NCBI GenBank assembly: GCA_023484305.1 | Contig: JAMDAL010000012.1 | Coordinates: 1 to 34,597 of the forward strand | DNA: 34,597 nucleotides | Source: Patescibacteria group bacterium | Lineage (GTDB): Bacteria > Patescibacteriota > Microgenomatia > JACPZF01 | Direction: 5' to 3' | In this document: piece by piece, positions 1 through 34,597 of the stretch | Layout: each line of letters starts with the position of its first letter | How positions within the stretch are numbered: position 1 is the stretch's first letter | Notes under the pieces: generated by a model | Told to the model about the DNA's origin: nothing | The model's input: only the letters and a program-made list of their open reading frames with translations | Databases searched by the model: none | Made by a program: the position numbers and the translations under genes

Positions 1-192
1 CAGAAACTCATTAATTATCTGTTATACTACAATACAGTCAGACCACACCAAGCCTTGGGTTACTTAACACCCATGGCTTTTATGTTAAAGGAGGACTTAG
101 AGTCCAAGAAGTACTGGACCAGTACAAAATCTTGCATTTTTCCCTTAAACCTACTAGTATATAAACCAAATGGAAAACGAATTAAGCAATAA
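1..192 (+). mobile_element. 3' fragment of a DDE (rve/integrase-core) IS transposase gene; 5' part lies outside the window
   Basis: Frame +1 is open from base 1 to TAA at 190-192. It reads QKLINYLLYYNTVRPHQALGYLTPMAFMLKED..., the YN-x-x-RPH-x-ALG-x-x-TP signature that closes the catalytic domain of IS3/IS481-type transposases. It is absent from the ORF track because it has no start codon in the window. Confidence 0.7.
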
Positions 193-736
193 CCCCAATT
201 TTAATCAGGAGATAACACCGGGCGCATACAACCAGGAAAACGGCAGTAACAAACTTTTATTTGTAATTATTGCCTTAATTATTCTGGTGGCAGGGGGAGT
301 TTTATTTTTTAAAATTAAGTCCGGTTCCTCCCAAAACGAAGTTGCAAATTCTTTGACTCCCACTGTGACCGAAGCCATGATCGCCACGGCCACACCTTCG
401 CCGACTACTCCTGTAACATCCGTTACCGGTACGCCCGCCCTGACTTCCAAACAGCAGCTTAAAATCGAAATTCTTAACGGTACAGGTAAAGCCGGTGAGG
501 CGGCGTATCTTAAGGGCCAACTAAGTAATGCCGGTTTTGGTACTTTTACCCTTGGCAACGCGGACAGTTTTGCCACTGATTCTGCCGGACAGGTGACTTT
601 TTATGCTAATTTCCCCCAAAATTTAAGAATAGACACAGTCGGGCTTCTGGAAAATATTTATGCTTCTGTTTCCAGTCAGGTTACAACTGACCCGGGAAAA
701 TTTGACGCCGTCATAGTCACTGGAAAAAGAAAATAA
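170..736 (+). CDS. Membrane-anchored LytR_C (LytR/CpsA/Psr C-terminal) domain protein
   Basis: 188 aa. It has an N-terminal TM helix (LLFVIIALIILVAGGVLFF) and a Thr/Pro-rich linker. The C-terminal part, LKIEILNGTGKAGEAAYLKGQLSNAGF...VIVTG, is typical of LytR_C domains. Confidence 0.7.
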   Translation: MENELSNNPNFNQEITPGAYNQENGSNKLLFVIIALIILVAGGVLFFKIKSGSSQNEVANSLTPTVTEAMIATATPSPTTPVTSVTGTPALTSKQQLKIEILNGTGKAGEAAYLKGQLSNAGFGTFTLGNADSFATDSAGQVTFYANFPQNLRIDTVGLLENIYASVSSQVTTDPGKFDAVIVTGKRK

Positions 737-755
737 TAGAATGGAATAAATAATT

Positions 756-3122
756 ATGCCTGCCCCCAATTTTAACGGTTTAACCTCCTTTGACGCAGGT
801 CAAAAACTGCAAAAATACGGATTAAACGAAATCCCCGAACCGACAAACCGCCTGTTAAAAAAAATATTAAGCAATCTGTTTTCCCCTATCAGTTTTATGC
901 TTTTGGCAGCCTCTCTTTTGTCTTTTTTCACCGACAAAATTTTTGACGGTTTTTTTATTCTTTTTCTTTTGCTTTTAAACAGTTTTGTAACTTTGTGGCA
1001 GGAAAGAAAAGCCGACAACGCCATAAAAAAACTTAACCAAAATCTTTCGTTACAGGTTAACGTCTTAAGAGACGGAGTTTGGCAAAAAGTGAGTTCCAAA
1101 AATATCGTTTCCGGCGATGTTGTTAAACTGGTTTATGGCAATGTAATTCCTGCTGACGGAATAATTTTAGACCAGAAAAACGCCAGTTTTAACGAATCAA
1201 CTTTGACCGGTGAATCTTTGCCAAAACAAAAAGCCGACAAAGAAAAAGTTTTTTCCGGTTCTTTTCTAACTACGGGATTAATGACAATGGAAGTATCTGC
1301 AACCGGCGTTAATACCTATTTTGGCAAAACGATTTTCAGCGTGGAAAAAGTCCGCAAAAGAAGTTTATTGGAAATTGATATAATCAGGGTCAGCAAATTT
1401 CTTTCCGCCCTAAGCATTGTTGCCATCATTATTTTAAGTTTAATTTTTTTTATAAAGCGCGTTGCCGCAGTTGATATTTTAACGCTGGATTTAACTCTTC
1501 TTATAGCCGGAATTCCTATAAGTCTTCCCACGGTGATGACTTTGATTATTGAACTGGGAGTGGTGGAATTGGCAAAAAAAAGCGTTATCGTACGCCGGCT
1601 TTCTGCCCTGGAAGATTTATCCAATGTAAACTATTTGTTGACCGATAAGACCGGAACCTTAACCCAAAATTTAATCACCGTTCAAAAGATTATTTCTTAT
1701 CAAAATTACACTTCTGATGATGTTTTGCTTTTTGCCTTTTTAACATCGCAGGGCGAAAACGAAAGCCCTATTAATCAGGCCATATTAAAAAAAGCAGCAG
1801 AAAAAAACATCAACAACGCCGGATACGAAGTGATTGATTTTGTGCCGGTGGATTTAAACCGCAAACTAAGCAGCGCGGTTTTAAAAAAGGACGAACAGAC
1901 TACCAGCGTCTCAGTTGGGGCGCCGCAGGAAATAGAAAAACTTTGTGTTTTAAACAGCGCGCAAAAAGAAAAGCTGGAGAAAGATATTCAGGGTTTGGCA
2001 GAAAAAGGGTACCGGGCGGTGGCTGTGGCCTCTGTTCCCGACAGGTCAGATAAAAATATGCAGCTGGTTGGTTTAATTTCTTTATCTGATACGCTAAGAG
2101 ATGAAGCAAAAGACGTGGTTGATTTTCTGATACAAAACGGCATTGCCGTTTCCATGGTTACAGGCGACAGTTTTGCCATCAGTTCTGAAATTGCCAGAAA
2201 AGTCGGTCTGGAAAAAGGGCAGGTTTTAACCAAACAGCAAATTGAAAATACGGGCTGGGATAAAGTTAACAGGGAAACGTTTTTAACCACCGGCGCTTTT
2301 AGCGAGATTTTGCCTGAGGACAAGTTCCGTCTGGTACAAATTGCCAAAAACTATTTTACGGTATCCAGTAACGGCGACGGGATTAATGATCTCCCGGCCC
2401 TAAAAGAGGCCAATGTGGGGATGGCCGTTTCTAATGCGGTTGATGCTTTAAAAGCCACGGCGGATATTGTCCTTCTTTCTTCGGGCATAACTGTTATTAA
2501 AGACGCCATTATCGAAGCCAGAAAAATTTTCGAGCGTTTATACACCTATTCGGTCTATCGGATTTCTGAAAGCCAGAGGTTGATTGTGACCATTGTGGTT
2601 TTAGGATTAATTTACAAAGTATATCCTTTGACTCCGTTACAGCTTATTTTGCTGGCCCTGTTAAACGATATTCCCATTATTACTTTGGCATTTGACAAGG
2701 TTAAAGTGACACAGCGGCCGGCCAAGATAAATGTGGCAGACCGTTTTGTTCTCAGTTCGCTTTTTGGGATGGCAGGAATTGCCAACAGCCTTTTAATGTT
2801 TATGGTTTTTACCAAGGTTTTTCCCGTTTCCTGGGAAGTTTTGCAGACTCTTTTTTTTCTCAAACTCACCGTTTCCGGACATATGCTTATCTATGTGGCG
2901 CATACCAAAGAGCGTTGGTTTAAGTTTTTGCCCAGCAAAGAGATTATCTGGGCCACCAGTTTAACGCAGATTACAGCCTCCTTTTTGGCCCTCACAGGTT
3001 TATTTATGCCTTCTTTTGCGCCATTTTACTTAGTGCTTTTTGTTTGGATTTGGTCATTCTTCTGGATGCAAATTACCGAGGGAGCCAAAATTCTTAAGTC
3101 CAAACTACAGGTGCCTGCCTAA
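756..3122 (+). CDS. Cation-transporting P-type ATPase, type IIIA (plasma-membrane H+-ATPase-like)
   Basis: 788 aa with the P-type motifs TGES (LTGESLP), the phosphorylation site DKTGTLT, MVTGD, and GDGINDLPALKEANVGMAV. The N-terminus (GLNEIPEPTNRLLKKILSNLFSPISFML) and overall length resemble H+-ATPase-type pumps. Ion specificity is inferred only. Confidence 0.85.
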   Translation: MPAPNFNGLTSFDAGQKLQKYGLNEIPEPTNRLLKKILSNLFSPISFMLLAASLLSFFTDKIFDGFFILFLLLLNSFVTLWQERKADNAIKKLNQNLSLQVNVLRDGVWQKVSSKNIVSGDVVKLVYGNVIPADGIILDQKNASFNESTLTGESLPKQKADKEKVFSGSFLTTGLMTMEVSATGVNTYFGKTIFSVEKVRKRSLLEIDIIRVSKFLSALSIVAIIILSLIFFIKRVAAVDILTLDLTLLIAGIPISLPTVMTLIIELGVVELAKKSVIVRRLSALEDLSNVNYLLTDKTGTLTQNLITVQKIISYQNYTSDDVLLFAFLTSQGENESPINQAILKKAAEKNINNAGYEVIDFVPVDLNRKLSSAVLKKDEQTTSVSVGAPQEIEKLCVLNSAQKEKLEKDIQGLAEKGYRAVAVASVPDRSDKNMQLVGLISLSDTLRDEAKDVVDFLIQNGIAVSMVTGDSFAISSEIARKVGLEKGQVLTKQQIENTGWDKVNRETFLTTGAFSEILPEDKFRLVQIAKNYFTVSSNGDGINDLPALKEANVGMAVSNAVDALKATADIVLLSSGITVIKDAIIEARKIFERLYTYSVYRISESQRLIVTIVVLGLIYKVYPLTPLQLILLALLNDIPIITLAFDKVKVTQRPAKINVADRFVLSSLFGMAGIANSLLMFMVFTKVFPVSWEVLQTLFFLKLTVSGHMLIYVAHTKERWFKFLPSKEIIWATSLTQITASFLALTGLFMPSFAPFYLVLFVWIWSFFWMQITEGAKILKSKLQVPA

Positions 3123-3154
3123 ACCACCCGGAAGGCGGTGGTATGAATCGGTAC

Positions 3155-4102
3155 CTATTTCTGTGAGAGTGTTAAATTAAGTATAAAAGCAAAAAAGCAG
3201 AGAAGTAGCAGAATGCCCACAAATTTCGGAATAACTCTGCCTTTATAATAAAAGACAATTACCGAAAGAATAGAAGTTGCAGCGATGAAAAAAAGCCAGT
3301 CGCTTCCGGGTATAACGGCAATCGGGGTAATTAGCGCTACCACAGCGCCAATAAAAAGCAGATTGTAGATATTACTGCCTAAAATATTGCCAATGCTGAT
3401 TTTTTCCTCATGTTCTTTGACACTTAAAATCGTTGTGAGAAGTTCAGGCAGAGAAGTGACAATTGCCGTCAGAGACAACCCTAATACAGTAGTTGAATAG
3501 CCGGTTGCCGCAGCTAACGTTTCCACCGAACGCACGGTGGCAACACCCCCGGCAAAAATCCCCGCTAAGCAAAAGGACAAAAACAAAACATCCCTAAGAT
3601 TAAACGAGCCGTTTTTTTGTTTATCAAGCATTATTTTATCTTCATTTTCGCGACCTCTTAAGCCCCAAAAATACTCAGAAGAGGTGAATAAGACGGCGCA
3701 GACTAAAAGGATTAATCCGGAAATTGGAGGAATATGAAAAACTGCAATAGAAAATAAAAAGATATTAGTTGCCAAAAGCATCATCAGGGTATTGCGTTGC
3801 GTTTTGGCGGTGCCGATTCTTATATTGCCAAAAAGTATGCCTATGGCCAAGACCAAAAAAACATTGCTGATGTTTGAACCTATGATGTTTCCCAGGGCCA
3901 GGCCGGAGTCGCCTTGCAGGGCGGCAATTCCCGAAACCGACAGTTCGGGCAGGGAAGTGCCAATGGCTACAATGGTTATGCCGATAACCAAGGGAGAAAG
4001 TTTAATTTTGCCTGAAAGTTTTTCGGCCAAAAAAATTAAATTTTGAGTGGAAAAAAGCAAAACGGCAACGCCGGTTATAAAAATAATAATAGCACTAAGC
4101 AT
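3155..4102 (-). CDS. CaCA family sodium/calcium exchanger (YrbG-like)
   Basis: 315 aa polytopic membrane protein. It carries the two alpha-repeat signatures GTSLPELSVS...GNIIGSNISNVFLVLAIG and VTSLPELLTT...GNILGSNIYNLLFIGAV. Confidence 0.85.
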   Translation of the reverse strand: MLSAIIIFITGVAVLLFSTQNLIFLAEKLSGKIKLSPLVIGITIVAIGTSLPELSVSGIAALQGDSGLALGNIIGSNISNVFLVLAIGILFGNIRIGTAKTQRNTLMMLLATNIFLFSIAVFHIPPISGLILLVCAVLFTSSEYFWGLRGRENEDKIMLDKQKNGSFNLRDVLFLSFCLAGIFAGGVATVRSVETLAAATGYSTTVLGLSLTAIVTSLPELLTTILSVKEHEEKISIGNILGSNIYNLLFIGAVVALITPIAVIPGSDWLFFIAATSILSVIVFYYKGRVIPKFVGILLLLCFFAFILNLTLSQK

Positions 4103-4141
4103 ATTTAAGTCCTTTCTCAGTATAAAACAATACTCTTATTA

Positions 4142-4170
4142 TTGACAAATCAGGCATTGATAACTATTCT
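4142..4170 (+). promoter_or_regulatory. Sigma70-type promoter, TTGACA-N17-TATTCT, ending 9 nt before the ATG at 4180
   Basis: Perfect -35 TTGACA at 4142-4147, a 17-nt spacer, then TATTCT at 4165-4170. No Shine-Dalgarno lies in the 9 nt before the start codon. Confidence 0.45.
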
Positions 4171-4179
4171 TTTGGCAAG

Positions 4180-5670
4180 ATGAATTTTCGGATTAAGGAT
4201 ATTTTTAAGGACAAATACCGCTTTTTAATGTGGTTGGCAATTGTACTTTTTTCCGCATATTTTATTTTTCTTTCCTTCCAAAGACACGATAATTATTTTT
4301 CCCGGCGGCTGGATTTGGGCAATATGGACCAGACGGTTTGGAACGTTTTGCACGGCAACGGATTTACCATGACCAATCCGGCCGGGGTTAACCAGGAATC
4401 GCGGCTGGCAGTCCACGCCGATTTTCTTTTAATATTGCTGGCTCCGTTTTATCTGGTTTGGTCAGACCCTAAAATGCTTTTGGTTATCCAAACGATCGTG
4501 ATGGAAACGGGTGCGCTGGCTGTTTATTGGATTGCTTTGGAAAAACTTAAAAACAAAAAAAAGGCGCTGTTTTTTGGAGTGTCATACCTTTTATATCCGC
4601 CCCTGCAAAGGCTTTTGCTGCATGATTTTCATGCCGTGGCCTTGTCAACCACCTTTTTACTTTTTGCTTACTGGTTTATGATAAAAAAGAACTATGTTCG
4701 GTTTTTAATTTTTGCTTTGCTGGCAGCCCTGGGCAAAGAGCAGGTTTGGCTTATAACAGGATTAATGGGATTGTATATTGCTTTTATCCAGCAGGGAACA
4801 AATTTGTCTGTTAACAGAAAAAGGCTGTTGGGCATAACCATAGCCTCGTCGAGTTTTTTGATTTTTTATTTTTTAATGTGGAAATTTATACCGCAGGTAA
4901 CTGCAAATGGCCAGCATTTCGCCCTTACCTATCTTTCCGATTTCGGCGACAGCCAGAACCAGATTATTAAACATATACTTACGGAACCCTTTTTAACAGT
5001 TAAAACTCTTTTTGCCCCCGACCGGCTGTTTTATTTTTTCCAGATTATGATTCCTCTGGGATTATTGAGCATTATTAACCCGTTTAAACTTGTTTTTGCG
5101 GCTCCCGACCTTTTGATTAATGCCTTAAGCAGCAATCAGCTGATGCGCCAGATTGATTATCAATATAACAGCACTATTGCCCCTTTTATTTTTATCAGCA
5201 GTATAGAAGGCTACTTGGTCGCGGAAAAATTTTTGAAAAAAATCAGCAACAAAAATATAAACCGTCTTAGTTTAAGGCTGTTTCCAATTTTAATCGCGGG
5301 TTTTGTTTTAACCGCATCGTTTTTATGGGGGGAGCTTCCGGGAGAAAAAGAATCGCGCTTTTTTTACTTCACTGCGGCGCCTTGGGAAAAACCTGTTTTG
5401 GATAAAATCATCAAATCCATAGGGACGCGGTATTCCGTTTCTGTATCCAATAATATCGGCGCCCATTTATCCCAGCGCGAATTTTTGTATAATTATCCTG
5501 TCAACGGTTTAAAAGCCGATTACGTTTTAGTTCAACTGGGCGACCCTTATGCCTGGCCCAGCGACAAGGAACAAAAAAAAGTCTTAAAAGAGCTTTTGGC
5601 CGACAAAAATTATTTTTTAATGGACCATGTTAATAATTTTTATGCTTTCAGAAGGATAAACGATTTATGA
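4180..5670 (+). CDS. DUF2079-family polytopic membrane protein (probable GT-C-like glycosyltransferase)
   Basis: 496 aa with many TM helices. The N-terminal RLDLGNMDQTVWNVLHG motif is characteristic of DUF2079. Its stop overlaps the next start (ATGA at 5667-5670). Confidence 0.7.
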   Translation: MNFRIKDIFKDKYRFLMWLAIVLFSAYFIFLSFQRHDNYFSRRLDLGNMDQTVWNVLHGNGFTMTNPAGVNQESRLAVHADFLLILLAPFYLVWSDPKMLLVIQTIVMETGALAVYWIALEKLKNKKKALFFGVSYLLYPPLQRLLLHDFHAVALSTTFLLFAYWFMIKKNYVRFLIFALLAALGKEQVWLITGLMGLYIAFIQQGTNLSVNRKRLLGITIASSSFLIFYFLMWKFIPQVTANGQHFALTYLSDFGDSQNQIIKHILTEPFLTVKTLFAPDRLFYFFQIMIPLGLLSIINPFKLVFAAPDLLINALSSNQLMRQIDYQYNSTIAPFIFISSIEGYLVAEKFLKKISNKNINRLSLRLFPILIAGFVLTASFLWGELPGEKESRFFYFTAAPWEKPVLDKIIKSIGTRYSVSVSNNIGAHLSQREFLYNYPVNGLKADYVLVQLGDPYAWPSDKEQKKVLKELLADKNYFLMDHVNNFYAFRRINDL

Positions 5671-6596
5671 AAAAAACAGAACTAAGCCTGGTGATACCTC
5701 TTTACAACGAAAAGGAAAGCCTTAGGGAATTAATAGACAAAACTGACTCGGCTCTTAAAAACTACGTTTTTGAATATATTTTTATTGATGACGGTTCAAC
5801 CGATGACAGTTTTAATGAGCTAATCAGAATTAAAAAAGACCGCAAGAGTGCATTTAAAATTGTCCGGTTCCGTAAAAACCAGGGCAAATCCGCAGCGCTA
5901 TCAGTCGGTTTTAAAATGGCCGGAGGCGAAAAAATTGTGACTCTGGATGCGGATTTGCAGGACAGTCCTGAAGAAATTCCCGGTCTTTTGAAAAAACTTG
6001 ATAAGGGATTTGACTTGGTAATCGGCTGGCGAAAAGACAGGCAGGACCCGAAAAATAAAATCAGGCTGTCGCATTTTTTTAACGCTGTGGTTTGCCGGGC
6101 GGCCAATTTGTCTTTGCATGATATGAACAGCGGGCTTAAGGTTATGAAGGCGGAGGTGGCCAAAGAAATTGAATTATATGGGGAATTGCACAGGTTTATT
6201 CCCGTTTTGGCTGTGGGCCGGGGTTTTTCCGTCGGCGAGGAGCCGGTCCGCCATAGCGAAAGAAAATATGGTTCTTCCAAATTCGGCCGGGAAAGGATTT
6301 TTCATGCCGTGTTTGATTTAATTACCACCTCGTTTTTGATTTCCTTTAAAAACCGGCCTTTGCAGATTTTTGGGCCCTTGGGGTTTTTATCGGGCAGCAT
6401 AGGGTTGGTTATTCTTTTTTATCTGTCCTATTTGCATTTTATAGGAGAGTCTATCGGCAGAAGGCCGCTTTTGTTTTTGGGCATCCTGTTTGTGCTTTTC
6501 GGCGTTCAGATATTTTTAACCGGGCTTCTGGGAGAACTTATTATAAGCACTCATATTCAAAAAGAGAAAAAACCTATTAGCGAGATTGTAGAATGA
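5667..6596 (+). CDS. GT2 polyprenyl-phosphate glycosyltransferase (GtrB/ArnC/DPM1-like) with two C-terminal TM helices
   Basis: 309 aa. It has LVIPLYNEKESL, IFIDDGSTDDS and LDADLQD (DxD) motifs, plus a C-terminal membrane anchor. It is translationally coupled to the DUF2079 gene. Confidence 0.85.
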   Translation: MKKTELSLVIPLYNEKESLRELIDKTDSALKNYVFEYIFIDDGSTDDSFNELIRIKKDRKSAFKIVRFRKNQGKSAALSVGFKMAGGEKIVTLDADLQDSPEEIPGLLKKLDKGFDLVIGWRKDRQDPKNKIRLSHFFNAVVCRAANLSLHDMNSGLKVMKAEVAKEIELYGELHRFIPVLAVGRGFSVGEEPVRHSERKYGSSKFGRERIFHAVFDLITTSFLISFKNRPLQIFGPLGFLSGSIGLVILFYLSYLHFIGESIGRRPLLFLGILFVLFGVQIFLTGLLGELIISTHIQKEKKPISEIVE

Positions 6597-6606
6597 TATT
6601 TTCTTT

Positions 6607-6798
6607 GTCATTCCCGGCCAGGCAGGGGATTCAGACAATAATTATCGTTCGAGCGTTAGCGAGAACTATTAAATGTTAAGAACTTCTCACTTCCTGCCTG
6701 TCCGGCAGGCAGGCGTTCGAAGAATATTATATTGATTCCCGATTGCCTGTCCGCCCTGCCTACCGGCAGGCAGGCGGCAGGAGGGGATCGAAAATGAC
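6607..6798. repeat. Mosaic of nested palindromic repeats (families A, B and C)
   Basis: A: gtcattcccggccaggcaggggattc (6607-6632). B, reverse orientation: tcgttcgagcgttagcgagaac...cttctcacttc[...]gttcgaagaatatt (about 6636-6728). C, inserted in B: cctgcctgtccggcaggcagg (6693-6713). Degenerate A: gattcccg...ggggatcgaaaatgac (6734-6798), which contains a second C copy, cctgcctaccggcaggcagg (6755-6774). Confidence 0.8.
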
Positions 6799-7072
6799 AG
6801 GTAATACTTTTATGAAAATTGACTTTCTTGTTCTCTTTGGTTTTTTTGCACAGTTTGTTTTTTTTCTGCGTTTTGTAGTGCAGTGGCTGGCTTCGGAAAA
6901 AGAAAAGAAGAGCGTTATTCCTATGAGTTTTTGGTACCTAAGCATTATTGGTTCAATCTTGATTTTGATTTATGCCGTAAAAAGGCACGATCCGGTTTTT
7001 AGCGTCGCCCAGTTTTTAGCCCTTTTTATCTATCTTCGCAATATCATCTTAAGAAAGAAACAAAAAGATTAA
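6794..7072 (+). CDS. Lipid-A-disaccharide synthase N-terminal (LAB_N) domain small membrane protein
   Basis: The ORF track starts at 6743, but the first 17 codons read through repeat sequence (PVRPAYRQAGGRRG). The ATG at 6794 follows an AGGAGG Shine-Dalgarno at 6779-6784. The sequence FAQFVFFLRFVVQWLASEKEKKSVIPMSFWYLSIIGSILILIYAVKRHDPVF matches the LAB_N pattern. Confidence 0.7.
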   Translation: MTGNTFMKIDFLVLFGFFAQFVFFLRFVVQWLASEKEKKSVIPMSFWYLSIIGSILILIYAVKRHDPVFSVAQFLALFIYLRNIILRKKQKD

Positions 7073-7899
7073 ACTTTAAAAGCCACGACGGGAAATTTTG
7101 TCCAAAATCCGCCCGGACGGTAAGCAGTTTCCGCGAAATTTCTGGGACCGTCAACGTCGTAAGCGATTTTTTCTAATTTGGAGTATAGCAGGGTTAAAAT
7201 TCCAAAGCCATTAGCGCTCCCCCGCGCGTATGGCGTACGATGGTCGGTGTTGACAAGCGAAACCCGACCGGTTTTATCATCAAGCGCAAAAGCCAGCAAA
7301 TCATGGGTATCCAAAGTTTGGGTGGAGTCGGAAATCTGGTCGTCATTGACGGCCACAGTGGAAATCATCACCAAAAAACCCTGTTTAATAAAATCGGATA
7401 ATTCCCCGAAACTTTTGATTTGAGTTGAAGATGTTTTACAGCCCAGTTTAAGAAAAAGCCGGGTTTTTAAATAATCGGTGATTCCGTTCTCCCCGATTCT
7501 GCCCATTTTGCCGTTATACAGGGCGTGTCCGTCCCGGTAAATTCCCAAACCCCTAGCCTTGTTAACCACGTCGTTAAAAGTTATATCAGCCCCTTGCATT
7601 TTCATTCCGATCCAGGCCAGGCGCAAAGAGCAGGCCCAGCCGGAAAGTTCAGAATTCTCATAATCATGGGGCGTTTCCACGCGTGACAGATTGCCGGAAA
7701 CATTGCCGGAAACAGCTACAAAGCCCTTTTGATAGTTTTTATCTCTTAAACGAAAAGGTTCTATTTCTACCGGTTGCAAATTAATATCCGGCAACGCAAA
7801 TTTTACGACCGAAAGGCCGGGTTGTTTTTGTTCTATAAACATAATCTCTGTAATATACCACTTATTTTTTGGAAATGGTTGTACGAAGACGGAAGGCAT
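7069..7899 (-). CDS. Hypothetical protein with a C39-like (papain-fold) cysteine peptidase signature
   Basis: 276 aa. ENSELSGWACSLRLAWIGMKMQGADITFNDVV fits the catalytic-Cys helix of peptidase_C39_2-type domains. THDLLAFALDDKTGRVSLVNTD fits their His strand. I recognised this by motif only. A start at the M20 codon (7842) is also possible. Confidence 0.4.
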   Translation of the reverse strand: MPSVFVQPFPKNKWYITEIMFIEQKQPGLSVVKFALPDINLQPVEIEPFRLRDKNYQKGFVAVSGNVSGNLSRVETPHDYENSELSGWACSLRLAWIGMKMQGADITFNDVVNKARGLGIYRDGHALYNGKMGRIGENGITDYLKTRLFLKLGCKTSSTQIKSFGELSDFIKQGFLVMISTVAVNDDQISDSTQTLDTHDLLAFALDDKTGRVSLVNTDHRTPYARGSANGFGILTLLYSKLEKIAYDVDGPRNFAETAYRPGGFWTKFPVVAFKV

Positions 7900-8004
7900 A
7901 ATAAAGAAGTAAAACCCGAAAGGGGACCAACCGGTTTAGATGGTGAAGGTAATTATTGGAAAAAGGTGTGATGGTAAGAAGAGCAGGAAGTTAACCAGCA
8001 ATAT

Positions 8005-8853
8005 TCATTTTACAAAAACCCGGCCTTTTTGTTTTAAAACAAAATCAACCGCTTCCGTTAAGGAGTTAACAACCACACTTTTATTTGTGTTGGAAAACCA
8101 ATGTCGTTCCCAAGGCGGTGTGTAAGCGCCTGTAACTAAAGCCGTGCCAATATTTAACCAATTTGGCAAATATAATTCCAATTCGCCAATATCTCCAAAA
8201 ACCGCGGCGATGGGACTAAGGCGTCTAAGCGCTTCTAAATATTTTGGCCTCCCCAAATATACCGGTCTGCCTAAACCAGGAACATTTAGGCCTAGTGGTA
8301 TTTCAGGAGATAGGCTTTGTGGAGAAACAACAAATTTTTGGGCGTCTCCGACAACCTGAATATGGTTTTTCTCCCCAATTAGGGCATCAATTTTGTAGCG
8401 TACGCTGCCGGTACTGGAATTGGTGACAACCACAAATTTTCTGCTGGAACTAAGTCTTTTTAAAGCATCAATGGCATCCGGTTTAAAAAGAGCAGGAGTA
8501 CGTTTGTAAGCATAACCATAAAGTTGATTTAAGAATGCATCGGTTTCGTTTTGGTCTGGAAGATTTTTATAATTTTCGGCCCGCAGGCTGTCAATGACAA
8601 GTTTGGCACAGGCTTGGCTAAAAAGAATAATATCTGCCGCAGGCGCCACAATAATGCCGTTAATTTCCCAGCCGTACTCGCCGGGGTTTTTTAAGATTTC
8701 CTGTCCCGCGGCGGCCATTAAATCGTGAGTATAATTTTGATTTAAAGAGCAAAGTTTGGCAAACAGGGCAGTAAAGTTTTCTATATAAACAGGACTATTA
8801 AAGGTGAATGTTCCGTCGAAATCGCCCAAAATATTTCCTGCCTCTTTATTCAT
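8005..8853 (-). CDS. HAD-superfamily hydrolase-like protein
   Basis: Motif I GDFDGTFTF lies near the N-terminus, motif II is VVVTNSST, and motif IV-like is FGDIGELE. The track start at 8874 is a TTG. The ATG at 8853-8851 sits 6 nt downstream of a TATAAT box. Confidence 0.55.
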   Translation of the reverse strand: MNKEAGNILGDFDGTFTFNSPVYIENFTALFAKLCSLNQNYTHDLMAAAGQEILKNPGEYGWEINGIIVAPAADIILFSQACAKLVIDSLRAENYKNLPDQNETDAFLNQLYGYAYKRTPALFKPDAIDALKRLSSSRKFVVVTNSSTGSVRYKIDALIGEKNHIQVVGDAQKFVVSPQSLSPEIPLGLNVPGLGRPVYLGRPKYLEALRRLSPIAAVFGDIGELELYLPNWLNIGTALVTGAYTPPWERHWFSNTNKSVVVNSLTEAVDFVLKQKGRVFVK

Positions 8854-8859
8854 ATAAAA

Positions 8860-8865
8860 ATTATA
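8860..8865 (-). promoter_or_regulatory. -10 box TATAAT, 6 nt upstream of the ATG at 8853 (leaderless geometry)
   Basis: The minus-strand sense reads ggtgttaTATAATttttatATG. Confidence 0.4.
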
Positions 8866-8886
8866 TAACACCAAGCAAATTTTCTG

Positions 8887-8895
8887 TGCTACAAT
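8887..8895 (+). promoter_or_regulatory. Extended -10 promoter TGcTACAAT, 6 nt upstream of the ATG at 8902 (leaderless geometry)
   Basis: The sequence is tgTGcTACAATggatttATG, with no Shine-Dalgarno. Confidence 0.5.
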
Positions 8896-8901
8896 GGATT
8901 T

Positions 8902-10053
8902 ATGGTTAAAAAATTTCTCGGTCTTTGGGACGGCAAAAAATACTATTTTATCGCAGGATTCGTTTTGGTTTTATTCGGGCTTTTGATGTTTTTTTTGTTG
9001 CGCCCGCCCCCGGCGCAAGAAGCCTACACGGTTAAAAGAGAAAATTTTAGCAACACGGTTTTGGCGGATGCAACCTATACGACTGCTTCCCAAACTTCAG
9101 TTTGGTCGCCAACCAACGGCACCTTGACAAAACTTTTTGTAGCAAACGGCCGGCAGGTTAAAAAAGGTGATCCTCTTTTTCATGTTGAAAGCAGCGCCAC
9201 TGACGAAGAAAAAAGAACTGCCTACGCTAACTATATGGCGGATAAGTCAACTTTAGATGCGGCTACGGCAGAACTTTACACCTTGCAATCAGATATGTAT
9301 GCGGCCTGGAAAACCTATACGGATCTGGCAAAAAATTCCACCTATCAAAATTCAGACGGGACGCCCAGAAACGATAACCGCGTTTTGACGGAGTTTACGA
9401 CAGCCCAGGATGACTGGCTGGCGGCAGAGGCTAATTTTAAAAATCAGCAGACTGTCATTGCCAAAGACCAAGCTGCAGTTGCCAAAACCTGGTTGCAAAA
9501 TGAGCAAACCCAAAGCGTTACAGTTAACAGTCCGGCTGCCGGAACCGTGACCAACCTTCTGTCTCAAGTTAATGACGAAGTGGCGGTTAAACCGGCTGAC
9601 CCGGTACTCTTAGTAGCCAATTTTCACGACCCATATCTTTTAGTATCTCTTAACGAAGTTAATATTCCCAAGGTTAAGGTTGGTCAAAAAGCGACAGTAG
9701 TGTTTGATGCTTTGCCTGACAAAACTTATCATGGAGAGGTGGAAACTCTGGATAATGTAGGAACCAAAGTTTTAGGGACAGTCACTTTTGACGCCAGAAT
9801 TAAGATTGTAGACGGTGATAACGAAATTAAGCCCAATATGACAGCTTCAATAACAATTACCACTTCCAACCGTCAAAATGTTTTAACCGTTCCCAACAGC
9901 GCTTTAACAGAGAAAAACGGACAGTATTATGTGCAAAAAGCTGGTTCTTCAGGCAATAACCTTACTCCGGTTAAAGTTGGTCTAAAAGGCTTGGTAAAAA
10001 GCGAAATAAGTTCTGGCTTAACAGAAGGCGAACAGATTCTGGTTCCCCGATAG
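8902..10053 (+). CDS. HlyD/MacA-family periplasmic adaptor (membrane fusion protein)
   Basis: 383 aa with an N-terminal TM anchor. It has a lipoyl-like hairpin (VKKGDPLFHVES ... SPAAGTVTNL), a coiled-coil middle and a beta-barrel C-terminus. FtsX permease and ABC ATPase genes follow it. Confidence 0.8.
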   Translation: MVKKFLGLWDGKKYYFIAGFVLVLFGLLMFFLLRPPPAQEAYTVKRENFSNTVLADATYTTASQTSVWSPTNGTLTKLFVANGRQVKKGDPLFHVESSATDEEKRTAYANYMADKSTLDAATAELYTLQSDMYAAWKTYTDLAKNSTYQNSDGTPRNDNRVLTEFTTAQDDWLAAEANFKNQQTVIAKDQAAVAKTWLQNEQTQSVTVNSPAAGTVTNLLSQVNDEVAVKPADPVLLVANFHDPYLLVSLNEVNIPKVKVGQKATVVFDALPDKTYHGEVETLDNVGTKVLGTVTFDARIKIVDGDNEIKPNMTASITITTSNRQNVLTVPNSALTEKNGQYYVQKAGSSGNNLTPVKVGLKGLVKSEISSGLTEGEQILVPR

Positions 10054-10055
10054 CT

Positions 10056-11273
10056 ATGAAGGATATTAAAACCGCCATTTTTATTGCCTACAAATCTCTA
10101 GTTAAAGGCAGCAAGTCAACCCTTTTGCTTTTGGTTTTTATTCTGGCCCTGTCATATTTAAATATGATGTTTATCTCCGGCATTTTAGCAGGACTCCAGA
10201 ACGTTTTTGAAACGACCATGATTAATGTTTTAACTTCCCATATTACCGTTGGCCCGGAGCAGGAACCAGAGCCCAAACAATACATTCTTAACGCCGATCA
10301 GGTGCGCCGGCAAATTGAAAGCATTCCGGGAGTTTTGGCCACAGCCAGGCACTACAGTTTGGCCGGCTCCATATCTTTTGATAAAGATAAAAACGGCATT
10401 ACCAAAAGCGTTTCAGGGACAATTATAGGTATTGATCCCATACAGGAGGAAAAAGTTTTGACTATTTACAGGCTTTTAAAAAACGGCCAATATCTCTCGC
10501 CAACAGACACAGACCAAATTATTATCAGTTCTGCTTTGGCGGGCGGTTATGGCGTTCCTGCACCCAGCGATTTGGGGGGAGTCAGGGCCAAAGACAAAGT
10601 TAAGATAACTTACCCCAACGGAGTTATCAGAACCTATACTGTTAAAGGAATTTATGACGACACCATTGGTATTTTTGAAACTTTTATAACTACCAGGGAA
10701 GCGGAGTCTGTTCTTAACACTTATAACAGCGCTTCTCAGATTTTGGTTAAGACTGATTTATCGCTTAACACTTTAAATGGTTACGAGCATAAAATTAAAC
10801 TTTTGGAGCCAAAACTCAAAGTGCAAAACTTTCTGGATATTTTGGGAACCGTGGCTGCCTTTCTTAACGCCCTTAATTTAATTTCCTTTATTGTGGGATT
10901 TATTAGTGTTTTAGTGGCAGCTATTACTATTTTTGTTTTGGTATATATCAATGCCATAAGCAAAGCCAGGCAAATCGGAATTTTGCGGGCCATTGGGATT
11001 AAACAGCGTATTGTGGTTCTTTCCTATGTTTTACAATCGTTGTTTTATGCTTTTTGCGGAGTTTTGGCAGGTGCATTTCTGGTTTTTGCGGTTTTAACGC
11101 CGCTTCTTAACCGCTATCCTATAAATATAGATTTTGGCTATTTGTCCCTGGTGCATCGGAAAATGGTGGTGGTTTTGGGAACCATAAGTTTGGTGGCAGC
11201 AGGGCTTTTAGCAGGGTTTGTACCGGCCCGAATTGTGGCCAAGAAAGATATTTTAAAAGCCATTTGGGGATAA
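10056..11273 (+). CDS. ABC transporter permease, MacB/FtsX family
   Basis: 405 aa. The layout is TM1, a large extracytoplasmic domain, then three C-terminal TM helices with the FtsX-type QIGILRAIGIK loop. Confidence 0.85.
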   Translation: MKDIKTAIFIAYKSLVKGSKSTLLLLVFILALSYLNMMFISGILAGLQNVFETTMINVLTSHITVGPEQEPEPKQYILNADQVRRQIESIPGVLATARHYSLAGSISFDKDKNGITKSVSGTIIGIDPIQEEKVLTIYRLLKNGQYLSPTDTDQIIISSALAGGYGVPAPSDLGGVRAKDKVKITYPNGVIRTYTVKGIYDDTIGIFETFITTREAESVLNTYNSASQILVKTDLSLNTLNGYEHKIKLLEPKLKVQNFLDILGTVAAFLNALNLISFIVGFISVLVAAITIFVLVYINAISKARQIGILRAIGIKQRIVVLSYVLQSLFYAFCGVLAGAFLVFAVLTPLLNRYPINIDFGYLSLVHRKMVVVLGTISLVAAGLLAGFVPARIVAKKDILKAIWG

Positions 11274-11276
11274 ACG

Positions 11277-11354
11277 AAAGTCAAAACTCAAAACTCAAAA
11301 GTCAAAAGCACAAATAAAAAGTCAAAAATGTCATTCTGAACTTGATTCAGAATC
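11277..11354. repeat. Family D A-rich repeat (aaagtcaaaactcaaaactcaaaagtcaaaagcacaaataaaaagtcaaaaat) fused to a family A hairpin (gtcattctgaacttgattcagaatc, 11330-11354)
   Basis: Related D copies lie at 25511-25560, 32551-32600, inverted at 32691-32735, and inside ychF at 17012-17067. Confidence 0.8.
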
Positions 11355-11369
11355 TTTTGAAAGAACAAT

Positions 11370-12050
11370 ATGATAACTGTTACTGATTTAAAAAAAACCT
11401 ACGAAGGGAAAGTGCCCACGCCTGCTTTAAAAGGAATTTCTTTTGAGATTAAAGACGGAGAATTTGTGGCTGTTATGGGAAGAAGCGGTTCCGGCAAGTC
11501 AACGCTTTTGCACCAGCTTGGACTTTTAGACAGACCCACCAGCGGAAAAATAATACTTAACAACAGCGATGTTTTGGCCCTGTCGGATCAAAAAAGAACC
11601 ATATTCCGTCTTAAGGAATTAGGATACGTTTTTCAGGAATATGCTTTAATTTCAGAATTTGATGCCTGGGAAAATGTTTATCTGCCCTCCTTAGCCCTTA
11701 AAGGAACGCCTGATAAAAAACGGGCCCAGGAACTTTTGGAACTGGTGGGTTTGGCTGATCGGCTTGATCATTATCCCAATGAGCTTTCGGGAGGGGAACA
11801 GCAGAGGGTGGCCATTGCCAGAGCGCTTATTAACAGCCCCAAGGTTCTTTTTGCCGATGAGCCAACTGCCAATTTGGACAGCGCATCTTCCCAAACCGTT
11901 TTAAAATTGTTTTTAAAACTTAATCAGGAATTTAAACAAACCATTGTCATGGTAACTCACGAGCCGGAAGATAAAAAATATGTTCATAGGGTTTTATGGC
12001 TTAGTGATGGTCTTTTGGAAAAAGAAGAGAAGACAGGAAAGAAATATTAA
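11370..12050 (+). CDS. ABC transporter ATP-binding protein (MacB/LolD-type)
   Basis: 226 aa with Walker A GRSGSGKST, signature LSGGEQQRVAIARAL and Walker B LFADEPT. Confidence 0.92.
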   Translation: MITVTDLKKTYEGKVPTPALKGISFEIKDGEFVAVMGRSGSGKSTLLHQLGLLDRPTSGKIILNNSDVLALSDQKRTIFRLKELGYVFQEYALISEFDAWENVYLPSLALKGTPDKKRAQELLELVGLADRLDHYPNELSGGEQQRVAIARALINSPKVLFADEPTANLDSASSQTVLKLFLKLNQEFKQTIVMVTHEPEDKKYVHRVLWLSDGLLEKEEKTGKKY

Positions 12051-12133
12051 AAAGATAGCGGATACAACGAAAAACTTTTAAAGAAAAGATTAGAAAAGAT
12101 TAGAGTTTAAAAATAGATTTAAACGTAAGAAAA

Positions 12134-12637
12134 TTAGCTATTATAATCCCATAGTAATAAATGTATCAAAGATTTAAACGTTCTGACAGCGTTTGCAAGG
12201 CCTCGCCTTGCAAACGTCGGATTTTCTTTTTGATTGCCGGCTTTTATATTTAAACCTTTAAGTTTTTCAACGCAAAACAGAAGACTTAATTGCATACCGT
12301 TTTTCTTCATAAATTCGTTAGTTTTTTTCAACATCAGAAGGGACAAACCTTTTTTCTGATGATTTTCTTTGATTCCCAAGTTACCAATGCCGCCTACTAA
12401 AACGGGAAACGGTTTTGGAAGATGGCGTTTAACAATGCTTAAAGAGCCGACCAATTCTTTGCCATGGTAAAGTAAAAGCTGCCACCTGGGTTTGGAACTG
12501 TAATAAAGTTGTTTGTTTTTATTGTAGCTTTGGGAGAAATGATAACTAAAAGAAAAAAGTGGCACCAATAGTTGTGTTAATAGTTGTTTTTCCTCTTTAG
12601 TTAGCCTGTCTTCTTCTTTAAAAACAAAATCAAACAT
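12134..12637 (-). CDS. GNAT-family N-acetyltransferase-like protein
   Basis: 167 aa. VLVGGIGNLGIKENHQKKGLSLLMLKKTNEFMKKNG fits the acetyl-CoA binding beta4-alpha3 (Q/R-x-x-G-x-G/A-like) region. The last 35 or so codons run through the hairpin at 12190-12216, so the C-terminus may be atypical. Confidence 0.55.
   Translation of the reverse strand: MFDFVFKEEDRLTKEEKQLLTQLLVPLFSFSYHFSQSYNKNKQLYYSSKPRWQLLLYHGKELVGSLSIVKRHLPKPFPVLVGGIGNLGIKENHQKKGLSLLMLKKTNEFMKKNGMQLSLLFCVEKLKGLNIKAGNQKENPTFARRGLANAVRTFKSLIHLLLWDYNS
12190..12232 (+). terminator. Candidate intrinsic terminator of the efflux operon, embedded in the 3' end of the convergent GNAT ORF
   Basis: A perfect 11-bp stem, gtttgcaaggc / gccttgcaaac (12191-12201 / 12205-12215), has a 3-nt loop. 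It is followed by gtcggATTTTCTTTTTg on the plus strand. Confidence 0.5.
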
Positions 12638-12645
12638 TACACTAT

Positions 12646-12651
12646 ATTATA
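12646..12651 (-). promoter_or_regulatory. -10 box TATAAT, 8 nt upstream of the GNAT ATG at 12637
   Basis: The minus-strand sense reads tagtcTATAATatagtgtaATG. Confidence 0.35.
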
Positions 12652-12702
12652 GACTAAAATTGTCGCTTTCTCTTACCAGGTTTAAAGTTGCTTTGGAAAT
12701 TC

Positions 12703-12711
12703 TGATACAAT
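12703..12711 (+). promoter_or_regulatory. Extended -10 promoter TGaTACAAT, 6 nt upstream of the ATG at 12718 (leaderless geometry)
   Basis: The sequence is tcTGaTACAATagctttATG. Confidence 0.5.
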
Positions 12712-12717
12712 AGCTTT

Positions 12718-13572
12718 ATGTTCTGGCAAATTGCACTGGCAATTAGCATTATTTCTGCTTCCTTGGCGACTTTGGCACAAAAAGTTCTACTTCGGGAAAG
12801 AGAAGTTGACCCGGTGGCGTCAGCCATTTTCTTGCAGGTGTTTTTTGCACTTCTTATTGGTTTATTTGGTGTTGTTACAGGACAATTTACCTTTAATGGG
12901 ATATCTCAAATCATTTCCAATCTTATTGTTTTAATGCTTTTAATTGGCGGATTTTATGCTGTGGCCTTTAGAGCCATAAAACTCATTGAGATTTCCAAAT
13001 ACATCGTTATTTTATCATTGCGGCCGGTTTTTACGGTTATTTCGTCAACTTTATTTTTATCCGAAGGGCTAAACAATAAACAATATTTGGGCATGGCGCT
13101 AATTTTAGCGGCCGTAGCCTTGGTGACTTTGGAAAGAAACTGGAAATTTAATTTTGGCAAGGGAGAAATAATGGCCTTAGCGGCGGCAGCTTTGGTGGGT
13201 TTTGCTAATACTAATGACAGAATAGCACTTTTGCACTTTTCCTTTATCACATATCTTTTTCTCTCAGCGCTTTTGCCAGGTACGTTTTTAGTTATAAGCA
13301 GCAGAAACACCCTAAAAAAAATGAAAATATTTTTGGAGAAAAATCTGTTTTTCAAAGTTTCAGTGATGTCTTTTTTTCAATCCTTAGCAGTAATAACTTT
13401 TCTTCTGGCTCTTAAAGCAGGGAATAATTCCTCACAGGTTTCTTCCATAAATGAAGTTAGTATTATTCTCACCGTGATTTTATCAATAATTTTTCTCAAG
13501 GAGCGAGATTTCCTAGACAGAAAACTTAGTGGTGCTTTGTTAGCCTTTTTAGGACTGATATTGATGGGATAA
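12718..13572 (+). CDS. EamA/DMT-family transporter
   Basis: 284 aa with about ten TM helices in two EamA-like halves. Confidence 0.75.
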   Translation: MFWQIALAISIISASLATLAQKVLLREREVDPVASAIFLQVFFALLIGLFGVVTGQFTFNGISQIISNLIVLMLLIGGFYAVAFRAIKLIEISKYIVILSLRPVFTVISSTLFLSEGLNNKQYLGMALILAAVALVTLERNWKFNFGKGEIMALAAAALVGFANTNDRIALLHFSFITYLFLSALLPGTFLVISSRNTLKKMKIFLEKNLFFKVSVMSFFQSLAVITFLLALKAGNNSSQVSSINEVSIILTVILSIIFLKERDFLDRKLSGALLAFLGLILMG

Positions 13573-13601
13573 GTTTTAATCTTTTGAACCCCAAACTGTT
13601 A

Positions 13602-13630
13602 TTGCCAATGTATTAGTTTGAGAATATAAT
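13602..13630 (+). promoter_or_regulatory. Sigma70-type promoter TTGCCA-N17-TATAAT, ending 8 nt before the ATG at 13639
   Basis: -35 TTGCCA at 13602-13607 and -10 TATAAT at 13625-13630. No Shine-Dalgarno. Confidence 0.5.
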
Positions 13631-13638
13631 TTTATTTT

Positions 13639-15225
13639 ATGTCTATTAAGAAGTTTTTACCTAATCTTGACAATGAAAACAACCGCTGGATAGCGTTGTT
13701 TTTTATTGCTTTGGGACTGGCCATTGTTATTATTGATAACACAGTTTTAAACGTCGCCATTCCGTATATAATTGCTGATTTGCACACAAATTTTACAGCC
13801 ATTCAGTGGGTGGTTTCCGGATACACGCTCTTAATGGCCACACTTTTAATCACAGCCGGAAGGCTGGGAGATATGTTTGGAAGAAAGAAAATGTTTCTGA
13901 CAGGAACCGTGCTTTTTGCCATTGGTTCTTTTATTGCCTCTATCTCCACCAGCGCTGCCATGCTATTTTTTGGCGAAGCTTTTATTGAAGCCTTGGGAGC
14001 GGCTTTGATGTTAACTTCAGCATTGGCCACCATGGCGTATGAGTTTAGGGGGAAAGAGCGGGCGATTGCTTTTGGCGTTTGGGGCTCAATTGCCGGAGCT
14101 TCTGCTTCAGTTGGGCCGCTTTTGGGGGGATATCTGACGACCTATTTTTCCTGGCGTTATTCATTCAGAATTAACGTTTTTGTGGCCTTAATCACCATTT
14201 TAGGCTCAGTTTTTATTAAAGAATCAAAAAGCCATGAAGGCAAAAGATTTGACTGGTTGGGAACAATACTTTCAGGAGTTGGCCTTTTTAGTTTAATTTT
14301 TGCTCTTATTGAAGGAAGAGATTTAGGATGGTTTTGGCCCTCACCCATTCCTCTTCTTTTTTTGCTGGCAGCAGTTTGTTTAACGCTGTTTATTTTTTGG
14401 GAAAGGCATTTGGAAAAACAGGAAAGAGCACCGCTTTTAAAATTAAGCCTGTTTGCCAAACCGGGGTTTAGTTTTGGTTTGTTAACCTTAACCATTGTTT
14501 CTTTAGGACAGTTTGGAACATTTTTTATTCTTCCTTTGTTTTTGGAAAACGTTGTGGGTTTAAATGCCTTTCAAACGGGCGTGGCCTTTTTGTCCTCGTC
14601 AGTCAGCGTTTTTATTTTTGGACCGGTTTCCGGATTTATTGCCTCTAAAATTAATCCCAAATATCTGGTTAATGTGGGCATGTTTATTTTGGCCTTGGGA
14701 GTTTTGGTTTTGTCCCGTTCGGTCTCCGTTTCAGCCACAGCCTGGAGTTTGGCACCTTCTTTTATTTTGTTTGGAATGGGAATTGGCATTGCCTCGGCTC
14801 AGCTTAACAACATTATTCTTTCTTCGGTTCCTATTGATGTGGCCGGTGAGGCTTCAGGCTCCAGTGCCACGACCCGTCAAGTTGGCTCCACCATCAGTTC
14901 GGCTCTAATTGGCACCATTTTGGCCAGTTCTTTGCTTTTTAATATAACTACCAACATTAATAAGGACAGTCGTATTCCTGCCATGGTTAAACAGAAGGTT
15001 TTAGTTTCCTTGCAACATGCTTCACCTGAAAGTTTGCAGTTTAGTCCGGTCAAAGGCAATAATCAGACAGAATATGACGCTCTTATTAAAGCCAACGTGG
15101 ATCAGGCTTTGGTTGATGCTTCCAAACGGGCCTTATCAGTGGCTTTTATTTTTGTCTTTTTAGGAGCCTTGGTTTCCCTTCTTATTCCCAAACTTTCGTT
15201 TGATCAAGGAAGAAGACCGGAATAA
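13639..15225 (+). CDS. MFS transporter, DHA2 (EmrB/QacA, 14-TMS) type
   Basis: 528 aa. Motif A-like GRLGDMFGRKKMF and motif C-like GPLLGGYL are present, and the length and TM count are typical of DHA2 drug:H+ antiporters. Confidence 0.85.
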   Translation: MSIKKFLPNLDNENNRWIALFFIALGLAIVIIDNTVLNVAIPYIIADLHTNFTAIQWVVSGYTLLMATLLITAGRLGDMFGRKKMFLTGTVLFAIGSFIASISTSAAMLFFGEAFIEALGAALMLTSALATMAYEFRGKERAIAFGVWGSIAGASASVGPLLGGYLTTYFSWRYSFRINVFVALITILGSVFIKESKSHEGKRFDWLGTILSGVGLFSLIFALIEGRDLGWFWPSPIPLLFLLAAVCLTLFIFWERHLEKQERAPLLKLSLFAKPGFSFGLLTLTIVSLGQFGTFFILPLFLENVVGLNAFQTGVAFLSSSVSVFIFGPVSGFIASKINPKYLVNVGMFILALGVLVLSRSVSVSATAWSLAPSFILFGMGIGIASAQLNNIILSSVPIDVAGEASGSSATTRQVGSTISSALIGTILASSLLFNITTNINKDSRIPAMVKQKVLVSLQHASPESLQFSPVKGNNQTEYDALIKANVDQALVDASKRALSVAFIFVFLGALVSLLIPKLSFDQGRRPE

Positions 15226-15250
15226 TCCACCCAAAATATTGTCCTATAGT

Positions 15251-15279
15251 TTGATATGATGCAGTTAATTTGTTAAAAT
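15251..15279 (+). promoter_or_regulatory. Promoter TTGATA-N17-(TGt)TAAAAT, ending 6 nt before the ATG at 15286 (leaderless geometry)
   Basis: -35 TTGATA at 15251-15256, TGt at 15271-15273 and TAAAAT at 15274-15279. Confidence 0.55.
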
Positions 15280-15285
15280 AATAAC

Positions 15286-16557
15286 ATGACAAACCAAATT
15301 GAATTAGCAATTGGTACTACAGTTAGGTTTCCTGAAGATTCTTCCGTTGGTATGGCAAATAGAATTATTTCGGACAAAGAAACTCACGGGGAAAGAGATA
15401 TTTTACGTCCAATGATTAGTGAATTTGATCTGATTATCACTAGAATTAATTCTTTAGAAGATCAAGAAATAGATGAATGTATAGCTCCGCACTTAAAAAA
15501 AATTGTCGGGTTGTTATCTGCGAATGGGTTACGTTTACCGACTTTGTCACAAATAAGGGAGAACAACGATCCACAAGTTAGAGAAGGAGTGAATAAAGTA
15601 ATGGAGGAAGTAAGGAAAGGGTTGGCTGGTGAAAAAAAGGAATGGGGATGGCTAAATGAACTTAAAACACCTCGTTTAATTGTTGGTTCGTTATTCGTAG
15701 ATTCTTATAAGCATCTGTTAGCAGTTCGTCCCGAATTCCAGGAACACGAAGATATAAACTCGTTGGCTAATAACGCTCTGGAAGAAGCTTCACTTTTATA
15801 TTATCCGGAATTTGGAATAAATAGAGGTGCCTCTAGGTGGTATACCGTTGAAGAGGGATTTACTCAAGATTTTACTGATTTTACCCAGGCAGTTAAACTT
15901 ATCGAAATTTGTAGAACTCTTGAACCGAATATTTTAAGTAGAAAAAATATGGAGAAAGTATGGAAGTTTATAAAAGAACATCCTCGTGATGTTCTAGAAT
16001 TAATCAGAACTCTTAACCAAGCAGTAGGCGACCTAAATCAAATAGTGACGGAACACGATGTTCCCGAAATGTTAAAAAATATAAAAGATTCTCAAGCAGT
16101 TATCAGCGATTATTCATTGCCATTATTTCTAGGTGAAACAGAACCTGGATTTGATATAAGAAATTTACAAAGTTTAAAGAGAGGGCTTAAAAGAACTAAT
16201 TTTCATATGGCTATTGGGGAGAGTGTTAATCAAACATCAGAGTTACCGGAGACGATTCAAAATAATTTAGATTATGCCAGATTTCATGTTGATGTTTCTG
16301 ATCCCAAAGCAATTTTTGCCGGGTTAATAACTCACATGGTGGAATATTGGACTAAATCAAATCCTTCATATAGATTGTTGGGCAGAGATACGATGATAAA
16401 CGCCTTATGTGAAATAATTGGTTATAAGCACTTTGATTCAGAATTATTCAAGCTTTTGTATGATAAGGACGGATTGAATTGGTATTCAGTAGACTGGGGG
16501 TTTAAACAAGAATTTATAGACTATATAGATAAAAAAGTTAAAACAGATCAAAAATAA
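15286..16557 (+). CDS. Hypothetical cytoplasmic protein (423 aa), no family recognised
   Basis: A long uninterrupted ORF with its own promoter-like signal. It has no TM segments and is acidic. I recognise no catalytic or binding motif. It looks AT-richer than its neighbours by eye. Confidence 0.7.
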   Translation: MTNQIELAIGTTVRFPEDSSVGMANRIISDKETHGERDILRPMISEFDLIITRINSLEDQEIDECIAPHLKKIVGLLSANGLRLPTLSQIRENNDPQVREGVNKVMEEVRKGLAGEKKEWGWLNELKTPRLIVGSLFVDSYKHLLAVRPEFQEHEDINSLANNALEEASLLYYPEFGINRGASRWYTVEEGFTQDFTDFTQAVKLIEICRTLEPNILSRKNMEKVWKFIKEHPRDVLELIRTLNQAVGDLNQIVTEHDVPEMLKNIKDSQAVISDYSLPLFLGETEPGFDIRNLQSLKRGLKRTNFHMAIGESVNQTSELPETIQNNLDYARFHVDVSDPKAIFAGLITHMVEYWTKSNPSYRLLGRDTMINALCEIIGYKHFDSELFKLLYDKDGLNWYSVDWGFKQEFIDYIDKKVKTDQK

Positions 16558-16573
16558 CTTCCTCTTTATTTTG

Positions 16574-16582
16574 TGTTAAAAT
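16574..16582 (+). promoter_or_regulatory. Extended -10 promoter TGtTAAAAT, 6 nt upstream of the ychF ATG (leaderless geometry)
   Basis: The sequence is ttttgTGtTAAAATcgtctcATG. The same ttttgtgttaaaat string precedes rpmE. Confidence 0.55.
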
Positions 16583-16588
16583 CGTCTC

Positions 16589-17650
16589 ATGAATCTTTCA
16601 GTAGGCATTGTTGGTCTTCCTAATGTGGGGAAGAGCACGCTTTTTAATGCCATTTTAAAAAGGCAGATTGCGGCTGCTTCCAACTATCCTTTTACCACCA
16701 TTGAACCAAACGTGGGCGTGGTTGAAGTGCCTGATGATAGACTTGCTGTTTTGGCAAAAATTGTAAACACGCAAAAAAATATTCCGGCGGTCGTCCGATT
16801 TGTGGATATTGCCGGTCTGGTAAAAGGTGCAGCCCAAGGACAAGGTCTGGGCAACAAATTTTTGTCGCATATCAGGGAAGTCAATGTCATTTGTCATGTC
16901 GTGCGCTATTTTCAGGACGAAAATGTGGTGCACGTGAACGGGGCGGTTAATCCGCAGTCTGACATAGACACGGTTAACAGTGAACTCATATTGGCTGATC
17001 TTGAAACACTAGAAAAAGTCAAAAGTCAAAAGTCAAAGGTCAAAACCACAAGTGAAAAGTCAAAAATAGACGGCGTAGAAAAATTATACGAAGCATTAAA
17101 TAAGGGGATATTGGCTAAAGACGTGGTATTGACCGATGAAGAAAAAGAGGCCGTTCAGGAACTGCAGCTTATTACAGCCAAGCCGGTTATTTATGTGAAA
17201 AATGTGGACGAAAGCCAGATAACAGACAACAGTAAACAGACAACAGAAAGAAACGAAATCGCCATTTGCGCCAAGATTGAGGCAGAACTTGCAGAATTAT
17301 CAGAAGAAGAGCAAAAAGAATATCTGAAGCAACTGGGTTTGGAAAAGTCCGGACTGGAGAGATTAATACAAGTGGCCTACCAAACCTTAGGATTAGTCTC
17401 ATTTTTAACTGCCGGAGAAAAAGAAGTTCGGGCCTGGACCATTGTTAAGGGTGCAAGGGCGCCGGAGGCAGCCGGAGTTATCCACACTGATTTTATTAAA
17501 GGTTTTATTAAGGCAGAAGTTTGTTCCTATGGCGATTTTGTGAAATTTAACGGCTGGCAGGGGGCAAGAGACAATGGCAAAGTGAGGTTTGAGGGGAAAG
17601 ATTATGTGATGCAGGAAGGAGACGTGACGGAATTTAAGGTCAATGTTTAA
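16589..17650 (+). CDS. ychF: Redox-regulated ribosome-binding ATPase YchF
   Basis: 353 aa with G1 GLPNVGKST, NYPFTTIEPN, DIAGLVKGA, a coiled-coil insert, and the C-terminal TGS-like FFTAG-type block (SFLTAGEKEVRAWT...GVIHTDFIKGFI...KDYVMQEGDV). Confidence 0.95.
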   Translation: MNLSVGIVGLPNVGKSTLFNAILKRQIAAASNYPFTTIEPNVGVVEVPDDRLAVLAKIVNTQKNIPAVVRFVDIAGLVKGAAQGQGLGNKFLSHIREVNVICHVVRYFQDENVVHVNGAVNPQSDIDTVNSELILADLETLEKVKSQKSKVKTTSEKSKIDGVEKLYEALNKGILAKDVVLTDEEKEAVQELQLITAKPVIYVKNVDESQITDNSKQTTERNEIAICAKIEAELAELSEEEQKEYLKQLGLEKSGLERLIQVAYQTLGLVSFLTAGEKEVRAWTIVKGARAPEAAGVIHTDFIKGFIKAEVCSYGDFVKFNGWQGARDNGKVRFEGKDYVMQEGDVTEFKVNV

Positions 17651-18029
17651 ATCCGGGATTGGTTTGGAAAACTTCCTCGAACCTGCCGTTTAGATATAAA
17701 TAATAAACTTCCACATCCAAATGAGGAAAAATAGCCTCGATTTTTCTTTTTGCTTCTATTAAATCTGTGACGTGCCTGGAATAATTTCCCTCTTTGCCAT
17801 AGGCCCCGCAGTCTTCGTGGTTAATAAGTACCACCCTTTTAATTTCGTGCAAGTTGCTGGAGATTTCCACCTGCCTAAGAATTGAGTAAAAATCAAAAAC
17901 CCCGCCGGCCAAAGCCACCCTGTCAAACTTCTGGTTTTTAAAATATTTATTAAGCCATTTATCAATATATTTTTGAATGCGAAAATCAATACAGGTAATA
18001 ATAATGGCGTCGCAAACGTGTTTGGTCAT
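17640..18029 (-). CDS. Short beta-carbonic-anhydrase-like protein (CxDxR ... HxxC zinc-site motifs)
   Basis: The track start at 18065 is a TTG. The ATG at 18029 gives 129 aa. The motifs IIITCIDFR, DRVALAGG and VLINHEDCGAYG line up with the beta-CA C-x-D-x-R, R-N-A-G-G and H-x-x-C-G blocks. The protein is much shorter than canonical beta-CAs. Confidence 0.45.
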   Translation of the reverse strand: MTKHVCDAIIITCIDFRIQKYIDKWLNKYFKNQKFDRVALAGGVFDFYSILRQVEISSNLHEIKRVVLINHEDCGAYGKEGNYSRHVTDLIEAKRKIEAIFPHLDVEVYYLYLNGRFEEVFQTNPGFKH

Positions 18030-18109
18030 GGCGTTAATAGTATAACGATTTTTAATGTTTGACAAGCCTCTTGCGAAACGGCCGGTGTTTTGTTATATTT
18101 AACCAGATT

Positions 18110-18421
18110 ATGAGAACATATGAATTGGTTTTGATTTTGCCGCCCGGTTACAGCGAGGAAGAGCAAAACAAACTTCTGACAAAAGTCAGCAAACTTATTG
18201 AAACTTCTTCTGACAAGGAAACAAAAGGGGCAGAAAAGGGCAGGGTTGTTAAGAAAACCTCCTGGGGAAAGAAAACTTTTAGTTACCCGGTTGCCAAAAA
18301 CGCCGAGGGAATTTATTGGCATTTGGATCTGGAGCTTAATCCGGAAACGGCAGTAAATCTGGCAAAACAGTTAAAATTAAATGAACAGGTGTTAAGGTTT
18401 TTAATGCTTAAAAAGCAATAA
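18110..18421 (+). CDS. rpsF: 30S ribosomal protein S6
   Basis: MRTYELVLILPP... is the canonical S6 N-terminus. The track ORF start at 18059 is an upstream extension. TGtTATATT (18091-18099) lies 10 nt before the ATG. Confidence 0.9.
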   Translation: MRTYELVLILPPGYSEEEQNKLLTKVSKLIETSSDKETKGAEKGRVVKKTSWGKKTFSYPVAKNAEGIYWHLDLELNPETAVNLAKQLKLNEQVLRFLMLKKQ

Positions 18422-18422
18422 A

Positions 18423-18533
18423 GTCCGCTATTCTTACTTTGCGCCTTTTCACTATTATTCATAGACGGCGCAAAGAGAGAATTAAGTCGGACATAAGAAA
18501 CTGTAAATTCATTAATAGTTATTAACAGTTTCT
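18423..18533 (+). promoter_or_regulatory. Structured rpsF-ssb spacer with two hairpins
   Basis: Hairpin 1: gtccg...ctttgcgcc (18437-18445) / ggcgcaaag (18467-18475)...cggac (18488-18492). Hairpin 2: agaaactgt (18496-18504) / acagtttct (18525-18533). The GGAGG Shine-Dalgarno of ssb follows at 18537-18541. Function is unknown; attenuator, processing site and autoregulatory site are all possible. Confidence 0.35.
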
Positions 18534-18548
18534 GATGGAGGTAAAAAT

Positions 18549-19130
18549 ATGTCACCCAGATCGTTAAACAAAGTCACTTTAATAGGTAATTTAACCAGGG
18601 ATCCGGAGCTTAGATATACGCCGCAGGGAACAGCGGTTTGTACATTCGGAGTGGCCACCAACCGTTCCTGGACAACCGATACCGGCGAAAAAAGGGAAGA
18701 GACCGAGTTTCATAGGATTGTGGCCTGGAATAAACTGGCAGAACTTTGCAGCCAGCTGTTAACCAAGGGAAGAAAAGTTTATGTGGAAGGAAGGCTTAGT
18801 ACCAGAACCTGGACCGGACAGGACAGCGTTTCCCATACGACCACAGAAATAATTATTGAAGATATGATTGTTCTGGACAGCAAACGTCCCATAGAGGGCG
18901 CAGTTTCGGAAAGCTTTCCCGCGCCTGTTTCAGTAACGCCGGCGGTTTCAGTTTCACAGCCGGTGCCGGCGGCCGTTTCGTCTGCAGATGATAATAAAGC
19001 GTCTAAAGCTAAAAAGAAGAATGAAGAAAAAACCGAAGAGACAGAAAAATCCGCCTCCGTCGAGACTTCCACCTTCGTGGAAACATCGGCGGACAAGACG
19101 GATATAGACCCGACCGACATACCATTTTAA
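18549..19130 (+). CDS. ssb: Single-stranded DNA-binding protein
   Basis: An OB-fold N-terminus (NKVTLIGNLTRDPELRYTPQG...FHRIVAWNKLAE) is followed by a low-complexity linker and the acidic C-terminal tip DIPF. Confidence 0.95.
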   Translation: MSPRSLNKVTLIGNLTRDPELRYTPQGTAVCTFGVATNRSWTTDTGEKREETEFHRIVAWNKLAELCSQLLTKGRKVYVEGRLSTRTWTGQDSVSHTTTEIIIEDMIVLDSKRPIEGAVSESFPAPVSVTPAVSVSQPVPAAVSSADDNKASKAKKKNEEKTEETEKSASVETSTFVETSADKTDIDPTDIPF

Positions 19131-19157
19131 AATATAGAGGAATTTATTGGTTTATAT

Positions 19158-19403
19158 ATGTTTAGAAAAAGTTACCGGGCGCCAAAAGAAAAATTCAGGC
19201 AGAGAAAGCAGAAAAACTGCGTTTTTTGCGATAAAAAAACGGAGCCTGATTATAAAGATATTGCCCAGCTTAAGACTTATCTGTCTGAAAGAGGCAAAAT
19301 CGTGCCGTATTACCGAAGCGGTCTTTGCTCCAAGCACCAAAAACGGCTGGCCCTGGCCGTAAAAAGGGCGAGATTTCTTGCACTTATTCCTTTTGTAGCC
19401 TAA
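19158..19403 (+). CDS. rpsR: 30S ribosomal protein S18
   Basis: 81 aa. CVFCDKKTEPDYKDIAQLKTYLSERGKIVPYYRSGLCSKHQKRLALAVKRARFLALIP is a typical S18 sequence. It completes the classical rpsF-ssb-rpsR order. Confidence 0.95.
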   Translation: MFRKSYRAPKEKFRQRKQKNCVFCDKKTEPDYKDIAQLKTYLSERGKIVPYYRSGLCSKHQKRLALAVKRARFLALIPFVA

Positions 19404-19413
19404 CATATTCTTA

Positions 19414-20178
19414 ATGGCGATTATTTCCATTCCCGTTTTTGGCAAAAATATCTCAAACCTTTCCGTTAAAAGCGAATTTTTAGTGGAAGAGGGAGAGAAG
19501 GTAAGTACGAACCAAACCCTGGCCGTTGTTTATGAGTATGAAACGGCAGAAATTAATCTGGCCCGGGATTTAAAGATTAAAGGCGGAGAAATCGGCGAAT
19601 TTTTGCTCAAAAAAAAAGGAGAAAAAGTCAATGCCGGTGACAATATTGCCGTTAAAAAAAACCTTTTTGGCACCAGGATTTTAAAAAGCCCGGTGACAGG
19701 TTTAATTTACGGGCTGGACAAAAGCGGCCTGATGCAAATCCATGTCATTATTAAAAGCCGGGAGATAAAAAGCCCGGTTGAGGGCACGGTTTCTGATAAA
19801 AACGGCGGAGAAATATCCCTTAAGTTTAACGGTGAGGAGGTTGAGGGAGTTTTCGGGCTGGGGCAAGGCCGGGGCTTATTAAAAGAAGCCGGGCATAACC
19901 AAGATCTTGTGGATTTTTACAGTCTTGATAAAGAATTTAAAAACTGTATTATAATTGGTAGGAGTTGGAACGGCGAGTGTGTGGCAAAGGCCCGGGCTCT
20001 GGGAAGCGGCATTATAGGAACGGATTTTAGCCGTTATCCGGAAATTGCTTCTTTCAAAAAGGAAAATGATTTTGGCATATTGGAAGTCGGCCCGGAAAAT
20101 TATCATCAGCTTTTAGGCCTCTTACATAAACAAGTGTATCTGGCAGGGGATTTAAAAAAACTTATTTACCAGCTATGA
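19414..20178 (+). CDS. Hypothetical protein with lipoyl-like (barrel-sandwich hybrid) hairpins
   Basis: 254 aa. It has repeated VEEGEKV..., KKGEKVNAGDNIAV and SPVTG/SPVEG motifs. It is translationally coupled to the S41 peptidase gene (ATGA at 20175-20178). Confidence 0.6.
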   Translation: MAIISIPVFGKNISNLSVKSEFLVEEGEKVSTNQTLAVVYEYETAEINLARDLKIKGGEIGEFLLKKKGEKVNAGDNIAVKKNLFGTRILKSPVTGLIYGLDKSGLMQIHVIIKSREIKSPVEGTVSDKNGGEISLKFNGEEVEGVFGLGQGRGLLKEAGHNQDLVDFYSLDKEFKNCIIIGRSWNGECVAKARALGSGIIGTDFSRYPEIASFKKENDFGILEVGPENYHQLLGLLHKQVYLAGDLKKLIYQL

Positions 20179-21380
20179 AATTAAGCGTTATCCGCAATAT
20201 TATTCTTATTTTAAGCCTTTTGATTATATCAGGGGGCCTAGGTTACAACCTGGGGCAAAAAAACGCTTTGGGTTCAAAAACAGCGGCCCCGGTAAGCTAC
20301 AATCGGATTAACGAAAACGACCCGGCGGCTAAAAATATAGACTTTTCCCTTTTCTGGACAGTTTGGGATAAATTAGACCAAACATTTTTTGACAAAGCTG
20401 CTTTGGACCCGCAAAAAATGATTTACGGCGCCATATCGGGCATGGTTTCATCTTTGGGCGATCCTTATACGGTTTTTTTAACACCTTCTCAAAATAAAGA
20501 AACCAAGGACGAGCTGGGAGGTTTGTTTGAAGGAATCGGCGCACAGTTAGGAATTAAGGATAAAAAAATTGTCGTTGTGGCGCCGCTTAAGGATATGCCG
20601 GCGGAAAAGGCCGGCATTAAGGCCGGGGACTGGATAGTTAAAATTGACGGAAAAGACGCGACAACTTCAATGACCTTGCCGGAAGCTGTTAATCTTATCA
20701 GAGGGCCAAAAGGAACCAAGGTAACTTTAACGGTTTTACACGAAAAAAGCACCGCGCCTGCGGATATAACCATTACCAGAGATACTATTACCGTTAAAAG
20801 CGTGGAATTAACTTTTCAGGATAACGTGGCAGTCTTAAGACTTTCCCGTTTTGGCGATACTACCAACGATGAATGGGATAAGGCCGTAAGCCAAATTTTG
20901 ACTACTCCTAAAGTTAAGGGCGTGGTTTTGGATTTAAGAAACGATCCGGGCGGATATTTAAGCGGTTCGGTTTATATTGCCAGCGAGTTTTTAAAGGCCG
21001 GCGCTGTGGTTATTCAGGAAGACGCTAATAAGCAAAGGCAATACTATAACGTTGACAGGGCAGGAAGATTATTAAATATGCCTTTGGCGGTTTTAATTAA
21101 CAAGGGCAGCGCTTCAGCCTCCGAAATTGTGGCCGGCGCCATGCAGGACAGAAACAGAGGAAAACTGGTGGGCGAAACGTCTTTTGGCAAAGGAACAATC
21201 CAAAACGCTGAAGATTTAGGAAACGGAGCCGGCATTCATATTACTGTGGCAAAATGGCTTACTCCCAACGGCCGCTGGATAAACGGCACGGGCTTAACCC
21301 CTGATTACGCAGTAGGAATGGATGAAAAAAATCCCGACAAAGATCCGCAGCTTTTAAAAGCCGTCCAGCTTTTGCAATAG
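20175..21380 (+). CDS. S41-family carboxy-terminal processing peptidase with PDZ domain
   Basis: 401 aa with an N-terminal TM anchor, a PDZ domain (GIGAQLGIKDKKIVVVAPLKDMPAEKAGIKAGDWIVKIDG), DLRNDPGG, the catalytic GSASASEI, and TFGKGT. Confidence 0.9.
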   Translation: MKLSVIRNIILILSLLIISGGLGYNLGQKNALGSKTAAPVSYNRINENDPAAKNIDFSLFWTVWDKLDQTFFDKAALDPQKMIYGAISGMVSSLGDPYTVFLTPSQNKETKDELGGLFEGIGAQLGIKDKKIVVVAPLKDMPAEKAGIKAGDWIVKIDGKDATTSMTLPEAVNLIRGPKGTKVTLTVLHEKSTAPADITITRDTITVKSVELTFQDNVAVLRLSRFGDTTNDEWDKAVSQILTTPKVKGVVLDLRNDPGGYLSGSVYIASEFLKAGAVVIQEDANKQRQYYNVDRAGRLLNMPLAVLINKGSASASEIVAGAMQDRNRGKLVGETSFGKGTIQNAEDLGNGAGIHITVAKWLTPNGRWINGTGLTPDYAVGMDEKNPDKDPQLLKAVQLLQ

Positions 21381-21426
21381 AATTTTTAAGGTTTTTCTCA
21401 GAAAAAGGTAGTAAAAAAATTTATAT

Positions 21427-21511
21427 CGTCATTCTGGTAAGCGACCCGCCGGCTGGCGGAGAGCGCATCCAGAATCAAACAAAGATAGATTCTGGACAGG
21501 CCAGAATGACG
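21427..21511. repeat. 85-bp nested palindromic (MITE-like) element of family A
   Basis: The terminal inverted repeats are cgtcattctgg (21427-21437) and ccagaatgacg (21501-21511). They enclose internal ccagaatc / gattctgg and gccggctggc palindromes. Confidence 0.75.
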
Positions 21512-21522
21512 GAAATCTTTCT

Positions 21523-22743
21523 ATGAGTAATTTACGCAAATTTTTTATTTACTTCTCGATTTTTATAGTTGTAGTCGGATTGTTGGTATACGGCCATGTT
21601 TTGCAGATTAACCTGAAGGGTTTAACCAATCTAAATTTGCCCATTAATATTAAAGGGTTTTCGGCCGATAAATCTGTCAGCAAAATAACGCTTAACGAAG
21701 GAAAACAAACAGTGCGGCTGATTAACGAAGAGTCAGTTGTCATTGATGCCGTAAATAAAGTCGGACCGTCGGTTGTAACTATCGGCGAGTTGCAGCCAAA
21801 CCGCGTTATGACGGACAACGGAAATTTTGGTTTTTTTGGCCCTTTTAATCTTAATCCTGGTTTTCAAACACCGCCCGCACAAAAAAATAATGAACAGGAT
21901 ATCGGTTCCGGCTTTATTTTAACCAGCGACGGTTTAATTGTGACTAACAAACATGTGGTTTCCGATACCGGAGCCGGGGTTAAATATGTGGTTATAACTA
22001 AAGACGACAAACGGTTGGAGGTGCAAAAAATTTACCGCGACTCTTCTAACGATTTGGCAATATTACAGGTTAATCCTGACGGGGCTAAACTTTCTCCTAT
22101 TGAACTTGGCAATTCAGACAATATAAAAGTCGGACAGCTGGCCATTGCCATTGGTACTGCTCTGGGAGAGTTTAGAAATACCGTCACTACGGGTGTAATT
22201 TCCGGATTGGGCCGGGTGATAACCGCAGGAGATCCTTTTGGAGGATATCAGGAGCGTTTGGATAACTTAATTCAGACGGATGCGGCCATTAACCCGGGAA
22301 ATTCCGGAGGACCGCTTTTAAATTCTGCCGGGCAGGTGGTCGGCGTTAATGTGGCAGTTTCCCAAAGCGGACAGAATATCGGATTTGCCCTGCCGATTAA
22401 TCTGGTTAAAGATGTGGTTAATAATTTTAATGCCACAGGGAAATTCAGCCGTCCGTATCTGGGGGTCAGATATTCTCAAATAACCAAGGAGGCAGCCCTG
22501 TTAAACGACGTACCCCAGGGCGCATATATTCAGGATGTGGTTGCCAACTCGCCGGCGGAAAAAGCCGGAGTTAAATCTGACGATATCATTACTAAAATTG
22601 ACGGTGTAGCGGTTACCGATGCCAACGGCGGATTGGCAAAACTGATCGGCGGGAAAAAAGTGGGCCAGAGGGTAACTTTAAGTGTCTATAGGGGCAATGG
22701 TGAAATTAGCATTTCAGTGACTTTGGGAGAAAGCACAGGGTAA
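21523..22743 (+). CDS. HtrA/DegP-family (S1C) serine protease with PDZ domain
   Basis: 406 aa with an N-terminal TM anchor, catalytic His (VTNKHVV), Asp (NDLAIL) and Ser (GNSGGPL), and a C-terminal PDZ domain (AEKAGVKSDDIITKIDG). Confidence 0.92.
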   Translation: MSNLRKFFIYFSIFIVVVGLLVYGHVLQINLKGLTNLNLPINIKGFSADKSVSKITLNEGKQTVRLINEESVVIDAVNKVGPSVVTIGELQPNRVMTDNGNFGFFGPFNLNPGFQTPPAQKNNEQDIGSGFILTSDGLIVTNKHVVSDTGAGVKYVVITKDDKRLEVQKIYRDSSNDLAILQVNPDGAKLSPIELGNSDNIKVGQLAIAIGTALGEFRNTVTTGVISGLGRVITAGDPFGGYQERLDNLIQTDAAINPGNSGGPLLNSAGQVVGVNVAVSQSGQNIGFALPINLVKDVVNNFNATGKFSRPYLGVRYSQITKEAALLNDVPQGAYIQDVVANSPAEKAGVKSDDIITKIDGVAVTDANGGLAKLIGGKKVGQRVTLSVYRGNGEISISVTLGESTG

Positions 22744-22745
22744 GC

Positions 22746-23678
22746 TTAAACAGTTGAAGTGTAATATTGTTGCAGGTCATTTACTAAACTTTGTATTTCT
22801 CCTTCTAAAATTCCTTCCAGATTGTGCCAGCTTTTGTTGATGCGATGGTCTGTCACGCGGTCTTGGGGAAAATTATAAGTACGGATTTTTTCGCTTCGCA
22901 TACCTCTGCCGATTTGCGCCCGACGATCAGCAGTAAGCTGTGCCAGTTTTTCTTCTTCCTGTTTTTCCCAGAGTTTGGCGCGAAGTAGTTCCAGGGCAAT
23001 TTCCCGGTTTTGCGCCTGATAACGTTCTGTTTGACAGGTGACAACCAGACCGGTGGGTTTATGGGTTAGTCTGACAGCGGTGGAAACCTTATTGACGTTT
23101 TGTCCGCCGTGTCCGCCGCTTCTGTAAAAATCCCAAATCAAATCTTCTTCGCTGATATGCAGTTGGCTGTCCTCAAGCTCCGGCAAAACTGCCACTGTGG
23201 CGGTGGAAGTATGAATCCGGCCGGATTTTTCCGTCGTAGGAATTCTTTGCACTCTGTGCACGCCGGCTTCGTATTGAAAAGTGGCAAAAGGGAAGAGGAT
23301 ATTGCCGTTATTTTTTGCCTTGCCGGAAATTTTCAGCACAGTTTCATCCAGCGCTTCAGTTTTAAAACCTGACAATTGTGCAAAGCGAAGATACATACGC
23401 AACAAATCATTGGCCCAAATTTTGGCTTCATCTCCTCCGACTCCGGCCCGGACTTCAAGAATGACATTTTTTTGTTCAACATCTTCACCGTCAGTTGAGG
23501 AGGTTGTGGTATTTTGGGAGGTTTGGGAAAAAGAGCTGATTAGTTCTTCTTTGTCTTTTTCCAGCTTTTTAATTTCTTCACCGGCCAATAGTCCCAGTTC
23601 CGGATCATTCAAGAGTTTTTGCGACTCGGCAATTTTCTGGTCGATAAGATCTAATTGTTGTTTAATATAATTCTGCAT
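22746..23678 (-). CDS. prfA: Peptide chain release factor 1 (short form)
   Basis: The GGQ motif is [20 protein letters not shown]. An RF1-type tripeptide region, [21 protein letters not shown] (P-x-T), is present rather than the SPF of RF2. The 310 aa length is shorter than typical RF1. An S/T-rich linker lies near residue 50. Confidence 0.85.
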
Positions 23679-23704
23679 AAAACAATATCAAAAATCCAAT
23701 ACTA

Positions 23705-23717
23705 CCAACTCCAATAT
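23705..23717. repeat. Left copy of the 13-bp inverted repeat flanking the four-helix-bundle gene (ccaactccaatat)
   Basis: It is the exact reverse complement of 24117-24129. It sits within a ccaat-rich tract at 23690-23745. Confidence 0.7.
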
Positions 23718-23743
23718 CCAATGTTCAATACCCAATTTCCAAT

Positions 23744-24133
23744 TTAACACTTTCCTTTTTTAACTATAGAACTGACAATAGCTTCTATTTCTCCCCCTTC
23801 TTTTATAAGCAATTCCATTCTTTTAGAGAAACCGGAATTGGTAGAAGAAATAACCTTTAACCAAAAATTTGTTTCTTTAGTTTCTTTTTTTACCACCGTA
23901 TAACAATGGAAAAAATCCCGTCTGGAATTAGTACCATCTGCTTCCTGATCGTTTGCACCCATAGAAGTAACCGACCTTGTAATTTGATTTATAAGTACAA
24001 TGTTTTGCGAGGTTTTTGGTAAACTTTTCGTTAGATTAAGCACACGGACAACAAAACTAAATATACGTTTATGAATATCATAATTCTTTTGGGCCATTGA
24101 AAATTGAGAATTGGTTATATTGGAGTTGGCCAT
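23744..24133 (-). CDS. Four-helix-bundle protein (23S rRNA intervening-sequence protein / Avd-like family)
   Basis: 129 aa. It shows the family pattern ...IHKRIFSFVVRVLNLTKSLP...LINQITRSVTSMGANDQEA...RRDFFHCYTVVKKETKETNFWLKVI... Confidence 0.8.
   Translation of the reverse strand: MANSNITNSQFSMAQKNYDIHKRIFSFVVRVLNLTKSLPKTSQNIVLINQITRSVTSMGANDQEADGTNSRRDFFHCYTVVKKETKETNFWLKVISSTNSGFSKRMELLIKEGGEIEAIVSSIVKKGKC
24117..24129. repeat. Right copy of the 13-bp inverted repeat (atattggagttgg), overlapping codons 2-6 of the four-helix-bundle gene
   Basis: Exact reverse complement of 23705-23717. Confidence 0.7.
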
Positions 24134-24162
24134 TGGATTATTGGTTTTTATTGAAAAATTAG

Positions 24163-24474
24163 CTAATTTTCTTGCATGAGCATTTCGCGCAGTGTCAGAG
24201 GTTTTTTCTCTTCGGTTTGAAAAAGATTTTGTTTTTTAGCCTTTTTCTTAGCCATTGTATCTGCCATTTTAACAGCTCTTTGCTGTTTGGCAGTGAATTT
24301 CTGGATTTGGCCCTGGGTATCCACAAATTTCATTTGGCCGGTGAAAAAAGGATGGCATTTGGAACAAATTTCCACCTTAATAACCTGCCGGGTTGAACCG
24401 GTGGTAAAAGTATTGCCGCAGGCGCAAATAACCTGCGCATCGTCATAATATTGCGGATGAACATTCGTTTTCAT
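24163..24474 (-). CDS. rpmE: 50S ribosomal protein L31 (Zn-ribbon type) with a lysine-rich C-terminal extension
   Basis: [10 protein letters not shown]...CACGNTF...[10 protein letters not shown] is the L31 core with the CxC...CxxC motif. The track start at 24510 lies inside a repeat. The ATG at 24474 is 7 nt downstream of TGtTAAAAT. Confidence 0.9.
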
Positions 24475-24481
24475 AAAGGCT

Positions 24482-24490
24482 ATTTTAACA
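24482..24490 (-). promoter_or_regulatory. Extended -10 promoter TGtTAAAAT, 7 nt upstream of the rpmE ATG
   Basis: The minus-strand sense reads aaaattttgTGtTAAAATagcctttATG. Confidence 0.5.
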
Positions 24491-24505
24491 CAAAATTTTG
24501 TTCCT

Positions 24506-24575
24506 GTCATTCCCGATCTAATCGGGAATCCATAAAATAATTATTTATATAGATTCCCGCTTGCGCGGGAATGAC
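24506..24575. repeat. Pair of family A hairpins in inverted orientation
   Basis: The two copies are gtcattcccgatctaatcgggaatc (24506-24530) and gattcccgcttgcgcgggaatgac (24552-24575). The second supplies the last codons (SFPRKRESI) and the stop of the EamA gene. Confidence 0.8.
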
Positions 24576-25498
24576 AACAAATTATGCATTATATGAAGTG
24601 GGTGTTTGGGATGTCTGGTTTCAGCTAAAAACAGACCGGAGGCGACAAGCACTGTGCCAATTAAAAAAGTAGCCGTCACTTTTTCTCCCAAAAAAAGAAT
24701 AGAGGCAATTATGGAAATTACGGGATTAATATAGGTAATAATTCCTGCTGTGGTGGCAGTGACATATTTTAACCCCCAAATGACTAAAAAGTAGCAAATA
24801 ACCGTGGCAAAAATAGTTTCATAGGCAAGGGCGAAAATTAAAAATGGCGAAAGTGATTGATAAAACTCCAAACGAAAGATGTCTTTGGCGGCAAAAGGAA
24901 CAAAGCTTATGGTTCCGATTATAAAATAGATAAAAACTAAAACCAGACTGTCGTATTTCTTGGCTATTTCTTTGTTTAAAATAACATAAGCCACCCAGGT
25001 TAAAGTGGAAAGAAGAATTAAAAGATTGCCCAGTAAATTGCCTGAGGAAAATAATCCTTTTTCCAAAATAGGCTGCAAAATGATTACCACCGTACCGGCA
25101 AAAGATAAAACTATGCCAACTGAAACAATACGGCTGATTTTTTCTTTCAAGAACAAAAAGGCAGCCACGGCAGTGAAAATGGATGTGGTGGAAATAATAA
25201 CAGAAGTGTCAATCATGCTGGTTAAAGAAAGCCCCAAAAAATAAAAACCAATATTAAAAGTGATACCCAAAAGCCCGATGACTAAAATCATCAGACAGTC
25301 GTTTTTGTCAAAGTTTTGTTTTTTTAAACGGGGAAAAACAAAAGGAAACAAGATTAGAACGGAAAAAACCATCCTTATAGCCACAAAGGTTAAGGGGGAT
25401 ATTTTATAAAGCGCTACCTTCACAATAGGACCGCCAAAACCCCAGAGGACATTGGCTAGAATTTCGGCGAGAATTCCTTGTGTTTGGGCAGAAAACAT
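24545..25498 (-). CDS. EamA/DMT-family transporter
   Basis: About 317 aa from the ATG at 25498 (the track start at 25513 is a TTG). It has ten predicted TM helices in two EamA halves. Confidence 0.75.
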   Translation of the reverse strand: MFSAQTQGILAEILANVLWGFGGPIVKVALYKISPLTFVAIRMVFSVLILFPFVFPRLKKQNFDKNDCLMILVIGLLGITFNIGFYFLGLSLTSMIDTSVIISTTSIFTAVAAFLFLKEKISRIVSVGIVLSFAGTVVIILQPILEKGLFSSGNLLGNLLILLSTLTWVAYVILNKEIAKKYDSLVLVFIYFIIGTISFVPFAAKDIFRLEFYQSLSPFLIFALAYETIFATVICYFLVIWGLKYVTATTAGIITYINPVISIIASILFLGEKVTATFLIGTVLVASGLFLAETRHPKHPLHIMHNLLSFPRKRESI

Positions 25499-25510
25499 AT
25501 TATTAAATCT

Positions 25511-25629
25511 CAAAATTTAAAATTCAAAAGTCAAATCTGCAAGTTAAAAATAAAAAGTTACTTAGTTATTCTTCGAACGAAGTGAGAAGTTTAAACAGGT
25601 ATCAGTTCTCGCTACACTCGAACAATATT
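25511..25629. repeat. Composite D+B repeat element
   Basis: D part: aaaatttaaaattcaaaagtcaaatctgcaagttaaaaataaaaagttac. B part: ttattcttcgaacgaagtgagaagt...ttctcgctacactcgaacaatatt. It has the same architecture as 32551-32651. Its right arm overlaps the last codons (VRV) and the TAG stop of hisS. Confidence 0.8.
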
Positions 25630-26826
25630 AATTAACTCTTCCTTGCTGACAGTTTTCTGTTCTTTGGTCTTCATATTCTTAACTGTAATCAGATTATTTT
25701 TCACTTCGTCCGGTCCAATAATGACTACATAGGGAATGCCTTTTTGGTCGGCATATTTAAGCTGTTTATCCAGTTTAATATTATTATCCGGATAGATATC
25801 AGTATTGAGTCCCTGGTTTCTTAATTTTCCGACAACATCCAACGATTTTTCCAAAAGTTCCGGAGAGAAAATAGTAACTAAAACTTTGCTGGTGGTTTTA
25901 AATGTTGGCAGAAGGCCCAGTTCGTCAGCTGCTTCTAGGGTACGGTCAAACCCCAGCGCAAAACCAGTTGCAGCCACATCAATGCCGGAAATACTGCCAA
26001 CTACCTTATCATACCTTTCTCCGCCCAAAACAGAACCCCCGGCATAGCTGGGAACTATGATTTCCCAAATTGGACCGGAAGAGTAGGAAAAAGAGCGGGC
26101 GATAGACGGATCGAATTTATAGCAACCTTGTTCAAAACCGTAATCTTTTAAATATTCAAGAATAGTTTTAATAGTTTCATTTGGCTTAATGTTTTCTGCC
26201 TTTTCCAGATATTCTTTGGCTTGGGACAAACTAATGCCGCTGTCAGTCATTTCTTTTAACACGTCGTCTTTGCCAATTTTTTTTATTTTATCAATGGCGA
26301 CAATGGCATCGTAGGGCATGTCTTTTAACAGAGCTCTGTCGCTAATCAAAACCTGCACGTCTTTAAAATTAAGTCTTCTGTAAATATCTAAACTCAAGGC
26401 AATAGTTTCGGCATCAGCCACAGCTCCTGGCACGCCAAAAATATCAGCATCGCACTGCAAAAACTCCCGATAGCGTCCTTTTTGAGGCTTATCGGCCCTA
26501 TAGGCAGACTGTATCTGATATCTTTTAAAGGGAAAGGTTAGCTTAGAATAATAATTGGCAATGACTCTGGATGTGGGAACGCTTTGATCATAGCGAAGAG
26601 CCACGTCTCTGCCGCCAAAATCTTTAAACTTATAAAATAATTTTTCTCCTTCTCCGATTTGTCCCACAAAAATTTCCAACGGTTCCAAGGTTGGTGTTTC
26701 CAGGGGTTCATATCCCCAGAGTTCAAAGACCTCTATAATTTTATTCTTTAACCACTGGCGTTTCATGGCCTCTTCGGGCAAGAAATCGCGAAAACCTTTT
26801 AATGCTTGCGGTATAACTTTTTTCAT
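25612..26826 (-). CDS. hisS: Histidine--tRNA ligase
   Basis: GFRDFLPEE starts the class II HisRS region. Motif 2 is RYDQSVPTSRV...FKRYQIQSAYRADKPQKGRYREFLQCDADIFG. The C-terminal anticodon-binding domain is present (VLVTIFSPE...QLKYADQKGIPYVVIIGPDE). The ATG at 26826 follows AGGAAGG. The track start at 26844 is a TTG. Confidence 0.92.
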   Translation of the reverse strand: MKKVIPQALKGFRDFLPEEAMKRQWLKNKIIEVFELWGYEPLETPTLEPLEIFVGQIGEGEKLFYKFKDFGGRDVALRYDQSVPTSRVIANYYSKLTFPFKRYQIQSAYRADKPQKGRYREFLQCDADIFGVPGAVADAETIALSLDIYRRLNFKDVQVLISDRALLKDMPYDAIVAIDKIKKIGKDDVLKEMTDSGISLSQAKEYLEKAENIKPNETIKTILEYLKDYGFEQGCYKFDPSIARSFSYSSGPIWEIIVPSYAGGSVLGGERYDKVVGSISGIDVAATGFALGFDRTLEAADELGLLPTFKTTSKVLVTIFSPELLEKSLDVVGKLRNQGLNTDIYPDNNIKLDKQLKYADQKGIPYVVIIGPDEVKNNLITVKNMKTKEQKTVSKEELINIVRV

Positions 26827-26889
26827 ATTTTTCCTTCCTATCAAAACTATATCATCTACCTCTTAAATTGGGTAGTGATTGTTTTTATG

Positions 26890-26943
26890 TCCGATGTGTG
26901 AAGCTATTCCACATCCGATGTGGAATGCTATTGACACATCGGG
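26890..26943. repeat. Tandem 24/25-bp direct repeat with internal dyad symmetry, between the aminopeptidase stop and the hisS start
   Basis: The units are ccgatgtgtgaagctattccacat and ccgatgtggaatgctattgacacat, followed by cggg. The dyads are ttccacatc/gatgtggaa and ccgatgtgtg/cacatcgg. Confidence 0.6.
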
Positions 26944-26956
26944 AAAACCAGTAATT

Positions 26957-27949
26957 TCAGACATAAAACTCATTATTTTTCAAAATTGTTTTTCCATCCA
27001 CCTCTAAGGTGGGTAAGAGTATTACGCCATCTGAGTGAAACTGAACATTACAAGTTCCCCCATAGCTAATATTATTGCCGATTCCAATGTGGACTGTGCC
27101 AAAAACTTTTTCCACCTCTAAAATACTGGAATTAAGTTTAGCCATTTTGTTGGTGCCTACTCCCAATTCGGCAATGTTTCTGGATTTTTGCCCTAGTTTT
27201 TTAAACGTTCTTTCTAATTCTTTAGCTGCCGTTCCTCCGGAAACTTTTGTTATAAATCCGTTTTTAACTCCCAAAACAATGGGTTTATCCAGCGGTACGT
27301 CATCTAAATAGGAACAACCGTCAACTACGATTATTCCCTCGCTTGTTCCTTCTTTGGGACTCATGGCGCTTTCTCCTGCCGGTAAATTTCCCCAGGCGCC
27401 TATGTCAGTAAAAATGCCGGTGTCAGCTTCAGCTTCCATATTTTCTATTGACATAATCAGATTGGTTCCTGCCGCAGAAGAAACACGCACCTTATTGGCT
27501 CTTGTTAAAAAAGCCGCCAGCGGTTTAGTCAATTTTTCTACTTCCTGATAATCCATTTTCATCGTTCTTAAAAAGACCTCATAAGTTATCCCGGGCATAC
27601 TGGCAATGCGTACGCCTTTTTTGGTGGCGTTTCTTCTGGCATTAGTGTGGGATAAAGACATGGTTGTCACTAAAAAAAGTACATCGGTATCAGACATTAT
27701 ATTAGCCAATTTAATTTTGGGTTCCCGACCGTCATAGCCCGGAATTTTGATTTGTAACAGTTTGACATTTTTGCTGATTGTTTTTGCCGACTCAAAAATA
27801 ATATTGGCTGGTTTAATGGAGCCCGAATCGGTAATAACTAAAACTTTTTCTTTGGGTTTAACACCCATGCAAACTTTAACTGTATTTAAACCCACTGCTA
27901 ACTCATCTGGAGTTAATTTTTTTAGTATTTTAGTTTTATCATCTCGCAT
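26957..27949 (-). CDS. Aminopeptidase, M29 (aminopeptidase T/S)-like
   Basis: 330 aa. I recognise general similarity to COG2309/M29 enzymes (VLVITD..., GTNLIMSIE, EADTGI, LPAGESAMSP, VVDG, ELGVGTN, GTVHIGIGNN). Metal ligands were not verified. Confidence 0.55.
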   Translation of the reverse strand: MRDDKTKILKKLTPDELAVGLNTVKVCMGVKPKEKVLVITDSGSIKPANIIFESAKTISKNVKLLQIKIPGYDGREPKIKLANIMSDTDVLFLVTTMSLSHTNARRNATKKGVRIASMPGITYEVFLRTMKMDYQEVEKLTKPLAAFLTRANKVRVSSAAGTNLIMSIENMEAEADTGIFTDIGAWGNLPAGESAMSPKEGTSEGIIVVDGCSYLDDVPLDKPIVLGVKNGFITKVSGGTAAKELERTFKKLGQKSRNIAELGVGTNKMAKLNSSILEVEKVFGTVHIGIGNNISYGGTCNVQFHSDGVILLPTLEVDGKTILKNNEFYV

Positions 27950-27993
27950 ATGAATCCTTTCTGAAGTAAATTCCTCAGTCTAGTGTGTGAAAC

Positions 27994-29376
27994 TTACTGA
28001 GTCTGTAGTTTACGCAATTGTTCCTTTCTCCAGGCATAATAAGTATAAATATCAGAAGTTGGTGAGACAACGACAAGTTTGTCATTAGCCCCTTTTTGTA
28101 ACCAATCGGTGACCCGGAAATCTTCGATGTTAATAACACAAGCATCCATATCGCTAAGCGCCATTCCTTCGCCATAATACATAGAGTAATACCACAAAAC
28201 CCGTTCAAGTTTTTCTCTTCGTTTTATAACTCCCGGATTTATCCCGTAACTTATTAAGTATGAATCATCTTCTGGAATACAAACCGATTCTATTTCTGAT
28301 ATCAATTCAGCGTTTTGTTTAATCTTGTCATATGCTGTTGTTGTATAAACTTGTGGTTCTGGCAAACCAAAAGATAAACAGAGTTCACTCCAGGTCATTA
28401 CTAAAGAATCAATACCGTTGTATCTAGTAATATCTTCCCAAAACAAATCTAGATTTTGTCTAACCTTCTTGATAAGCAGTTTCCGTTCTTCTTCGGTTTG
28501 TGCAAATTCCCACAAGCGGGAATCTTTCGCTTCGCTATCAGGAACAACCAATGCAATGATAGCAGGTCCTAATTGTGATAAAACTTTCGCTGTTTCTTTA
28601 ATGGTCTTACCATGATAGAAAACAGGCGTTAATTCTATTCTGGGATCAATTTTTGCTGCAGGATATTTTTTTCCCCTTTCTTCCCACTGAAATCTAAAAC
28701 AATTATAAACAAGAAAAAGTTCTGGAAAGCCTCTAGCCAGATTGACCAATTTGTTCAAAAGAGTGGGGCGATCAGGAATAGGGCGTCTATTAAATTCGTT
28801 TACCTCAAAATATCTAAGCGTATCAAGAATTAATGGTGCTTTTTCAGTTGGTAAATTATCAACTGACATTATATATTCCCAGTCTTTTTCTCTTTGTTTC
28901 TTTTTTACCGGAGGTTTCTGTTGCTCTATAGCTAAAGCGTTAGTTTTTGGTACAAAAGATACTCTAGTTTTATCTCTAGCCTGTAAAAAAGCCACTCGCC
29001 GCAACTTGGCCGCAGAAAATCTTGAGCGGTCAACTACTTTTGAACCATCTCTAAAATTAAATTCCCGACTGCATCCAATAACTTTTTTGGCAGAAACCAA
29101 AGAGTAAAAAGTTTCTAATCCGTCAGTAGGTTTTATTGATTTAGGAATAAGAGCAGTTTGATAATTTTGACCATCAACACATAAATCTAATGGGTTAGTA
29201 GAAAGTTGTCCTAAAACCTTTGCCGAAGACAATCCCGTTCTTCTGGCAATTTCGATTGTTTTTATCGCTGGCAACATGTTCAGTGATGGAGTTTTTAACC
29301 ATGGCGACAATACAGCGTTTACAGCTGTTATTATTTTGTCGCGATTAATTCCAGAATCTAAATTTTCTTTAGTCAT
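27994..29376 (-). CDS. Hypothetical protein (460 aa): N-terminal HTH-like segment, Lys-rich linker, unrecognised C-terminal domain of about 290 aa
   Basis: A long clean ORF that starts 6 nt after the stop of the upstream DapF-like gene. IEIARRTGLSSAKVLGQL looks like a helix-turn-helix. The rest matches no family I recognise. It looks AT-richer than its neighbours by eye. Confidence 0.7.
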   Translation of the reverse strand: MTKENLDSGINRDKIITAVNAVLSPWLKTPSLNMLPAIKTIEIARRTGLSSAKVLGQLSTNPLDLCVDGQNYQTALIPKSIKPTDGLETFYSLVSAKKVIGCSREFNFRDGSKVVDRSRFSAAKLRRVAFLQARDKTRVSFVPKTNALAIEQQKPPVKKKQREKDWEYIMSVDNLPTEKAPLILDTLRYFEVNEFNRRPIPDRPTLLNKLVNLARGFPELFLVYNCFRFQWEERGKKYPAAKIDPRIELTPVFYHGKTIKETAKVLSQLGPAIIALVVPDSEAKDSRLWEFAQTEEERKLLIKKVRQNLDLFWEDITRYNGIDSLVMTWSELCLSFGLPEPQVYTTTAYDKIKQNAELISEIESVCIPEDDSYLISYGINPGVIKRREKLERVLWYYSMYYGEGMALSDMDACVINIEDFRVTDWLQKGANDKLVVVSPTSDIYTYYAWRKEQLRKLQTQ

Positions 29377-29382
29377 AGAAAA

Positions 29383-30204
29383 TTATATTGATATAGATTC
29401 CCGTTTACACGGGAATGACAAAGTTATATTTTTCTTTAAAATTTTTATGGGACCGTCTATTTTGGCAGAGATGAAATATTGACTGTTTTTCTTAACCGAA
29501 ACATAAATTCGCTTACAAGACGGTTGAAGAACAGGAAGGCTATCCACAATTATTTGTTTTTGAGAAAGGTAAAGACCTACAGCTGTTGTTCCGCTGGCAC
29601 AGGCAGTTTCATAGAAAAATGTTTTTATATCCCGTACCCAAACAACCGGCTCAATCGCATAGAGTCCGTTTTTCTTGTATAAAAACATCACTCCGGAGGC
29701 CGGCACAGAAGTTATAAGTCCAAGCTGTTTTAAGATTTTTAATGCTTCTTTTTTAGCCTTTTGCTGATTTATAAATTTTTCTTTTTTCTCAACTATCACA
29801 AGGGTTATACCGTAAAGCGGTATTATCATGTAATTATCTTGGTAAGAAATAACTTTCGGATTTTTATAAATTGGCATTTGGGCCCAAGCAGTATTTTTTC
29901 CTGATACTCCGGCCTTTAACAGGCGATTAACGCCAGAAACTTTTATTTCAGTTTCTCCAGGCAGTCCTTTTAGCGCCAGAAAAACTGTTGACCTTGTGGC
30001 GTTTCCACAAAATTCACCACCTGCCATTTGTAATTCAGGTTTTGAAAGGTCAATAAAACCCACCTGTTCAACGTTTTTATATTTTTTCATAATTGTGTCA
30101 TTAATAATTTTTTTCTCTTCCATTGATCTATTAATTCCCAAAACCAGAGCAGTGTCATTACCCCCCGGTTTGACAATAGTGATGTTGGAAATAATTTTTT
30201 TCAT
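29383..30204 (-). CDS. DapF-fold (diaminopimelate-epimerase-like) PLP-independent two-cysteine racemase/epimerase homologue
   Basis: 273 aa from the ATG at 30204, preceded by the strong Shine-Dalgarno AAGGGGGA (the track start at 30294 would overlap the tRNA). VKPGGNDTALVL corresponds to the GxGNDF block. GGEFCGNATRS corresponds to the first catalytic Cys block (CGNGxR). YETACASGTTAV corresponds to the second Cys block. Substrate is unknown. Confidence 0.6.
   Translation of the reverse strand: MKKIISNITIVKPGGNDTALVLGINRSMEEKKIINDTIMKKYKNVEQVGFIDLSKPELQMAGGEFCGNATRSTVFLALKGLPGETEIKVSGVNRLLKAGVSGKNTAWAQMPIYKNPKVISYQDNYMIIPLYGITLVIVEKKEKFINQQKAKKEALKILKQLGLITSVPASGVMFLYKKNGLYAIEPVVWVRDIKTFFYETACASGTTAVGLYLSQKQIIVDSLPVLQPSCKRIYVSVKKNSQYFISAKIDGPIKILKKNITLSFPCKRESISI
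29396..29419. repeat. Family A hairpin gattcccgtttacacgggaatgac inside the 3' end of the DapF-like ORF
   Basis: It is near-identical in sequence and flank (atatagattcccg...cgggaatgacaa) to 24552-24575. It encodes the terminal ...SFPCKRESISI. Confidence 0.8.
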
Positions 30205-30225
30205 AAAAATCCCCCTTTTACTATC

Positions 30226-30241
30226 AATACATCGATGTATT
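30226..30241. promoter_or_regulatory. Perfect 16-bp palindrome AATACATCGATGTATT between tRNA-His and the DapF-like Shine-Dalgarno
   Basis: The sequence is self-complementary. It may be an operator or an RNA processing hairpin. Function is unknown. Confidence 0.3.
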
Positions 30242-30251
30242 AGCAGTAAAC

Positions 30252-30327
30252 TGGGGTGGTGTACGGGAGTCGAACCCGCTAAAACTGCCTCCACAGGGCA
30301 GCGCCTGACCGTTTGGCATACACCACC
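30252..30327 (-). tRNA. tRNA-His (anticodon GTG) with genomically encoded G-1 and 3' CCA
   Basis: The manual cloverleaf has G-1 opposite C73 and an acceptor stem GTGGTGT/ACACCAC. The D stem is GCC(A)/(A)GGC. The anticodon stem CTGCC/GGCAG carries the loop CT-GTG-GA. The variable loop is TTTTA. The T arm is GCGGG-TTCGACT-CCCGT. The 3' end is C73-CCA. Confidence 0.9.
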
Positions 30328-30382
30328 AAAAAACCTCCCGTTCTTTGTCGATCATAAAAAATGATAAACAAGGAACGAGAGG
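30328..30382 (-). terminator. Intrinsic terminator of the T-box leader
   Basis: RNA sense: CCUCUCGUUCCUUG (30382-30369) pairs with CAAAGAACGGGAGG (30347-34), giving 12 Watson-Crick pairs, 1 G-U and 1 mismatch. An inner AUCAU/AUGAU extends the helix, and UUUUUU follows (30333-30328). The U-tract abuts G-1 of tRNA-His. Confidence 0.75.
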
Positions 30383-30600
30383 TAACAAAAAAGGACCTCC
30401 CGCGGTCCCATCCTTAAATTCCTAGAAGCTTTTTTCTTCTAAGCTCTTTGGTCGGCTCCGCGCTTCATTTAAACTTGCGACACCGGCTGTTGTATTTTTA
30501 CGGTTCAACTTCCGTAGAGCATTTTGGCTCTCAACTCCTGGATCGTGACTCCAGTAAAACGTTTTTATTTCGTAAGAAACAAACTTGTTTCTTAAATTGT
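30328..30600 (-). promoter_or_regulatory. Candidate T-box riboswitch leader, histidine-specific (short Stem I type)
   Basis: The T-box-like core is AAUUUAAGGAUGGGACCGCGGGAGG (30420-30396), compared with the consensus AAUUAGGGUGGNACCGCG. In the antiterminator, helix A1 is AAGGA (30415-11) / UCCUU (30374-70). The 7-nt bulge is UGGGACC (30410-04). Helix A2 is GCGGGAGG (30403-30396) / CCUCUCGU (30382-75). The A1/A2 3' strands form the 5' strand of the terminator. The Stem III-like hairpin is CUUAGAAG-AAAAAAG-CUUCUAGG (about 30421-30443). The hairpin CUGGA-GUCACGA-UCCAG (30554-30538) displays CAC. Confidence 0.65.
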
Positions 30601-30607
30601 AAAAAGA

Positions 30608-30637
30608 ATATTAACACAAGCTGTCAACTTTTGTCAA
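30608..30637 (-). promoter_or_regulatory. Sigma70-type promoter TTGACA-N17/18-TTAATAT driving the T-box leader
   Basis: Minus-strand sense: TTGACA (30637-30632), a 17-nt spacer, then TTAATA/TAATAT (30614-30608). It starts one nt after the stop codon (30639-30641) of the upstream gene. Confidence 0.55.
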
Positions 30638-30638
30638 A

Positions 30639-31385
30639 TTATTTAGCCTTGGGAGTGAGTGTCGGTGTGGGAGAAGAAGCTGTAGTCGGTTCTTTTAAAA
30701 TAATAATTCTTAAAGTTGATAAAAGAGTTTGTCCGTCTTTAGTTGTTTTTCCTATAAAACCAAAAACGTAAACAGTCTGGCCCTTTTCCAGTTGGGAAAA
30801 CCCGGATTTGGCAAGTTTATTGCCGTTGCCTATGGTGTAAGTCCGGGTGGGCGGATTAACGTCAAAAAGATAAGAAATATCCTTACCATTAGATGTCATG
30901 AGAAATTGATAATTCTTTTTATCAACAGATTTAATCTGTCCCGCCAAAAACTGGGGCATATCTCTTAAGACAACGCTGTCTGCGGTTAAAGTGTCGGTTT
31001 CTTTGTTAAAATTTCCCCAGGCAATAAGGTTATCACCGGTATTTAAGTCGCCAATTTTTAAGGTTTTGCTGTTATTGTTTTGGTCAACTCTGGAAAGCGC
31101 GGTATCAGACCCGATTTCCACATCAATATCATTATTGTTGCTGTTAAGGATTATTTTCTGATCGGAAAGGGTTTTTATGGTTCCGGCGATAGCCTGCGGC
31201 GAAAGAATTTTAAGCTCTGCGACCTTGGTGGCAATTTTTTGTTTCAGCTCTGTAATCTGCTGATCTCTGGTTTCTGATGGGGTTGCGGTTTGGGAAGCAG
31301 AGTTTTGAGCAAAGCCTGTCTTGGACGGCATAAAAATTATAATGGTTATAATTATTATAAAGGAAACAAGTACGTTTTTTTTCAT
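30639..31385 (-). CDS. Secreted hypothetical protein (signal peptide, beta-rich repeats, Pro/Thr tail)
   Basis: The ATG at 31385 (MKKNVLVSFIIIITIIIFMPSKTGFAQ) gives 248 aa. It overlaps the upstream stop by 4 nt (ATGA). The track start at 31442 is an extension. Confidence 0.65.
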   Translation of the reverse strand: MKKNVLVSFIIIITIIIFMPSKTGFAQNSASQTATPSETRDQQITELKQKIATKVAELKILSPQAIAGTIKTLSDQKIILNSNNNDIDVEIGSDTALSRVDQNNNSKTLKIGDLNTGDNLIAWGNFNKETDTLTADSVVLRDMPQFLAGQIKSVDKKNYQFLMTSNGKDISYLFDVNPPTRTYTIGNGNKLAKSGFSQLEKGQTVYVFGFIGKTTKDGQTLLSTLRIIILKEPTTASSPTPTLTPKAK

Positions 31386-31822
31386 GTTTTTTTCTGATAG
31401 ACAATAATTAATATTTGCTGTTTGGTTTGTCCATCCGGCCAAAGAGCGGTAACTGCAATTTCGTTGTCGCCTTCGTCTAAAGATATATCAGATTTGAACG
31501 CGCCGTTATTATCGGCCTTAACCGGGGTATCCCCGCCAATTTGGGAAATAATTACCAATGAAAAATCCAGTGCCCGGCCCGAAACGGTTATGGTTTTGTT
31601 ATTAACCACGCTGTTGTTAACAGGCTGGGAAACAAGAAGCTCCGGGATTGCGGTTTTTAAGGTTGGGGCTGGCGCGGAATTGGTTTTTACCATAACGGAT
31701 TTTTGGGGCAAGGTTAAATGCATTTTTCCGGATTTAACCAGCCAAAGCGAAACCGCCACCATTGTTCCCAAAAAGATGCCGATAATTATCGCAATAACCG
31801 TTTCCCAAGTCGTTCGTTCCAT
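31382..31822 (-). CDS. Membrane-anchored hypothetical protein with an Ig-like beta-sandwich segment
   Basis: 146 aa with an N-terminal TM helix (VIAIIIGIFLGTMVAVSLWLV). The C-terminal ITVSGRA...DNNGAFKSDISLDEGDNEIAVTA pattern is typical of bacterial Ig-like domains. Confidence 0.6.
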   Translation of the reverse strand: MERTTWETVIAIIIGIFLGTMVAVSLWLVKSGKMHLTLPQKSVMVKTNSAPAPTLKTAIPELLVSQPVNNSVVNNKTITVSGRALDFSLVIISQIGGDTPVKADNNGAFKSDISLDEGDNEIAVTALWPDGQTKQQILIIVYQKKT

Positions 31823-31858
31823 ATAAGTCGCAAACTAACTTAGCAATTTTTAGGCTAC

Positions 31859-31887
31859 TTGTCAAGAAAAGGAAGCTGTGGTATAAA
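31859..31887 (+). promoter_or_regulatory. Promoter TTGTCA-N17-(TGg)TATAAA, ending 10 nt before the ATG at 31898
   Basis: The -35 lies in the palindrome CTTGTCAAG. On the other strand this reads TTGACA, followed by N17-TAAGTT for the divergent gene at 31822. Confidence 0.45.
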
Positions 31888-31897
31888 ACCGATACAT

Positions 31898-32542
31898 ATG
31901 GAAATAACATCTTTAGGCCATTCTTCTTTTAAAATCCGCGGCAAGAGCGCCAGCGTGGTTACGGATCCGTTTGATCCGGAGTTTACCGGCTTAAAATTCC
32001 CCCAGGTAAACGCTGATATCGTTACCATCAGCCACCGTCACAACGACCATAATTATTTAAAAGGAATATCCGGCGAACCTTTTGTTGTTGACGGTCCCGG
32101 AGAATACGATGTCAAAGGTATAAGCATTTTAGGTTTATCGACATTCCACGATGATAAAAAGGGAAGCGAAAGAGGCAGAAACACCGTTTATGAAATCAGA
32201 ATGGACGGGTTGAGCCTGGTGCATCTTGGCGATTTAGGCGAGGTTTTAAGTGACGAATCGGCAGAACAGCTGGACGGAGTCGATCTTCTTTTTGTGCCGG
32301 TTGGCGGTTATTACACATTGGCCACGGACAAACTGCAGGAAGTTATAAACAAGCTGGAGCCGAAAATAATTATACCCATGCACTATAGTCGTTCCGGATT
32401 AAAACCAGAATTATCTTCTAAACTTGCCACCGTGGAGGAATTTTTAAAAGCTATGGGAAAAACGGAAGTTATGCCGCAGGATAAACTGGTGATAAGCAGG
32501 GATAAGTTGGGAGAAGAAACACAGATAATCGTGCTTAAGTAA
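31898..32542 (+). CDS. MBL-fold metallo-hydrolase (UPF0173-like)
   Basis: MEITSLGHSSFKIRG...ISHRHNDHNY contains the HxHxDH motif. It is about 214 aa from the ATG at 31898 (the track start at 31859 is a TTG). Confidence 0.8.
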   Translation: MEITSLGHSSFKIRGKSASVVTDPFDPEFTGLKFPQVNADIVTISHRHNDHNYLKGISGEPFVVDGPGEYDVKGISILGLSTFHDDKKGSERGRNTVYEIRMDGLSLVHLGDLGEVLSDESAEQLDGVDLLFVPVGGYYTLATDKLQEVINKLEPKIIIPMHYSRSGLKPELSSKLATVEEFLKAMGKTEVMPQDKLVISRDKLGEETQIIVLK

Positions 32543-32550
32543 GCACGAGT

Positions 32551-32735
32551 TAAACTCAAAACTCAAAAGTCAAAACTACAGGTCAAAAGTTAAATGTTAC
32601 GAGATTATTCTTCGAACGAAGTGAGAAGTTCTCGCTACGCTCGAACAATAAACAAGTTTGTTTCTGACGAAATAAAAACTATTTATTTTTTACTTGTGCT
32701 TTTGAATTTTGATATTTACCTTTTGACTTTGAAAT
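32551..32735. repeat. Composite repeat region upstream of dnaB: D copy, B hairpin, 29-nt shared box, inverted D copy
   Basis: D: aaactcaaaactcaaaagtcaaaactacaggtcaaaagttaaatgttac (32551-32600). B: attattcttcgaacgaagtgagaagttctcgctacgctcgaacaataa (32604-32651). Shared box: aacaagtttgtttctgacgaaataaaaac (32651-32679). Inverted D: acttgtgcttttgaattttgatatttaccttttgactttgaaat (32691-32735). Confidence 0.8.
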
Positions 32736-34073
32736 ATGTCCGACCTTAAAGTTCCTCCTCACAGTCTGGAAGTTGAGCAGTCAGTTTTGGGCGCCATTCT
32801 TATTGACAAAAACGCCGTTGTGGAGGTGGCGGGGTTTTTGCTGCCCGAACATTTTTACGAAAACAGCCACAGTCTCATTTTTTCCGCCATGCTTTCCTTA
32901 TACGAAAAAAGGGAACCAATCGATCTGGTTACCATTTCCGAAGTTTTAAAAAAGAAAAAGGCCCTGGAAGATATAGGAGGAGTGGCTTATCTTTCCGAGC
33001 TGGCAGCTAAAGTTCCCACCGCTTCCCATGTGGAAAACTACGGCCATATAGTTAAAGACTACCATACTAAAAGAGAGCTGATTAAACAGGCAGGGAAAGT
33101 TGTGGAATGGGCTTTTGACATGGCCTCCGATGTTAAAGACGTTCTGGATAAAACCGAGCAGAGCATTTTTTCCATATCGCAGGCTCATCTGACGCAAAAT
33201 TTTGTGCAGCTGTCAGAAGCATTGGCGGAAAGCTTTGACAGGCTGGATGAAATTCAGAAAAAATCGGGAAGTTTAAGAGGGGTGGCCACAGGATTTAAAG
33301 ATATTGATAATAAACTGGCCGGTTTGCAGCAGTCTAATCTGGTGGTTTTGGCTGCCCGTCCCGGTATGGGAAAAACGGCATTGGTTCTGAATATTGCCCA
33401 AAACGTGGCTGTTAAGGAAAAACAGGCAGTGGGAATTTTTTCTCTGGAAATGAGCAAGGAAGAAGTCGTGGATAGGCTTTTGGTGGCTCAGGCTGATATA
33501 GACGCCTGGAGGCTTAAAACCGGAAAACTGGAAGAAGAAGATTTTGACAAGCTGCAGGAAGCGATGGGAGTTTTGGGAGACGCGCCGATTTTTATTGACG
33601 ATACCCCTGGCGCTTCCGTTATGGAAATGAGGACAAAAGCCAGAAGACTGCAGGTTGAACACGGTCTCAAGCTGTTAATTGTGGACTATCTCCAGCTGGC
33701 TTATGCGGGGAAGAATTTTGAAAACCGGGTCCAGGAAGTTTCCTATGTTTCCCAGAGTTTGAAAAATCTGGCCAGAGAGCTTAAAATTCCCGTACTGGCA
33801 GTTTCGCAATTGTCCCGGGCAGTGGAAGCGAGGGGAACCAAAATTCCGCAGCTGGCTGACTTGCGGGAGTCGGGAGCCATTGAGCAGGATGCAGACGTTG
33901 TAATGTTTTTATACCGGCCGGAGGAGGAAGAGGGGAGCGAAAAAAACGTCACGCAGTATCCCATGAAACTTCTTGTTGCCAAGCACAGAAACGGCTCCTT
34001 GGGAGAAATTGATTTGATGTTTAAGGGCGACAGGGTCCGGTTTTTTGGTATGGAAAAGAGAAAAGCGAGTTAA
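32736..34073 (+). CDS. dnaB: Replicative DNA helicase DnaB
   Basis: 445 aa with the N-terminal PPHSLEVEQSVLGAIL, Walker A ARPGMGKTA, Walker B LLIVDYLQL, and the SQLSR and ESGAIEQDADVV motifs. Confidence 0.95.
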   Translation: MSDLKVPPHSLEVEQSVLGAILIDKNAVVEVAGFLLPEHFYENSHSLIFSAMLSLYEKREPIDLVTISEVLKKKKALEDIGGVAYLSELAAKVPTASHVENYGHIVKDYHTKRELIKQAGKVVEWAFDMASDVKDVLDKTEQSIFSISQAHLTQNFVQLSEALAESFDRLDEIQKKSGSLRGVATGFKDIDNKLAGLQQSNLVVLAARPGMGKTALVLNIAQNVAVKEKQAVGIFSLEMSKEEVVDRLLVAQADIDAWRLKTGKLEEEDFDKLQEAMGVLGDAPIFIDDTPGASVMEMRTKARRLQVEHGLKLLIVDYLQLAYAGKNFENRVQEVSYVSQSLKNLARELKIPVLAVSQLSRAVEARGTKIPQLADLRESGAIEQDADVVMFLYRPEEEEGSEKNVTQYPMKLLVAKHRNGSLGEIDLMFKGDRVRFFGMEKRKAS

Positions 34074-34078
34074 AAATC

Positions 34079-34163
34079 GCCACGGTGCTGGAATGGTAGA
34101 CAGGCCAGTCTCAAAAACTGGTGGTGATAAAACACCGTGAGAGTTCGAGTCTCTCCCGTGGCA
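34079..34163 (+). tRNA. tRNA-Leu (anticodon CAA), long variable arm, CCA not encoded
   Basis: The acceptor stem is GCCACGG/CCGTGGC with A73. The anticodon stem CCAGT/ACTGG carries the loop CT-CAA-AA. The variable arm is GGTG-ATAAAA-CACC. The T arm is GAGAG-TTCGAGT-CTCTC. Confidence 0.9.
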
Positions 34164-34251
34164 CAAAAACCTGGGATGTAAAGCTAATACCACCCCCCGG
34201 GGTGTAAGATTGGGGGCGAAAAAAGTAAGGAGAAATTTTATCTTCCTTGCC

Positions 34252-34280
34252 TTGACAAAAATACAAGGAGAAGATACAAT
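34252..34280 (+). promoter_or_regulatory. Promoter TTGACA-N17-TACAAT, ending 9 nt before the antitoxin ATG at 34290
   Basis: Perfect -35 at 34252-34257 and TACAAT at 34275-34280. Short dyads (ccttg...caagg) overlap it, which is consistent with antitoxin autoregulation. Confidence 0.55.
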
Positions 34281-34289
34281 TTCCTTGTT

Positions 34290-34547
34290 ATGAATTATTT
34301 AGCCACCATTACCAGCAAAAATCAATTAACCTTGCCGATTGTTCTTTTTAAAAAGGCAGGTTTTAGAGTTGGTCAAAAGATTTCTGTTTCTGAAGAATCA
34401 GGCAGATTGGTTCTTACGCCGGCCGAAATGTTAATTGAAGAACTAGCAGGGTCTTTAAAAATGCCGAAGAAATGGAAGGGAAAAAGCCTGGACAGAATAA
34501 TCGAAGAATCTAAAAAAGAATATTTTAAAAAGAATAAATTTTCTTAA
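34290..34547 (+). CDS. AbrB/MazE/SpoVT-family antitoxin
   Basis: 85 aa. TITSKNQLTLPIVLFKKAGFRVGQKISVSEESGRLVLTP is a SpoVT-AbrB swapped-hairpin domain. A PIN gene starts 9 nt downstream. Confidence 0.75.
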   Translation: MNYLATITSKNQLTLPIVLFKKAGFRVGQKISVSEESGRLVLTPAEMLIEELAGSLKMPKKWKGKSLDRIIEESKKEYFKKNKFS

Positions 34548-34555
34548 ACTTCATC

Positions 34556-34597
34556 ATGATTTTTGTTGATACCAACTACTTCTTACGCTTCTTTTTG
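34556..34597 (+). CDS. PIN-domain (VapC-like) toxin, N-terminal 14 codons only (runs off the window)
   Basis: ATG at 34556. MIFVDTNYFLRFFL has the conserved first acidic residue in the I-x-V-D-T-N context typical of VapC. Confidence 0.55.
   Translation, partial: MIFVDTNYFLRFFL

Follow-up and report, generated by a model that had tools for sequence, protein, structure and literature searches.

The window is a stretch of 34,597 nucleotides from an uncultured, Microgenomates-like member of the CPR/Patescibacteria with a small genome. A number of its genes have a promoter-like -10 hexamer placed 6 to 10 nt before the ATG (N6 to N10), in several cases with a -35 element 17 nt further upstream. 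All 12 motif strings listed by an earlier, sequence-only reading were found exactly as written, at the start codons and spacings given there. The sites, with the first base of the start codon in brackets, are as follows.

4142..4182, plus strand: DUF2079 membrane protein gene, TTGACA-N17-TATTCT-N9-ATG (4180); putatively near-leaderless, weak -10, PWM 6.5, about 3% chance
8851..8888, minus strand: HAD-hydrolase gene, TATAAT-N6-ATG (8853); PWM 8.9
8867..8904, plus strand: HlyD-family gene, TGcTACAAT-N6-ATG (8902); PWM 8.4, no good -35, extended -10 type
12635..12674, minus strand: GNAT acetyltransferase gene, TATAAT-N8-ATG (12637); weaker, PWM 6.4, about 3% chance
12683..12720, plus strand: EamA transporter gene, TGaTACAAT-N6-ATG (12718); PWM 8.8, EamA profile from residue 2
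13602..13641, plus strand: MFS transporter gene, TTGCCA-N17-TATAAT-N8-ATG (13639); PWM 9.9
15251..15288, plus strand: gene for a 423-aa protein with no family match, TTGATA-N17-TGtTAAAAT-N6-ATG (15286); PWM 11.8
16554..16591, plus strand: ychF, TGtTAAAAT-N6-ATG (16589)
18027..18065, minus strand: carbonic-anhydrase-like gene, TTGTCA-N17-TACTAT-N7-ATG (18029); PWM 10.0
18071..18112, plus strand: rpsF, TTGCGA-N17-TGtTATATT-N10-ATG (18110); S6 profile from residue 3
24472..24510, minus strand: rpmE (L31), aTGACA-N17-TGtTAAAAT-N7-ATG (24474); PWM 12.7, L31 profile from residue 1
31859..31900, plus strand: MBL-fold hydrolase gene, TTGTCA-N17(TGg)-TATAAA-N10-ATG (31898); Lactamase_B_3 profile from residue 2, hexamer non-consensus at its last base
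34252..34292, plus strand: MazE/AbrB-like small gene, TTGACA-N17-TACAAT-N9-ATG (34290); putatively near-leaderless, PWM 12.2

The genes starting at 8902 and 8853 are divergent partners that share a 48-nt intergenic region. The site at 18029, whose gene is divergent from rpsF, was missing from the earlier list.

Spacing was surveyed across the whole 723-kb genome (about 757 genes, 40% GC; a MAG 83% complete) with a start-agnostic scan for a motif followed by an ATG opening an ORF of 80 codons or more, with spacings N12–30 as controls; gene and start calls were our own, made without a validated gene finder. The extended -10 form TGNTANNNT (TGnTAnnnT) was counted 24 times at N6, the mean over N12–30 being 2.5 (Poisson P = 7e-16), and TANNNT 80 times against a background of 32 (P = 1e-12). 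TAYAAT, which never reads as a stop codon in frame, was found 22, 7 and 16 times at N6, N7 and N8, respectively, against 1.5 (P = 2e-18). Sites scoring at least 8 on a promoter PWM built from the N6 set numbered 53, 18, 22, 12 and 11 at N6 through N10 against a background of about 4, the N9–N10 sites forming a weakly enriched tail of only about 3-fold. The N6 peak was limited to ATGs that open long ORFs; decoy internal ATGs gave 3 sites against 83 at N6, and a reversed-pattern control gave 3 against 14 in the source genome. GTG and TTG starts showed no -10 spacing peak genome-wide. A distance scan of this kind had been proposed as a check on the earlier reading, and it returned a sharp N6 (to N8) peak at ATG starts.

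The ATG-adjacent hexamers behave as sigma-70 promoters. A -35 TTG stood at the 17-nt spacer in 31 of 165 cases, at 16 nt in 10 and at 18 nt in 13, against about 3 at other spacings, and control hexamers 20–25 nt upstream showed no TTG spacer peak. TGn preceded 25% of hexamers against 9%. The sites thus display the sigma-70 extended -10 arrangement, a TTGACA-like -35 at 17±1 nt from TAnnnT with an optional TGn. In the MAG itself (83% complete), the search for a primary sigma-70 gave no match to RpoD_Cterm (TIGR02393), and Sigma70_r2 matched only a 184-aa ECF-like protein; full-length Sigma70_r2 proteins of 416 and 372 aa are encoded in a genome of the same family (G001) and a complete genome of the same class (G005). 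From relatives such as these we infer both the primary sigma-70 and the 16S rRNA of the host. Genes of the leaderless type were concentrated at the heads of transcription units, accounting for 63 of 158 divergent genes against 22 of 216 that follow a same-strand neighbour by under 20 nt (Fisher 2e-11). Such promoters precede about 30–40% of unambiguous first genes and roughly 10–20% of all genes; the roughly 10% of tightly coupled internal genes that also score as leaderless-like set a floor for false positives or internal promoters.

A contrasting class of genes in the window carries Shine-Dalgarno (SD) sequences.

6779-6784: AGGAGG before the gene at 6794
18537..18541, plus strand: GGAGG, 7 nt before the ssb ATG at 18549
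26833..26839, minus strand: AGGAAGG, 6 nt before the hisS ATG at 26826
30210-30217: AAGGGGGA before the gene at 30204

These four examples, named previously, are real, and the accompanying statement that operon-internal genes carry SD sequences holds in part. Of the tightly coupled internal genes, about 26% are preceded by an SD core of 4 nt or more, and because the upstream gene lies 197 nt from 6794 and 130 nt from hisS, neither of these two is clearly operon-internal. Genome-wide, SD 4-mers peak at spacings of 4–8 nt, with about 30–38 per position against about 6, and occur in just 3 of 171 leaderless-type candidates. The 16S rRNA gene, whose 3' end had been suggested as a place to look for the anti-SD, was not found in the MAG (83% complete); the anti-SD CACCTCCTT is intact in 8 of 8 same-class 16S 3' ends read, so that SD initiation would coexist with the leaderless-type mode.

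RNA polymerase normally initiates 6–8 nt downstream of the -10 element. In the explanation we propose, a sigma-70-type promoter (-35 TTGaca, 17-nt spacer, often TGn, -10 TAnAAT) is placed with its hexamer ending 6 nt, less often 7–8 nt, before the ATG, so that the first transcribed base would be the A of the ATG. The resulting mRNA would have neither 5' UTR nor SD, and the ribosome would recruit it directly via the 5'-terminal AUG and initiator tRNA. Spacings of 9–10 nt would yield leaders of just about 1–4 nt, and the remaining genes would use ordinary SD pairing or no recognisable signal. The sequences themselves show where the motifs lie, how the promoters are composed, their operon context, the exclusive use of ATG, the conservation in relatives and the breadth across the phylum; the point at which transcription begins is inferred, from the -10-to-ATG distance, and so is the way in which ribosomes load. 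We estimate a probability of about 85% that a large minority of the transcription units give rise to leaderless or near-leaderless mRNAs. Roughly a third of first-in-operon genes have a complete promoter whose end lies six bases before the ATG, and their mRNA very probably starts at the start codon, without a leader. The earlier suggestion that leaderless or near-leaderless transcription is widespread here thus gains support from the N6 peak, the -35 and TGn elements, the first-gene bias, SD exclusion and recurrence in relatives.

Possibly, the TA-rich hexamers could instead be a translation signal within a transcribed leader, namely a non-SD, AU-rich site for the ribosome or S1 of the GeneMarkS-2 group B kind. 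The AT-rich genome (40% GC) is compatible with this, as is the absence of an SD from half of its genes; these are A-rich at -2 to -8 and have T at -1 in about 70%. A short S1 (rpsA) homologue of four-domain length is also present, in the source genome and in most relatives, but it says nothing decisive on leaderless use. However, a -35 TTG at 17±1 nt together with TGn indicates recognition by RNA polymerase and not by the ribosome, operon-internal genes, although they need translation signals too, have the hexamers 4-fold less often, and the peak falls with single-nucleotide sharpness on the canonical distance from -10 to transcription start. We therefore regard a translation signal as very unlikely. 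The T at -1 was separately considered as a YR start-site context and rejected, since SD-led and unclassified genes have it just as often.

A reading of equally low probability accepts the promoters and places the true starts further downstream, so that ordinary leaders have been mis-read as coding sequence. The start assignments are our own, several ORFs have alternative in-frame starts, and weak family matches, such as DUF2079 from residue 35, leave room for this at some genes. Start codons were judged by where Pfam profiles begin in the proposed proteins; against downstream starts, profiles begin at residues 1–5 in L31, S6, MBL, EamA and YchF, the orthologues of ychF and rpmE can be aligned starting at residue 1 and have the box at the corresponding position, and the N6 peak is confined to ATGs of long ORFs. 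The same data bear on four ambiguous starts that the sequence-only reading had taken to be settled by the box. Three stand, with profiles from residues 1–3: rpmE at 24474, not 24510; the MBL gene at 31898, not TTG 31859; and rpsF at 18110. For the HAD gene, the shift from TTG 8874 to ATG 8853 is only compatible with the evidence. A last alternative, that AT-rich intergenic DNA and in-frame TAA or TAG before longest-ORF starts mimic a -10 by chance, could explain the mild period-3 rise of TARNNT at in-frame spacings and the inflation of spacing 0 by T at -1, but it is highly improbable given that the never-stop TAYAAT gives the strongest N6 peak, that positional, decoy and reversed-pattern controls do not reproduce it, and that -35 and TGn accompany it.

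The leaderless arrangement recurs in relatives. The N6 peak was repeated in G001 (27 against about 2) and in G005. At G001 orthologues, with a median protein identity of 51%, the leaderless state was kept in 13 of 37 against 11 of 230 (OR 10.8, P = 8e-7); conservation at G005 orthologues was weak (11 of 40 against 28 of 212, P = 0.03), other thresholds being not significant (P up to 0.15). Orthologues of ychF in both genomes carry TGaTAAAAT-N6-ATG. In five Microgenomates-like/Patescibacteria ychF loci TGnTAnAAT stands at N6–8 from the start codon, one of these starts being GTG, and weaker boxes at N8–9 are seen in three more CPR loci; among non-CPR orthologues, two of five show SD-like purine runs and three neither signal. 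For rpmE, both relatives have TTGTCA-N17-TAGAAT/TATAAT-N8-ATG, and for rpsF, G005 has TTGTCA-N17-TATAAT-N9-ATG and the orthologue in G001 lacks a box of this kind.

Across 201 Patescibacteria genomes, TGNTANAAT-N6-ATG occurred 2932 times against 638 for the N12 control; N6 exceeded N12 in 182 of the 201, at least 3-fold in 124, with little N6 signal in a few families (f65, f36, f81). Comparison genomes from Firmicutes, Ignavibacteria and Nitrospirales gave N6/N12 ratios of 0.5–1.7. The survey fits a reading in which leaderless initiation is a major mode throughout Patescibacteria/CPR, and not one genome's quirk; we hold this reading to be slightly better than an even prospect. The anti-SD has been lost in many Parcubacteria. 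A phylum-wide leaderless mode may be tied to a reduced translation apparatus, with a short bS1 and anti-SD loss. With it, the bacteria relying heavily on leaderless translation would gain a very large, uncultured lineage with small ribosomes, which bears on proposals that initiation of this type is ancestral or linked to reduced translation machinery. In such genomes, gene finders built on the assumption of SD-led starts will put start codons in the wrong place; in the window, the rpmE, rpsF, MBL and HAD genes all have longer spurious ORF starts. A promoter-adjacent ATG rule could improve annotation of thousands of CPR MAGs, and compact promoter-plus-start cassettes, some 24–60 bp and bidirectional, could serve future genetic work on cultivable CPR, for instance Saccharibacteria.

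Turning to known systems, leaderless expression is a known mode, and the lineage is new to it in the literature searched. The papers searched on CPR, Patescibacteria, Saccharibacteria, Microgenomates and Parcubacteria yielded no report of leaderless transcription in CPR, with a TM7x TSS study (PMID 35975994) covered through its citation in PMC12641261. Judged by motif position and gene context, the predicted architecture matches GeneMarkS-2 group C, comprising Actinobacteria and Deinococcus-Thermus, in which a Pribnow box lies 6–8 nt from first-gene starts, 25–50% of first genes are affected and other genes have SD (Lomsadze et al. 2018, PMC6028130). Shared are the -10 peak at 6–8 nt, the proportion of unambiguous first genes (about 30–40% here), SD at 4–8 nt in another gene subset and the anti-SD kept in relatives. 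The differences lie in the phylum (Patescibacteria, Microgenomates-like), the low-GC 0.7-Mb genome, the frequent extended -10 TGn, the exclusive use of ATG and the roughly half of genes with neither signal. If true phylum-wide, CPR would be a third large group C bacterial lineage beside the other two.

The sites likewise resemble "TA-led" leaderless genes of Zheng et al. 2011 (PMC3160421), in which a TA-like element some 10 bp ahead of the start codon is taken for the -10 of a promoter that drives leaderless mRNA. They also resemble the ORF-adjacent -10 motif for which Zhong et al. 2025 (PMC12340547) gave experimental evidence in Deinococcus-Thermus. The share of genes is similar, roughly 10–20% here against more than 20% in those phyla. 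Those cases have dRNA-seq or reporter evidence, and the evidence here is from sequence. The phylum also differs, and -35 TTG and TGn are statistically detectable here. In mycobacteria, leaderless starts can be GTG as well and there is no strong -35; here, by contrast, the peak is restricted to ATG and there is an enrichment of -35 TTG. The leaderless transcriptome of Mycobacterium tuberculosis (Cortes et al. 2013, PMC3898074) nevertheless offers a parallel, in that a large fraction of units have a transcription start, predicted in our case, that coincides with the start codon, a -10 at the canonical distance and no SD.

The window, 34.6 kb at the beginning of contig C8 in its MAG (G000; 723 kb in 54 contigs, 40% GC, 83% complete), carries about 36 genes, including ychF, rpsF-ssb-rpsR, rpmE, a prfA-like release factor gene, hisS, dnaB, and genes for transporters and proteases. 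Its YchF best matches proteins of Candidatus Roizmanbacteria and Gottesmanbacteria (55–57% identity); genomes of relatives measure 0.7–1.1 Mb, with 16S genes interrupted in some. This places the organism among Microgenomates-like Patescibacteria (CPR). The sequence-only reading had listed 12 motif strings in which a -10 box precedes the ATG by 6–10 nt, together with four Shine-Dalgarno (SD) examples; all were found in the sequence, the motifs at the expected start codons and spacings. Graded by strength and by Nn, the number of nucleotides between hexamer and start codon, these sites, with a further one absent from that list, are as follows.

Start codons in the window with an adjacent promoter
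8902: strong, canonical spacing
12718: strong, canonical spacing
15286: strong, canonical spacing
16589 (ychF): strong, canonical spacing
24474 (rpmE, minus strand): strong, canonical spacing
8853: strong, canonical spacing
13639: strong, canonical spacing
34290: strong promoter at N9–10
18110 (rpsF): strong promoter at N9–10
31898: strong promoter at N9–10
12637: weak
4180: weak
18029 (minus strand): additional good site

Thus, 7/12 listed sites are strong with canonical spacing, 3/12 are strong at N9–10 and 2/12 are weak; the hexamer at 31898, TATAAA, lacks the final T, and TTGTCA is additionally present at 17 nt. The matching Pfam profiles start at residue 1 in L31 (24474), residue 3 in S6 (18110), residue 2 in both the MBL (31898) and EamA (12718) proteins, and residue 5 in YchF (16589). 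Because they begin at residues 1–5, promoter-adjacent ATGs are favored over longer ORF-track starts, as had been proposed for 24474, 18110 and 31898; for 8853, the same proposal is compatible with the profile, which does not discriminate between the starts. Within the window, the Na/Ca exchanger gene divergent from 4180 (start 4102, minus strand; region 4103–4179) provides a contrast to the leaderless class, as it looks leadered: TTGTCA-N18-TATACT lies some 16 nt upstream, and the gene also has the SD AAAGGA. Two further leaderless-like arrangements occur on the minus strand: TATAAT-N5-ATG at 29376 (29377–29400), 6 nt behind the upstream gene and either an internal promoter or chance, and TGgTATATT-N9-ATG at 7842 (7843–7880), an alternative start for a 276-aa gene without a family match.

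A genome-wide distance scan, as the sequence-only reading had suggested, revealed a sharp peak of -10 hexamers at N6 before ATG in G000. In a crude gene set (757 genes, 88% of the sequence), TGNTANNNT ended exactly 6 nt before the longest-ORF start in 26 genes, versus about 2 at other spacings, and TANAAT occurred 26 times at N6 and 20 times at N8, versus about 3. Since in-frame TAA/TAG stops upstream of longest-ORF starts could imitate TA-hexamers, TAYAAT was also counted, and gave 22 at N6, 7 at N7 and 16 at N8 against a background of 1.5 (2e-18). In a gene-start-independent scan, which took any ATG that begins an ORF of 80 codons or more, TGNTANNNT-N6-ATG was found 24 times versus a mean of 2.5 at N12–30 (Poisson, 7e-16), and TANNNT at N6 80 times versus 32 (1e-12). 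Decoy in-frame ATGs 100–150 codons inside genes yielded 3 N6 matches, versus 83 for real N-terminal candidates. A promoter weight matrix (PWM) built from the N6 set gave, at a score of at least 8, 53 sites at N6, 18 at N7, 22 at N8, 12 at N9 and 11 at N10 (background about 4), and at this threshold GTG and TTG start candidates in G000 showed no spacing peak. The excess over background amounts to about 80–120 genes, or 10–16% of all genes.

These hexamers belong to a sigma-70 -35/extended -10 architecture. Upstream of the N6–8 hexamers, a -35 TTG is found 17 nt away in 31/165 cases, against 10 for a 16-nt spacer, 13 for an 18-nt spacer and about 3 for other spacings, while control hexamers 20–25 nt from an ATG showed no TTG spacing peak; TGn directly precedes 25% of hexamers versus 9%. 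Only a small sigma factor was seen in the incomplete MAG; primary sigma-70 genes are present in the same-family genome G001 and the complete same-class genome G005. With a 6-nt spacer, established promoter geometry makes the A of the ATG position +1. The best reading of this arrangement is that about a third of transcription units would undergo leaderless transcription and translation, with a putative start at the ATG, and that units with N9–10 spacers would form a near-leaderless tail.

The leaderless-like class comprises 63/158 divergently transcribed genes, taken as unambiguous first genes, versus 22/216 genes that follow another on the same strand at <20 nt (Fisher, 2e-11). An SD 4-mer is also present in only 3/171 leaderless-like candidates, and another gene subset has SD 4-mers peaking at spacings 4–8. 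The 16S 3' ends of same-class relatives retain the anti-SD CACCTCCTT in 8/8 readable cases, and SD-led initiation therefore probably coexists with the leaderless mode. The contrast drawn earlier with SD sequences before several operon-internal genes holds only in part: among tightly coupled internal genes, approximately 26% have an SD core of 4 nt or more. Neither signal, SD core nor promoter-adjacent ATG, is seen in about half of all genes, 137/216 of the tightly coupled internal genes among them. Four-nucleotide overlaps (ATGA type) in 42 same-strand pairs suggest a third route to initiation, by translational coupling. Across all classes (leaderless-like, SD-led and neither; e.g. 8902, 16589, 18549), T occupies position -1 in 57–70% of start codons and G in only 2–8%, and T precedes 36% of internal Met codons. 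A U at this position is able to base-pair with A37 of the initiator tRNA, and T(-1) may be a general start-context signal. Leaderless-type promoters also occur on both sides of 13 divergent gene pairs, the shortest intergenic regions being 24, 24, 42, 48, 56 and 60 nt. The two -10 boxes overlap where only 24 nt separate the genes, creating putative compact bidirectional promoters. Examples are listed here.

Divergent pairs with leaderless-type promoters on both sides
8854–8901: window
C33:20441–20465: another G000 contig
C50:11123–11147: another G000 contig
C12:5650–5692: another G000 contig

The N6 peak recurs in G001 (705 kb scanned; TGNTANNNT 27 versus about 2, TANAAT 39 versus about 4), the median protein identity of which to G000 is 51%, and in G005 (786 kb, first 400 kb counted), with 15 at N6 and 12 at N7 versus about 2. 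Orthologous ATGs in G001 had a PWM score of at least 8 at N5–10 for 13/37 strong leaderless-type genes versus 11/230 other genes (OR 10.8, P 8e-7); conservation in G005 orthologues was weak (11/40 versus 28/212, P 0.03). The leaderless-type state turns over between families. Both genomes keep TTGTCA-N17-TA(G/T)AAT-N8-ATG at rpmE and TGaTAAAAT-N6-ATG at ychF. For ychF, five Microgenomates-like or Patescibacteria (CPR) loci carry TGnTAnAAT 6–8 nt before the start codon (GTG in one) and three more CPR loci have weaker boxes at N8–9; of five non-CPR orthologues, 2/5 show SD-like purine runs and 3/5 neither signal.

Among 201 Patescibacteria genomes drawn evenly across the phylum, TGNTANAAT-N6-ATG occurred 2932 times versus 638 at the control spacing N12, with N6 exceeding N12 in 182/201 genomes and by at least 3-fold in 124/201; 11 same-class genomes gave 275 versus 35. 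Families f65, f36 and f81 show little or no N6 enrichment (0–4 matches per f65 genome), so the trait varies within the phylum. Comparison genomes gave N6:N12 counts of 23:17 (Helcococcus), 17:10 (a Lachnospiraceae MAG), 6:12 (Ignavibacteriaceae) and 1:2 (Nitrospirales). The non-CPR Elusimicrobia genome G228, which holds locus L045, gave 16 versus 2 with GC-rich spacers, which hints at leaderless genes there too.

The promoter-adjacent ATG feature is real and ordinary in its mechanism, and our search turned up no published account of it for this lineage; a transcription start at the ATG is putative, as judged from promoter position. In the literature open to search, no paper tied the group C/TA-led leaderless architecture to CPR. 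Tsurumaki et al. 2022 (PMC9297842) reported that in Parcubacteria bS1 is short and the anti-SD often lost, and did not discuss leaderless genes. The S1 homologue of G000 (C22:4356–5366), an open frame of 455 aa covering only profile positions 8–342 of 516, with similar forms in most relatives, fits the short CPR bS1 already published (PMC9297842). The arrangement in G000 corresponds to the "group C" or "TA-led" architecture of Actinobacteria and Deinococcus-Thermus (PMC6028130, PMC3160421, PMC12340547, PMC3898074).

Follow-up and report, generated by a model that had tools for sequence, protein, structure and literature searches.

A histidine T-box leader heads a conserved array of tRNA-His, racemase homologue and hisS genes in a Patescibacteria genome

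An array of elements running from a histidine-specific T-box leader to hisS in a Patescibacteria group bacterium is ordered far beyond chance, and the same linkage is found again in dozens of independent genomes. We think it likely that the array is a real conserved operon whose expression would be set by the charging state of tRNA-His and whose products would restore His-tRNA-His. The first-pass annotation of the window (the whole stretch of 34,597 nucleotides analysed here) had read it as a histidine-limitation-responsive array, and the sequence evidence supports the core of that reading.

The six elements share the minus strand (25612–30637): the leader, tRNA-His, a racemase gene, a gene for a 460-amino-acid orphan protein, an M29/NicX-like gene and hisS. 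The gap from tRNA-His to the racemase gene is 47 nt, with the Shine–Dalgarno sequence AAAGGGGGA; 6 nt separate the racemase and orphan genes, 44 nt (with AAAGGA) the orphan and M29/NicX-like genes, and 130 nt (with AGGAAGG) the latter and hisS. Coordinates and sequence thus confirm the layout, gaps and Shine–Dalgarno sites initially described.

The T-box leader and its tRNA

30608–30637, minus strand: promoter-like site (TTGACA, 18-nt spacer, TG-TAATAT), a consensus match only
30368–30568, minus strand: His-specific T-box leader with a short Stem I (Rfam RF00230, custom model R1, covariation)
30538–30554, minus strand: Stem I hairpin CUGGA-GUCACGA-UCCAG (sequence reading, Rfam alignment)
30501–30531, minus strand: Stem II (30531–30516) and Stem IIA with an F-box-like CCGUAA (30514–30501) (covariation, Rfam alignment)
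30370–30415, minus strand: antiterminator, A1 AAGGA/UCCUU and A2 GCGGGA/UCUCGU (11 pairs, energy evaluation)
30386–30409, minus strand: first terminator-like hairpin GGGACC-GCGGGA-GGUCCU, then a U-run (−9.7 kcal/mol)
30328–30383, minus strand: second, long terminator hairpin, then U6 (−26.4 kcal/mol)
30252–30327, minus strand: tRNA-His(GUG), G-1 at 30327, discriminator C73, CCA encoded (ARAGORN; Rfam tRNA, 47.1 bits)

Homologous leaders with compensatory pairs indicate that the T-box is real despite its weak Rfam score. Scanned alone, the 341-nt leader matches RF00230 at 30568–30368 with 35.9 bits (E = 1.3e-6; gathering score, 93), and an Rfam scan of the whole window reported no T-box at the gathering score or at E ≤ 10. 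The custom model R1 matches only the window and two related loci, L012 and L089 (191–209 bits). All 19 tested pairs are kept in the leaders of these two loci, and six change on both sides, a result equalled by 1 of 500 shuffles; slid registers drop to 25–52% paired. The six compensatory pairs confirm the T-box that had been placed at the head of the array. Between the M29/NicX-like gene and hisS, Rfam gave neither a second T-box nor any other match.

The specifier codon CAC (His; 30547–30545) lies in the terminal loop of Stem I, which is invariant across the three leaders; the stem shows a G-C to A-U compensatory change. In L012, both sides have changed in four of the five pairs in Stem II and in one of the three in Stem IIA, and the Rfam alignment places 30501–30531 on the Stem II and IIA/B consensus. 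The leader has neither the distal platform of Stem I nor the S-turn of Stem II. The 11 pairs of the antiterminator (−7.7 kcal/mol) flank a 7-nt T-box bulge, UGGGACC (30410–30404), whose UGGG complements the CCCA 3′ terminus of tRNA-His, encoded immediately downstream; the CAC loop, UGGG bulge and C73-CCA end mutually match. A 28-nt core of the antiterminator is identical in all three leaders. The first terminator-like hairpin sequesters the bulge, and the 5′ strand of the second is the 3′ strand of the antiterminator, such that the antiterminator cannot form together with either terminator. The second terminator is kept in L012 and L089; in L089, in which the T-box stands immediately before the racemase gene, the racemase Shine–Dalgarno sequence falls within its 3′ strand, as in translational T-boxes.

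The promoter-like site scores 10/12 and has an extended −10 TG, and L089 carries TTGACA-17-TATACT at the equivalent position. At the other end of the leader, the tRNA-His gene (30326–30252, plus G-1) abuts the terminator U-run. We found no paper reporting the sensed tRNA itself, as the first gene downstream, as a T-box target.

The closest likeness is to the actinobacterial ileS T-boxes with an ‘ultrashort’ Stem I (Sherwood 2015; reviewed in PMC7583486). Both have specifier–anticodon pairing, a UGGN bulge for the uncharged NCCA end, competition between an antiterminator and a terminator or sequestrator, and a short Stem I without the elbow-binding platform, followed by Stems II and IIA carrying an F-box-like CCGU(A/C)A. 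Unlike those T-boxes, the leader described here comes from Patescibacteria (CPR), reaches only its 35.9 bits against RF00230, has a plain 5-bp hairpin without a recognizable S-turn as Stem II, opposes one antiterminator to two successive terminator hairpins and has the sensed tRNA as its first downstream gene. The proposed switch rests on sequence, structure and covariation together.

Genes of the array

29383–30204, minus strand: HisR/CntK-type cofactor-independent histidine racemase homologue, 273 aa (NCBIfam, PDB, Pfam)
29397–29416, no strand given: REP-like palindrome ATTCCCG-N6-CGGGAAT in the last codons of the racemase gene (copy count)
27994–29376, minus strand: 460-aa protein of an unannotated CPR family (no sequence hit; AF2 model and Foldseek)
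26957–27949, minus strand: M29/NicX-fold metalloenzyme, 330 aa (Pfam, family profile, invariant residues)
26891–26942, minus strand: long palindromic hairpin without a U-run in the gap before hisS (fold z-score −5.3)
26850–26875, minus strand: 26-nt motif CTACCCAATTTAAGAGGTAGATGATA with an extended −10-like TGaTATAGT (unique in the window, conserved in L001)
25612–26826, minus strand: hisS, histidine–tRNA ligase, 404 aa (TIGR00442, Pfam)
24545–25498, minus strand: EamA/DMT-family transporter gene, outside 25612–30637 (Pfam EamA, 1.4e-49)

The initial call of a DapF-fold racemase is borne out and can be made more specific: sequence matches identify a homologue of HisR/CntK-type histidine racemases. 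Its best NCBIfam matches are HisR (1.1e-29) and CntK (4.9e-20), both under the equivalog cut-offs (104 versus 400 and 72 versus 300); histidine racemase 9cr6 is matched in the PDB (6e-18) and its precomputed Pfam family is CntK_N. Both catalytic cysteines are kept, in the motifs GGEFCGNA and CASGTTA, and so are the acidic pocket residues (EQVGF and YE) that it shares, along with the DapF fold, with Fusobacterium nucleatum HisR (PDB 9CR1/9CR6) and Staphylococcus aureus CntK. CntK belongs to the cntKLM staphylopine cluster and HisR is encoded by an orphan gene, whereas the predicted racemase here is linked with hisS, tRNA-His and His-sensing leaders. The REP-like palindrome at its 3′ end has two copies in the window (0.02 expected), is missing from the L001 homologue and, because no U-run follows it, is not a canonical terminator.

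The 460-aa orphan, first noted as uncharacterized, indeed has no sequence match in Pfam, NCBIfam or the PDB; its family comprises about 60 clusters (62 representatives), unannotated and from CPR. Structure comparison opened a reading that had not been foreseen. The top Foldseek matches to the AF2 model (pLDDT 91.9) are the aminoacyl-tRNA-handling folds of cyclodipeptide synthases (CDPSs) and TyrRS, with CDPSs first in two libraries (probability 1.0; target-normalized TM-score, 0.52–0.62). As modelled, the C-terminal domain of about 260 residues resembles CDPSs (AlbC, YvmC, Rv2275 and others) or the Rossmann-type class-Ic catalytic domain of TyrRS/TrpRS. The similarity is structural only: profile–profile comparison with CDPSs gave no signal (hhalign probability 0.1%), and there is no Pfam CDPS match. 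As in CDPSs, neither a HIGH nor a KMSKS motif is present, and the genomic context holds a tRNA gene and its synthetase, a further likeness to such systems. The orphan differs in being twice the length of a CDPS, with a basic N-terminal extension of about 200 aa that includes a winged-helix-like part, giving a charge split along the protein. It also has a conserved Tyr and Glu in a late helix (YxxMYxGEG) with spacing unlike that of CDPSs, and a conserved Cys226 after the first Rossmann strand, where CDPSs have the acyl-enzyme Ser37; Cys226 may be the counterpart of that serine.

The initial M29 aminopeptidase call proves weak. The Pfam M29 match (21.5 bits) is under the cut-off of 27, and the family profile is nearer to NicX (7cn3, 1.2e-15) than to PepS (1.2e-3). 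M29 enzymes (PepS, AmpS, aminopeptidase T) and the 2,5-dihydroxypyridine dioxygenase NicX belong to one fold family, and the protein here, at 330 aa, is shorter than its relatives. Although nearer to NicX by sequence, it has Glu in place of the NicX iron ligand His265. E193, E261, H287, H305 and D307 are invariant, an E, E, H and HxD set compatible with the two-metal site of M29 enzymes; the enzyme is probably a peptidase. The hisS product scores above the TIGR00442 cut-off (336 bits against 287) and matches Pfam tRNA-synt_His and HGTP_anticodon.

Recurrence and control in relatives

Many other genomes show the linkage. The orphan gene directly follows the racemase gene in every locus with readable upstream sequence, 33 of 80 racemase loci have hisS linked on the same strand, and tRNA-His lies just upstream in 9; the linkage is found repeatedly across phyla. 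In the relatives, neighbouring genes overlap or adjoin one another as far as hisS and EamA. A point against the operon reading is that hisS is missing after the module in L001, L036 and L098. In 19 CPR loci an EamA homologue lies directly 3′ of hisS, in many cases overlapping it, and here the transporter gene probably belongs to the array as the last gene of the conserved module.

Relatives without a T-box have His-codon leader-peptide attenuators at the same position: short ORFs containing runs of 3–4 His codons, with terminator and antiterminator hairpins beyond them, upstream of the racemase gene (L002, L003, L009, L010, L014, L038, L046 and many Clostridia). Within 400 nt upstream of the racemase gene, 12 such ORFs were observed against 0.72 expected. 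Gene content also varies. In Weissella an amino-acid permease gene lies between the leader and the racemase gene; elsewhere the orphan is replaced by a GNAT acyltransferase fused to the racemase; and in Clostridia a racemase–GNAT pair sits within a histidine biosynthesis operon and a second genuine HisRS is present. Accompanying genes in the relatives encode members of D-stereospecific peptidase families (VanX/DdpX-like M15 and AmpH/D-aminopeptidase-like).

Proposed operation and competing explanations

Together, the T-box covariation, the racemase linkage and the His-codon leaders in relatives make control by tRNA-His charging well supported. Transcription would start near 30600, and the leader would offer CAC in the short Stem I loop and UGGG in the bulge. 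The anticodon GUG of uncharged tRNA-His would pair with CAC and its free CCCA end with UGGG, stabilizing the 11-bp antiterminator and dissolving the two terminator hairpins in favour of transcription of tRNA-His, the racemase, the CDPS-fold protein, the M29-type metallopeptidase, hisS and probably EamA. More tRNA-His and more synthetase would restore His-tRNA-His, with L-histidine drawn from outside (transporter), from peptides (peptidase) or from D-histidine (racemase); fold and context suggest that the orphan acts on tRNA-His or His-tRNA-His. The middle genes could possibly serve D-His and peptide salvage, or make a tRNA-His-dependent product. Against salvage, a CDPS-like enzyme would consume His-tRNA-His and racemization is reversible, neither of which would be expected in a starvation response, and the role is less obvious in Clostridia, with their racemase–GNAT pair among histidine biosynthesis genes.

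We infer a single co-transcribed unit from the leader to hisS. It is unlikely that the T-box controls only tRNA-His, and perhaps the racemase gene, with downstream genes read from internal promoters and brought together by the compact same-strand packing of CPR genomes. The 6- and 44-nt gaps leave no promoter space, relatives’ genes overlap or abut through hisS and EamA, the linkage recurs across phyla, and no minus-strand terminator-like site was found from tRNA-His to the end of hisS, the sole one listed within 25612–30637 being the first leader hairpin. The first-pass annotation had named internal terminators and a linkage confined to this genome as grounds for rejection, and neither was seen. 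In the gap ahead of hisS, the palindromic hairpin, which has no Rfam match, stands with the 26-nt motif, which recurs letter for letter in L001 after the homologue, where a different gene comes next; the motif is a possible internal promoter, and hisS may also be transcribed alone. The REP-like hairpin and the separate TATAAT of the L014 tRNA-His point the same way, as does a promoter-like TTGTTA-16-TATCAT inside the terminator, which is not kept in L012.

A serious but distinctly less probable alternative to our preferred operon is a self-contained, tRNA-dependent biosynthetic cassette yielding a His-containing dipeptide or cyclodipeptide, with the T-box present mainly because hisS is its usual target. 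HisRS would charge the co-encoded tRNA-His, the CDPS-fold enzyme would take the histidyl group with Cys226 as acyl carrier and join it to a second His-tRNA or racemase-made D-histidine, the M29/NicX-fold enzyme would tailor or recycle the product, and EamA would export it, EamA-family proteins often being exporters. The structural matches to CDPSs, the strict coupling of orphan to racemase, the fused GNAT standing in for it elsewhere and the dedicated tRNA-His gene and second HisRS (in Clostridia) in the same clusters fit this. There is precedent in the histidine racemase CntK, which feeds D-His into staphylopine (PMC11602996), and in His-using CDPSs, one from a Parcubacteria genome (PMC7613923, PMC11372833). 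Yet both leader types turn the genes on during a shortage of His-tRNA-His, when it should not be spent; the orphan has no sequence-level relation to CDPSs; CntL and CntM are absent; and the partner enzymes hydrolyse D-amino-acid peptides and would undo the product. We give least credence to quality control, in which a cell equilibrating L- and D-histidine risks D-His-tRNA-His, the CDPS-fold protein (GNAT elsewhere) removes or marks mis-acylated tRNA-His and peptidases clear by-products. Some GNAT family members, such as TacT-type toxins, do act on aminoacyl-tRNA, and the orphan combines an aminoacyl-tRNA-handling fold and basic N-terminal domain with tight coupling to racemase, HisRS and tRNA-His; the case is purely contextual, with no editing-domain similarity found, and leaves the presence of the racemase and the transporter unexplained.

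The favoured operon would respond to the same signal, scarce His-tRNA-His, as hisL attenuation in the enterobacterial his operon and the T-box his and hisS operons of Firmicutes; the relatives’ His-codon ORFs with alternative hairpins, at the T-box position, are hisL-like, and hisS and his genes are controlled in both the classical systems and these loci. Other members of the controlled set have no place in the classical his regulon: the histidine racemase, tRNA-His, the EamA transporter, the D-peptidase-family enzymes and the CDPS-fold protein or GNAT. The T-box and the leader peptides are unrelated sensors of tRNA-His charging that appear to control the same genes, a grouping common to many genomes, yet undescribed until now.

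Layout of the array

The first-pass annotation proposed a histidine-starvation operon on the minus strand of the window, with a T-box at its head and hisS at its tail. Its elements are listed here with the parts of the leader and with a transporter gene that lies beyond its coordinates.

Elements of the array and its leader (forward-strand coordinates)
30637-30608, minus strand: promoter-like TTGACA/TG-TAATAT, a consensus match
Between the promoter-like site and tRNA-His, minus strand: leader of ~270 nt
30554-30538, minus strand: Stem I, CUGGA-GUCACGA-UCCAG
30547-30545, minus strand: specifier codon CAC (His) in the Stem I terminal loop
30531-30516, minus strand: Stem II, a 5-bp hairpin
30514-30501, minus strand: Stem IIA with an F-box-like CCGUAA
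30410-30404, minus strand: T-box bulge UGGGACC, within AAGGA-UGGGACC-GCGGGA
30326-30252, minus strand: tRNA-His(GUG), with G-1 at 30327, discriminator C73 and an encoded CCA
30204-29383, minus strand: racemase gene, 273 aa
29376-27994, minus strand: orphan gene, 460 aa
27949-26957, minus strand: M29/NicX-like gene, 330 aa
26826-25612, minus strand: hisS
24545-25498, minus strand: EamA-family transporter gene, beyond the proposed operon

From tRNA-His to hisS, the intergenic gaps are 47, 6, 44 and 130 nt in array order, each with the Shine–Dalgarno site that had been named for it, and the leader is the sole place between 25612 and 30637 with terminator-like sites on the minus strand. The layout had therefore been described accurately. 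The 6-nt and 44-nt gaps are too small to hold promoters. Rfam finds no second T-box or known RNA in the gap before hisS, in agreement with the proposal of a single T-box at the head of the array. The hisS product itself scores 336 bits against TIGR00442 (cut-off, 287) and has the Pfam domains tRNA-synt_His and HGTP_anticodon, that is, the catalytic and anticodon-binding domains.

Several internal repeats and motifs were found. Two copies of the palindrome ATTCCCG-N6-CGGGAAT (29397-29416 and 24553-24572) fall within the final codons of the racemase gene and of the EamA gene, so that each protein ends in ‘...KRESI’. The palindrome is not present in the homologue in L001 (L numbers denote homologous loci from genome or metagenome contigs) and is not followed by a U-run; on both grounds we ruled out the hairpin at the 3' end of the racemase gene as a terminator. 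In our reading, the palindrome is an insertion of REP type, which perhaps affects processing or stability. The 130-nt gap contains a 52-nt near-perfect palindromic hairpin (26891-26942, minus strand) between the M29-like gene and hisS, which has neither a U-run nor an Rfam match. Closer to hisS is a 26-nt motif, CTACCCAATTTAAGAGGTAGATGATA (26850-26875, minus strand), that is 100% identical at L001 3351-3376, where it precedes another gene rather than hisS; the flanking proteins are 66-73% identical between the two loci. This motif may be a promoter, an operator or a small RNA hairpin. It includes the extended -10-like sequence TGnTATAGT, so an extra promoter for hisS is possible. In most relatives, hisS adjoins or overlaps the preceding gene. 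Further downstream, a 129-aa ORF (23744-24133, minus strand) separates the L31 and RF1 genes, which are adjacent in the syntenic locus L002; it is possibly an insertion.

Histidine-specific leaders upstream of the array

Rfam reported no T-box on the whole window, either at the gathering score or at E<=10. Scanned alone, the leader matched RF00230 from end to end (35.9 bits, E 1.3e-6; gathering threshold, 93), and the score falls under the threshold because 76 Stem I model positions are replaced by 7 nt. The long Stem I with a tRNA-elbow-binding distal platform is absent, as is an above-threshold score. In its short Stem I, the leader resembles the ‘ultrashort’ class described for translational T-boxes of actinobacteria (PMC7583486).

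The specifier codon CAC matches the downstream tRNA-His, the histidine racemase homologue and hisS. The T-box sequence AGGAUGGGACCGCGGGA is present, and its UGGG is the complement of CCCA, the 3' end of the neighbouring tRNA-His (discriminator C73). The predicted antiterminator combines A1 (AAGGA/UCCUU) and A2 (GCGGGA/UCUCGU) over 11 bp (-7.7 kcal/mol). It shares strands with both a first terminator hairpin (GGGACC/GGUCCU followed by U6, -9.7 kcal/mol) and a second with a 23-bp arm followed by U6 (-26.4 kcal/mol), and is thus mutually exclusive with them. By these sequence features, the window leader is a reduced His-specific T-box. Ahead of Stem I, the leader opens with a small hairpin, AAGAAACAAGUUUGUUUCUU (30573-30594, minus strand), that L012 and L089 do not share.

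Two contigs, L012 from a genome and L089 from a metagenome, have homologous leaders. Each of the 19 pairs tested is preserved in all three leaders, and six of them (four in Stem II and one each in Stems I and IIA) have changed on both sides. Neither the CAC loop nor a 28-nt core of the T-box varies, while the stem of Stem I covaries. The observed covariation was reached by 1 of 500 shuffles, and slid registers drop to 25-52% paired. Over 1.16 Mb of related loci, a covariance model built from the three leaders detected nothing beyond these copies, so that this CPR-type leader is seen, with the custom model, only in the window, L012 and L089; no canonical T-box was found at gathering score in Clostridial racemase loci. 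In L089 (3661-3997), the T-box runs directly into the racemase gene, the Shine–Dalgarno sequence of which (GGGAGG) is part of the terminator 3' strand and precedes the AUG by 7 nt. Because of this placement, the L089 T-box could control translation as well as transcription.

In the window and in L012, the tRNA-His gene is placed exactly after the terminator U-run. A promoter-like TTGTTA-16-TATCAT occurs inside the window terminator; we discarded it as a tRNA promoter, as it is not conserved in L012. The simplest reading of this arrangement is that tRNA-His is made from T-box read-through transcripts. The literature searched contained nothing relevant on a T-box in CPR bacteria or upstream of a tRNA gene, and no report of a T-box for which the first product is its own ligand.

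A second type of sensor precedes the same genes in close relatives. L002 has the synteny of the window (dnaB, a metallo-beta-lactamase-fold gene, two small genes, the leader, racemase, orphan, hydrolase, hisS, EamA, L31 and RF1), and in it a 15-codon ORF, MLKQSLLSLHHHHAV, with alternative hairpins and a terminator replaces the T-box and the tRNA. In L001, the closest relative, the 5' end of the sequence corresponds to the final part of this ORF. Leader-peptide attenuators with His codons were located in four CPR loci.

His-codon leader-peptide attenuators in CPR loci
L002 6834-6990
L001 1-132
L014 6595-6700
L015 6647-6740

The order in L014 and L015 is a leader peptide that has three His codons, a terminator, tRNA-His and the racemase gene; the L014 tRNA-His has, in addition, a TATAAT of its own. 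Runs of 3-4 consecutive His codons occur in short ORFs just upstream of racemase clusters in many CPR and Clostridial loci. Twelve His-codon ORFs end <=400 nt upstream of a racemase ORF, against 0.72 expected from the rest of 1.06 Mb. As the closest relatives have an attenuator where the window has a T-box and tRNA-His, one sensor has been exchanged for the other among close relatives. The same gene set has thus recruited two sensors of tRNA-His charging that are, as judged from their sequences, mechanistically unrelated, and no other evidence argues as strongly for a response of the array to histidine limitation.

The racemase, the M29/NicX-like protein and their neighbours

What had been described as a DapF-fold racemase can be narrowed to a homologue of HisR/CntK-type histidine racemases on the basis of NCBIfam and PDB matches. 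Its top NCBIfam matches are Fusobacterium HisR (NF052224, 1.1e-29) and CntK (NF033599, 4.9e-20), both below the equivalog cut-offs (104 versus 400 bits and 72 versus 300 bits, respectively). The best PDB match is the F. nucleatum histidine racemase (9CR6/9CR1, 6e-18, 249 residues aligned). The protein has the DapF-type two-domain fold with two catalytic cysteines, Cys66 (GGEFCGNA) and Cys202 (CASGTTA), neither of which varies among 33 homologues; the acidic residues of the pocket are also conserved. Its precomputed Pfam family is CntK_N, with ~1,900 members at E<1e-10, predominantly from Patescibacteria; some members are fused to a GNAT acetyltransferase. Histidine as the predicted substrate has indirect support from the His-specific leaders and from linkage to hisS and tRNA-His. 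HisR-type racemases were characterized only in 2024, and staphylopine synthesis is the one biological role known for them; the single HisR paper left the biological role open and describes a gene neighbourhood unrelated to that found here (PMC11602996). A staphylopine-like metallophore cluster was dismissed, as no CntL-like or CntM-like genes occur among the annotated neighbours.

The racemase gene is immediately upstream of the orphan in every locus with available upstream sequence, usually overlapping it or a few bases apart. These loci comprise the window, L001, L002, L005, L009-L012, L036 and 14 metagenome contigs; the metagenome search used 13 orphan-family sequences. The orphan is followed by a beta-lactamase-family protein with AmpH/D-aminopeptidase-like best matches (L002, L009, L010, L011 and L036) and/or a NicX/M29-like protein (the window, L001, L009, L011 and L091), and then by hisS. 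In other CPR loci (L007, L013, L014 and L015), the order is a racemase–GNAT fusion, an M15 VanX/DdpX-like dipeptidase and hisS. The proposed linkage is conserved beyond the genome of the window: a full-length HisRS gene lies on the same strand within <=7 kb in 33 of 80 racemase loci (distinct species), and tRNA-His adjoins the racemase cluster in nine loci. An EamA/DMT-family transporter gene directly follows hisS, often overlapping it, in 19 CPR loci (the window, L002, L007, L009-L013, L015, L018, L022, L038, L089, L090, L092, L094, L095, L097 and L099), and the conserved module is therefore longer than had been proposed.

Clostridia have the racemase–GNAT pair among hisZ, hisG and hisIE, and one or two genuine HisRS genes accompany it. 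In L053, L056 and L065, the racemase–GNAT gene is flanked by hisG and hisIE, with two genuine HisRS genes in one locus, and in L079 (7791-9557) the M15 dipeptidase is fused to HisG. In Weissella oryzae SG25 (L084 5289-7741), a leader peptide, MFKSNVTLHHHLHR, an amino-acid permease and the racemase occur in that order. This is a minimal version of an ‘import and racemise’ module, in a cultured organism suited to experiments.

The third protein-coding gene of the array had been called an M29 aminopeptidase. Its 330-aa product scores 21.5 bits against Pfam M29 (PF02073), under the gathering score of 27, and a four-sequence profile of its family is nearer to NicX (7CN3, 1.2e-15) than to the aminopeptidase PepS (1.2e-3). 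E193, E261, H287, H305 and D307 are invariant in four homologues, and these may correspond to the M29 metal ligands E, E, H and HxD, as judged partly from the NicX alignment. At the position of the NicX iron ligand His265 the protein has Glu, presumably the M29 peptidase pattern, which argues for a metallopeptidase rather than a dioxygenase. The residue pattern thus makes a putative metallopeptidase the more likely assignment, but membership of the M29 family falls short by score.

The 460-aa orphan and the role of the array

The first-pass annotation had left the orphan uncharacterised. Sequence searches gave no Pfam, NCBIfam or PDB match, and structure prediction gave a fold like that of cyclodipeptide synthases (CDPSs) and class-Ic aaRSs. 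A word-indexed search found one relative (66% identical), and an exhaustive HMMER search gave 62 cluster representatives, mostly of 500-540 aa, in which the C-terminal ~270 residues are best conserved. AlphaFold (AF2) reached a pLDDT of 91.9 with a 57-sequence alignment, versus 40 with a 2-sequence alignment. The top 50 Foldseek matches in the PDB are nothing but CDPSs and TyrRS catalytic domains. The CDPSs (5OCD, 9J61, AlbC 4Q24/3OQV, 9I5M, 6Y4B and 9GUN; best E 9e-5) align over ~240-275 columns with target-normalised TM-scores of 0.52-0.62 and ~10% identity. In the viral library BFVD, the sole credible matches are two CDPSs.

The model has the class-Ic aaRS-like Rossmann fold without ATP-binding motifs that is expected of a CDPS, and no HIGH-like or KMSKS-like motif is conserved in the family. 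Conserved residues include Asn225-Cys226, right after the first Rossmann strand; Pro279, Gln293, Arg298, Trp329, Glu418 and Pro439; an invariant Glu282; and, in a helix, Tyr396, Tyr400 and Gly402-Glu403-Gly404. By strand and motif order, without superposition, these may be compared with GIS37, Y178xxxE182 and Y202 of AlbC, the catalytic set of which is Ser37, Tyr178, Glu182 and Tyr202. At the sequence level there is no CDPS membership: Pfam and NCBIfam give no match, the family profile finds no CDPS in the PDB and hhalign of the family against four CDPSs gives a probability of 0.1%. Because all of these tests are negative, we do not classify the orphan as a CDPS.

In the AF2 model, a winged-helix-like unit forms part of the N-terminal ~200 residues, which are strongly basic (family median pI, 9.6; net charge, +12.5 in the window protein), and the catalytic-like domain is acidic (pI 5.4). 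Three longer members of the family (P0127, P0133 and P0128) have a C-terminal extension of ~230 aa, which resembles a second, degenerate copy of the Rossmann-like domain in strand and motif order. The extensions of longer members have no Pfam match and no match within the loci.

The compared sequences give good support for the array as a conserved unit that is controlled by the charging of tRNA-His and that comprises the tRNA, the synthetase and a histidine racemase homologue. When charging falls, import by the EamA transporter would help to restore His-tRNA-His, as would conversion of D-His to L-His by the racemase; peptide release, by the M29-like protein here and by D-stereospecific peptidase families in relatives, would add His. 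An action of the orphan on histidine or tRNA-His is supported by its strict coupling to the racemase, by its interchange with the racemase-fused GNAT, and by a predicted tRNA-handling fold that carries a basic extension; its context points to tRNA-His as the partner.

There is a substantial chance that the orphan represents a tRNA-dependent enzyme of a new kind. A more specific version, which we put forward tentatively, is that it founds a new aa-tRNA-dependent family with a CDPS/class-Ic fold, a Cys nucleophile and a basic tRNA-binding N-terminal domain. Such an enzyme would use His-tRNA-His and probably racemase-made D-histidine to form a His-containing dipeptide or cyclodipeptide, supplied by its own tRNA, synthetase, racemase, hydrolase and transporter, with a T-box that both senses its own tRNA ligand and drives its transcription. 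If true, this T-box would be a previously unseen autoregulatory loop. It is rather unlikely that the whole array is a biosynthetic cassette in which a CDPS-fold enzyme spends His-tRNA-His on a product. Such spending is a poor fit with control by starvation, and we therefore keep the cassette as a rival, together with a very improbable role of the orphan in D-His-tRNA quality control.

T-boxes, His attenuators, HisR/CntK racemases and CDPS folds are each already known singly. New, relative to the literature searched, are the conserved module, a CPR T-box variant that would transcribe its own ligand, and a CDPS-fold family tied to the module. The range of T-boxes is extended to CPR bacteria, in a minimal form for which the first regulated product is its own tRNA ligand, and a leader-peptide attenuator is documented in place of a T-box among close relatives. 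The association of the racemase with hisS, tRNA-His and His-sensing leaders in Patescibacteria and Clostridia makes its role directly testable. About 60 dark sequence clusters gain a CDPS/class-Ic aaRS-like fold and a precise context, and a new family of tRNA-dependent enzymes from CPR bacteria would interest researchers of natural products and of translation. CPR organisms are thought to scavenge most of their building blocks, and this locus suggests how they may sense and meet their histidine supply.

Follow-up and report, generated by a model that had tools for sequence, protein, structure and literature searches.

A putative histidine T-box with an ultrashort stem I precedes the gene of its own tRNA ligand in Patescibacteria

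The leader, the tRNA-His gene and the genes downstream

The locus described here lies on the minus strand of the Patescibacteria contig JAMDAL010000012.1 (GCA_023484305.1), in a stretch of 34,597 nt that is called the window below. A leader of 270 nt is located downstream of a strong promoter-like site at 30637-30608 (TTGACA-18-TAATAT with a TG extension; 10/12 match in a consensus scan), from which its transcript is presumed to start at about position 30601. Local alignment with the Rfam RF00230 model defined a T-box-type leader at positions 30568-30368, which covered the model from end to end, albeit with a collapsed stem I. The sequence of this region contains an ultrashort stem I (30554-30538), in which the 5 bp formed by CUGGA and UCCAG close a 7-nt loop, GUCACGA, and this hairpin loop contains the histidine specifier CAC at 30547-30545, followed by the purine G. 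RNAalifold indicated the adjoining stem II (AGAGC/GCUCU with a CAAAAU loop, 30531-30516) and the stem IIA hairpin (ACGG..CCGU, 30515-30500), and inspection by eye suggested a IIA/B pseudoknot within 30531-30489, formed by the loop GUUG at 30509-30506 with CAAC at 30492-30489. The stem III hairpin, CUUAGAAG ... CUUCUAGG, was placed at 30443-30421 with the help of the Rfam alignment. The T-box sequence AGGAUGGGACCGCG at 30414-30401 aligns with aGGGUGGUACCGCG of the RF00230 model, and it opens the antiterminator predicted by the same alignment at 30414-30371, where AGGA, the bulge UGGGACC and GCGGGAGGU are followed by a loop and then by ACCUCUCGU and UCCU. The UGGG of this bulge (30410-30407) is complementary to the C73-C-C-A end of the adjacent tRNA-His.

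Folding predicted an intrinsic terminator at 30382-30328, which consists of the hairpin CCUCUCGUUCCUUGU...ACAAAGAACGGGAGG at 30382-30334, with a 3′ arm that ends in CAAAGAACGGGAGG at 30334, and of a U6 tract at 30333-30328. The 5′ arm of the terminator (30382-30371) is the same segment as the 3′ strand of the antiterminator, and the two structures are mutually exclusive. The minimum free energy of the terminator region (30420-30322) was -38.4 kcal/mol, with a z value of -4.7 against shuffled sequences, and that of the terminator hairpin by itself was -24.6 kcal/mol. Hence, the T-box leader with a terminator that a sequence-only reading of this DNA had placed ahead of tRNA-His is present in its anatomy, though its stem I is atypical.

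The U6 tract is followed directly by the encoded G-1 of tRNA-His at 30327; this junction, on which the sequence-only reading had built its proposal, is exact on the minus-strand sequence. ARAGORN called tRNA-His(gtg) at 30326-30252, and the Rfam tRNA model gave 47.1 bits over 30326-30255. The 5′ end of the tRNA at 30326 reads GTGGTGT..., and the 3′ strand of the acceptor stem, ACACCAC, is followed by C73 and then by CCA at 30254-30252, so that a G-1:C73 pair is possible and CCA is encoded. The gene thus has the GUG anticodon, the encoded G-1 opposite C73 and the cloverleaf of a bacterial-type tRNA-His. The same reading correctly distinguished this tRNA from tRNA-Leu(caa) at 34079-34163, the ...GUGGCA end of which is followed by CAAAAA, so that CCA is not encoded there.

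A histidine-racemase-like gene (30204-29383), which encodes a two-Cys protein of the DapF fold with a CntK_N domain, starts 47 nt past the tRNA. Its product matched the NCBIfam models HisR (1e-29) and CntK (5e-20), in both cases under the curated cutoffs, and over its full length the histidine racemase in PDB entry 9cr6 (6e-18). In 29 homologues both catalytic cysteines, C66 and C202, are conserved without exception. Racemase-like genes of the CntK/HisR type are common in Patescibacteria (Paceibacteria, Roizman-, Woese-, Gottesman- and Levybacteria) and in Clostridia, and in some relatives the protein is fused to a GNAT acetyltransferase (P0014, P0022). The position of the gene under a histidine T-box supports a role in making L-histidine from D-histidine in an auxotrophic CPR cell. 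The next open reading frame (29376-27994) encodes 460 amino acids of no recognizable family, with no match in Pfam, NCBIfam or PDB sequence searches. It is syntenic in relatives, where tblastn detected homologues at the same operon position with 31% (L008) and 25% (L155) identity. It lies between the racemase-like gene and a 330-aa ORF (27949-26957) resembling M29 aminopeptidases and NicX (Peptidase_M29, 1.2e-4, which is under the cutoff; PF26233 NicX), and its product is a candidate histidine-salvage protein.

The last gene of the presumed operon is hisS (26826-25612), which encodes a histidine-tRNA ligase of 404 aa (TIGR00442, 336 bits versus a cutoff of 287) in the same orientation as the tRNA, in agreement with the sequence-only reading, which had assigned HisRS to the same unit. 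In a consensus scan of the minus strand no terminator was found between the tRNA and hisS (30250-25612), and promoter-like matches in this interval reached at most 9/12, at chance frequency. Between the aminopeptidase-like ORF and hisS, a gap of 130 nt contains a structured intergenic element at 26945-26885, which consists of nested inverted repeats, CCGATGTG...CACATCGG, that occur twice and have no U-run.

A leader family with a 4-6 bp stem I

The first anchor used in the search for related loci was the downstream racemase-like protein, with 185,579 species genomes searched. Only one of 80 loci (L008) contained the T-box/tRNA-His module, and because of this low yield the racemase-like gene was dropped as an anchor in favor of a leader-only DNA pattern. 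The racemase of L008 is 48% identical to that of the window, and the order of elements at this locus is a promoter, CUGAA-GUCACGA-UUCAG, a T-box core identical to that of the window, a terminator, a 7-nt spacer, G-1 and tRNA-His. Metagenome contigs were then scanned with the leader-only 18-mer GGAUGGGACCGCGGGAGG, chance matches in high-GC DNA were removed, and up to 13 kb of sequence was available per locus. With the window and L008 included, the family comprises 116 loci, which form 53 clusters at ≤85% leader similarity. The 18-mer pattern fixes the N position of UGGN, and the constancy of this position therefore carries no conservation signal.

Stem I has 4-6 bp in all members. Its loop contains GUCACG in 108 of the 109 members with enough upstream sequence, and it is closed by 31 different, fully complementary stems. 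When 32 dereplicated leaders were analyzed with RNAalifold, the antiterminator, stems I, II, IIA and III and a long-range helix were recovered. These helices were 86-100% paired, and most columns of the variable ones showed 2-6 pair types. The number of pair types per column was 3-4 in stem I and 3-6 in the helix at the position of stem III. Stems II and IIA were 100% paired, with 4 and 1-2 pair types per column, respectively, and the antiterminator consensus was 99% paired. Covariation of the pseudoknot (GUUG/CAAC, GUGA/UCAC and GUUU/AAAC) was seen by eye in the alignment. The terminator with its U-run is present in 50 of the 53 dereplicated members.

In the window leader a small hairpin, GGGACC-GCGGGA-GGUCCU followed by U6, is predicted by folding at 30409-30386, and it shares nucleotides with the T-box bulge that binds the acceptor end. 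It has counterparts at the same position in L008 and in family members L082-L201. All 53 of 53 dereplicated leaders contain such a proximal hairpin of 5-6 bp with a T-run of 5 or more, and its 3′ arm and T-run lie outside the search pattern that defined the family. This hairpin may be an additional, earlier terminator-like checkpoint, and its formation would require the absence of a bound tRNA 3′ end.

No T-box is called in the window at the Rfam gathering score. The local RF00230 search gave 35.9 bits, compared to a gathering score of 93 (E 2.4e-6, model positions 1-219 covered), which is explained by the replacement of 76 stem I model positions by 7 nt in the alignment, with 69 nt missing. 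Similarly, none of 18 relatives tested reached the gathering threshold. The reduction of stem I to a hairpin of merely 4-6 bp explains why the Rfam T-box model misses this family in Patescibacteria; neither the ultrashort stem I nor the membership in a CPR-wide family had been noticed in the sequence-only reading.

The remaining T-box features are present in the window leader. Its specifier is CAC followed by the purine G, with histidine genes downstream, but it is located in a terminal loop instead of an internal loop. The T-box bulge presents UGGG to C73-CCA, the antiterminator and the terminator exclude each other, and stem II is accompanied by the IIA/B pseudoknot, as judged by eye. The fourth UGGG pair is uncertain, because C73 is already paired to G-1 in mature tRNA-His, and the same pairing issue was raised by the authors of TBDB. 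The long stem I with a K-turn, an internal specifier loop and a distal interdigitated T-loop platform is absent from the leader; its stem I is of the ultrashort kind that has no elbow-binding motif. On the other side of the leader there is no SD-sequestering platform in the window, where a terminator hairpin, U6 and a tRNA gene are found with no SD or start codon. According to a 2020 review (PMC7583486), a long stem I that bears the distal elbow-binding motif is in general necessary for transcriptional T-boxes, and given this general requirement the lack of a long stem I counts against reading the leader as a transcriptional T-box. As judged from its predicted structure, the leader is nevertheless a genuine, if atypical, histidine T-box with a transcription terminator, and the alignments indicate that it is a member of a large family of Patescibacteria histidine T-boxes that standard annotation does not see.

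Two further features of the family were observed. In L086, L092, L095, L096, L137 and L189, two copies of the leader lie about 3.5 kb apart on opposite strands, as divergent pairs. The members of this subgroup are abundant and highly similar, have no terminator U-run, and contain a GGAGG SD in the 3′ arm, just ahead of the start codon of hisG-like or other ORFs, so that the CPR histidine T-box family seems to include translational versions. Additionally, short inserts with the motif CTGAGC-N3-8-TCGAAG are found repeatedly in hairpin loops of the leaders and in long terminator-tRNA spacers (L134, L155, L170, L173 and others), and these inserts could represent small mobile hairpins or modules similar to K-turns.

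Recurrence of tRNA-His behind the leader and its transcription

Within ~300 nt downstream of the box, 36 of the 116 loci (21 of the 53 clusters) have a tRNA gene in the same orientation. In all 36 of them it is tRNA-His(GUG) with both G-1 and C73 encoded, and the adjacency of leader and tRNA-His is far beyond chance. The layout that the sequence-only reading had noted in the window is found again at 35 further loci; a lack of the layout in all relatives, which that reading had named as weakening its case, is thus not observed. The T-box-linked genes comprise 32 distinct tRNA-His sequences (median pairwise identity 65%; 26 clusters when grouped at 85% identity), a diversity which argues that the juxtaposition does not come from one recent lineage. 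In 12 loci (6 clusters) G-1 follows the U-run without a spacer, in roughly another dozen loci 4-15 nt lie in between and in the others 29-139 nt, and the terminator hairpin with its U-run is kept in 36/36 tRNA-bearing loci. CCA is encoded in 13 of the 36 T-box-linked tRNA-His genes, and most of these genes have cloverleaf scores of 45-77 bits. The cargo past the tRNA is a racemase-like gene in the window, L008 and L106, hisG in six loci, or hisS, which follows either directly or after 1-3 ORFs. The tRNA gene is missing from 32 of the 53 leader clusters, and hence it is an optional module. A specific association of the tRNA with terminator-type leaders was considered, as suggested by the raw counts (36/36 versus 40/80), and rejected after dereplication (21/21 versus 29/32, p = 0.27).

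Some of the T-box-linked tRNAs deviate from the common form. In the window the tRNA has the unusual A8 U9 at positions 30319-30318, compared to the near-universal U8 A9 in 32 of the 36 T-box-linked genes. The same A8 U9 is seen in an independent Logan assembly (L001), in which the tRNA-His departs from that of the window by a single base in the variable loop. The Rfam score of the window tRNA, 47 bits, is at the low end of the set. In L162, the tRNA after the leader (9265-9347, 83 nt) scored 30.1 bits, which is barely at the Rfam threshold, and was missed by ARAGORN; this tRNA-His ahead of hisG may be interrupted or decaying.

The sequence-only reading had concluded that there is no room for a separate promoter ahead of the tRNA. 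As a statement about the window this was too strong, because a weak promoter-like match (TTGTTA-16-TATCAT, 9/12) is located inside the terminator at 30388-30361. The tRNA-His could thus be made mainly from its own constitutive promoter at this site, with the T-box just adding read-through for the protein genes and with the tight spacing reflecting genome compaction. A start at about 30354 would give an ordinary tRNA leader of ~27 nt lacking the terminator 5′ arm, and a constitutive source would also remove the difficulty of bootstrapping from a single tRNA-His gene. The match in the window is also the best of the 36 loci. However, it occurs at chance frequency (four promoter-like matches compared to 4.1 expected in shuffled sequences), and its -35 element is merely the conserved U-run of the antiterminator loop. 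The promoters upstream of the leaders in the family are near consensus, with a mean of 10.5 of 12.5 (range 10-12.5), and these high scores serve as a positive control for the promoter scan. In the interval between the box and the tRNA the best matches over the 36 loci ranged from 0 to 9, and the 35 relatives scored 0-8.5, none with a site comparable to that in the window. These scores do not exceed those of the same interval in tRNA-less leaders, which gave a mean of 7.9. Hence, no conserved promoter between the box and the tRNA was found among the 36 loci, and mainly independent transcription of the tRNA is unlikely.

An alternative is that the tRNA is co-transcribed for the sake of RNA processing, such that cleavage by RNase P and at the 3′ end severs the leader and sets mRNA stability, with tRNA-His itself coming from leak or from another gene copy and with no meaningful feedback on the tRNA level. 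Such a role would fit the optional nature of the tRNA, which is found in 21/53 clusters, and the varied genes that it precedes (hisG, hisS and racemase-like), and bacterial tRNA-mRNA co-transcripts, such as that of the E. coli tufB operon, are known to have processing roles. On the other hand, a processing handle could be any tRNA, whereas the cognate tRNA-His is found in 36/36 loci. These tRNAs also keep G-1, C73, GUG and a cloverleaf mostly of 45-77 bits; the retained identity elements and cloverleaf argue that they are working tRNA genes, the output of which must follow read-through. We regard a role in processing without feedback as quite improbable.

The notion that the leader is no functional T-box, a product of decay or chance whose hairpin and U6 serve as the terminator of the upstream ORF (31442-30639, same strand), draws on that gene and on an Rfam score far under the gathering threshold, but with a near-consensus promoter between the ORF and the leader, covariation in five helices of 32 dereplicated sequences, an invariant CAC and T-box sequence, and a family that sits ahead of hisS, hisG and other histidine genes, it has hardly any likelihood left, being effectively refuted by the stem covariation and the RNAalifold consensus.

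Thus, the tRNA-His is most likely the first product of a transcript that its own uncharged form would switch on, because the tRNA after the leader is always tRNA-His and because no conserved promoter separates the two. The strongest argument for placing the tRNA within the regulated transcript is that the T-box can reach the cargo genes solely by transcription through the tRNA gene.

The proposed circuit and its relation to known systems

We consider it likely that the locus encodes an atypical, transcription-attenuating histidine T-box, the transcript of which begins with the gene of its own ligand and continues with the racemase-like gene, the two ORFs and hisS. The co-transcription, tRNA-dependent read-through, RNase P processing and regulatory logic of this scheme are inferred from the sequence. 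Transcription would start from the strong promoter near 30637-30608. When no uncharged tRNA-His is available, the terminator hairpin at 30382-30334 with U6 would form and the RNA would stop just before G-1. An uncharged tRNA-His would place its GUG anticodon on CAC and its free CCA end on UGGG, which would favor the antiterminator at 30414-30371 and allow RNA polymerase to pass the U6 tract into the tRNA gene. RNase P would then cut between U(-2) and G-1, freeing the leader and a tRNA that already bears CCA, with G-1 remaining paired to C73. Retention of G-1 through the G-1:C73 pair at the RNase P cleavage step is established for E. coli tRNA-His. The downstream mRNA would yield the racemase-like enzyme, the two further proteins and HisRS, and in this way supply histidine-salvage enzymes.

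The outcome would be a tRNA-His that is positively autoregulated and produced in a fixed proportion to HisRS, with the charged tRNA providing negative feedback. The sequence-only reading had called this a feed-forward loop, a term that is imprecise; the circuit that it had in mind is better described as positive autoregulation by the ligand combined with negative feedback through HisRS and histidine supply. Because new tRNA-His is uncharged, its direct effect on the switch would be positive, while HisRS and histidine supply would close the negative loop. If this were the sole tRNA-His gene, no tRNA would mean no read-through and a tightly shut switch would stay off irreversibly, which is a weak point of the model; leaky termination or a second gene copy would therefore be needed, and basal read-through of the terminator would have to provide the seed supply of tRNA-His. 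It is about an even call whether the T-box-linked gene is the only tRNA-His gene in many Patescibacteria, so that a riboswitch without a long stem I gates its own ligand in a positive feedback that ties tRNA-His to HisRS and histidine supply, with the small proximal hairpin perhaps acting as a second checkpoint.

T-boxes are the textbook case of tRNA sensing by RNA, and the genes known to be under their control encode synthetases, biosynthetic enzymes and transporters. The window leader resembles the canonical transcriptional T-boxes (RF00230; Bacillus subtilis tyrS and glyQS) in the pairing of specifier codon with anticodon and of the UGGN bulge with NCCA, in the competition between antiterminator and terminator, in the U-run, and in the location upstream of aminoacyl-tRNA synthetase and amino-acid genes. 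It differs from them in a stem I that has 4-6 bp in its family, with the codon in the terminal loop and with no K-turn, internal specifier loop or elbow platform, in a score that stays below the Rfam gathering score, in having the cognate tRNA as the first gene, and in its origin from Patescibacteria and not Firmicutes. The E. coli thrU-tyrU-glyT-thrT-tufB operon likewise has tRNA genes at its 5′ end, which are followed by protein genes of the translation apparatus, and relies on RNase P and 3′ processing for tRNA release, but has no upstream riboswitch sensing the encoded tRNA. In the E. coli thrS operator and in ribosomal-protein leaders an operon product also binds its own 5′ leader; there a protein exerts negative feedback, whereas in the window the ligand would be an RNA with a positive direct effect.

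The stem I of the window leader resembles that of the actinobacterial ileS T-boxes, in which, as reportedly described by Sherwood, Grundy and Henkin in 2015, the specifier is in the terminal loop. These elements share with the window leader a short stem I, the lack of an elbow-binding motif and the retention of stems II and IIA/B (PMC7583486). They act translationally, through SD sequestration, and are specific for isoleucine (PMC7583486), while the window leader has an intrinsic terminator with U6, is specific for histidine and precedes a tRNA gene, which makes translational control meaningless for its first product. In a search of full-text literature, which included TBDB, PMC7583486 and Wels 2008 and had most subscription journals outside its scope, no description of a T-box ahead of a tRNA gene was found, nor was any paper linking T-boxes with Patescibacteria. 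Hence, a T-box that would gate its own ligand, in an unannotated transcriptional class with an ultrashort stem I that is widespread in CPR, is probably novel.

If the proposed circuit is correct, it would be the first riboswitch known to control the production of its own ligand, and it would raise questions about positive feedback, bootstrapping and the stoichiometry of tRNA and synthetase. It would also mean that attenuation of transcription is feasible with a 5-bp stem I, a point relevant to the current view, in which rapid tRNA capture by a stem I platform is essential for transcriptional T-boxes. Since neither Rfam nor annotation of the TBDB type captures the family, T-box regulation is under-counted in Patescibacteria. 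Genes related to histidine, among them uncharacterized ones like the 460-aa ORF, could also be recognized by the leader in front of them.

An association of tRNA-His with the racemase-like gene was also observed outside the leader family. In two other CPR genomes, tRNA-His lies beside or near a racemase-like gene with no T-box (L010, 5814-5887; L026, 5737-5811), with further cases in L019, L030 and L072, and in some Clostridia it is found within 1.5-5 kb of such a gene. This arrangement hints at an older linkage between tRNA-His and histidine racemase.

Follow-up and report, generated by a model that had tools for sequence, protein, structure and literature searches.

We propose that a leader in a 34,597-nt contig from a Patescibacteria group bacterium (JAMDAL010000012.1; the whole stretch is referred to as the window) is a functional His-specific T-box riboswitch acting by transcription attenuation, a reading that we hold with high confidence, bearing in mind that all evidence is computational and that neither binding nor read-through data are available. 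Positions 30637-30328 of the minus strand, on which all features described below reside, comprise a promoter, the T-box leader and a terminator/antiterminator pair. On this evidence the switch is real but unusually stripped-down, and it sits directly before the gene of the tRNA that it senses. T-box identity is shown, as far as comparison of sequences can do so, by full-length alignment to the Rfam model RF00230 and by covariation that is strong across more than 100 homologous leaders. We additionally propose that the leader belongs to a T-box lineage that has not been described before, is common among CPR bacteria of the Microgenomates type, scores below the Rfam threshold and remains transcriptional despite the loss of the elbow platform and of a long S-turn Stem II, a loss that is maybe compensated by an extra hairpin and an inner hairpin followed by a U-run. 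By gating its own tRNA-His, it would constitute a self-amplifying starvation switch co-inducing HisRS and histidine biosynthesis or, in the window, scavenging genes (racemase, peptidase-like, transporter). This wider proposal we regard as having an even chance of being correct.

A pattern search of metagenomes gave more than 120 related leaders, and four further loci came from genome and assembly look-ups (L007, L008, L203 and L205), two of which are located in Microgenomates genomes, one at a locus with a Levyibacteriota HisRS and one in a mislabelled MAG. It should be noted that the metagenome search pattern fixes the antiterminator helices A1 and A2 in most relatives. L203 and L205 were found without using the antiterminator sequence, and R1, our model for finding such leaders, is likewise independent of it. 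UGGG is present in 123 pattern matches, and in about 110 of these a loop AGUCACG(A/C) lies 105–155 nt upstream of the core. Seven matches with UGGU were rejected as family members, being unrelated GC-rich T-boxes with a long Stem I. An earlier, sequence-only reading of the locus had suspected a T-box in a CPR-like genome, in keeping with which all named relatives of the HisRS and of the racemase encoded downstream are Patescibacteria.

Promoter and decoding module

The leader is preceded by a sigma-70-type promoter (30608..30637; 10/12 matches, TG present) with a -35 element TTGACA at 30637-30632 and a -10 element TAATAT at 30613-30608, the latter in the context TGnTAATAT with the TG one base upstream. 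The sequence-only reading had placed both elements correctly, and only its spacer of 17 nt has to be amended to 18 nt. Of 102 distinct family members, 70 have a promoter with at least 10/12 matches shortly before Stem I. The first structural element, a 5' leader hairpin AAGAAACAAGUUUGUUUCUU (30573..30594) present in both MFE and centroid folds, occurs in the window only and lacks conservation across the family, falling into gap columns in L007 and L008 (alignment A2). The ultrashort Stem I (30533..30563), supported by R1 with 98 bits, by the RF00230 alignment and by covariation, consists of a 5-bp helix CUGGA/UCCAG (30554-30550 with 30542-30538) closed by the 7-nt apical specifier loop GUCACGA (30549-30543), and of a base helix AAC/GUU (30563-30561 with 30535-30533) flanking a GA-motif-like internal loop. 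The 5' GA of this K-turn-like motif is UA in the window (UA/GA), which we counted against the T-box reading. The His codon CAC is located at 30547-30545 within the apical loop and is followed by a purine, so that the arrangement of a 7-nt loop on a 5-bp stem is as had been described. The accompanying claim that CAC is the only His codon of the leader applies to codons presented in a loop, since a second His trinucleotide, CAU, sits in the terminator stem.

Stem I is followed by a mini Stem II (30516..30531; 5 bp AGAGC/GCUCU with hexaloop CAAAAU, 16 nt in total), which is too short for a canonical S-turn; its A-rich hexaloop is conserved, with A residues that are invariant in the family. The Stem IIA/B pseudoknot (30489..30515) is built from Stem IIA, ACGG/CCGU (30515-30512 with 30503-30500), and Stem IIB, in which the loop GUUG (30509-30506) pairs with CAAC (30492-30489). 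Between pseudoknot and Stem III we found an extra, family-specific hairpin (30453..30485), in which one helix joins 30485-30482 to 30456-30453, a second joins 30480-30477 to 30461-30458, and the internal loop is conserved; this stretch appears as an insertion in the RF00230 alignment. The RAG motif, which has been described before (PMC11297988), follows as AAGAG at 30448-30444 and together with Stem III (30443-30436 with 30428-30421) occupies 30421..30448.

These helices are well supported by covariation. For alignment A4, covering the decoding module and the pseudoknot, the covariation score amounted to 0.694 compared to 0.173 after shuffling and at most 0.151 in slid controls, with 91.2% of cells paired compared to 63.8% when shuffled; for alignment A3, a score of 0.340 compared to 0.116 was obtained, with slid controls reaching at most 0.144 and none of 500 shuffles scoring as high. 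RNAalifold independently recovers the decoding-module helices, with compensatory changes in 12 of 14 pairs. At the level of individual helices, both-side changes occur at the four outermost pairs of the 5-bp Stem I helix, in two of the three pairs of its base helix and in all four pairs of Stem IIB (variants GUUG:CAAC, GUUU:AAAC and AUCU:AGAU). Stem IIA covaries in the family as well, and all five pairs of mini Stem II show compensatory changes, four of which are predicted by RNAalifold alone, each with compensatory changes. In the extra hairpin (helix 7 of alignment A3), 77.5% of cells are paired and both-side changes are found in five of eight pairs. Stem III was misaligned by MAFFT (42% paired) and was therefore assessed by per-sequence folding, from which 65 distinct segments with a median of 8 bp and a median z of -3.2 were obtained, while the preceding RAG motif is conserved as (U/A)(A/G)AGAG.

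Terminator, antiterminator and the adjacent tRNA gene

The antiterminator (discriminator) with the T-box sequence (30370..30415) is defined by the RF00230 alignment and by base pairing. It contains helix A1, AAGGA at 30415-30411 with UCCUU at 30374-30370, the 7-nt bulge UGGGACC at 30410-30404, and helix A2, GCGGGAGG at 30403-30396 with CCUCUCGU at 30382-30375, enclosing a 13-nt loop. The core AAGGAUGGGACCGCG at 30415-30401 agrees with the conserved T-box sequence AGGGUGGNACCGCG in 13 of 14 positions, and the A1 3' strand (UCCUU) makes up for its G-to-A change. GGNTGGNACCGCG has a single exact occurrence in the window; taken by itself, the core reaches only weak significance, since 0.20 occurrences with up to one mismatch are expected by chance. 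The intrinsic terminator (30328..30382) pairs 30382-30369 with 30347-30334 in 13 pairs and one C.A mismatch, carries an upper stem-loop and ends in U6 at 30333-30328. As 30382-30370 is common to both structures, terminator and antiterminator are mutually exclusive. The sequence-only reading had drawn this expression platform with a 5-bp A1, the 7-nt bulge, an 8-bp A2, a 13-nt loop, a GGG-to-GGA change compensated by UCCUU and a 14-position terminator followed by U6, and every one of these elements is borne out. Folding of the region, which it had suggested as a check, is in agreement as well: the 273-nt leader has an MFE z of -5.2 against dinucleotide shuffles, and the terminator state reaches -38.4 kcal/mol compared to about -14 kcal/mol (-13.9 to -14.8) for the antiterminator. 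Covariation in homologous leaders, a further suggested check, gave support only in part. None of the relatives, the independently found L203 and L205 included, shows any variation in A1 and A2, which yield no covariation evidence either way, whereas the upper terminator stem varies yet folds: 63 of 64 distinct family terminators pair the conserved strands, and the upper stem, different in each of the 64, folds in every case, with a median z of -5.2.

Inside the antiterminator loop, a further hairpin GGGACC/GGUCCU followed by a U-run (30387..30409) was flagged as terminator-like. With -10.8 kcal/mol, its computed pairing sequesters the bulge that binds the tRNA acceptor end. An inner hairpin of at least 5 bp with a U-run of at least 4 is found in 71 of 77 distinct family members, in some of them in the alternative register GACCGC/GCGGUC. 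This element may cause pausing, terminate transcription early or act as an anti-antiterminator; that it might serve as a programmed pause or early stop compensating for the missing elbow platform is inferred and has not been shown.

A tRNA-His(GUG) gene (30252..30327) with an encoded G-1 (30327), a body at 30326-30252, C73 and an encoded CCA begins one base past the terminator U-run, which directly abuts G-1. This gene had been missed in the sequence-only reading. The prediction made there from the bulge G, namely a tRNA-His with C73, is met by it, and the UGGG bulge is complementary to its C73-CCA end. C73 normally pairs with G-1 once tRNA-His is mature (PMC7778990), and the fourth bulge pair, between the last G of UGGG and C73, may therefore have to compete with G-1:C73 pairing. 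CAC and UGGG are common to all family members with identified elements. Specifier loops could be identified in about 110 of the 123 UGGG matches, all of them with CAC and none with another codon, and an R1 search over about 1.6 Mb detected no equivalent architecture with a codon other than CAC. The tRNA-His genes linked to family members comprise 31 distinct sequences; 31 of 32 regions contain G-1, and 18 of the 19 resolvable tRNAs carry C73. Specificity for histidine, read from the CAC specifier, the UGGG bulge, the adjacent C73 tRNA and his-related downstream genes, is thus supported by several features of the locus.

About 60% of the family are terminator-type, and a tRNA-His lies downstream in 28 of 61 such leaders (46%), with a gap between U-run and tRNA of at most 17 nt in 21 of the 28. 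If tRNA-His, perhaps together with the operon, were transcribed from an internal promoter, the T-box would still be real, yet it would only attenuate upstream transcripts and no autoregulatory loop would exist. Placing an essential tRNA behind a strong terminator (-38 kcal/mol) does seem risky for the cell, and a weak site TTGTTA-16-TATCAT (9/12) is present at 30388-30361 in the antiterminator/terminator region. However, the -10 element of this site falls into the upper terminator stem, whose sequence is different in each of the 64 distinct family members, an equivalent site is absent from the visible examples L007, L105 and L128, and such promoter-like matches occur at chance rate. In 8 of the 28 leaders, which are independent of each other, the gap consists of G-1 alone, leaving no room for a separate promoter. 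We rejected the site as a tRNA promoter, since it is not conserved, and consider transcription from within the leader improbable.

Regulation mainly at the level of translation or of RNA processing and stability (RNase P/RNase E access to the tRNA and to the mRNA behind it), as might be inferred from the Shine-Dalgarno-sequestering relatives, appears still more remote for the window. The U-run terminator is absent in about 40 of 101 distinct relatives, and those that were read or folded have GGAGG and a start codon positioned for pairing with the A1 3' strand. The window, in contrast, has a canonical 13-pair terminator with U6, and the next feature is a tRNA gene without a Shine-Dalgarno sequence, the racemase start codon being located 124 nt farther downstream.

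Relation to known T-boxes and attenuators

With RF00230, the window aligns end to end (model positions 1-219) at 35.9 bits and E = 2.4e-6 in a 601-nt search. The search suggested by the sequence-only reading hence recovers the complete T-box, but the score remains far under the gathering score of 93 bits and this criterion is not met. At the gathering threshold, the Rfam search reported two tRNAs and no T-box. The low score arises because Stem I is reduced to 5 bp with a 7-nt loop; in the alignment, 76 nt of Stem I in the model correspond to 7 nt in the window. Among seven relatives, two scored 43–46 bits and five gave no match at E up to 0.01, and standard annotation misses the whole leader family.

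Class I transcriptional T-boxes (RF00230), such as those of Firmicute hisS and tyrS, share with the window the 7-nt bulge sequence (GGAUGGGACCGCG compared to the consensus GGGUGGNACCGCG), an antiterminator that excludes an intrinsic terminator, a specifier codon fitting the regulated pathway together with a UGGN fitting the discriminator, the IIA/B pseudoknot, Stem III with RAG motif and a GA-motif-like Stem I base, as well as an aminoacyl-tRNA synthetase gene inside the regulated operon. They differ from it in that the window Stem I has no specifier side bulge or S-turn, no AG bulge and no distal-loop elbow platform, so that of the long Stem I features (K-turn, S-turn side loop, AG-bulge/IDTM platform) only the GA-motif-like base remains. 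Further differences are Stem II, which is a 5-bp hairpin with hexaloop, the hairpin added between pseudoknot and Stem III, the conserved hairpin and U-run added inside the antiterminator loop, the CPR host, and the first regulated gene, which is that of the ligand's own tRNA.

Ultrashort-Stem-I ileS T-boxes of Actinobacteria were reportedly described by Sherwood, Grundy and Henkin in 2015. Structures of such translational T-boxes from Mtb and N. farcinica are available (6UFG and 6UFM; PMC7583486). The likeness to them that had been noted in the sequence-only reading holds for the short Stem I, whose apical loop carries the specifier followed by a purine, and we can add the absence of an elbow-binding platform, with decoding relying on Stem II and the IIA/B pseudoknot, and Shine-Dalgarno sequestration in a subgroup of the new family. 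It does not extend to the mode of control: the window and about 60% of the family end in an intrinsic terminator and are transcriptional, and Shine-Dalgarno sequestration is not met in the window, where U6 is followed by the tRNA gene. In addition, the window Stem II comprises 16 nt compared to a roughly 70-nt S-turn domain with a 5-purine string, the specificity is His instead of Ile, and host phylum and regulated genes also differ. The combination of an ultrashort Stem I with transcriptional control has been described as not expected, and transcriptional T-boxes are stated generally to require the Stem I distal platform (IDTM) for fast tRNA capture (PMC7583486). A platform-less terminator-type family renders this kinetic argument directly testable.

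A degenerate relic, acting as constitutive tRNA-independent attenuator or as terminator of upstream transcription after loss of platform and S-turn had abolished tRNA binding, could be argued from the low RF00230 score, the missing IDTM and the literature view that transcriptional T-boxes need the platform (PMC7583486), but is the least tenable reading of all, given that more than 100 divergent leaders retain, with compensatory changes, specifier loop, Stem II loop, pseudoknot, RAG motif and bulge, that CAC and UGGG are strictly kept beside his genes and that the leaders carry their own promoter.

Leader-peptide attenuation of the hisL type resembles the switch in sensing tRNA-His charging and in controlling terminator read-through upstream of histidine genes. 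The window, in contrast, has no leader peptide, and direct RNA–tRNA contact is proposed as the sensor. An apparent his leader peptide MKTLSLLLHHRHAE is found in L201, the closest relative by HisRS, where a T-box is absent.

Proposed feedback and the histidine operon

In our model of a His-specific T-box, transcription would start at the TTGACA-N18-TAATAT promoter, and the leader would fold into a compact decoding module of Stem I with CAC, Stem II and the IIA/B pseudoknot, after which the extra hairpin, Stem III and its RAG motif, and the UGGGACC-bearing discriminator would follow. Uncharged tRNA-His(GUG) is expected to pair with CAC through its anticodon and with UGGG through its 3' end C73-C-C-A, thereby stabilising the antiterminator, which at about -14 kcal/mol is weak, against a strong terminator state of -38 kcal/mol. 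RNA polymerase would then pass U6 at 30333-30328 and continue into tRNA-His, the racemase-like gene, two ORFs, hisS and EamA, while charged His-tRNA-His would be unable to stabilise the antiterminator, leading to a stop at 30328. Since the first regulated gene encodes the ligand, a positive feedback would result in which uncharged tRNA-His leads to more tRNA-His, although a second tRNA-His gene in the genome is not excluded; the loop would be closed by co-induced HisRS and histidine supply. tRNA binding, read-through and the dependence of tRNA-His expression on read-through are inferred here and have not been shown.

Downstream of tRNA-His, the genes are arranged in the order of a histidine-racemase-like gene, two ORFs, hisS and an EamA transporter gene. 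Within 30252-24545, from the tRNA to the end of EamA, no promoter-like site above 9/12 was detected on the minus strand, where the total of promoter-like sites equals the shuffle expectation and all terminator-like sites lie within the EamA ORF. The first protein (29383..30204) is a HisR/CntK-like PLP-independent racemase of PF26317, matching NF052224 (1e-29) and NF033599 (5e-20), both under the equivalog cut-offs, and the histidine racemase structure PDB 9cr6 (6e-18), with both catalytic cysteines, C66 and C202, invariant. It is followed by a 460-aa protein of unassigned function (27994..29376), for which no match was found in Pfam, NCBIfam or PDB, only one homologue is present in the protein database, and the AF2 model is unusable (pLDDT 39.9); weak tblastn matches occur at the equivalent position in L007 and L008. 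The second ORF (26957..27949) encodes an M29/NicX-fold protein, possibly an aminopeptidase (PF02073 weak; NicX, PDB 7cn3, 4.5e-7), whose syntenic counterpart in L204 is annotated PF26233/PF02073. hisS, encoding histidine--tRNA ligase (25612..26844; TIGR00442, 336 bits with a cut-off of 286.75), and the EamA/DMT-family transporter gene (24545..25513) complete the operon, and the EamA gene adjoins hisS in all relatives that have it. In relatives, hisG-hisD-hisC-hisB-hisH operons, hisS, and EamA or racemase genes are regulated. A racemase-based genome scan detected the T-box at only two of 80 loci (L007 and L008), and an R1 search of the other 78 flanks yielded none, so the T-box does not simply accompany the racemase gene.

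To our knowledge, a T-box whose own tRNA ligand is the first regulated gene has not been described. If true, this would be a rare case of a riboswitch governing, through a positive loop, the production of its own ligand. In the literature searched, no report was found that links T-boxes with CPR bacteria or with a histidine racemase or that places one upstream of a tRNA gene, an absence which is no proof. Gene regulation in Patescibacteria/CPR has been described as virtually unknown (PMC11665869), and the leader family provides a concrete and widespread cis-regulatory RNA for these organisms, with R1 as a model to find more. The element, about 190 nt long when counted from Stem I through the antiterminator, could be of use in engineering as a compact tRNA sensor of natural origin. 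The operon content additionally points to a role in histidine salvage for the widespread PF26317 racemase-like proteins; the conversion of D-His to L-His is inferred and has not been shown. In one relative, the PF26317 racemase-like protein is fused to HisRS.

Architecture of the leader

Reading the minus strand of 30800–30100, we recovered every element that the sequence-only reading had listed. The promoter combines TTGACA (30637–30632) with a TGnTAATAT element whose −10 hexamer lies at 30613–30608, so that both proposed hexamers were borne out, with a spacer of 18 nt and not the 17 nt originally given. Stem I (CUGGA/GUCACGA/UCCAG, 30554–30538) carries the codon CAC at 30547–30545, and the antiterminator at 30415–30370 reads AAGGA [UGGGACC] GCGGGAGG, a 13-nt loop, then CCUCUCGU UCCUU. 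In the terminator, 30382–30369 pairs with 30347–30334, followed by U6 at 30333–30328. The 273-nt leader folds at −86.6 kcal/mol, far below dinucleotide shuffles (z = −5.2). The T-box core GGNTGGNACCGCG is present as a single copy in the window; since 0.20 copies are expected by chance at up to one mismatch, the core by itself is only weakly significant, and it is the complete architecture that carries the case. Between transcription start and Stem I, we additionally observed a perfect 9-bp hairpin (30594–30573, minus strand), which has no aligned counterpart in the related loci L007 or L008.

At the gathering threshold, Rfam reported two tRNAs and no T-box in the window. In a permissive search of 30150–30750, the Rfam T-box model RF00230 was covered in full (positions 1–219) at 35.9 bits (E = 2.4e-6; gathering score 93), with 7 nt in place of the model's 76-nt Stem I and about 40 nt treated as insertion. 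The absence of any permissive match, named beforehand together with a lack of covariation as grounds for refutation, was thus not encountered. None of seven relatives exceeds 46 bits against RF00230, and the element would escape standard annotation.

Compared with the classical T-box family, the leader lacks the Stem I platform and stays under the Rfam threshold, while compared with the ultrashort class it lacks translational control and the long S-turn Stem II. Apical-loop specifiers are described for translational, mostly actinobacterial T-boxes in which Stem I is short, and a long Stem I platform is generally required by transcriptional ones (PMC7583486); class II T-boxes were looked for by TBDB in Actinobacteria only (PMC7778990). 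A full-text literature search, in which absence is no proof of absence, returned no report of T-boxes in the candidate phyla radiation (CPR), of a T-box linked to a histidine racemase or of one upstream of a tRNA gene. We conclude that the leader is a genuine, histidine-specific T-box, which supports the sequence-only interpretation; anything beyond conservation of sequence and structure is inference.

Conservation and covariation in related leaders

A genome scan with the racemase alignment yielded 80 loci, two of which (L007 and L008) carry the same leader; comparing just these two with the window's already reveals compensatory changes in the pseudoknot as well as in Stem I and Stem II. In L007 the T-box is followed by tRNA-His and the racemase, and in L008 (Microgenomates bacterium) the racemase lies directly 3′ of the T-box. 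A metagenome scan by antiterminator pattern, leaving the N of UGGN free, gave at least 120 stretches, bringing the matches across all loci examined to at least 130. UGGG is found in 123 of the 130 matches listed, and about 110 of these 123 display AGUCACG(A/C) 105–155 nt (mostly 120–140 nt) upstream of the core. The seven UGGU matches among those listed were rejected as relatives, being unrelated, GC-rich, long-Stem-I T-boxes. Two further loci, L203 and L205, were located independently of the antiterminator, via HisRS homologues and a decoding-module model (R1).

The decoding module spans only about 82 nt. Its Stem I has a GA-motif-like base and a 5-bp helix, whose 7-nt apical loop holds CAC at the centre; the G that follows CAC is invariant, as is the A-rich hexaloop capping the 5-bp Stem II. 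The Stem IIA/B pseudoknot completes the module. Pseudoknot and Stem III are separated by an additional hairpin, whose internal loop is conserved (helix 7 of A3, the alignment of whole leaders).

Across the 89 distinct leaders of A3, 82.8% of cells are paired (70.2% when shuffled) and the covariation score is 0.340 compared with 0.116 for shuffled alignments, with none of 500 shuffles as high and slid controls at or below 0.144. For A4, the alignment of 46 decoding modules including the pseudoknot, 91.2% of cells are paired (63.8% shuffled), the score reaches 0.694 (0.173 shuffled; slid controls ≤0.151), and 18 of 21 pairs show both-sided changes. RNAalifold, without a supplied structure, recovered Stem I base, Stem I helix, Stem II and IIA, with compensatory changes in 12 of 14 pairs. 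Stem III was misaligned by MAFFT and therefore folded sequence by sequence: hairpins of about 8 bp arise in 65 distinct segments (median z −3.2), preceded by a conserved RAG motif. A1 and A2 do not vary in the relatives, L203 and L205 included, and give no covariation evidence either way.

Proposed antitermination and the tRNA-His operon

Among 105 distinct expression platforms, 64 contain the terminator 3′ strand and a U-run; the conserved strands pair in 63 of these, and their 64 upper stems, all different, all fold (median z −5.2). About 40 platforms lack a U-run terminator, and in those read or folded, GGAGG and a start codon are so positioned that the A1 3′ strand can sequester them; hence the family has transcriptional and translational members. 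In the window, the terminator state amounts to −38.4 kcal/mol vs about −14 kcal/mol for the antiterminator. In T-boxes the terminator typically outweighs the antiterminator, and tRNA is needed to stabilise the latter. An inner hairpin that hides the UGGGACC bulge, followed by at least four U, is present within the antiterminator loop of 71 of 77 distinct members (window 30409–30387, minus strand; A3 columns 258–290), usually as GGGACC/GGUCCU, with GACCGC/GCGGUC as alternative register. It also occurs in translational leaders. By inference, hairpin and U-run could make the polymerase pause or stop early, or work as an anti-antiterminator.

The sequence-only reading had overlooked a tRNA-His(GUG) gene at 30326–30252 (minus strand; ARAGORN and Rfam), with G−1 at 30327 directly 3′ of the U-run, discriminator C73 and an encoded CCA. 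Since it abuts the U-run, the gene of the cognate ligand is the first to be transcribed after read-through. Downstream sequence is long enough for 61 distinct terminator-type leaders: a same-strand tRNA-His follows in 28 and another tRNA in none; the last U precedes tRNA position +1 by a single nucleotide (G−1) in 8 leaders and by no more than 17 nt in 21. Among the linked tRNAs, 31 sequences are distinct; G−1 is present in 31 of 32 cases and C73 in 18 of the 19 resolvable ones. A promoter within the expression platform (30388–30361, 9 of 12) was rejected as main source of the tRNA because it is not conserved.

Five minus-strand genes follow tRNA-His, and no convincing promoter or terminator breaks the string. 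The HisR/CntK-like racemase (30204–29383) matches NF052224 (1e-29) and NF033599 (5e-20), both under equivalog cut-offs, as well as the histidine racemase PDB 9cr6 (6e-18), and both catalytic Cys residues are invariant. A 460-aa protein of unknown function (29376–27994) lies between it and an M29/NicX-fold protein (27949–26957); for the 460-aa protein, a single homologue was detectable among 5.8 billion database proteins, comparison with families and PDB gave no match, the AF2 model is unusable, and weak tblastn matches lie at the equivalent position in L007 and L008. The string ends with hisS (26844–25612; TIGR00442, 336 bits, over its cut-off) and an EamA transporter (25513–24545). The best-supported reading is that tRNA-His-dependent antitermination would gate tRNA-His itself, hisS and histidine supply genes.

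Host lineage and variation of the locus

All named relatives of HisRS and racemase are Patescibacteria, which supports the earlier guess of a CPR-like genome. In L203 (Candidatus Gottesmanbacteria RIFCSPHIGHO2_01_FULL_39_10) the T-box precedes tRNA-His, hisG-D-B-(HAD)-H-A/F-I-E, hisS and EamA; in L205, with a Levyibacteriota HisRS, it precedes a small ORF, hisS and EamA. L149 and L094 run from T-box and tRNA-His to hisG, hisD, hisC and a HAD-type gene, continuing with hisB and hisH in the longer L149. L007 (CAZJNI010000011.1) and several 'binchicken' racemase loci are titled 'uncultured Gammaproteobacteria' or 'Micavibrio'; their racemase homologues rank among Patescibacteria MAGs, L007 has the window's layout of T-box, tRNA-His, racemase and hisS, and these labels are probably wrong.

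The operon is flanked on the plus strand by tRNA-Leu(CAA) (34079–34164), DnaB (32736–34073) and Lactamase_B_3 (31859–32542). DnaB and tRNA-Leu(CAA) also flank hisS-EamA in L201, L202, L204 and L205, the Lactamase_B_3 gene in L201 and L202 only. The interval between the DnaB/tRNA-Leu(CAA) block and hisS depends on lineage: it is empty or holds the racemase cassette, a his operon or restriction-modification genes. Of the long contigs, L201 and L202 encode the HisRS closest to the window's (75% identity) and share its synteny; hisS is not preceded by a T-box in either (L201 7730–7900; same stretch in L202). A promoter and a short ORF, MKTLSLLLHHRHAE*, are found there, followed by CCGGCUGGUG ... 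CACCAGCC AAAC GGCUGG UUUUUU, which looks like ribosome-mediated His-codon attenuation in place of the T-box.

The racemase domain also occurs in fusions, with a GNAT acetyltransferase in several proteins (P0014, P0022, P0037, P0040, P0052) and with HisRS in the 624-aa P0161 (PF26317 racemase-like domain). The HisRS fusion supports a functional link of this racemase family to histidine or tRNA-His metabolism. Six loci (L086, L092, L095, L096, L129, L173) display near-identical SD-sequestering His T-boxes in facing pairs. The two members of a pair are separated by about 3.5 kb that includes a racemase homologue, and one of them drives a hisG-like ORF (VDKKLNKENLKIAIQKDGRL...).
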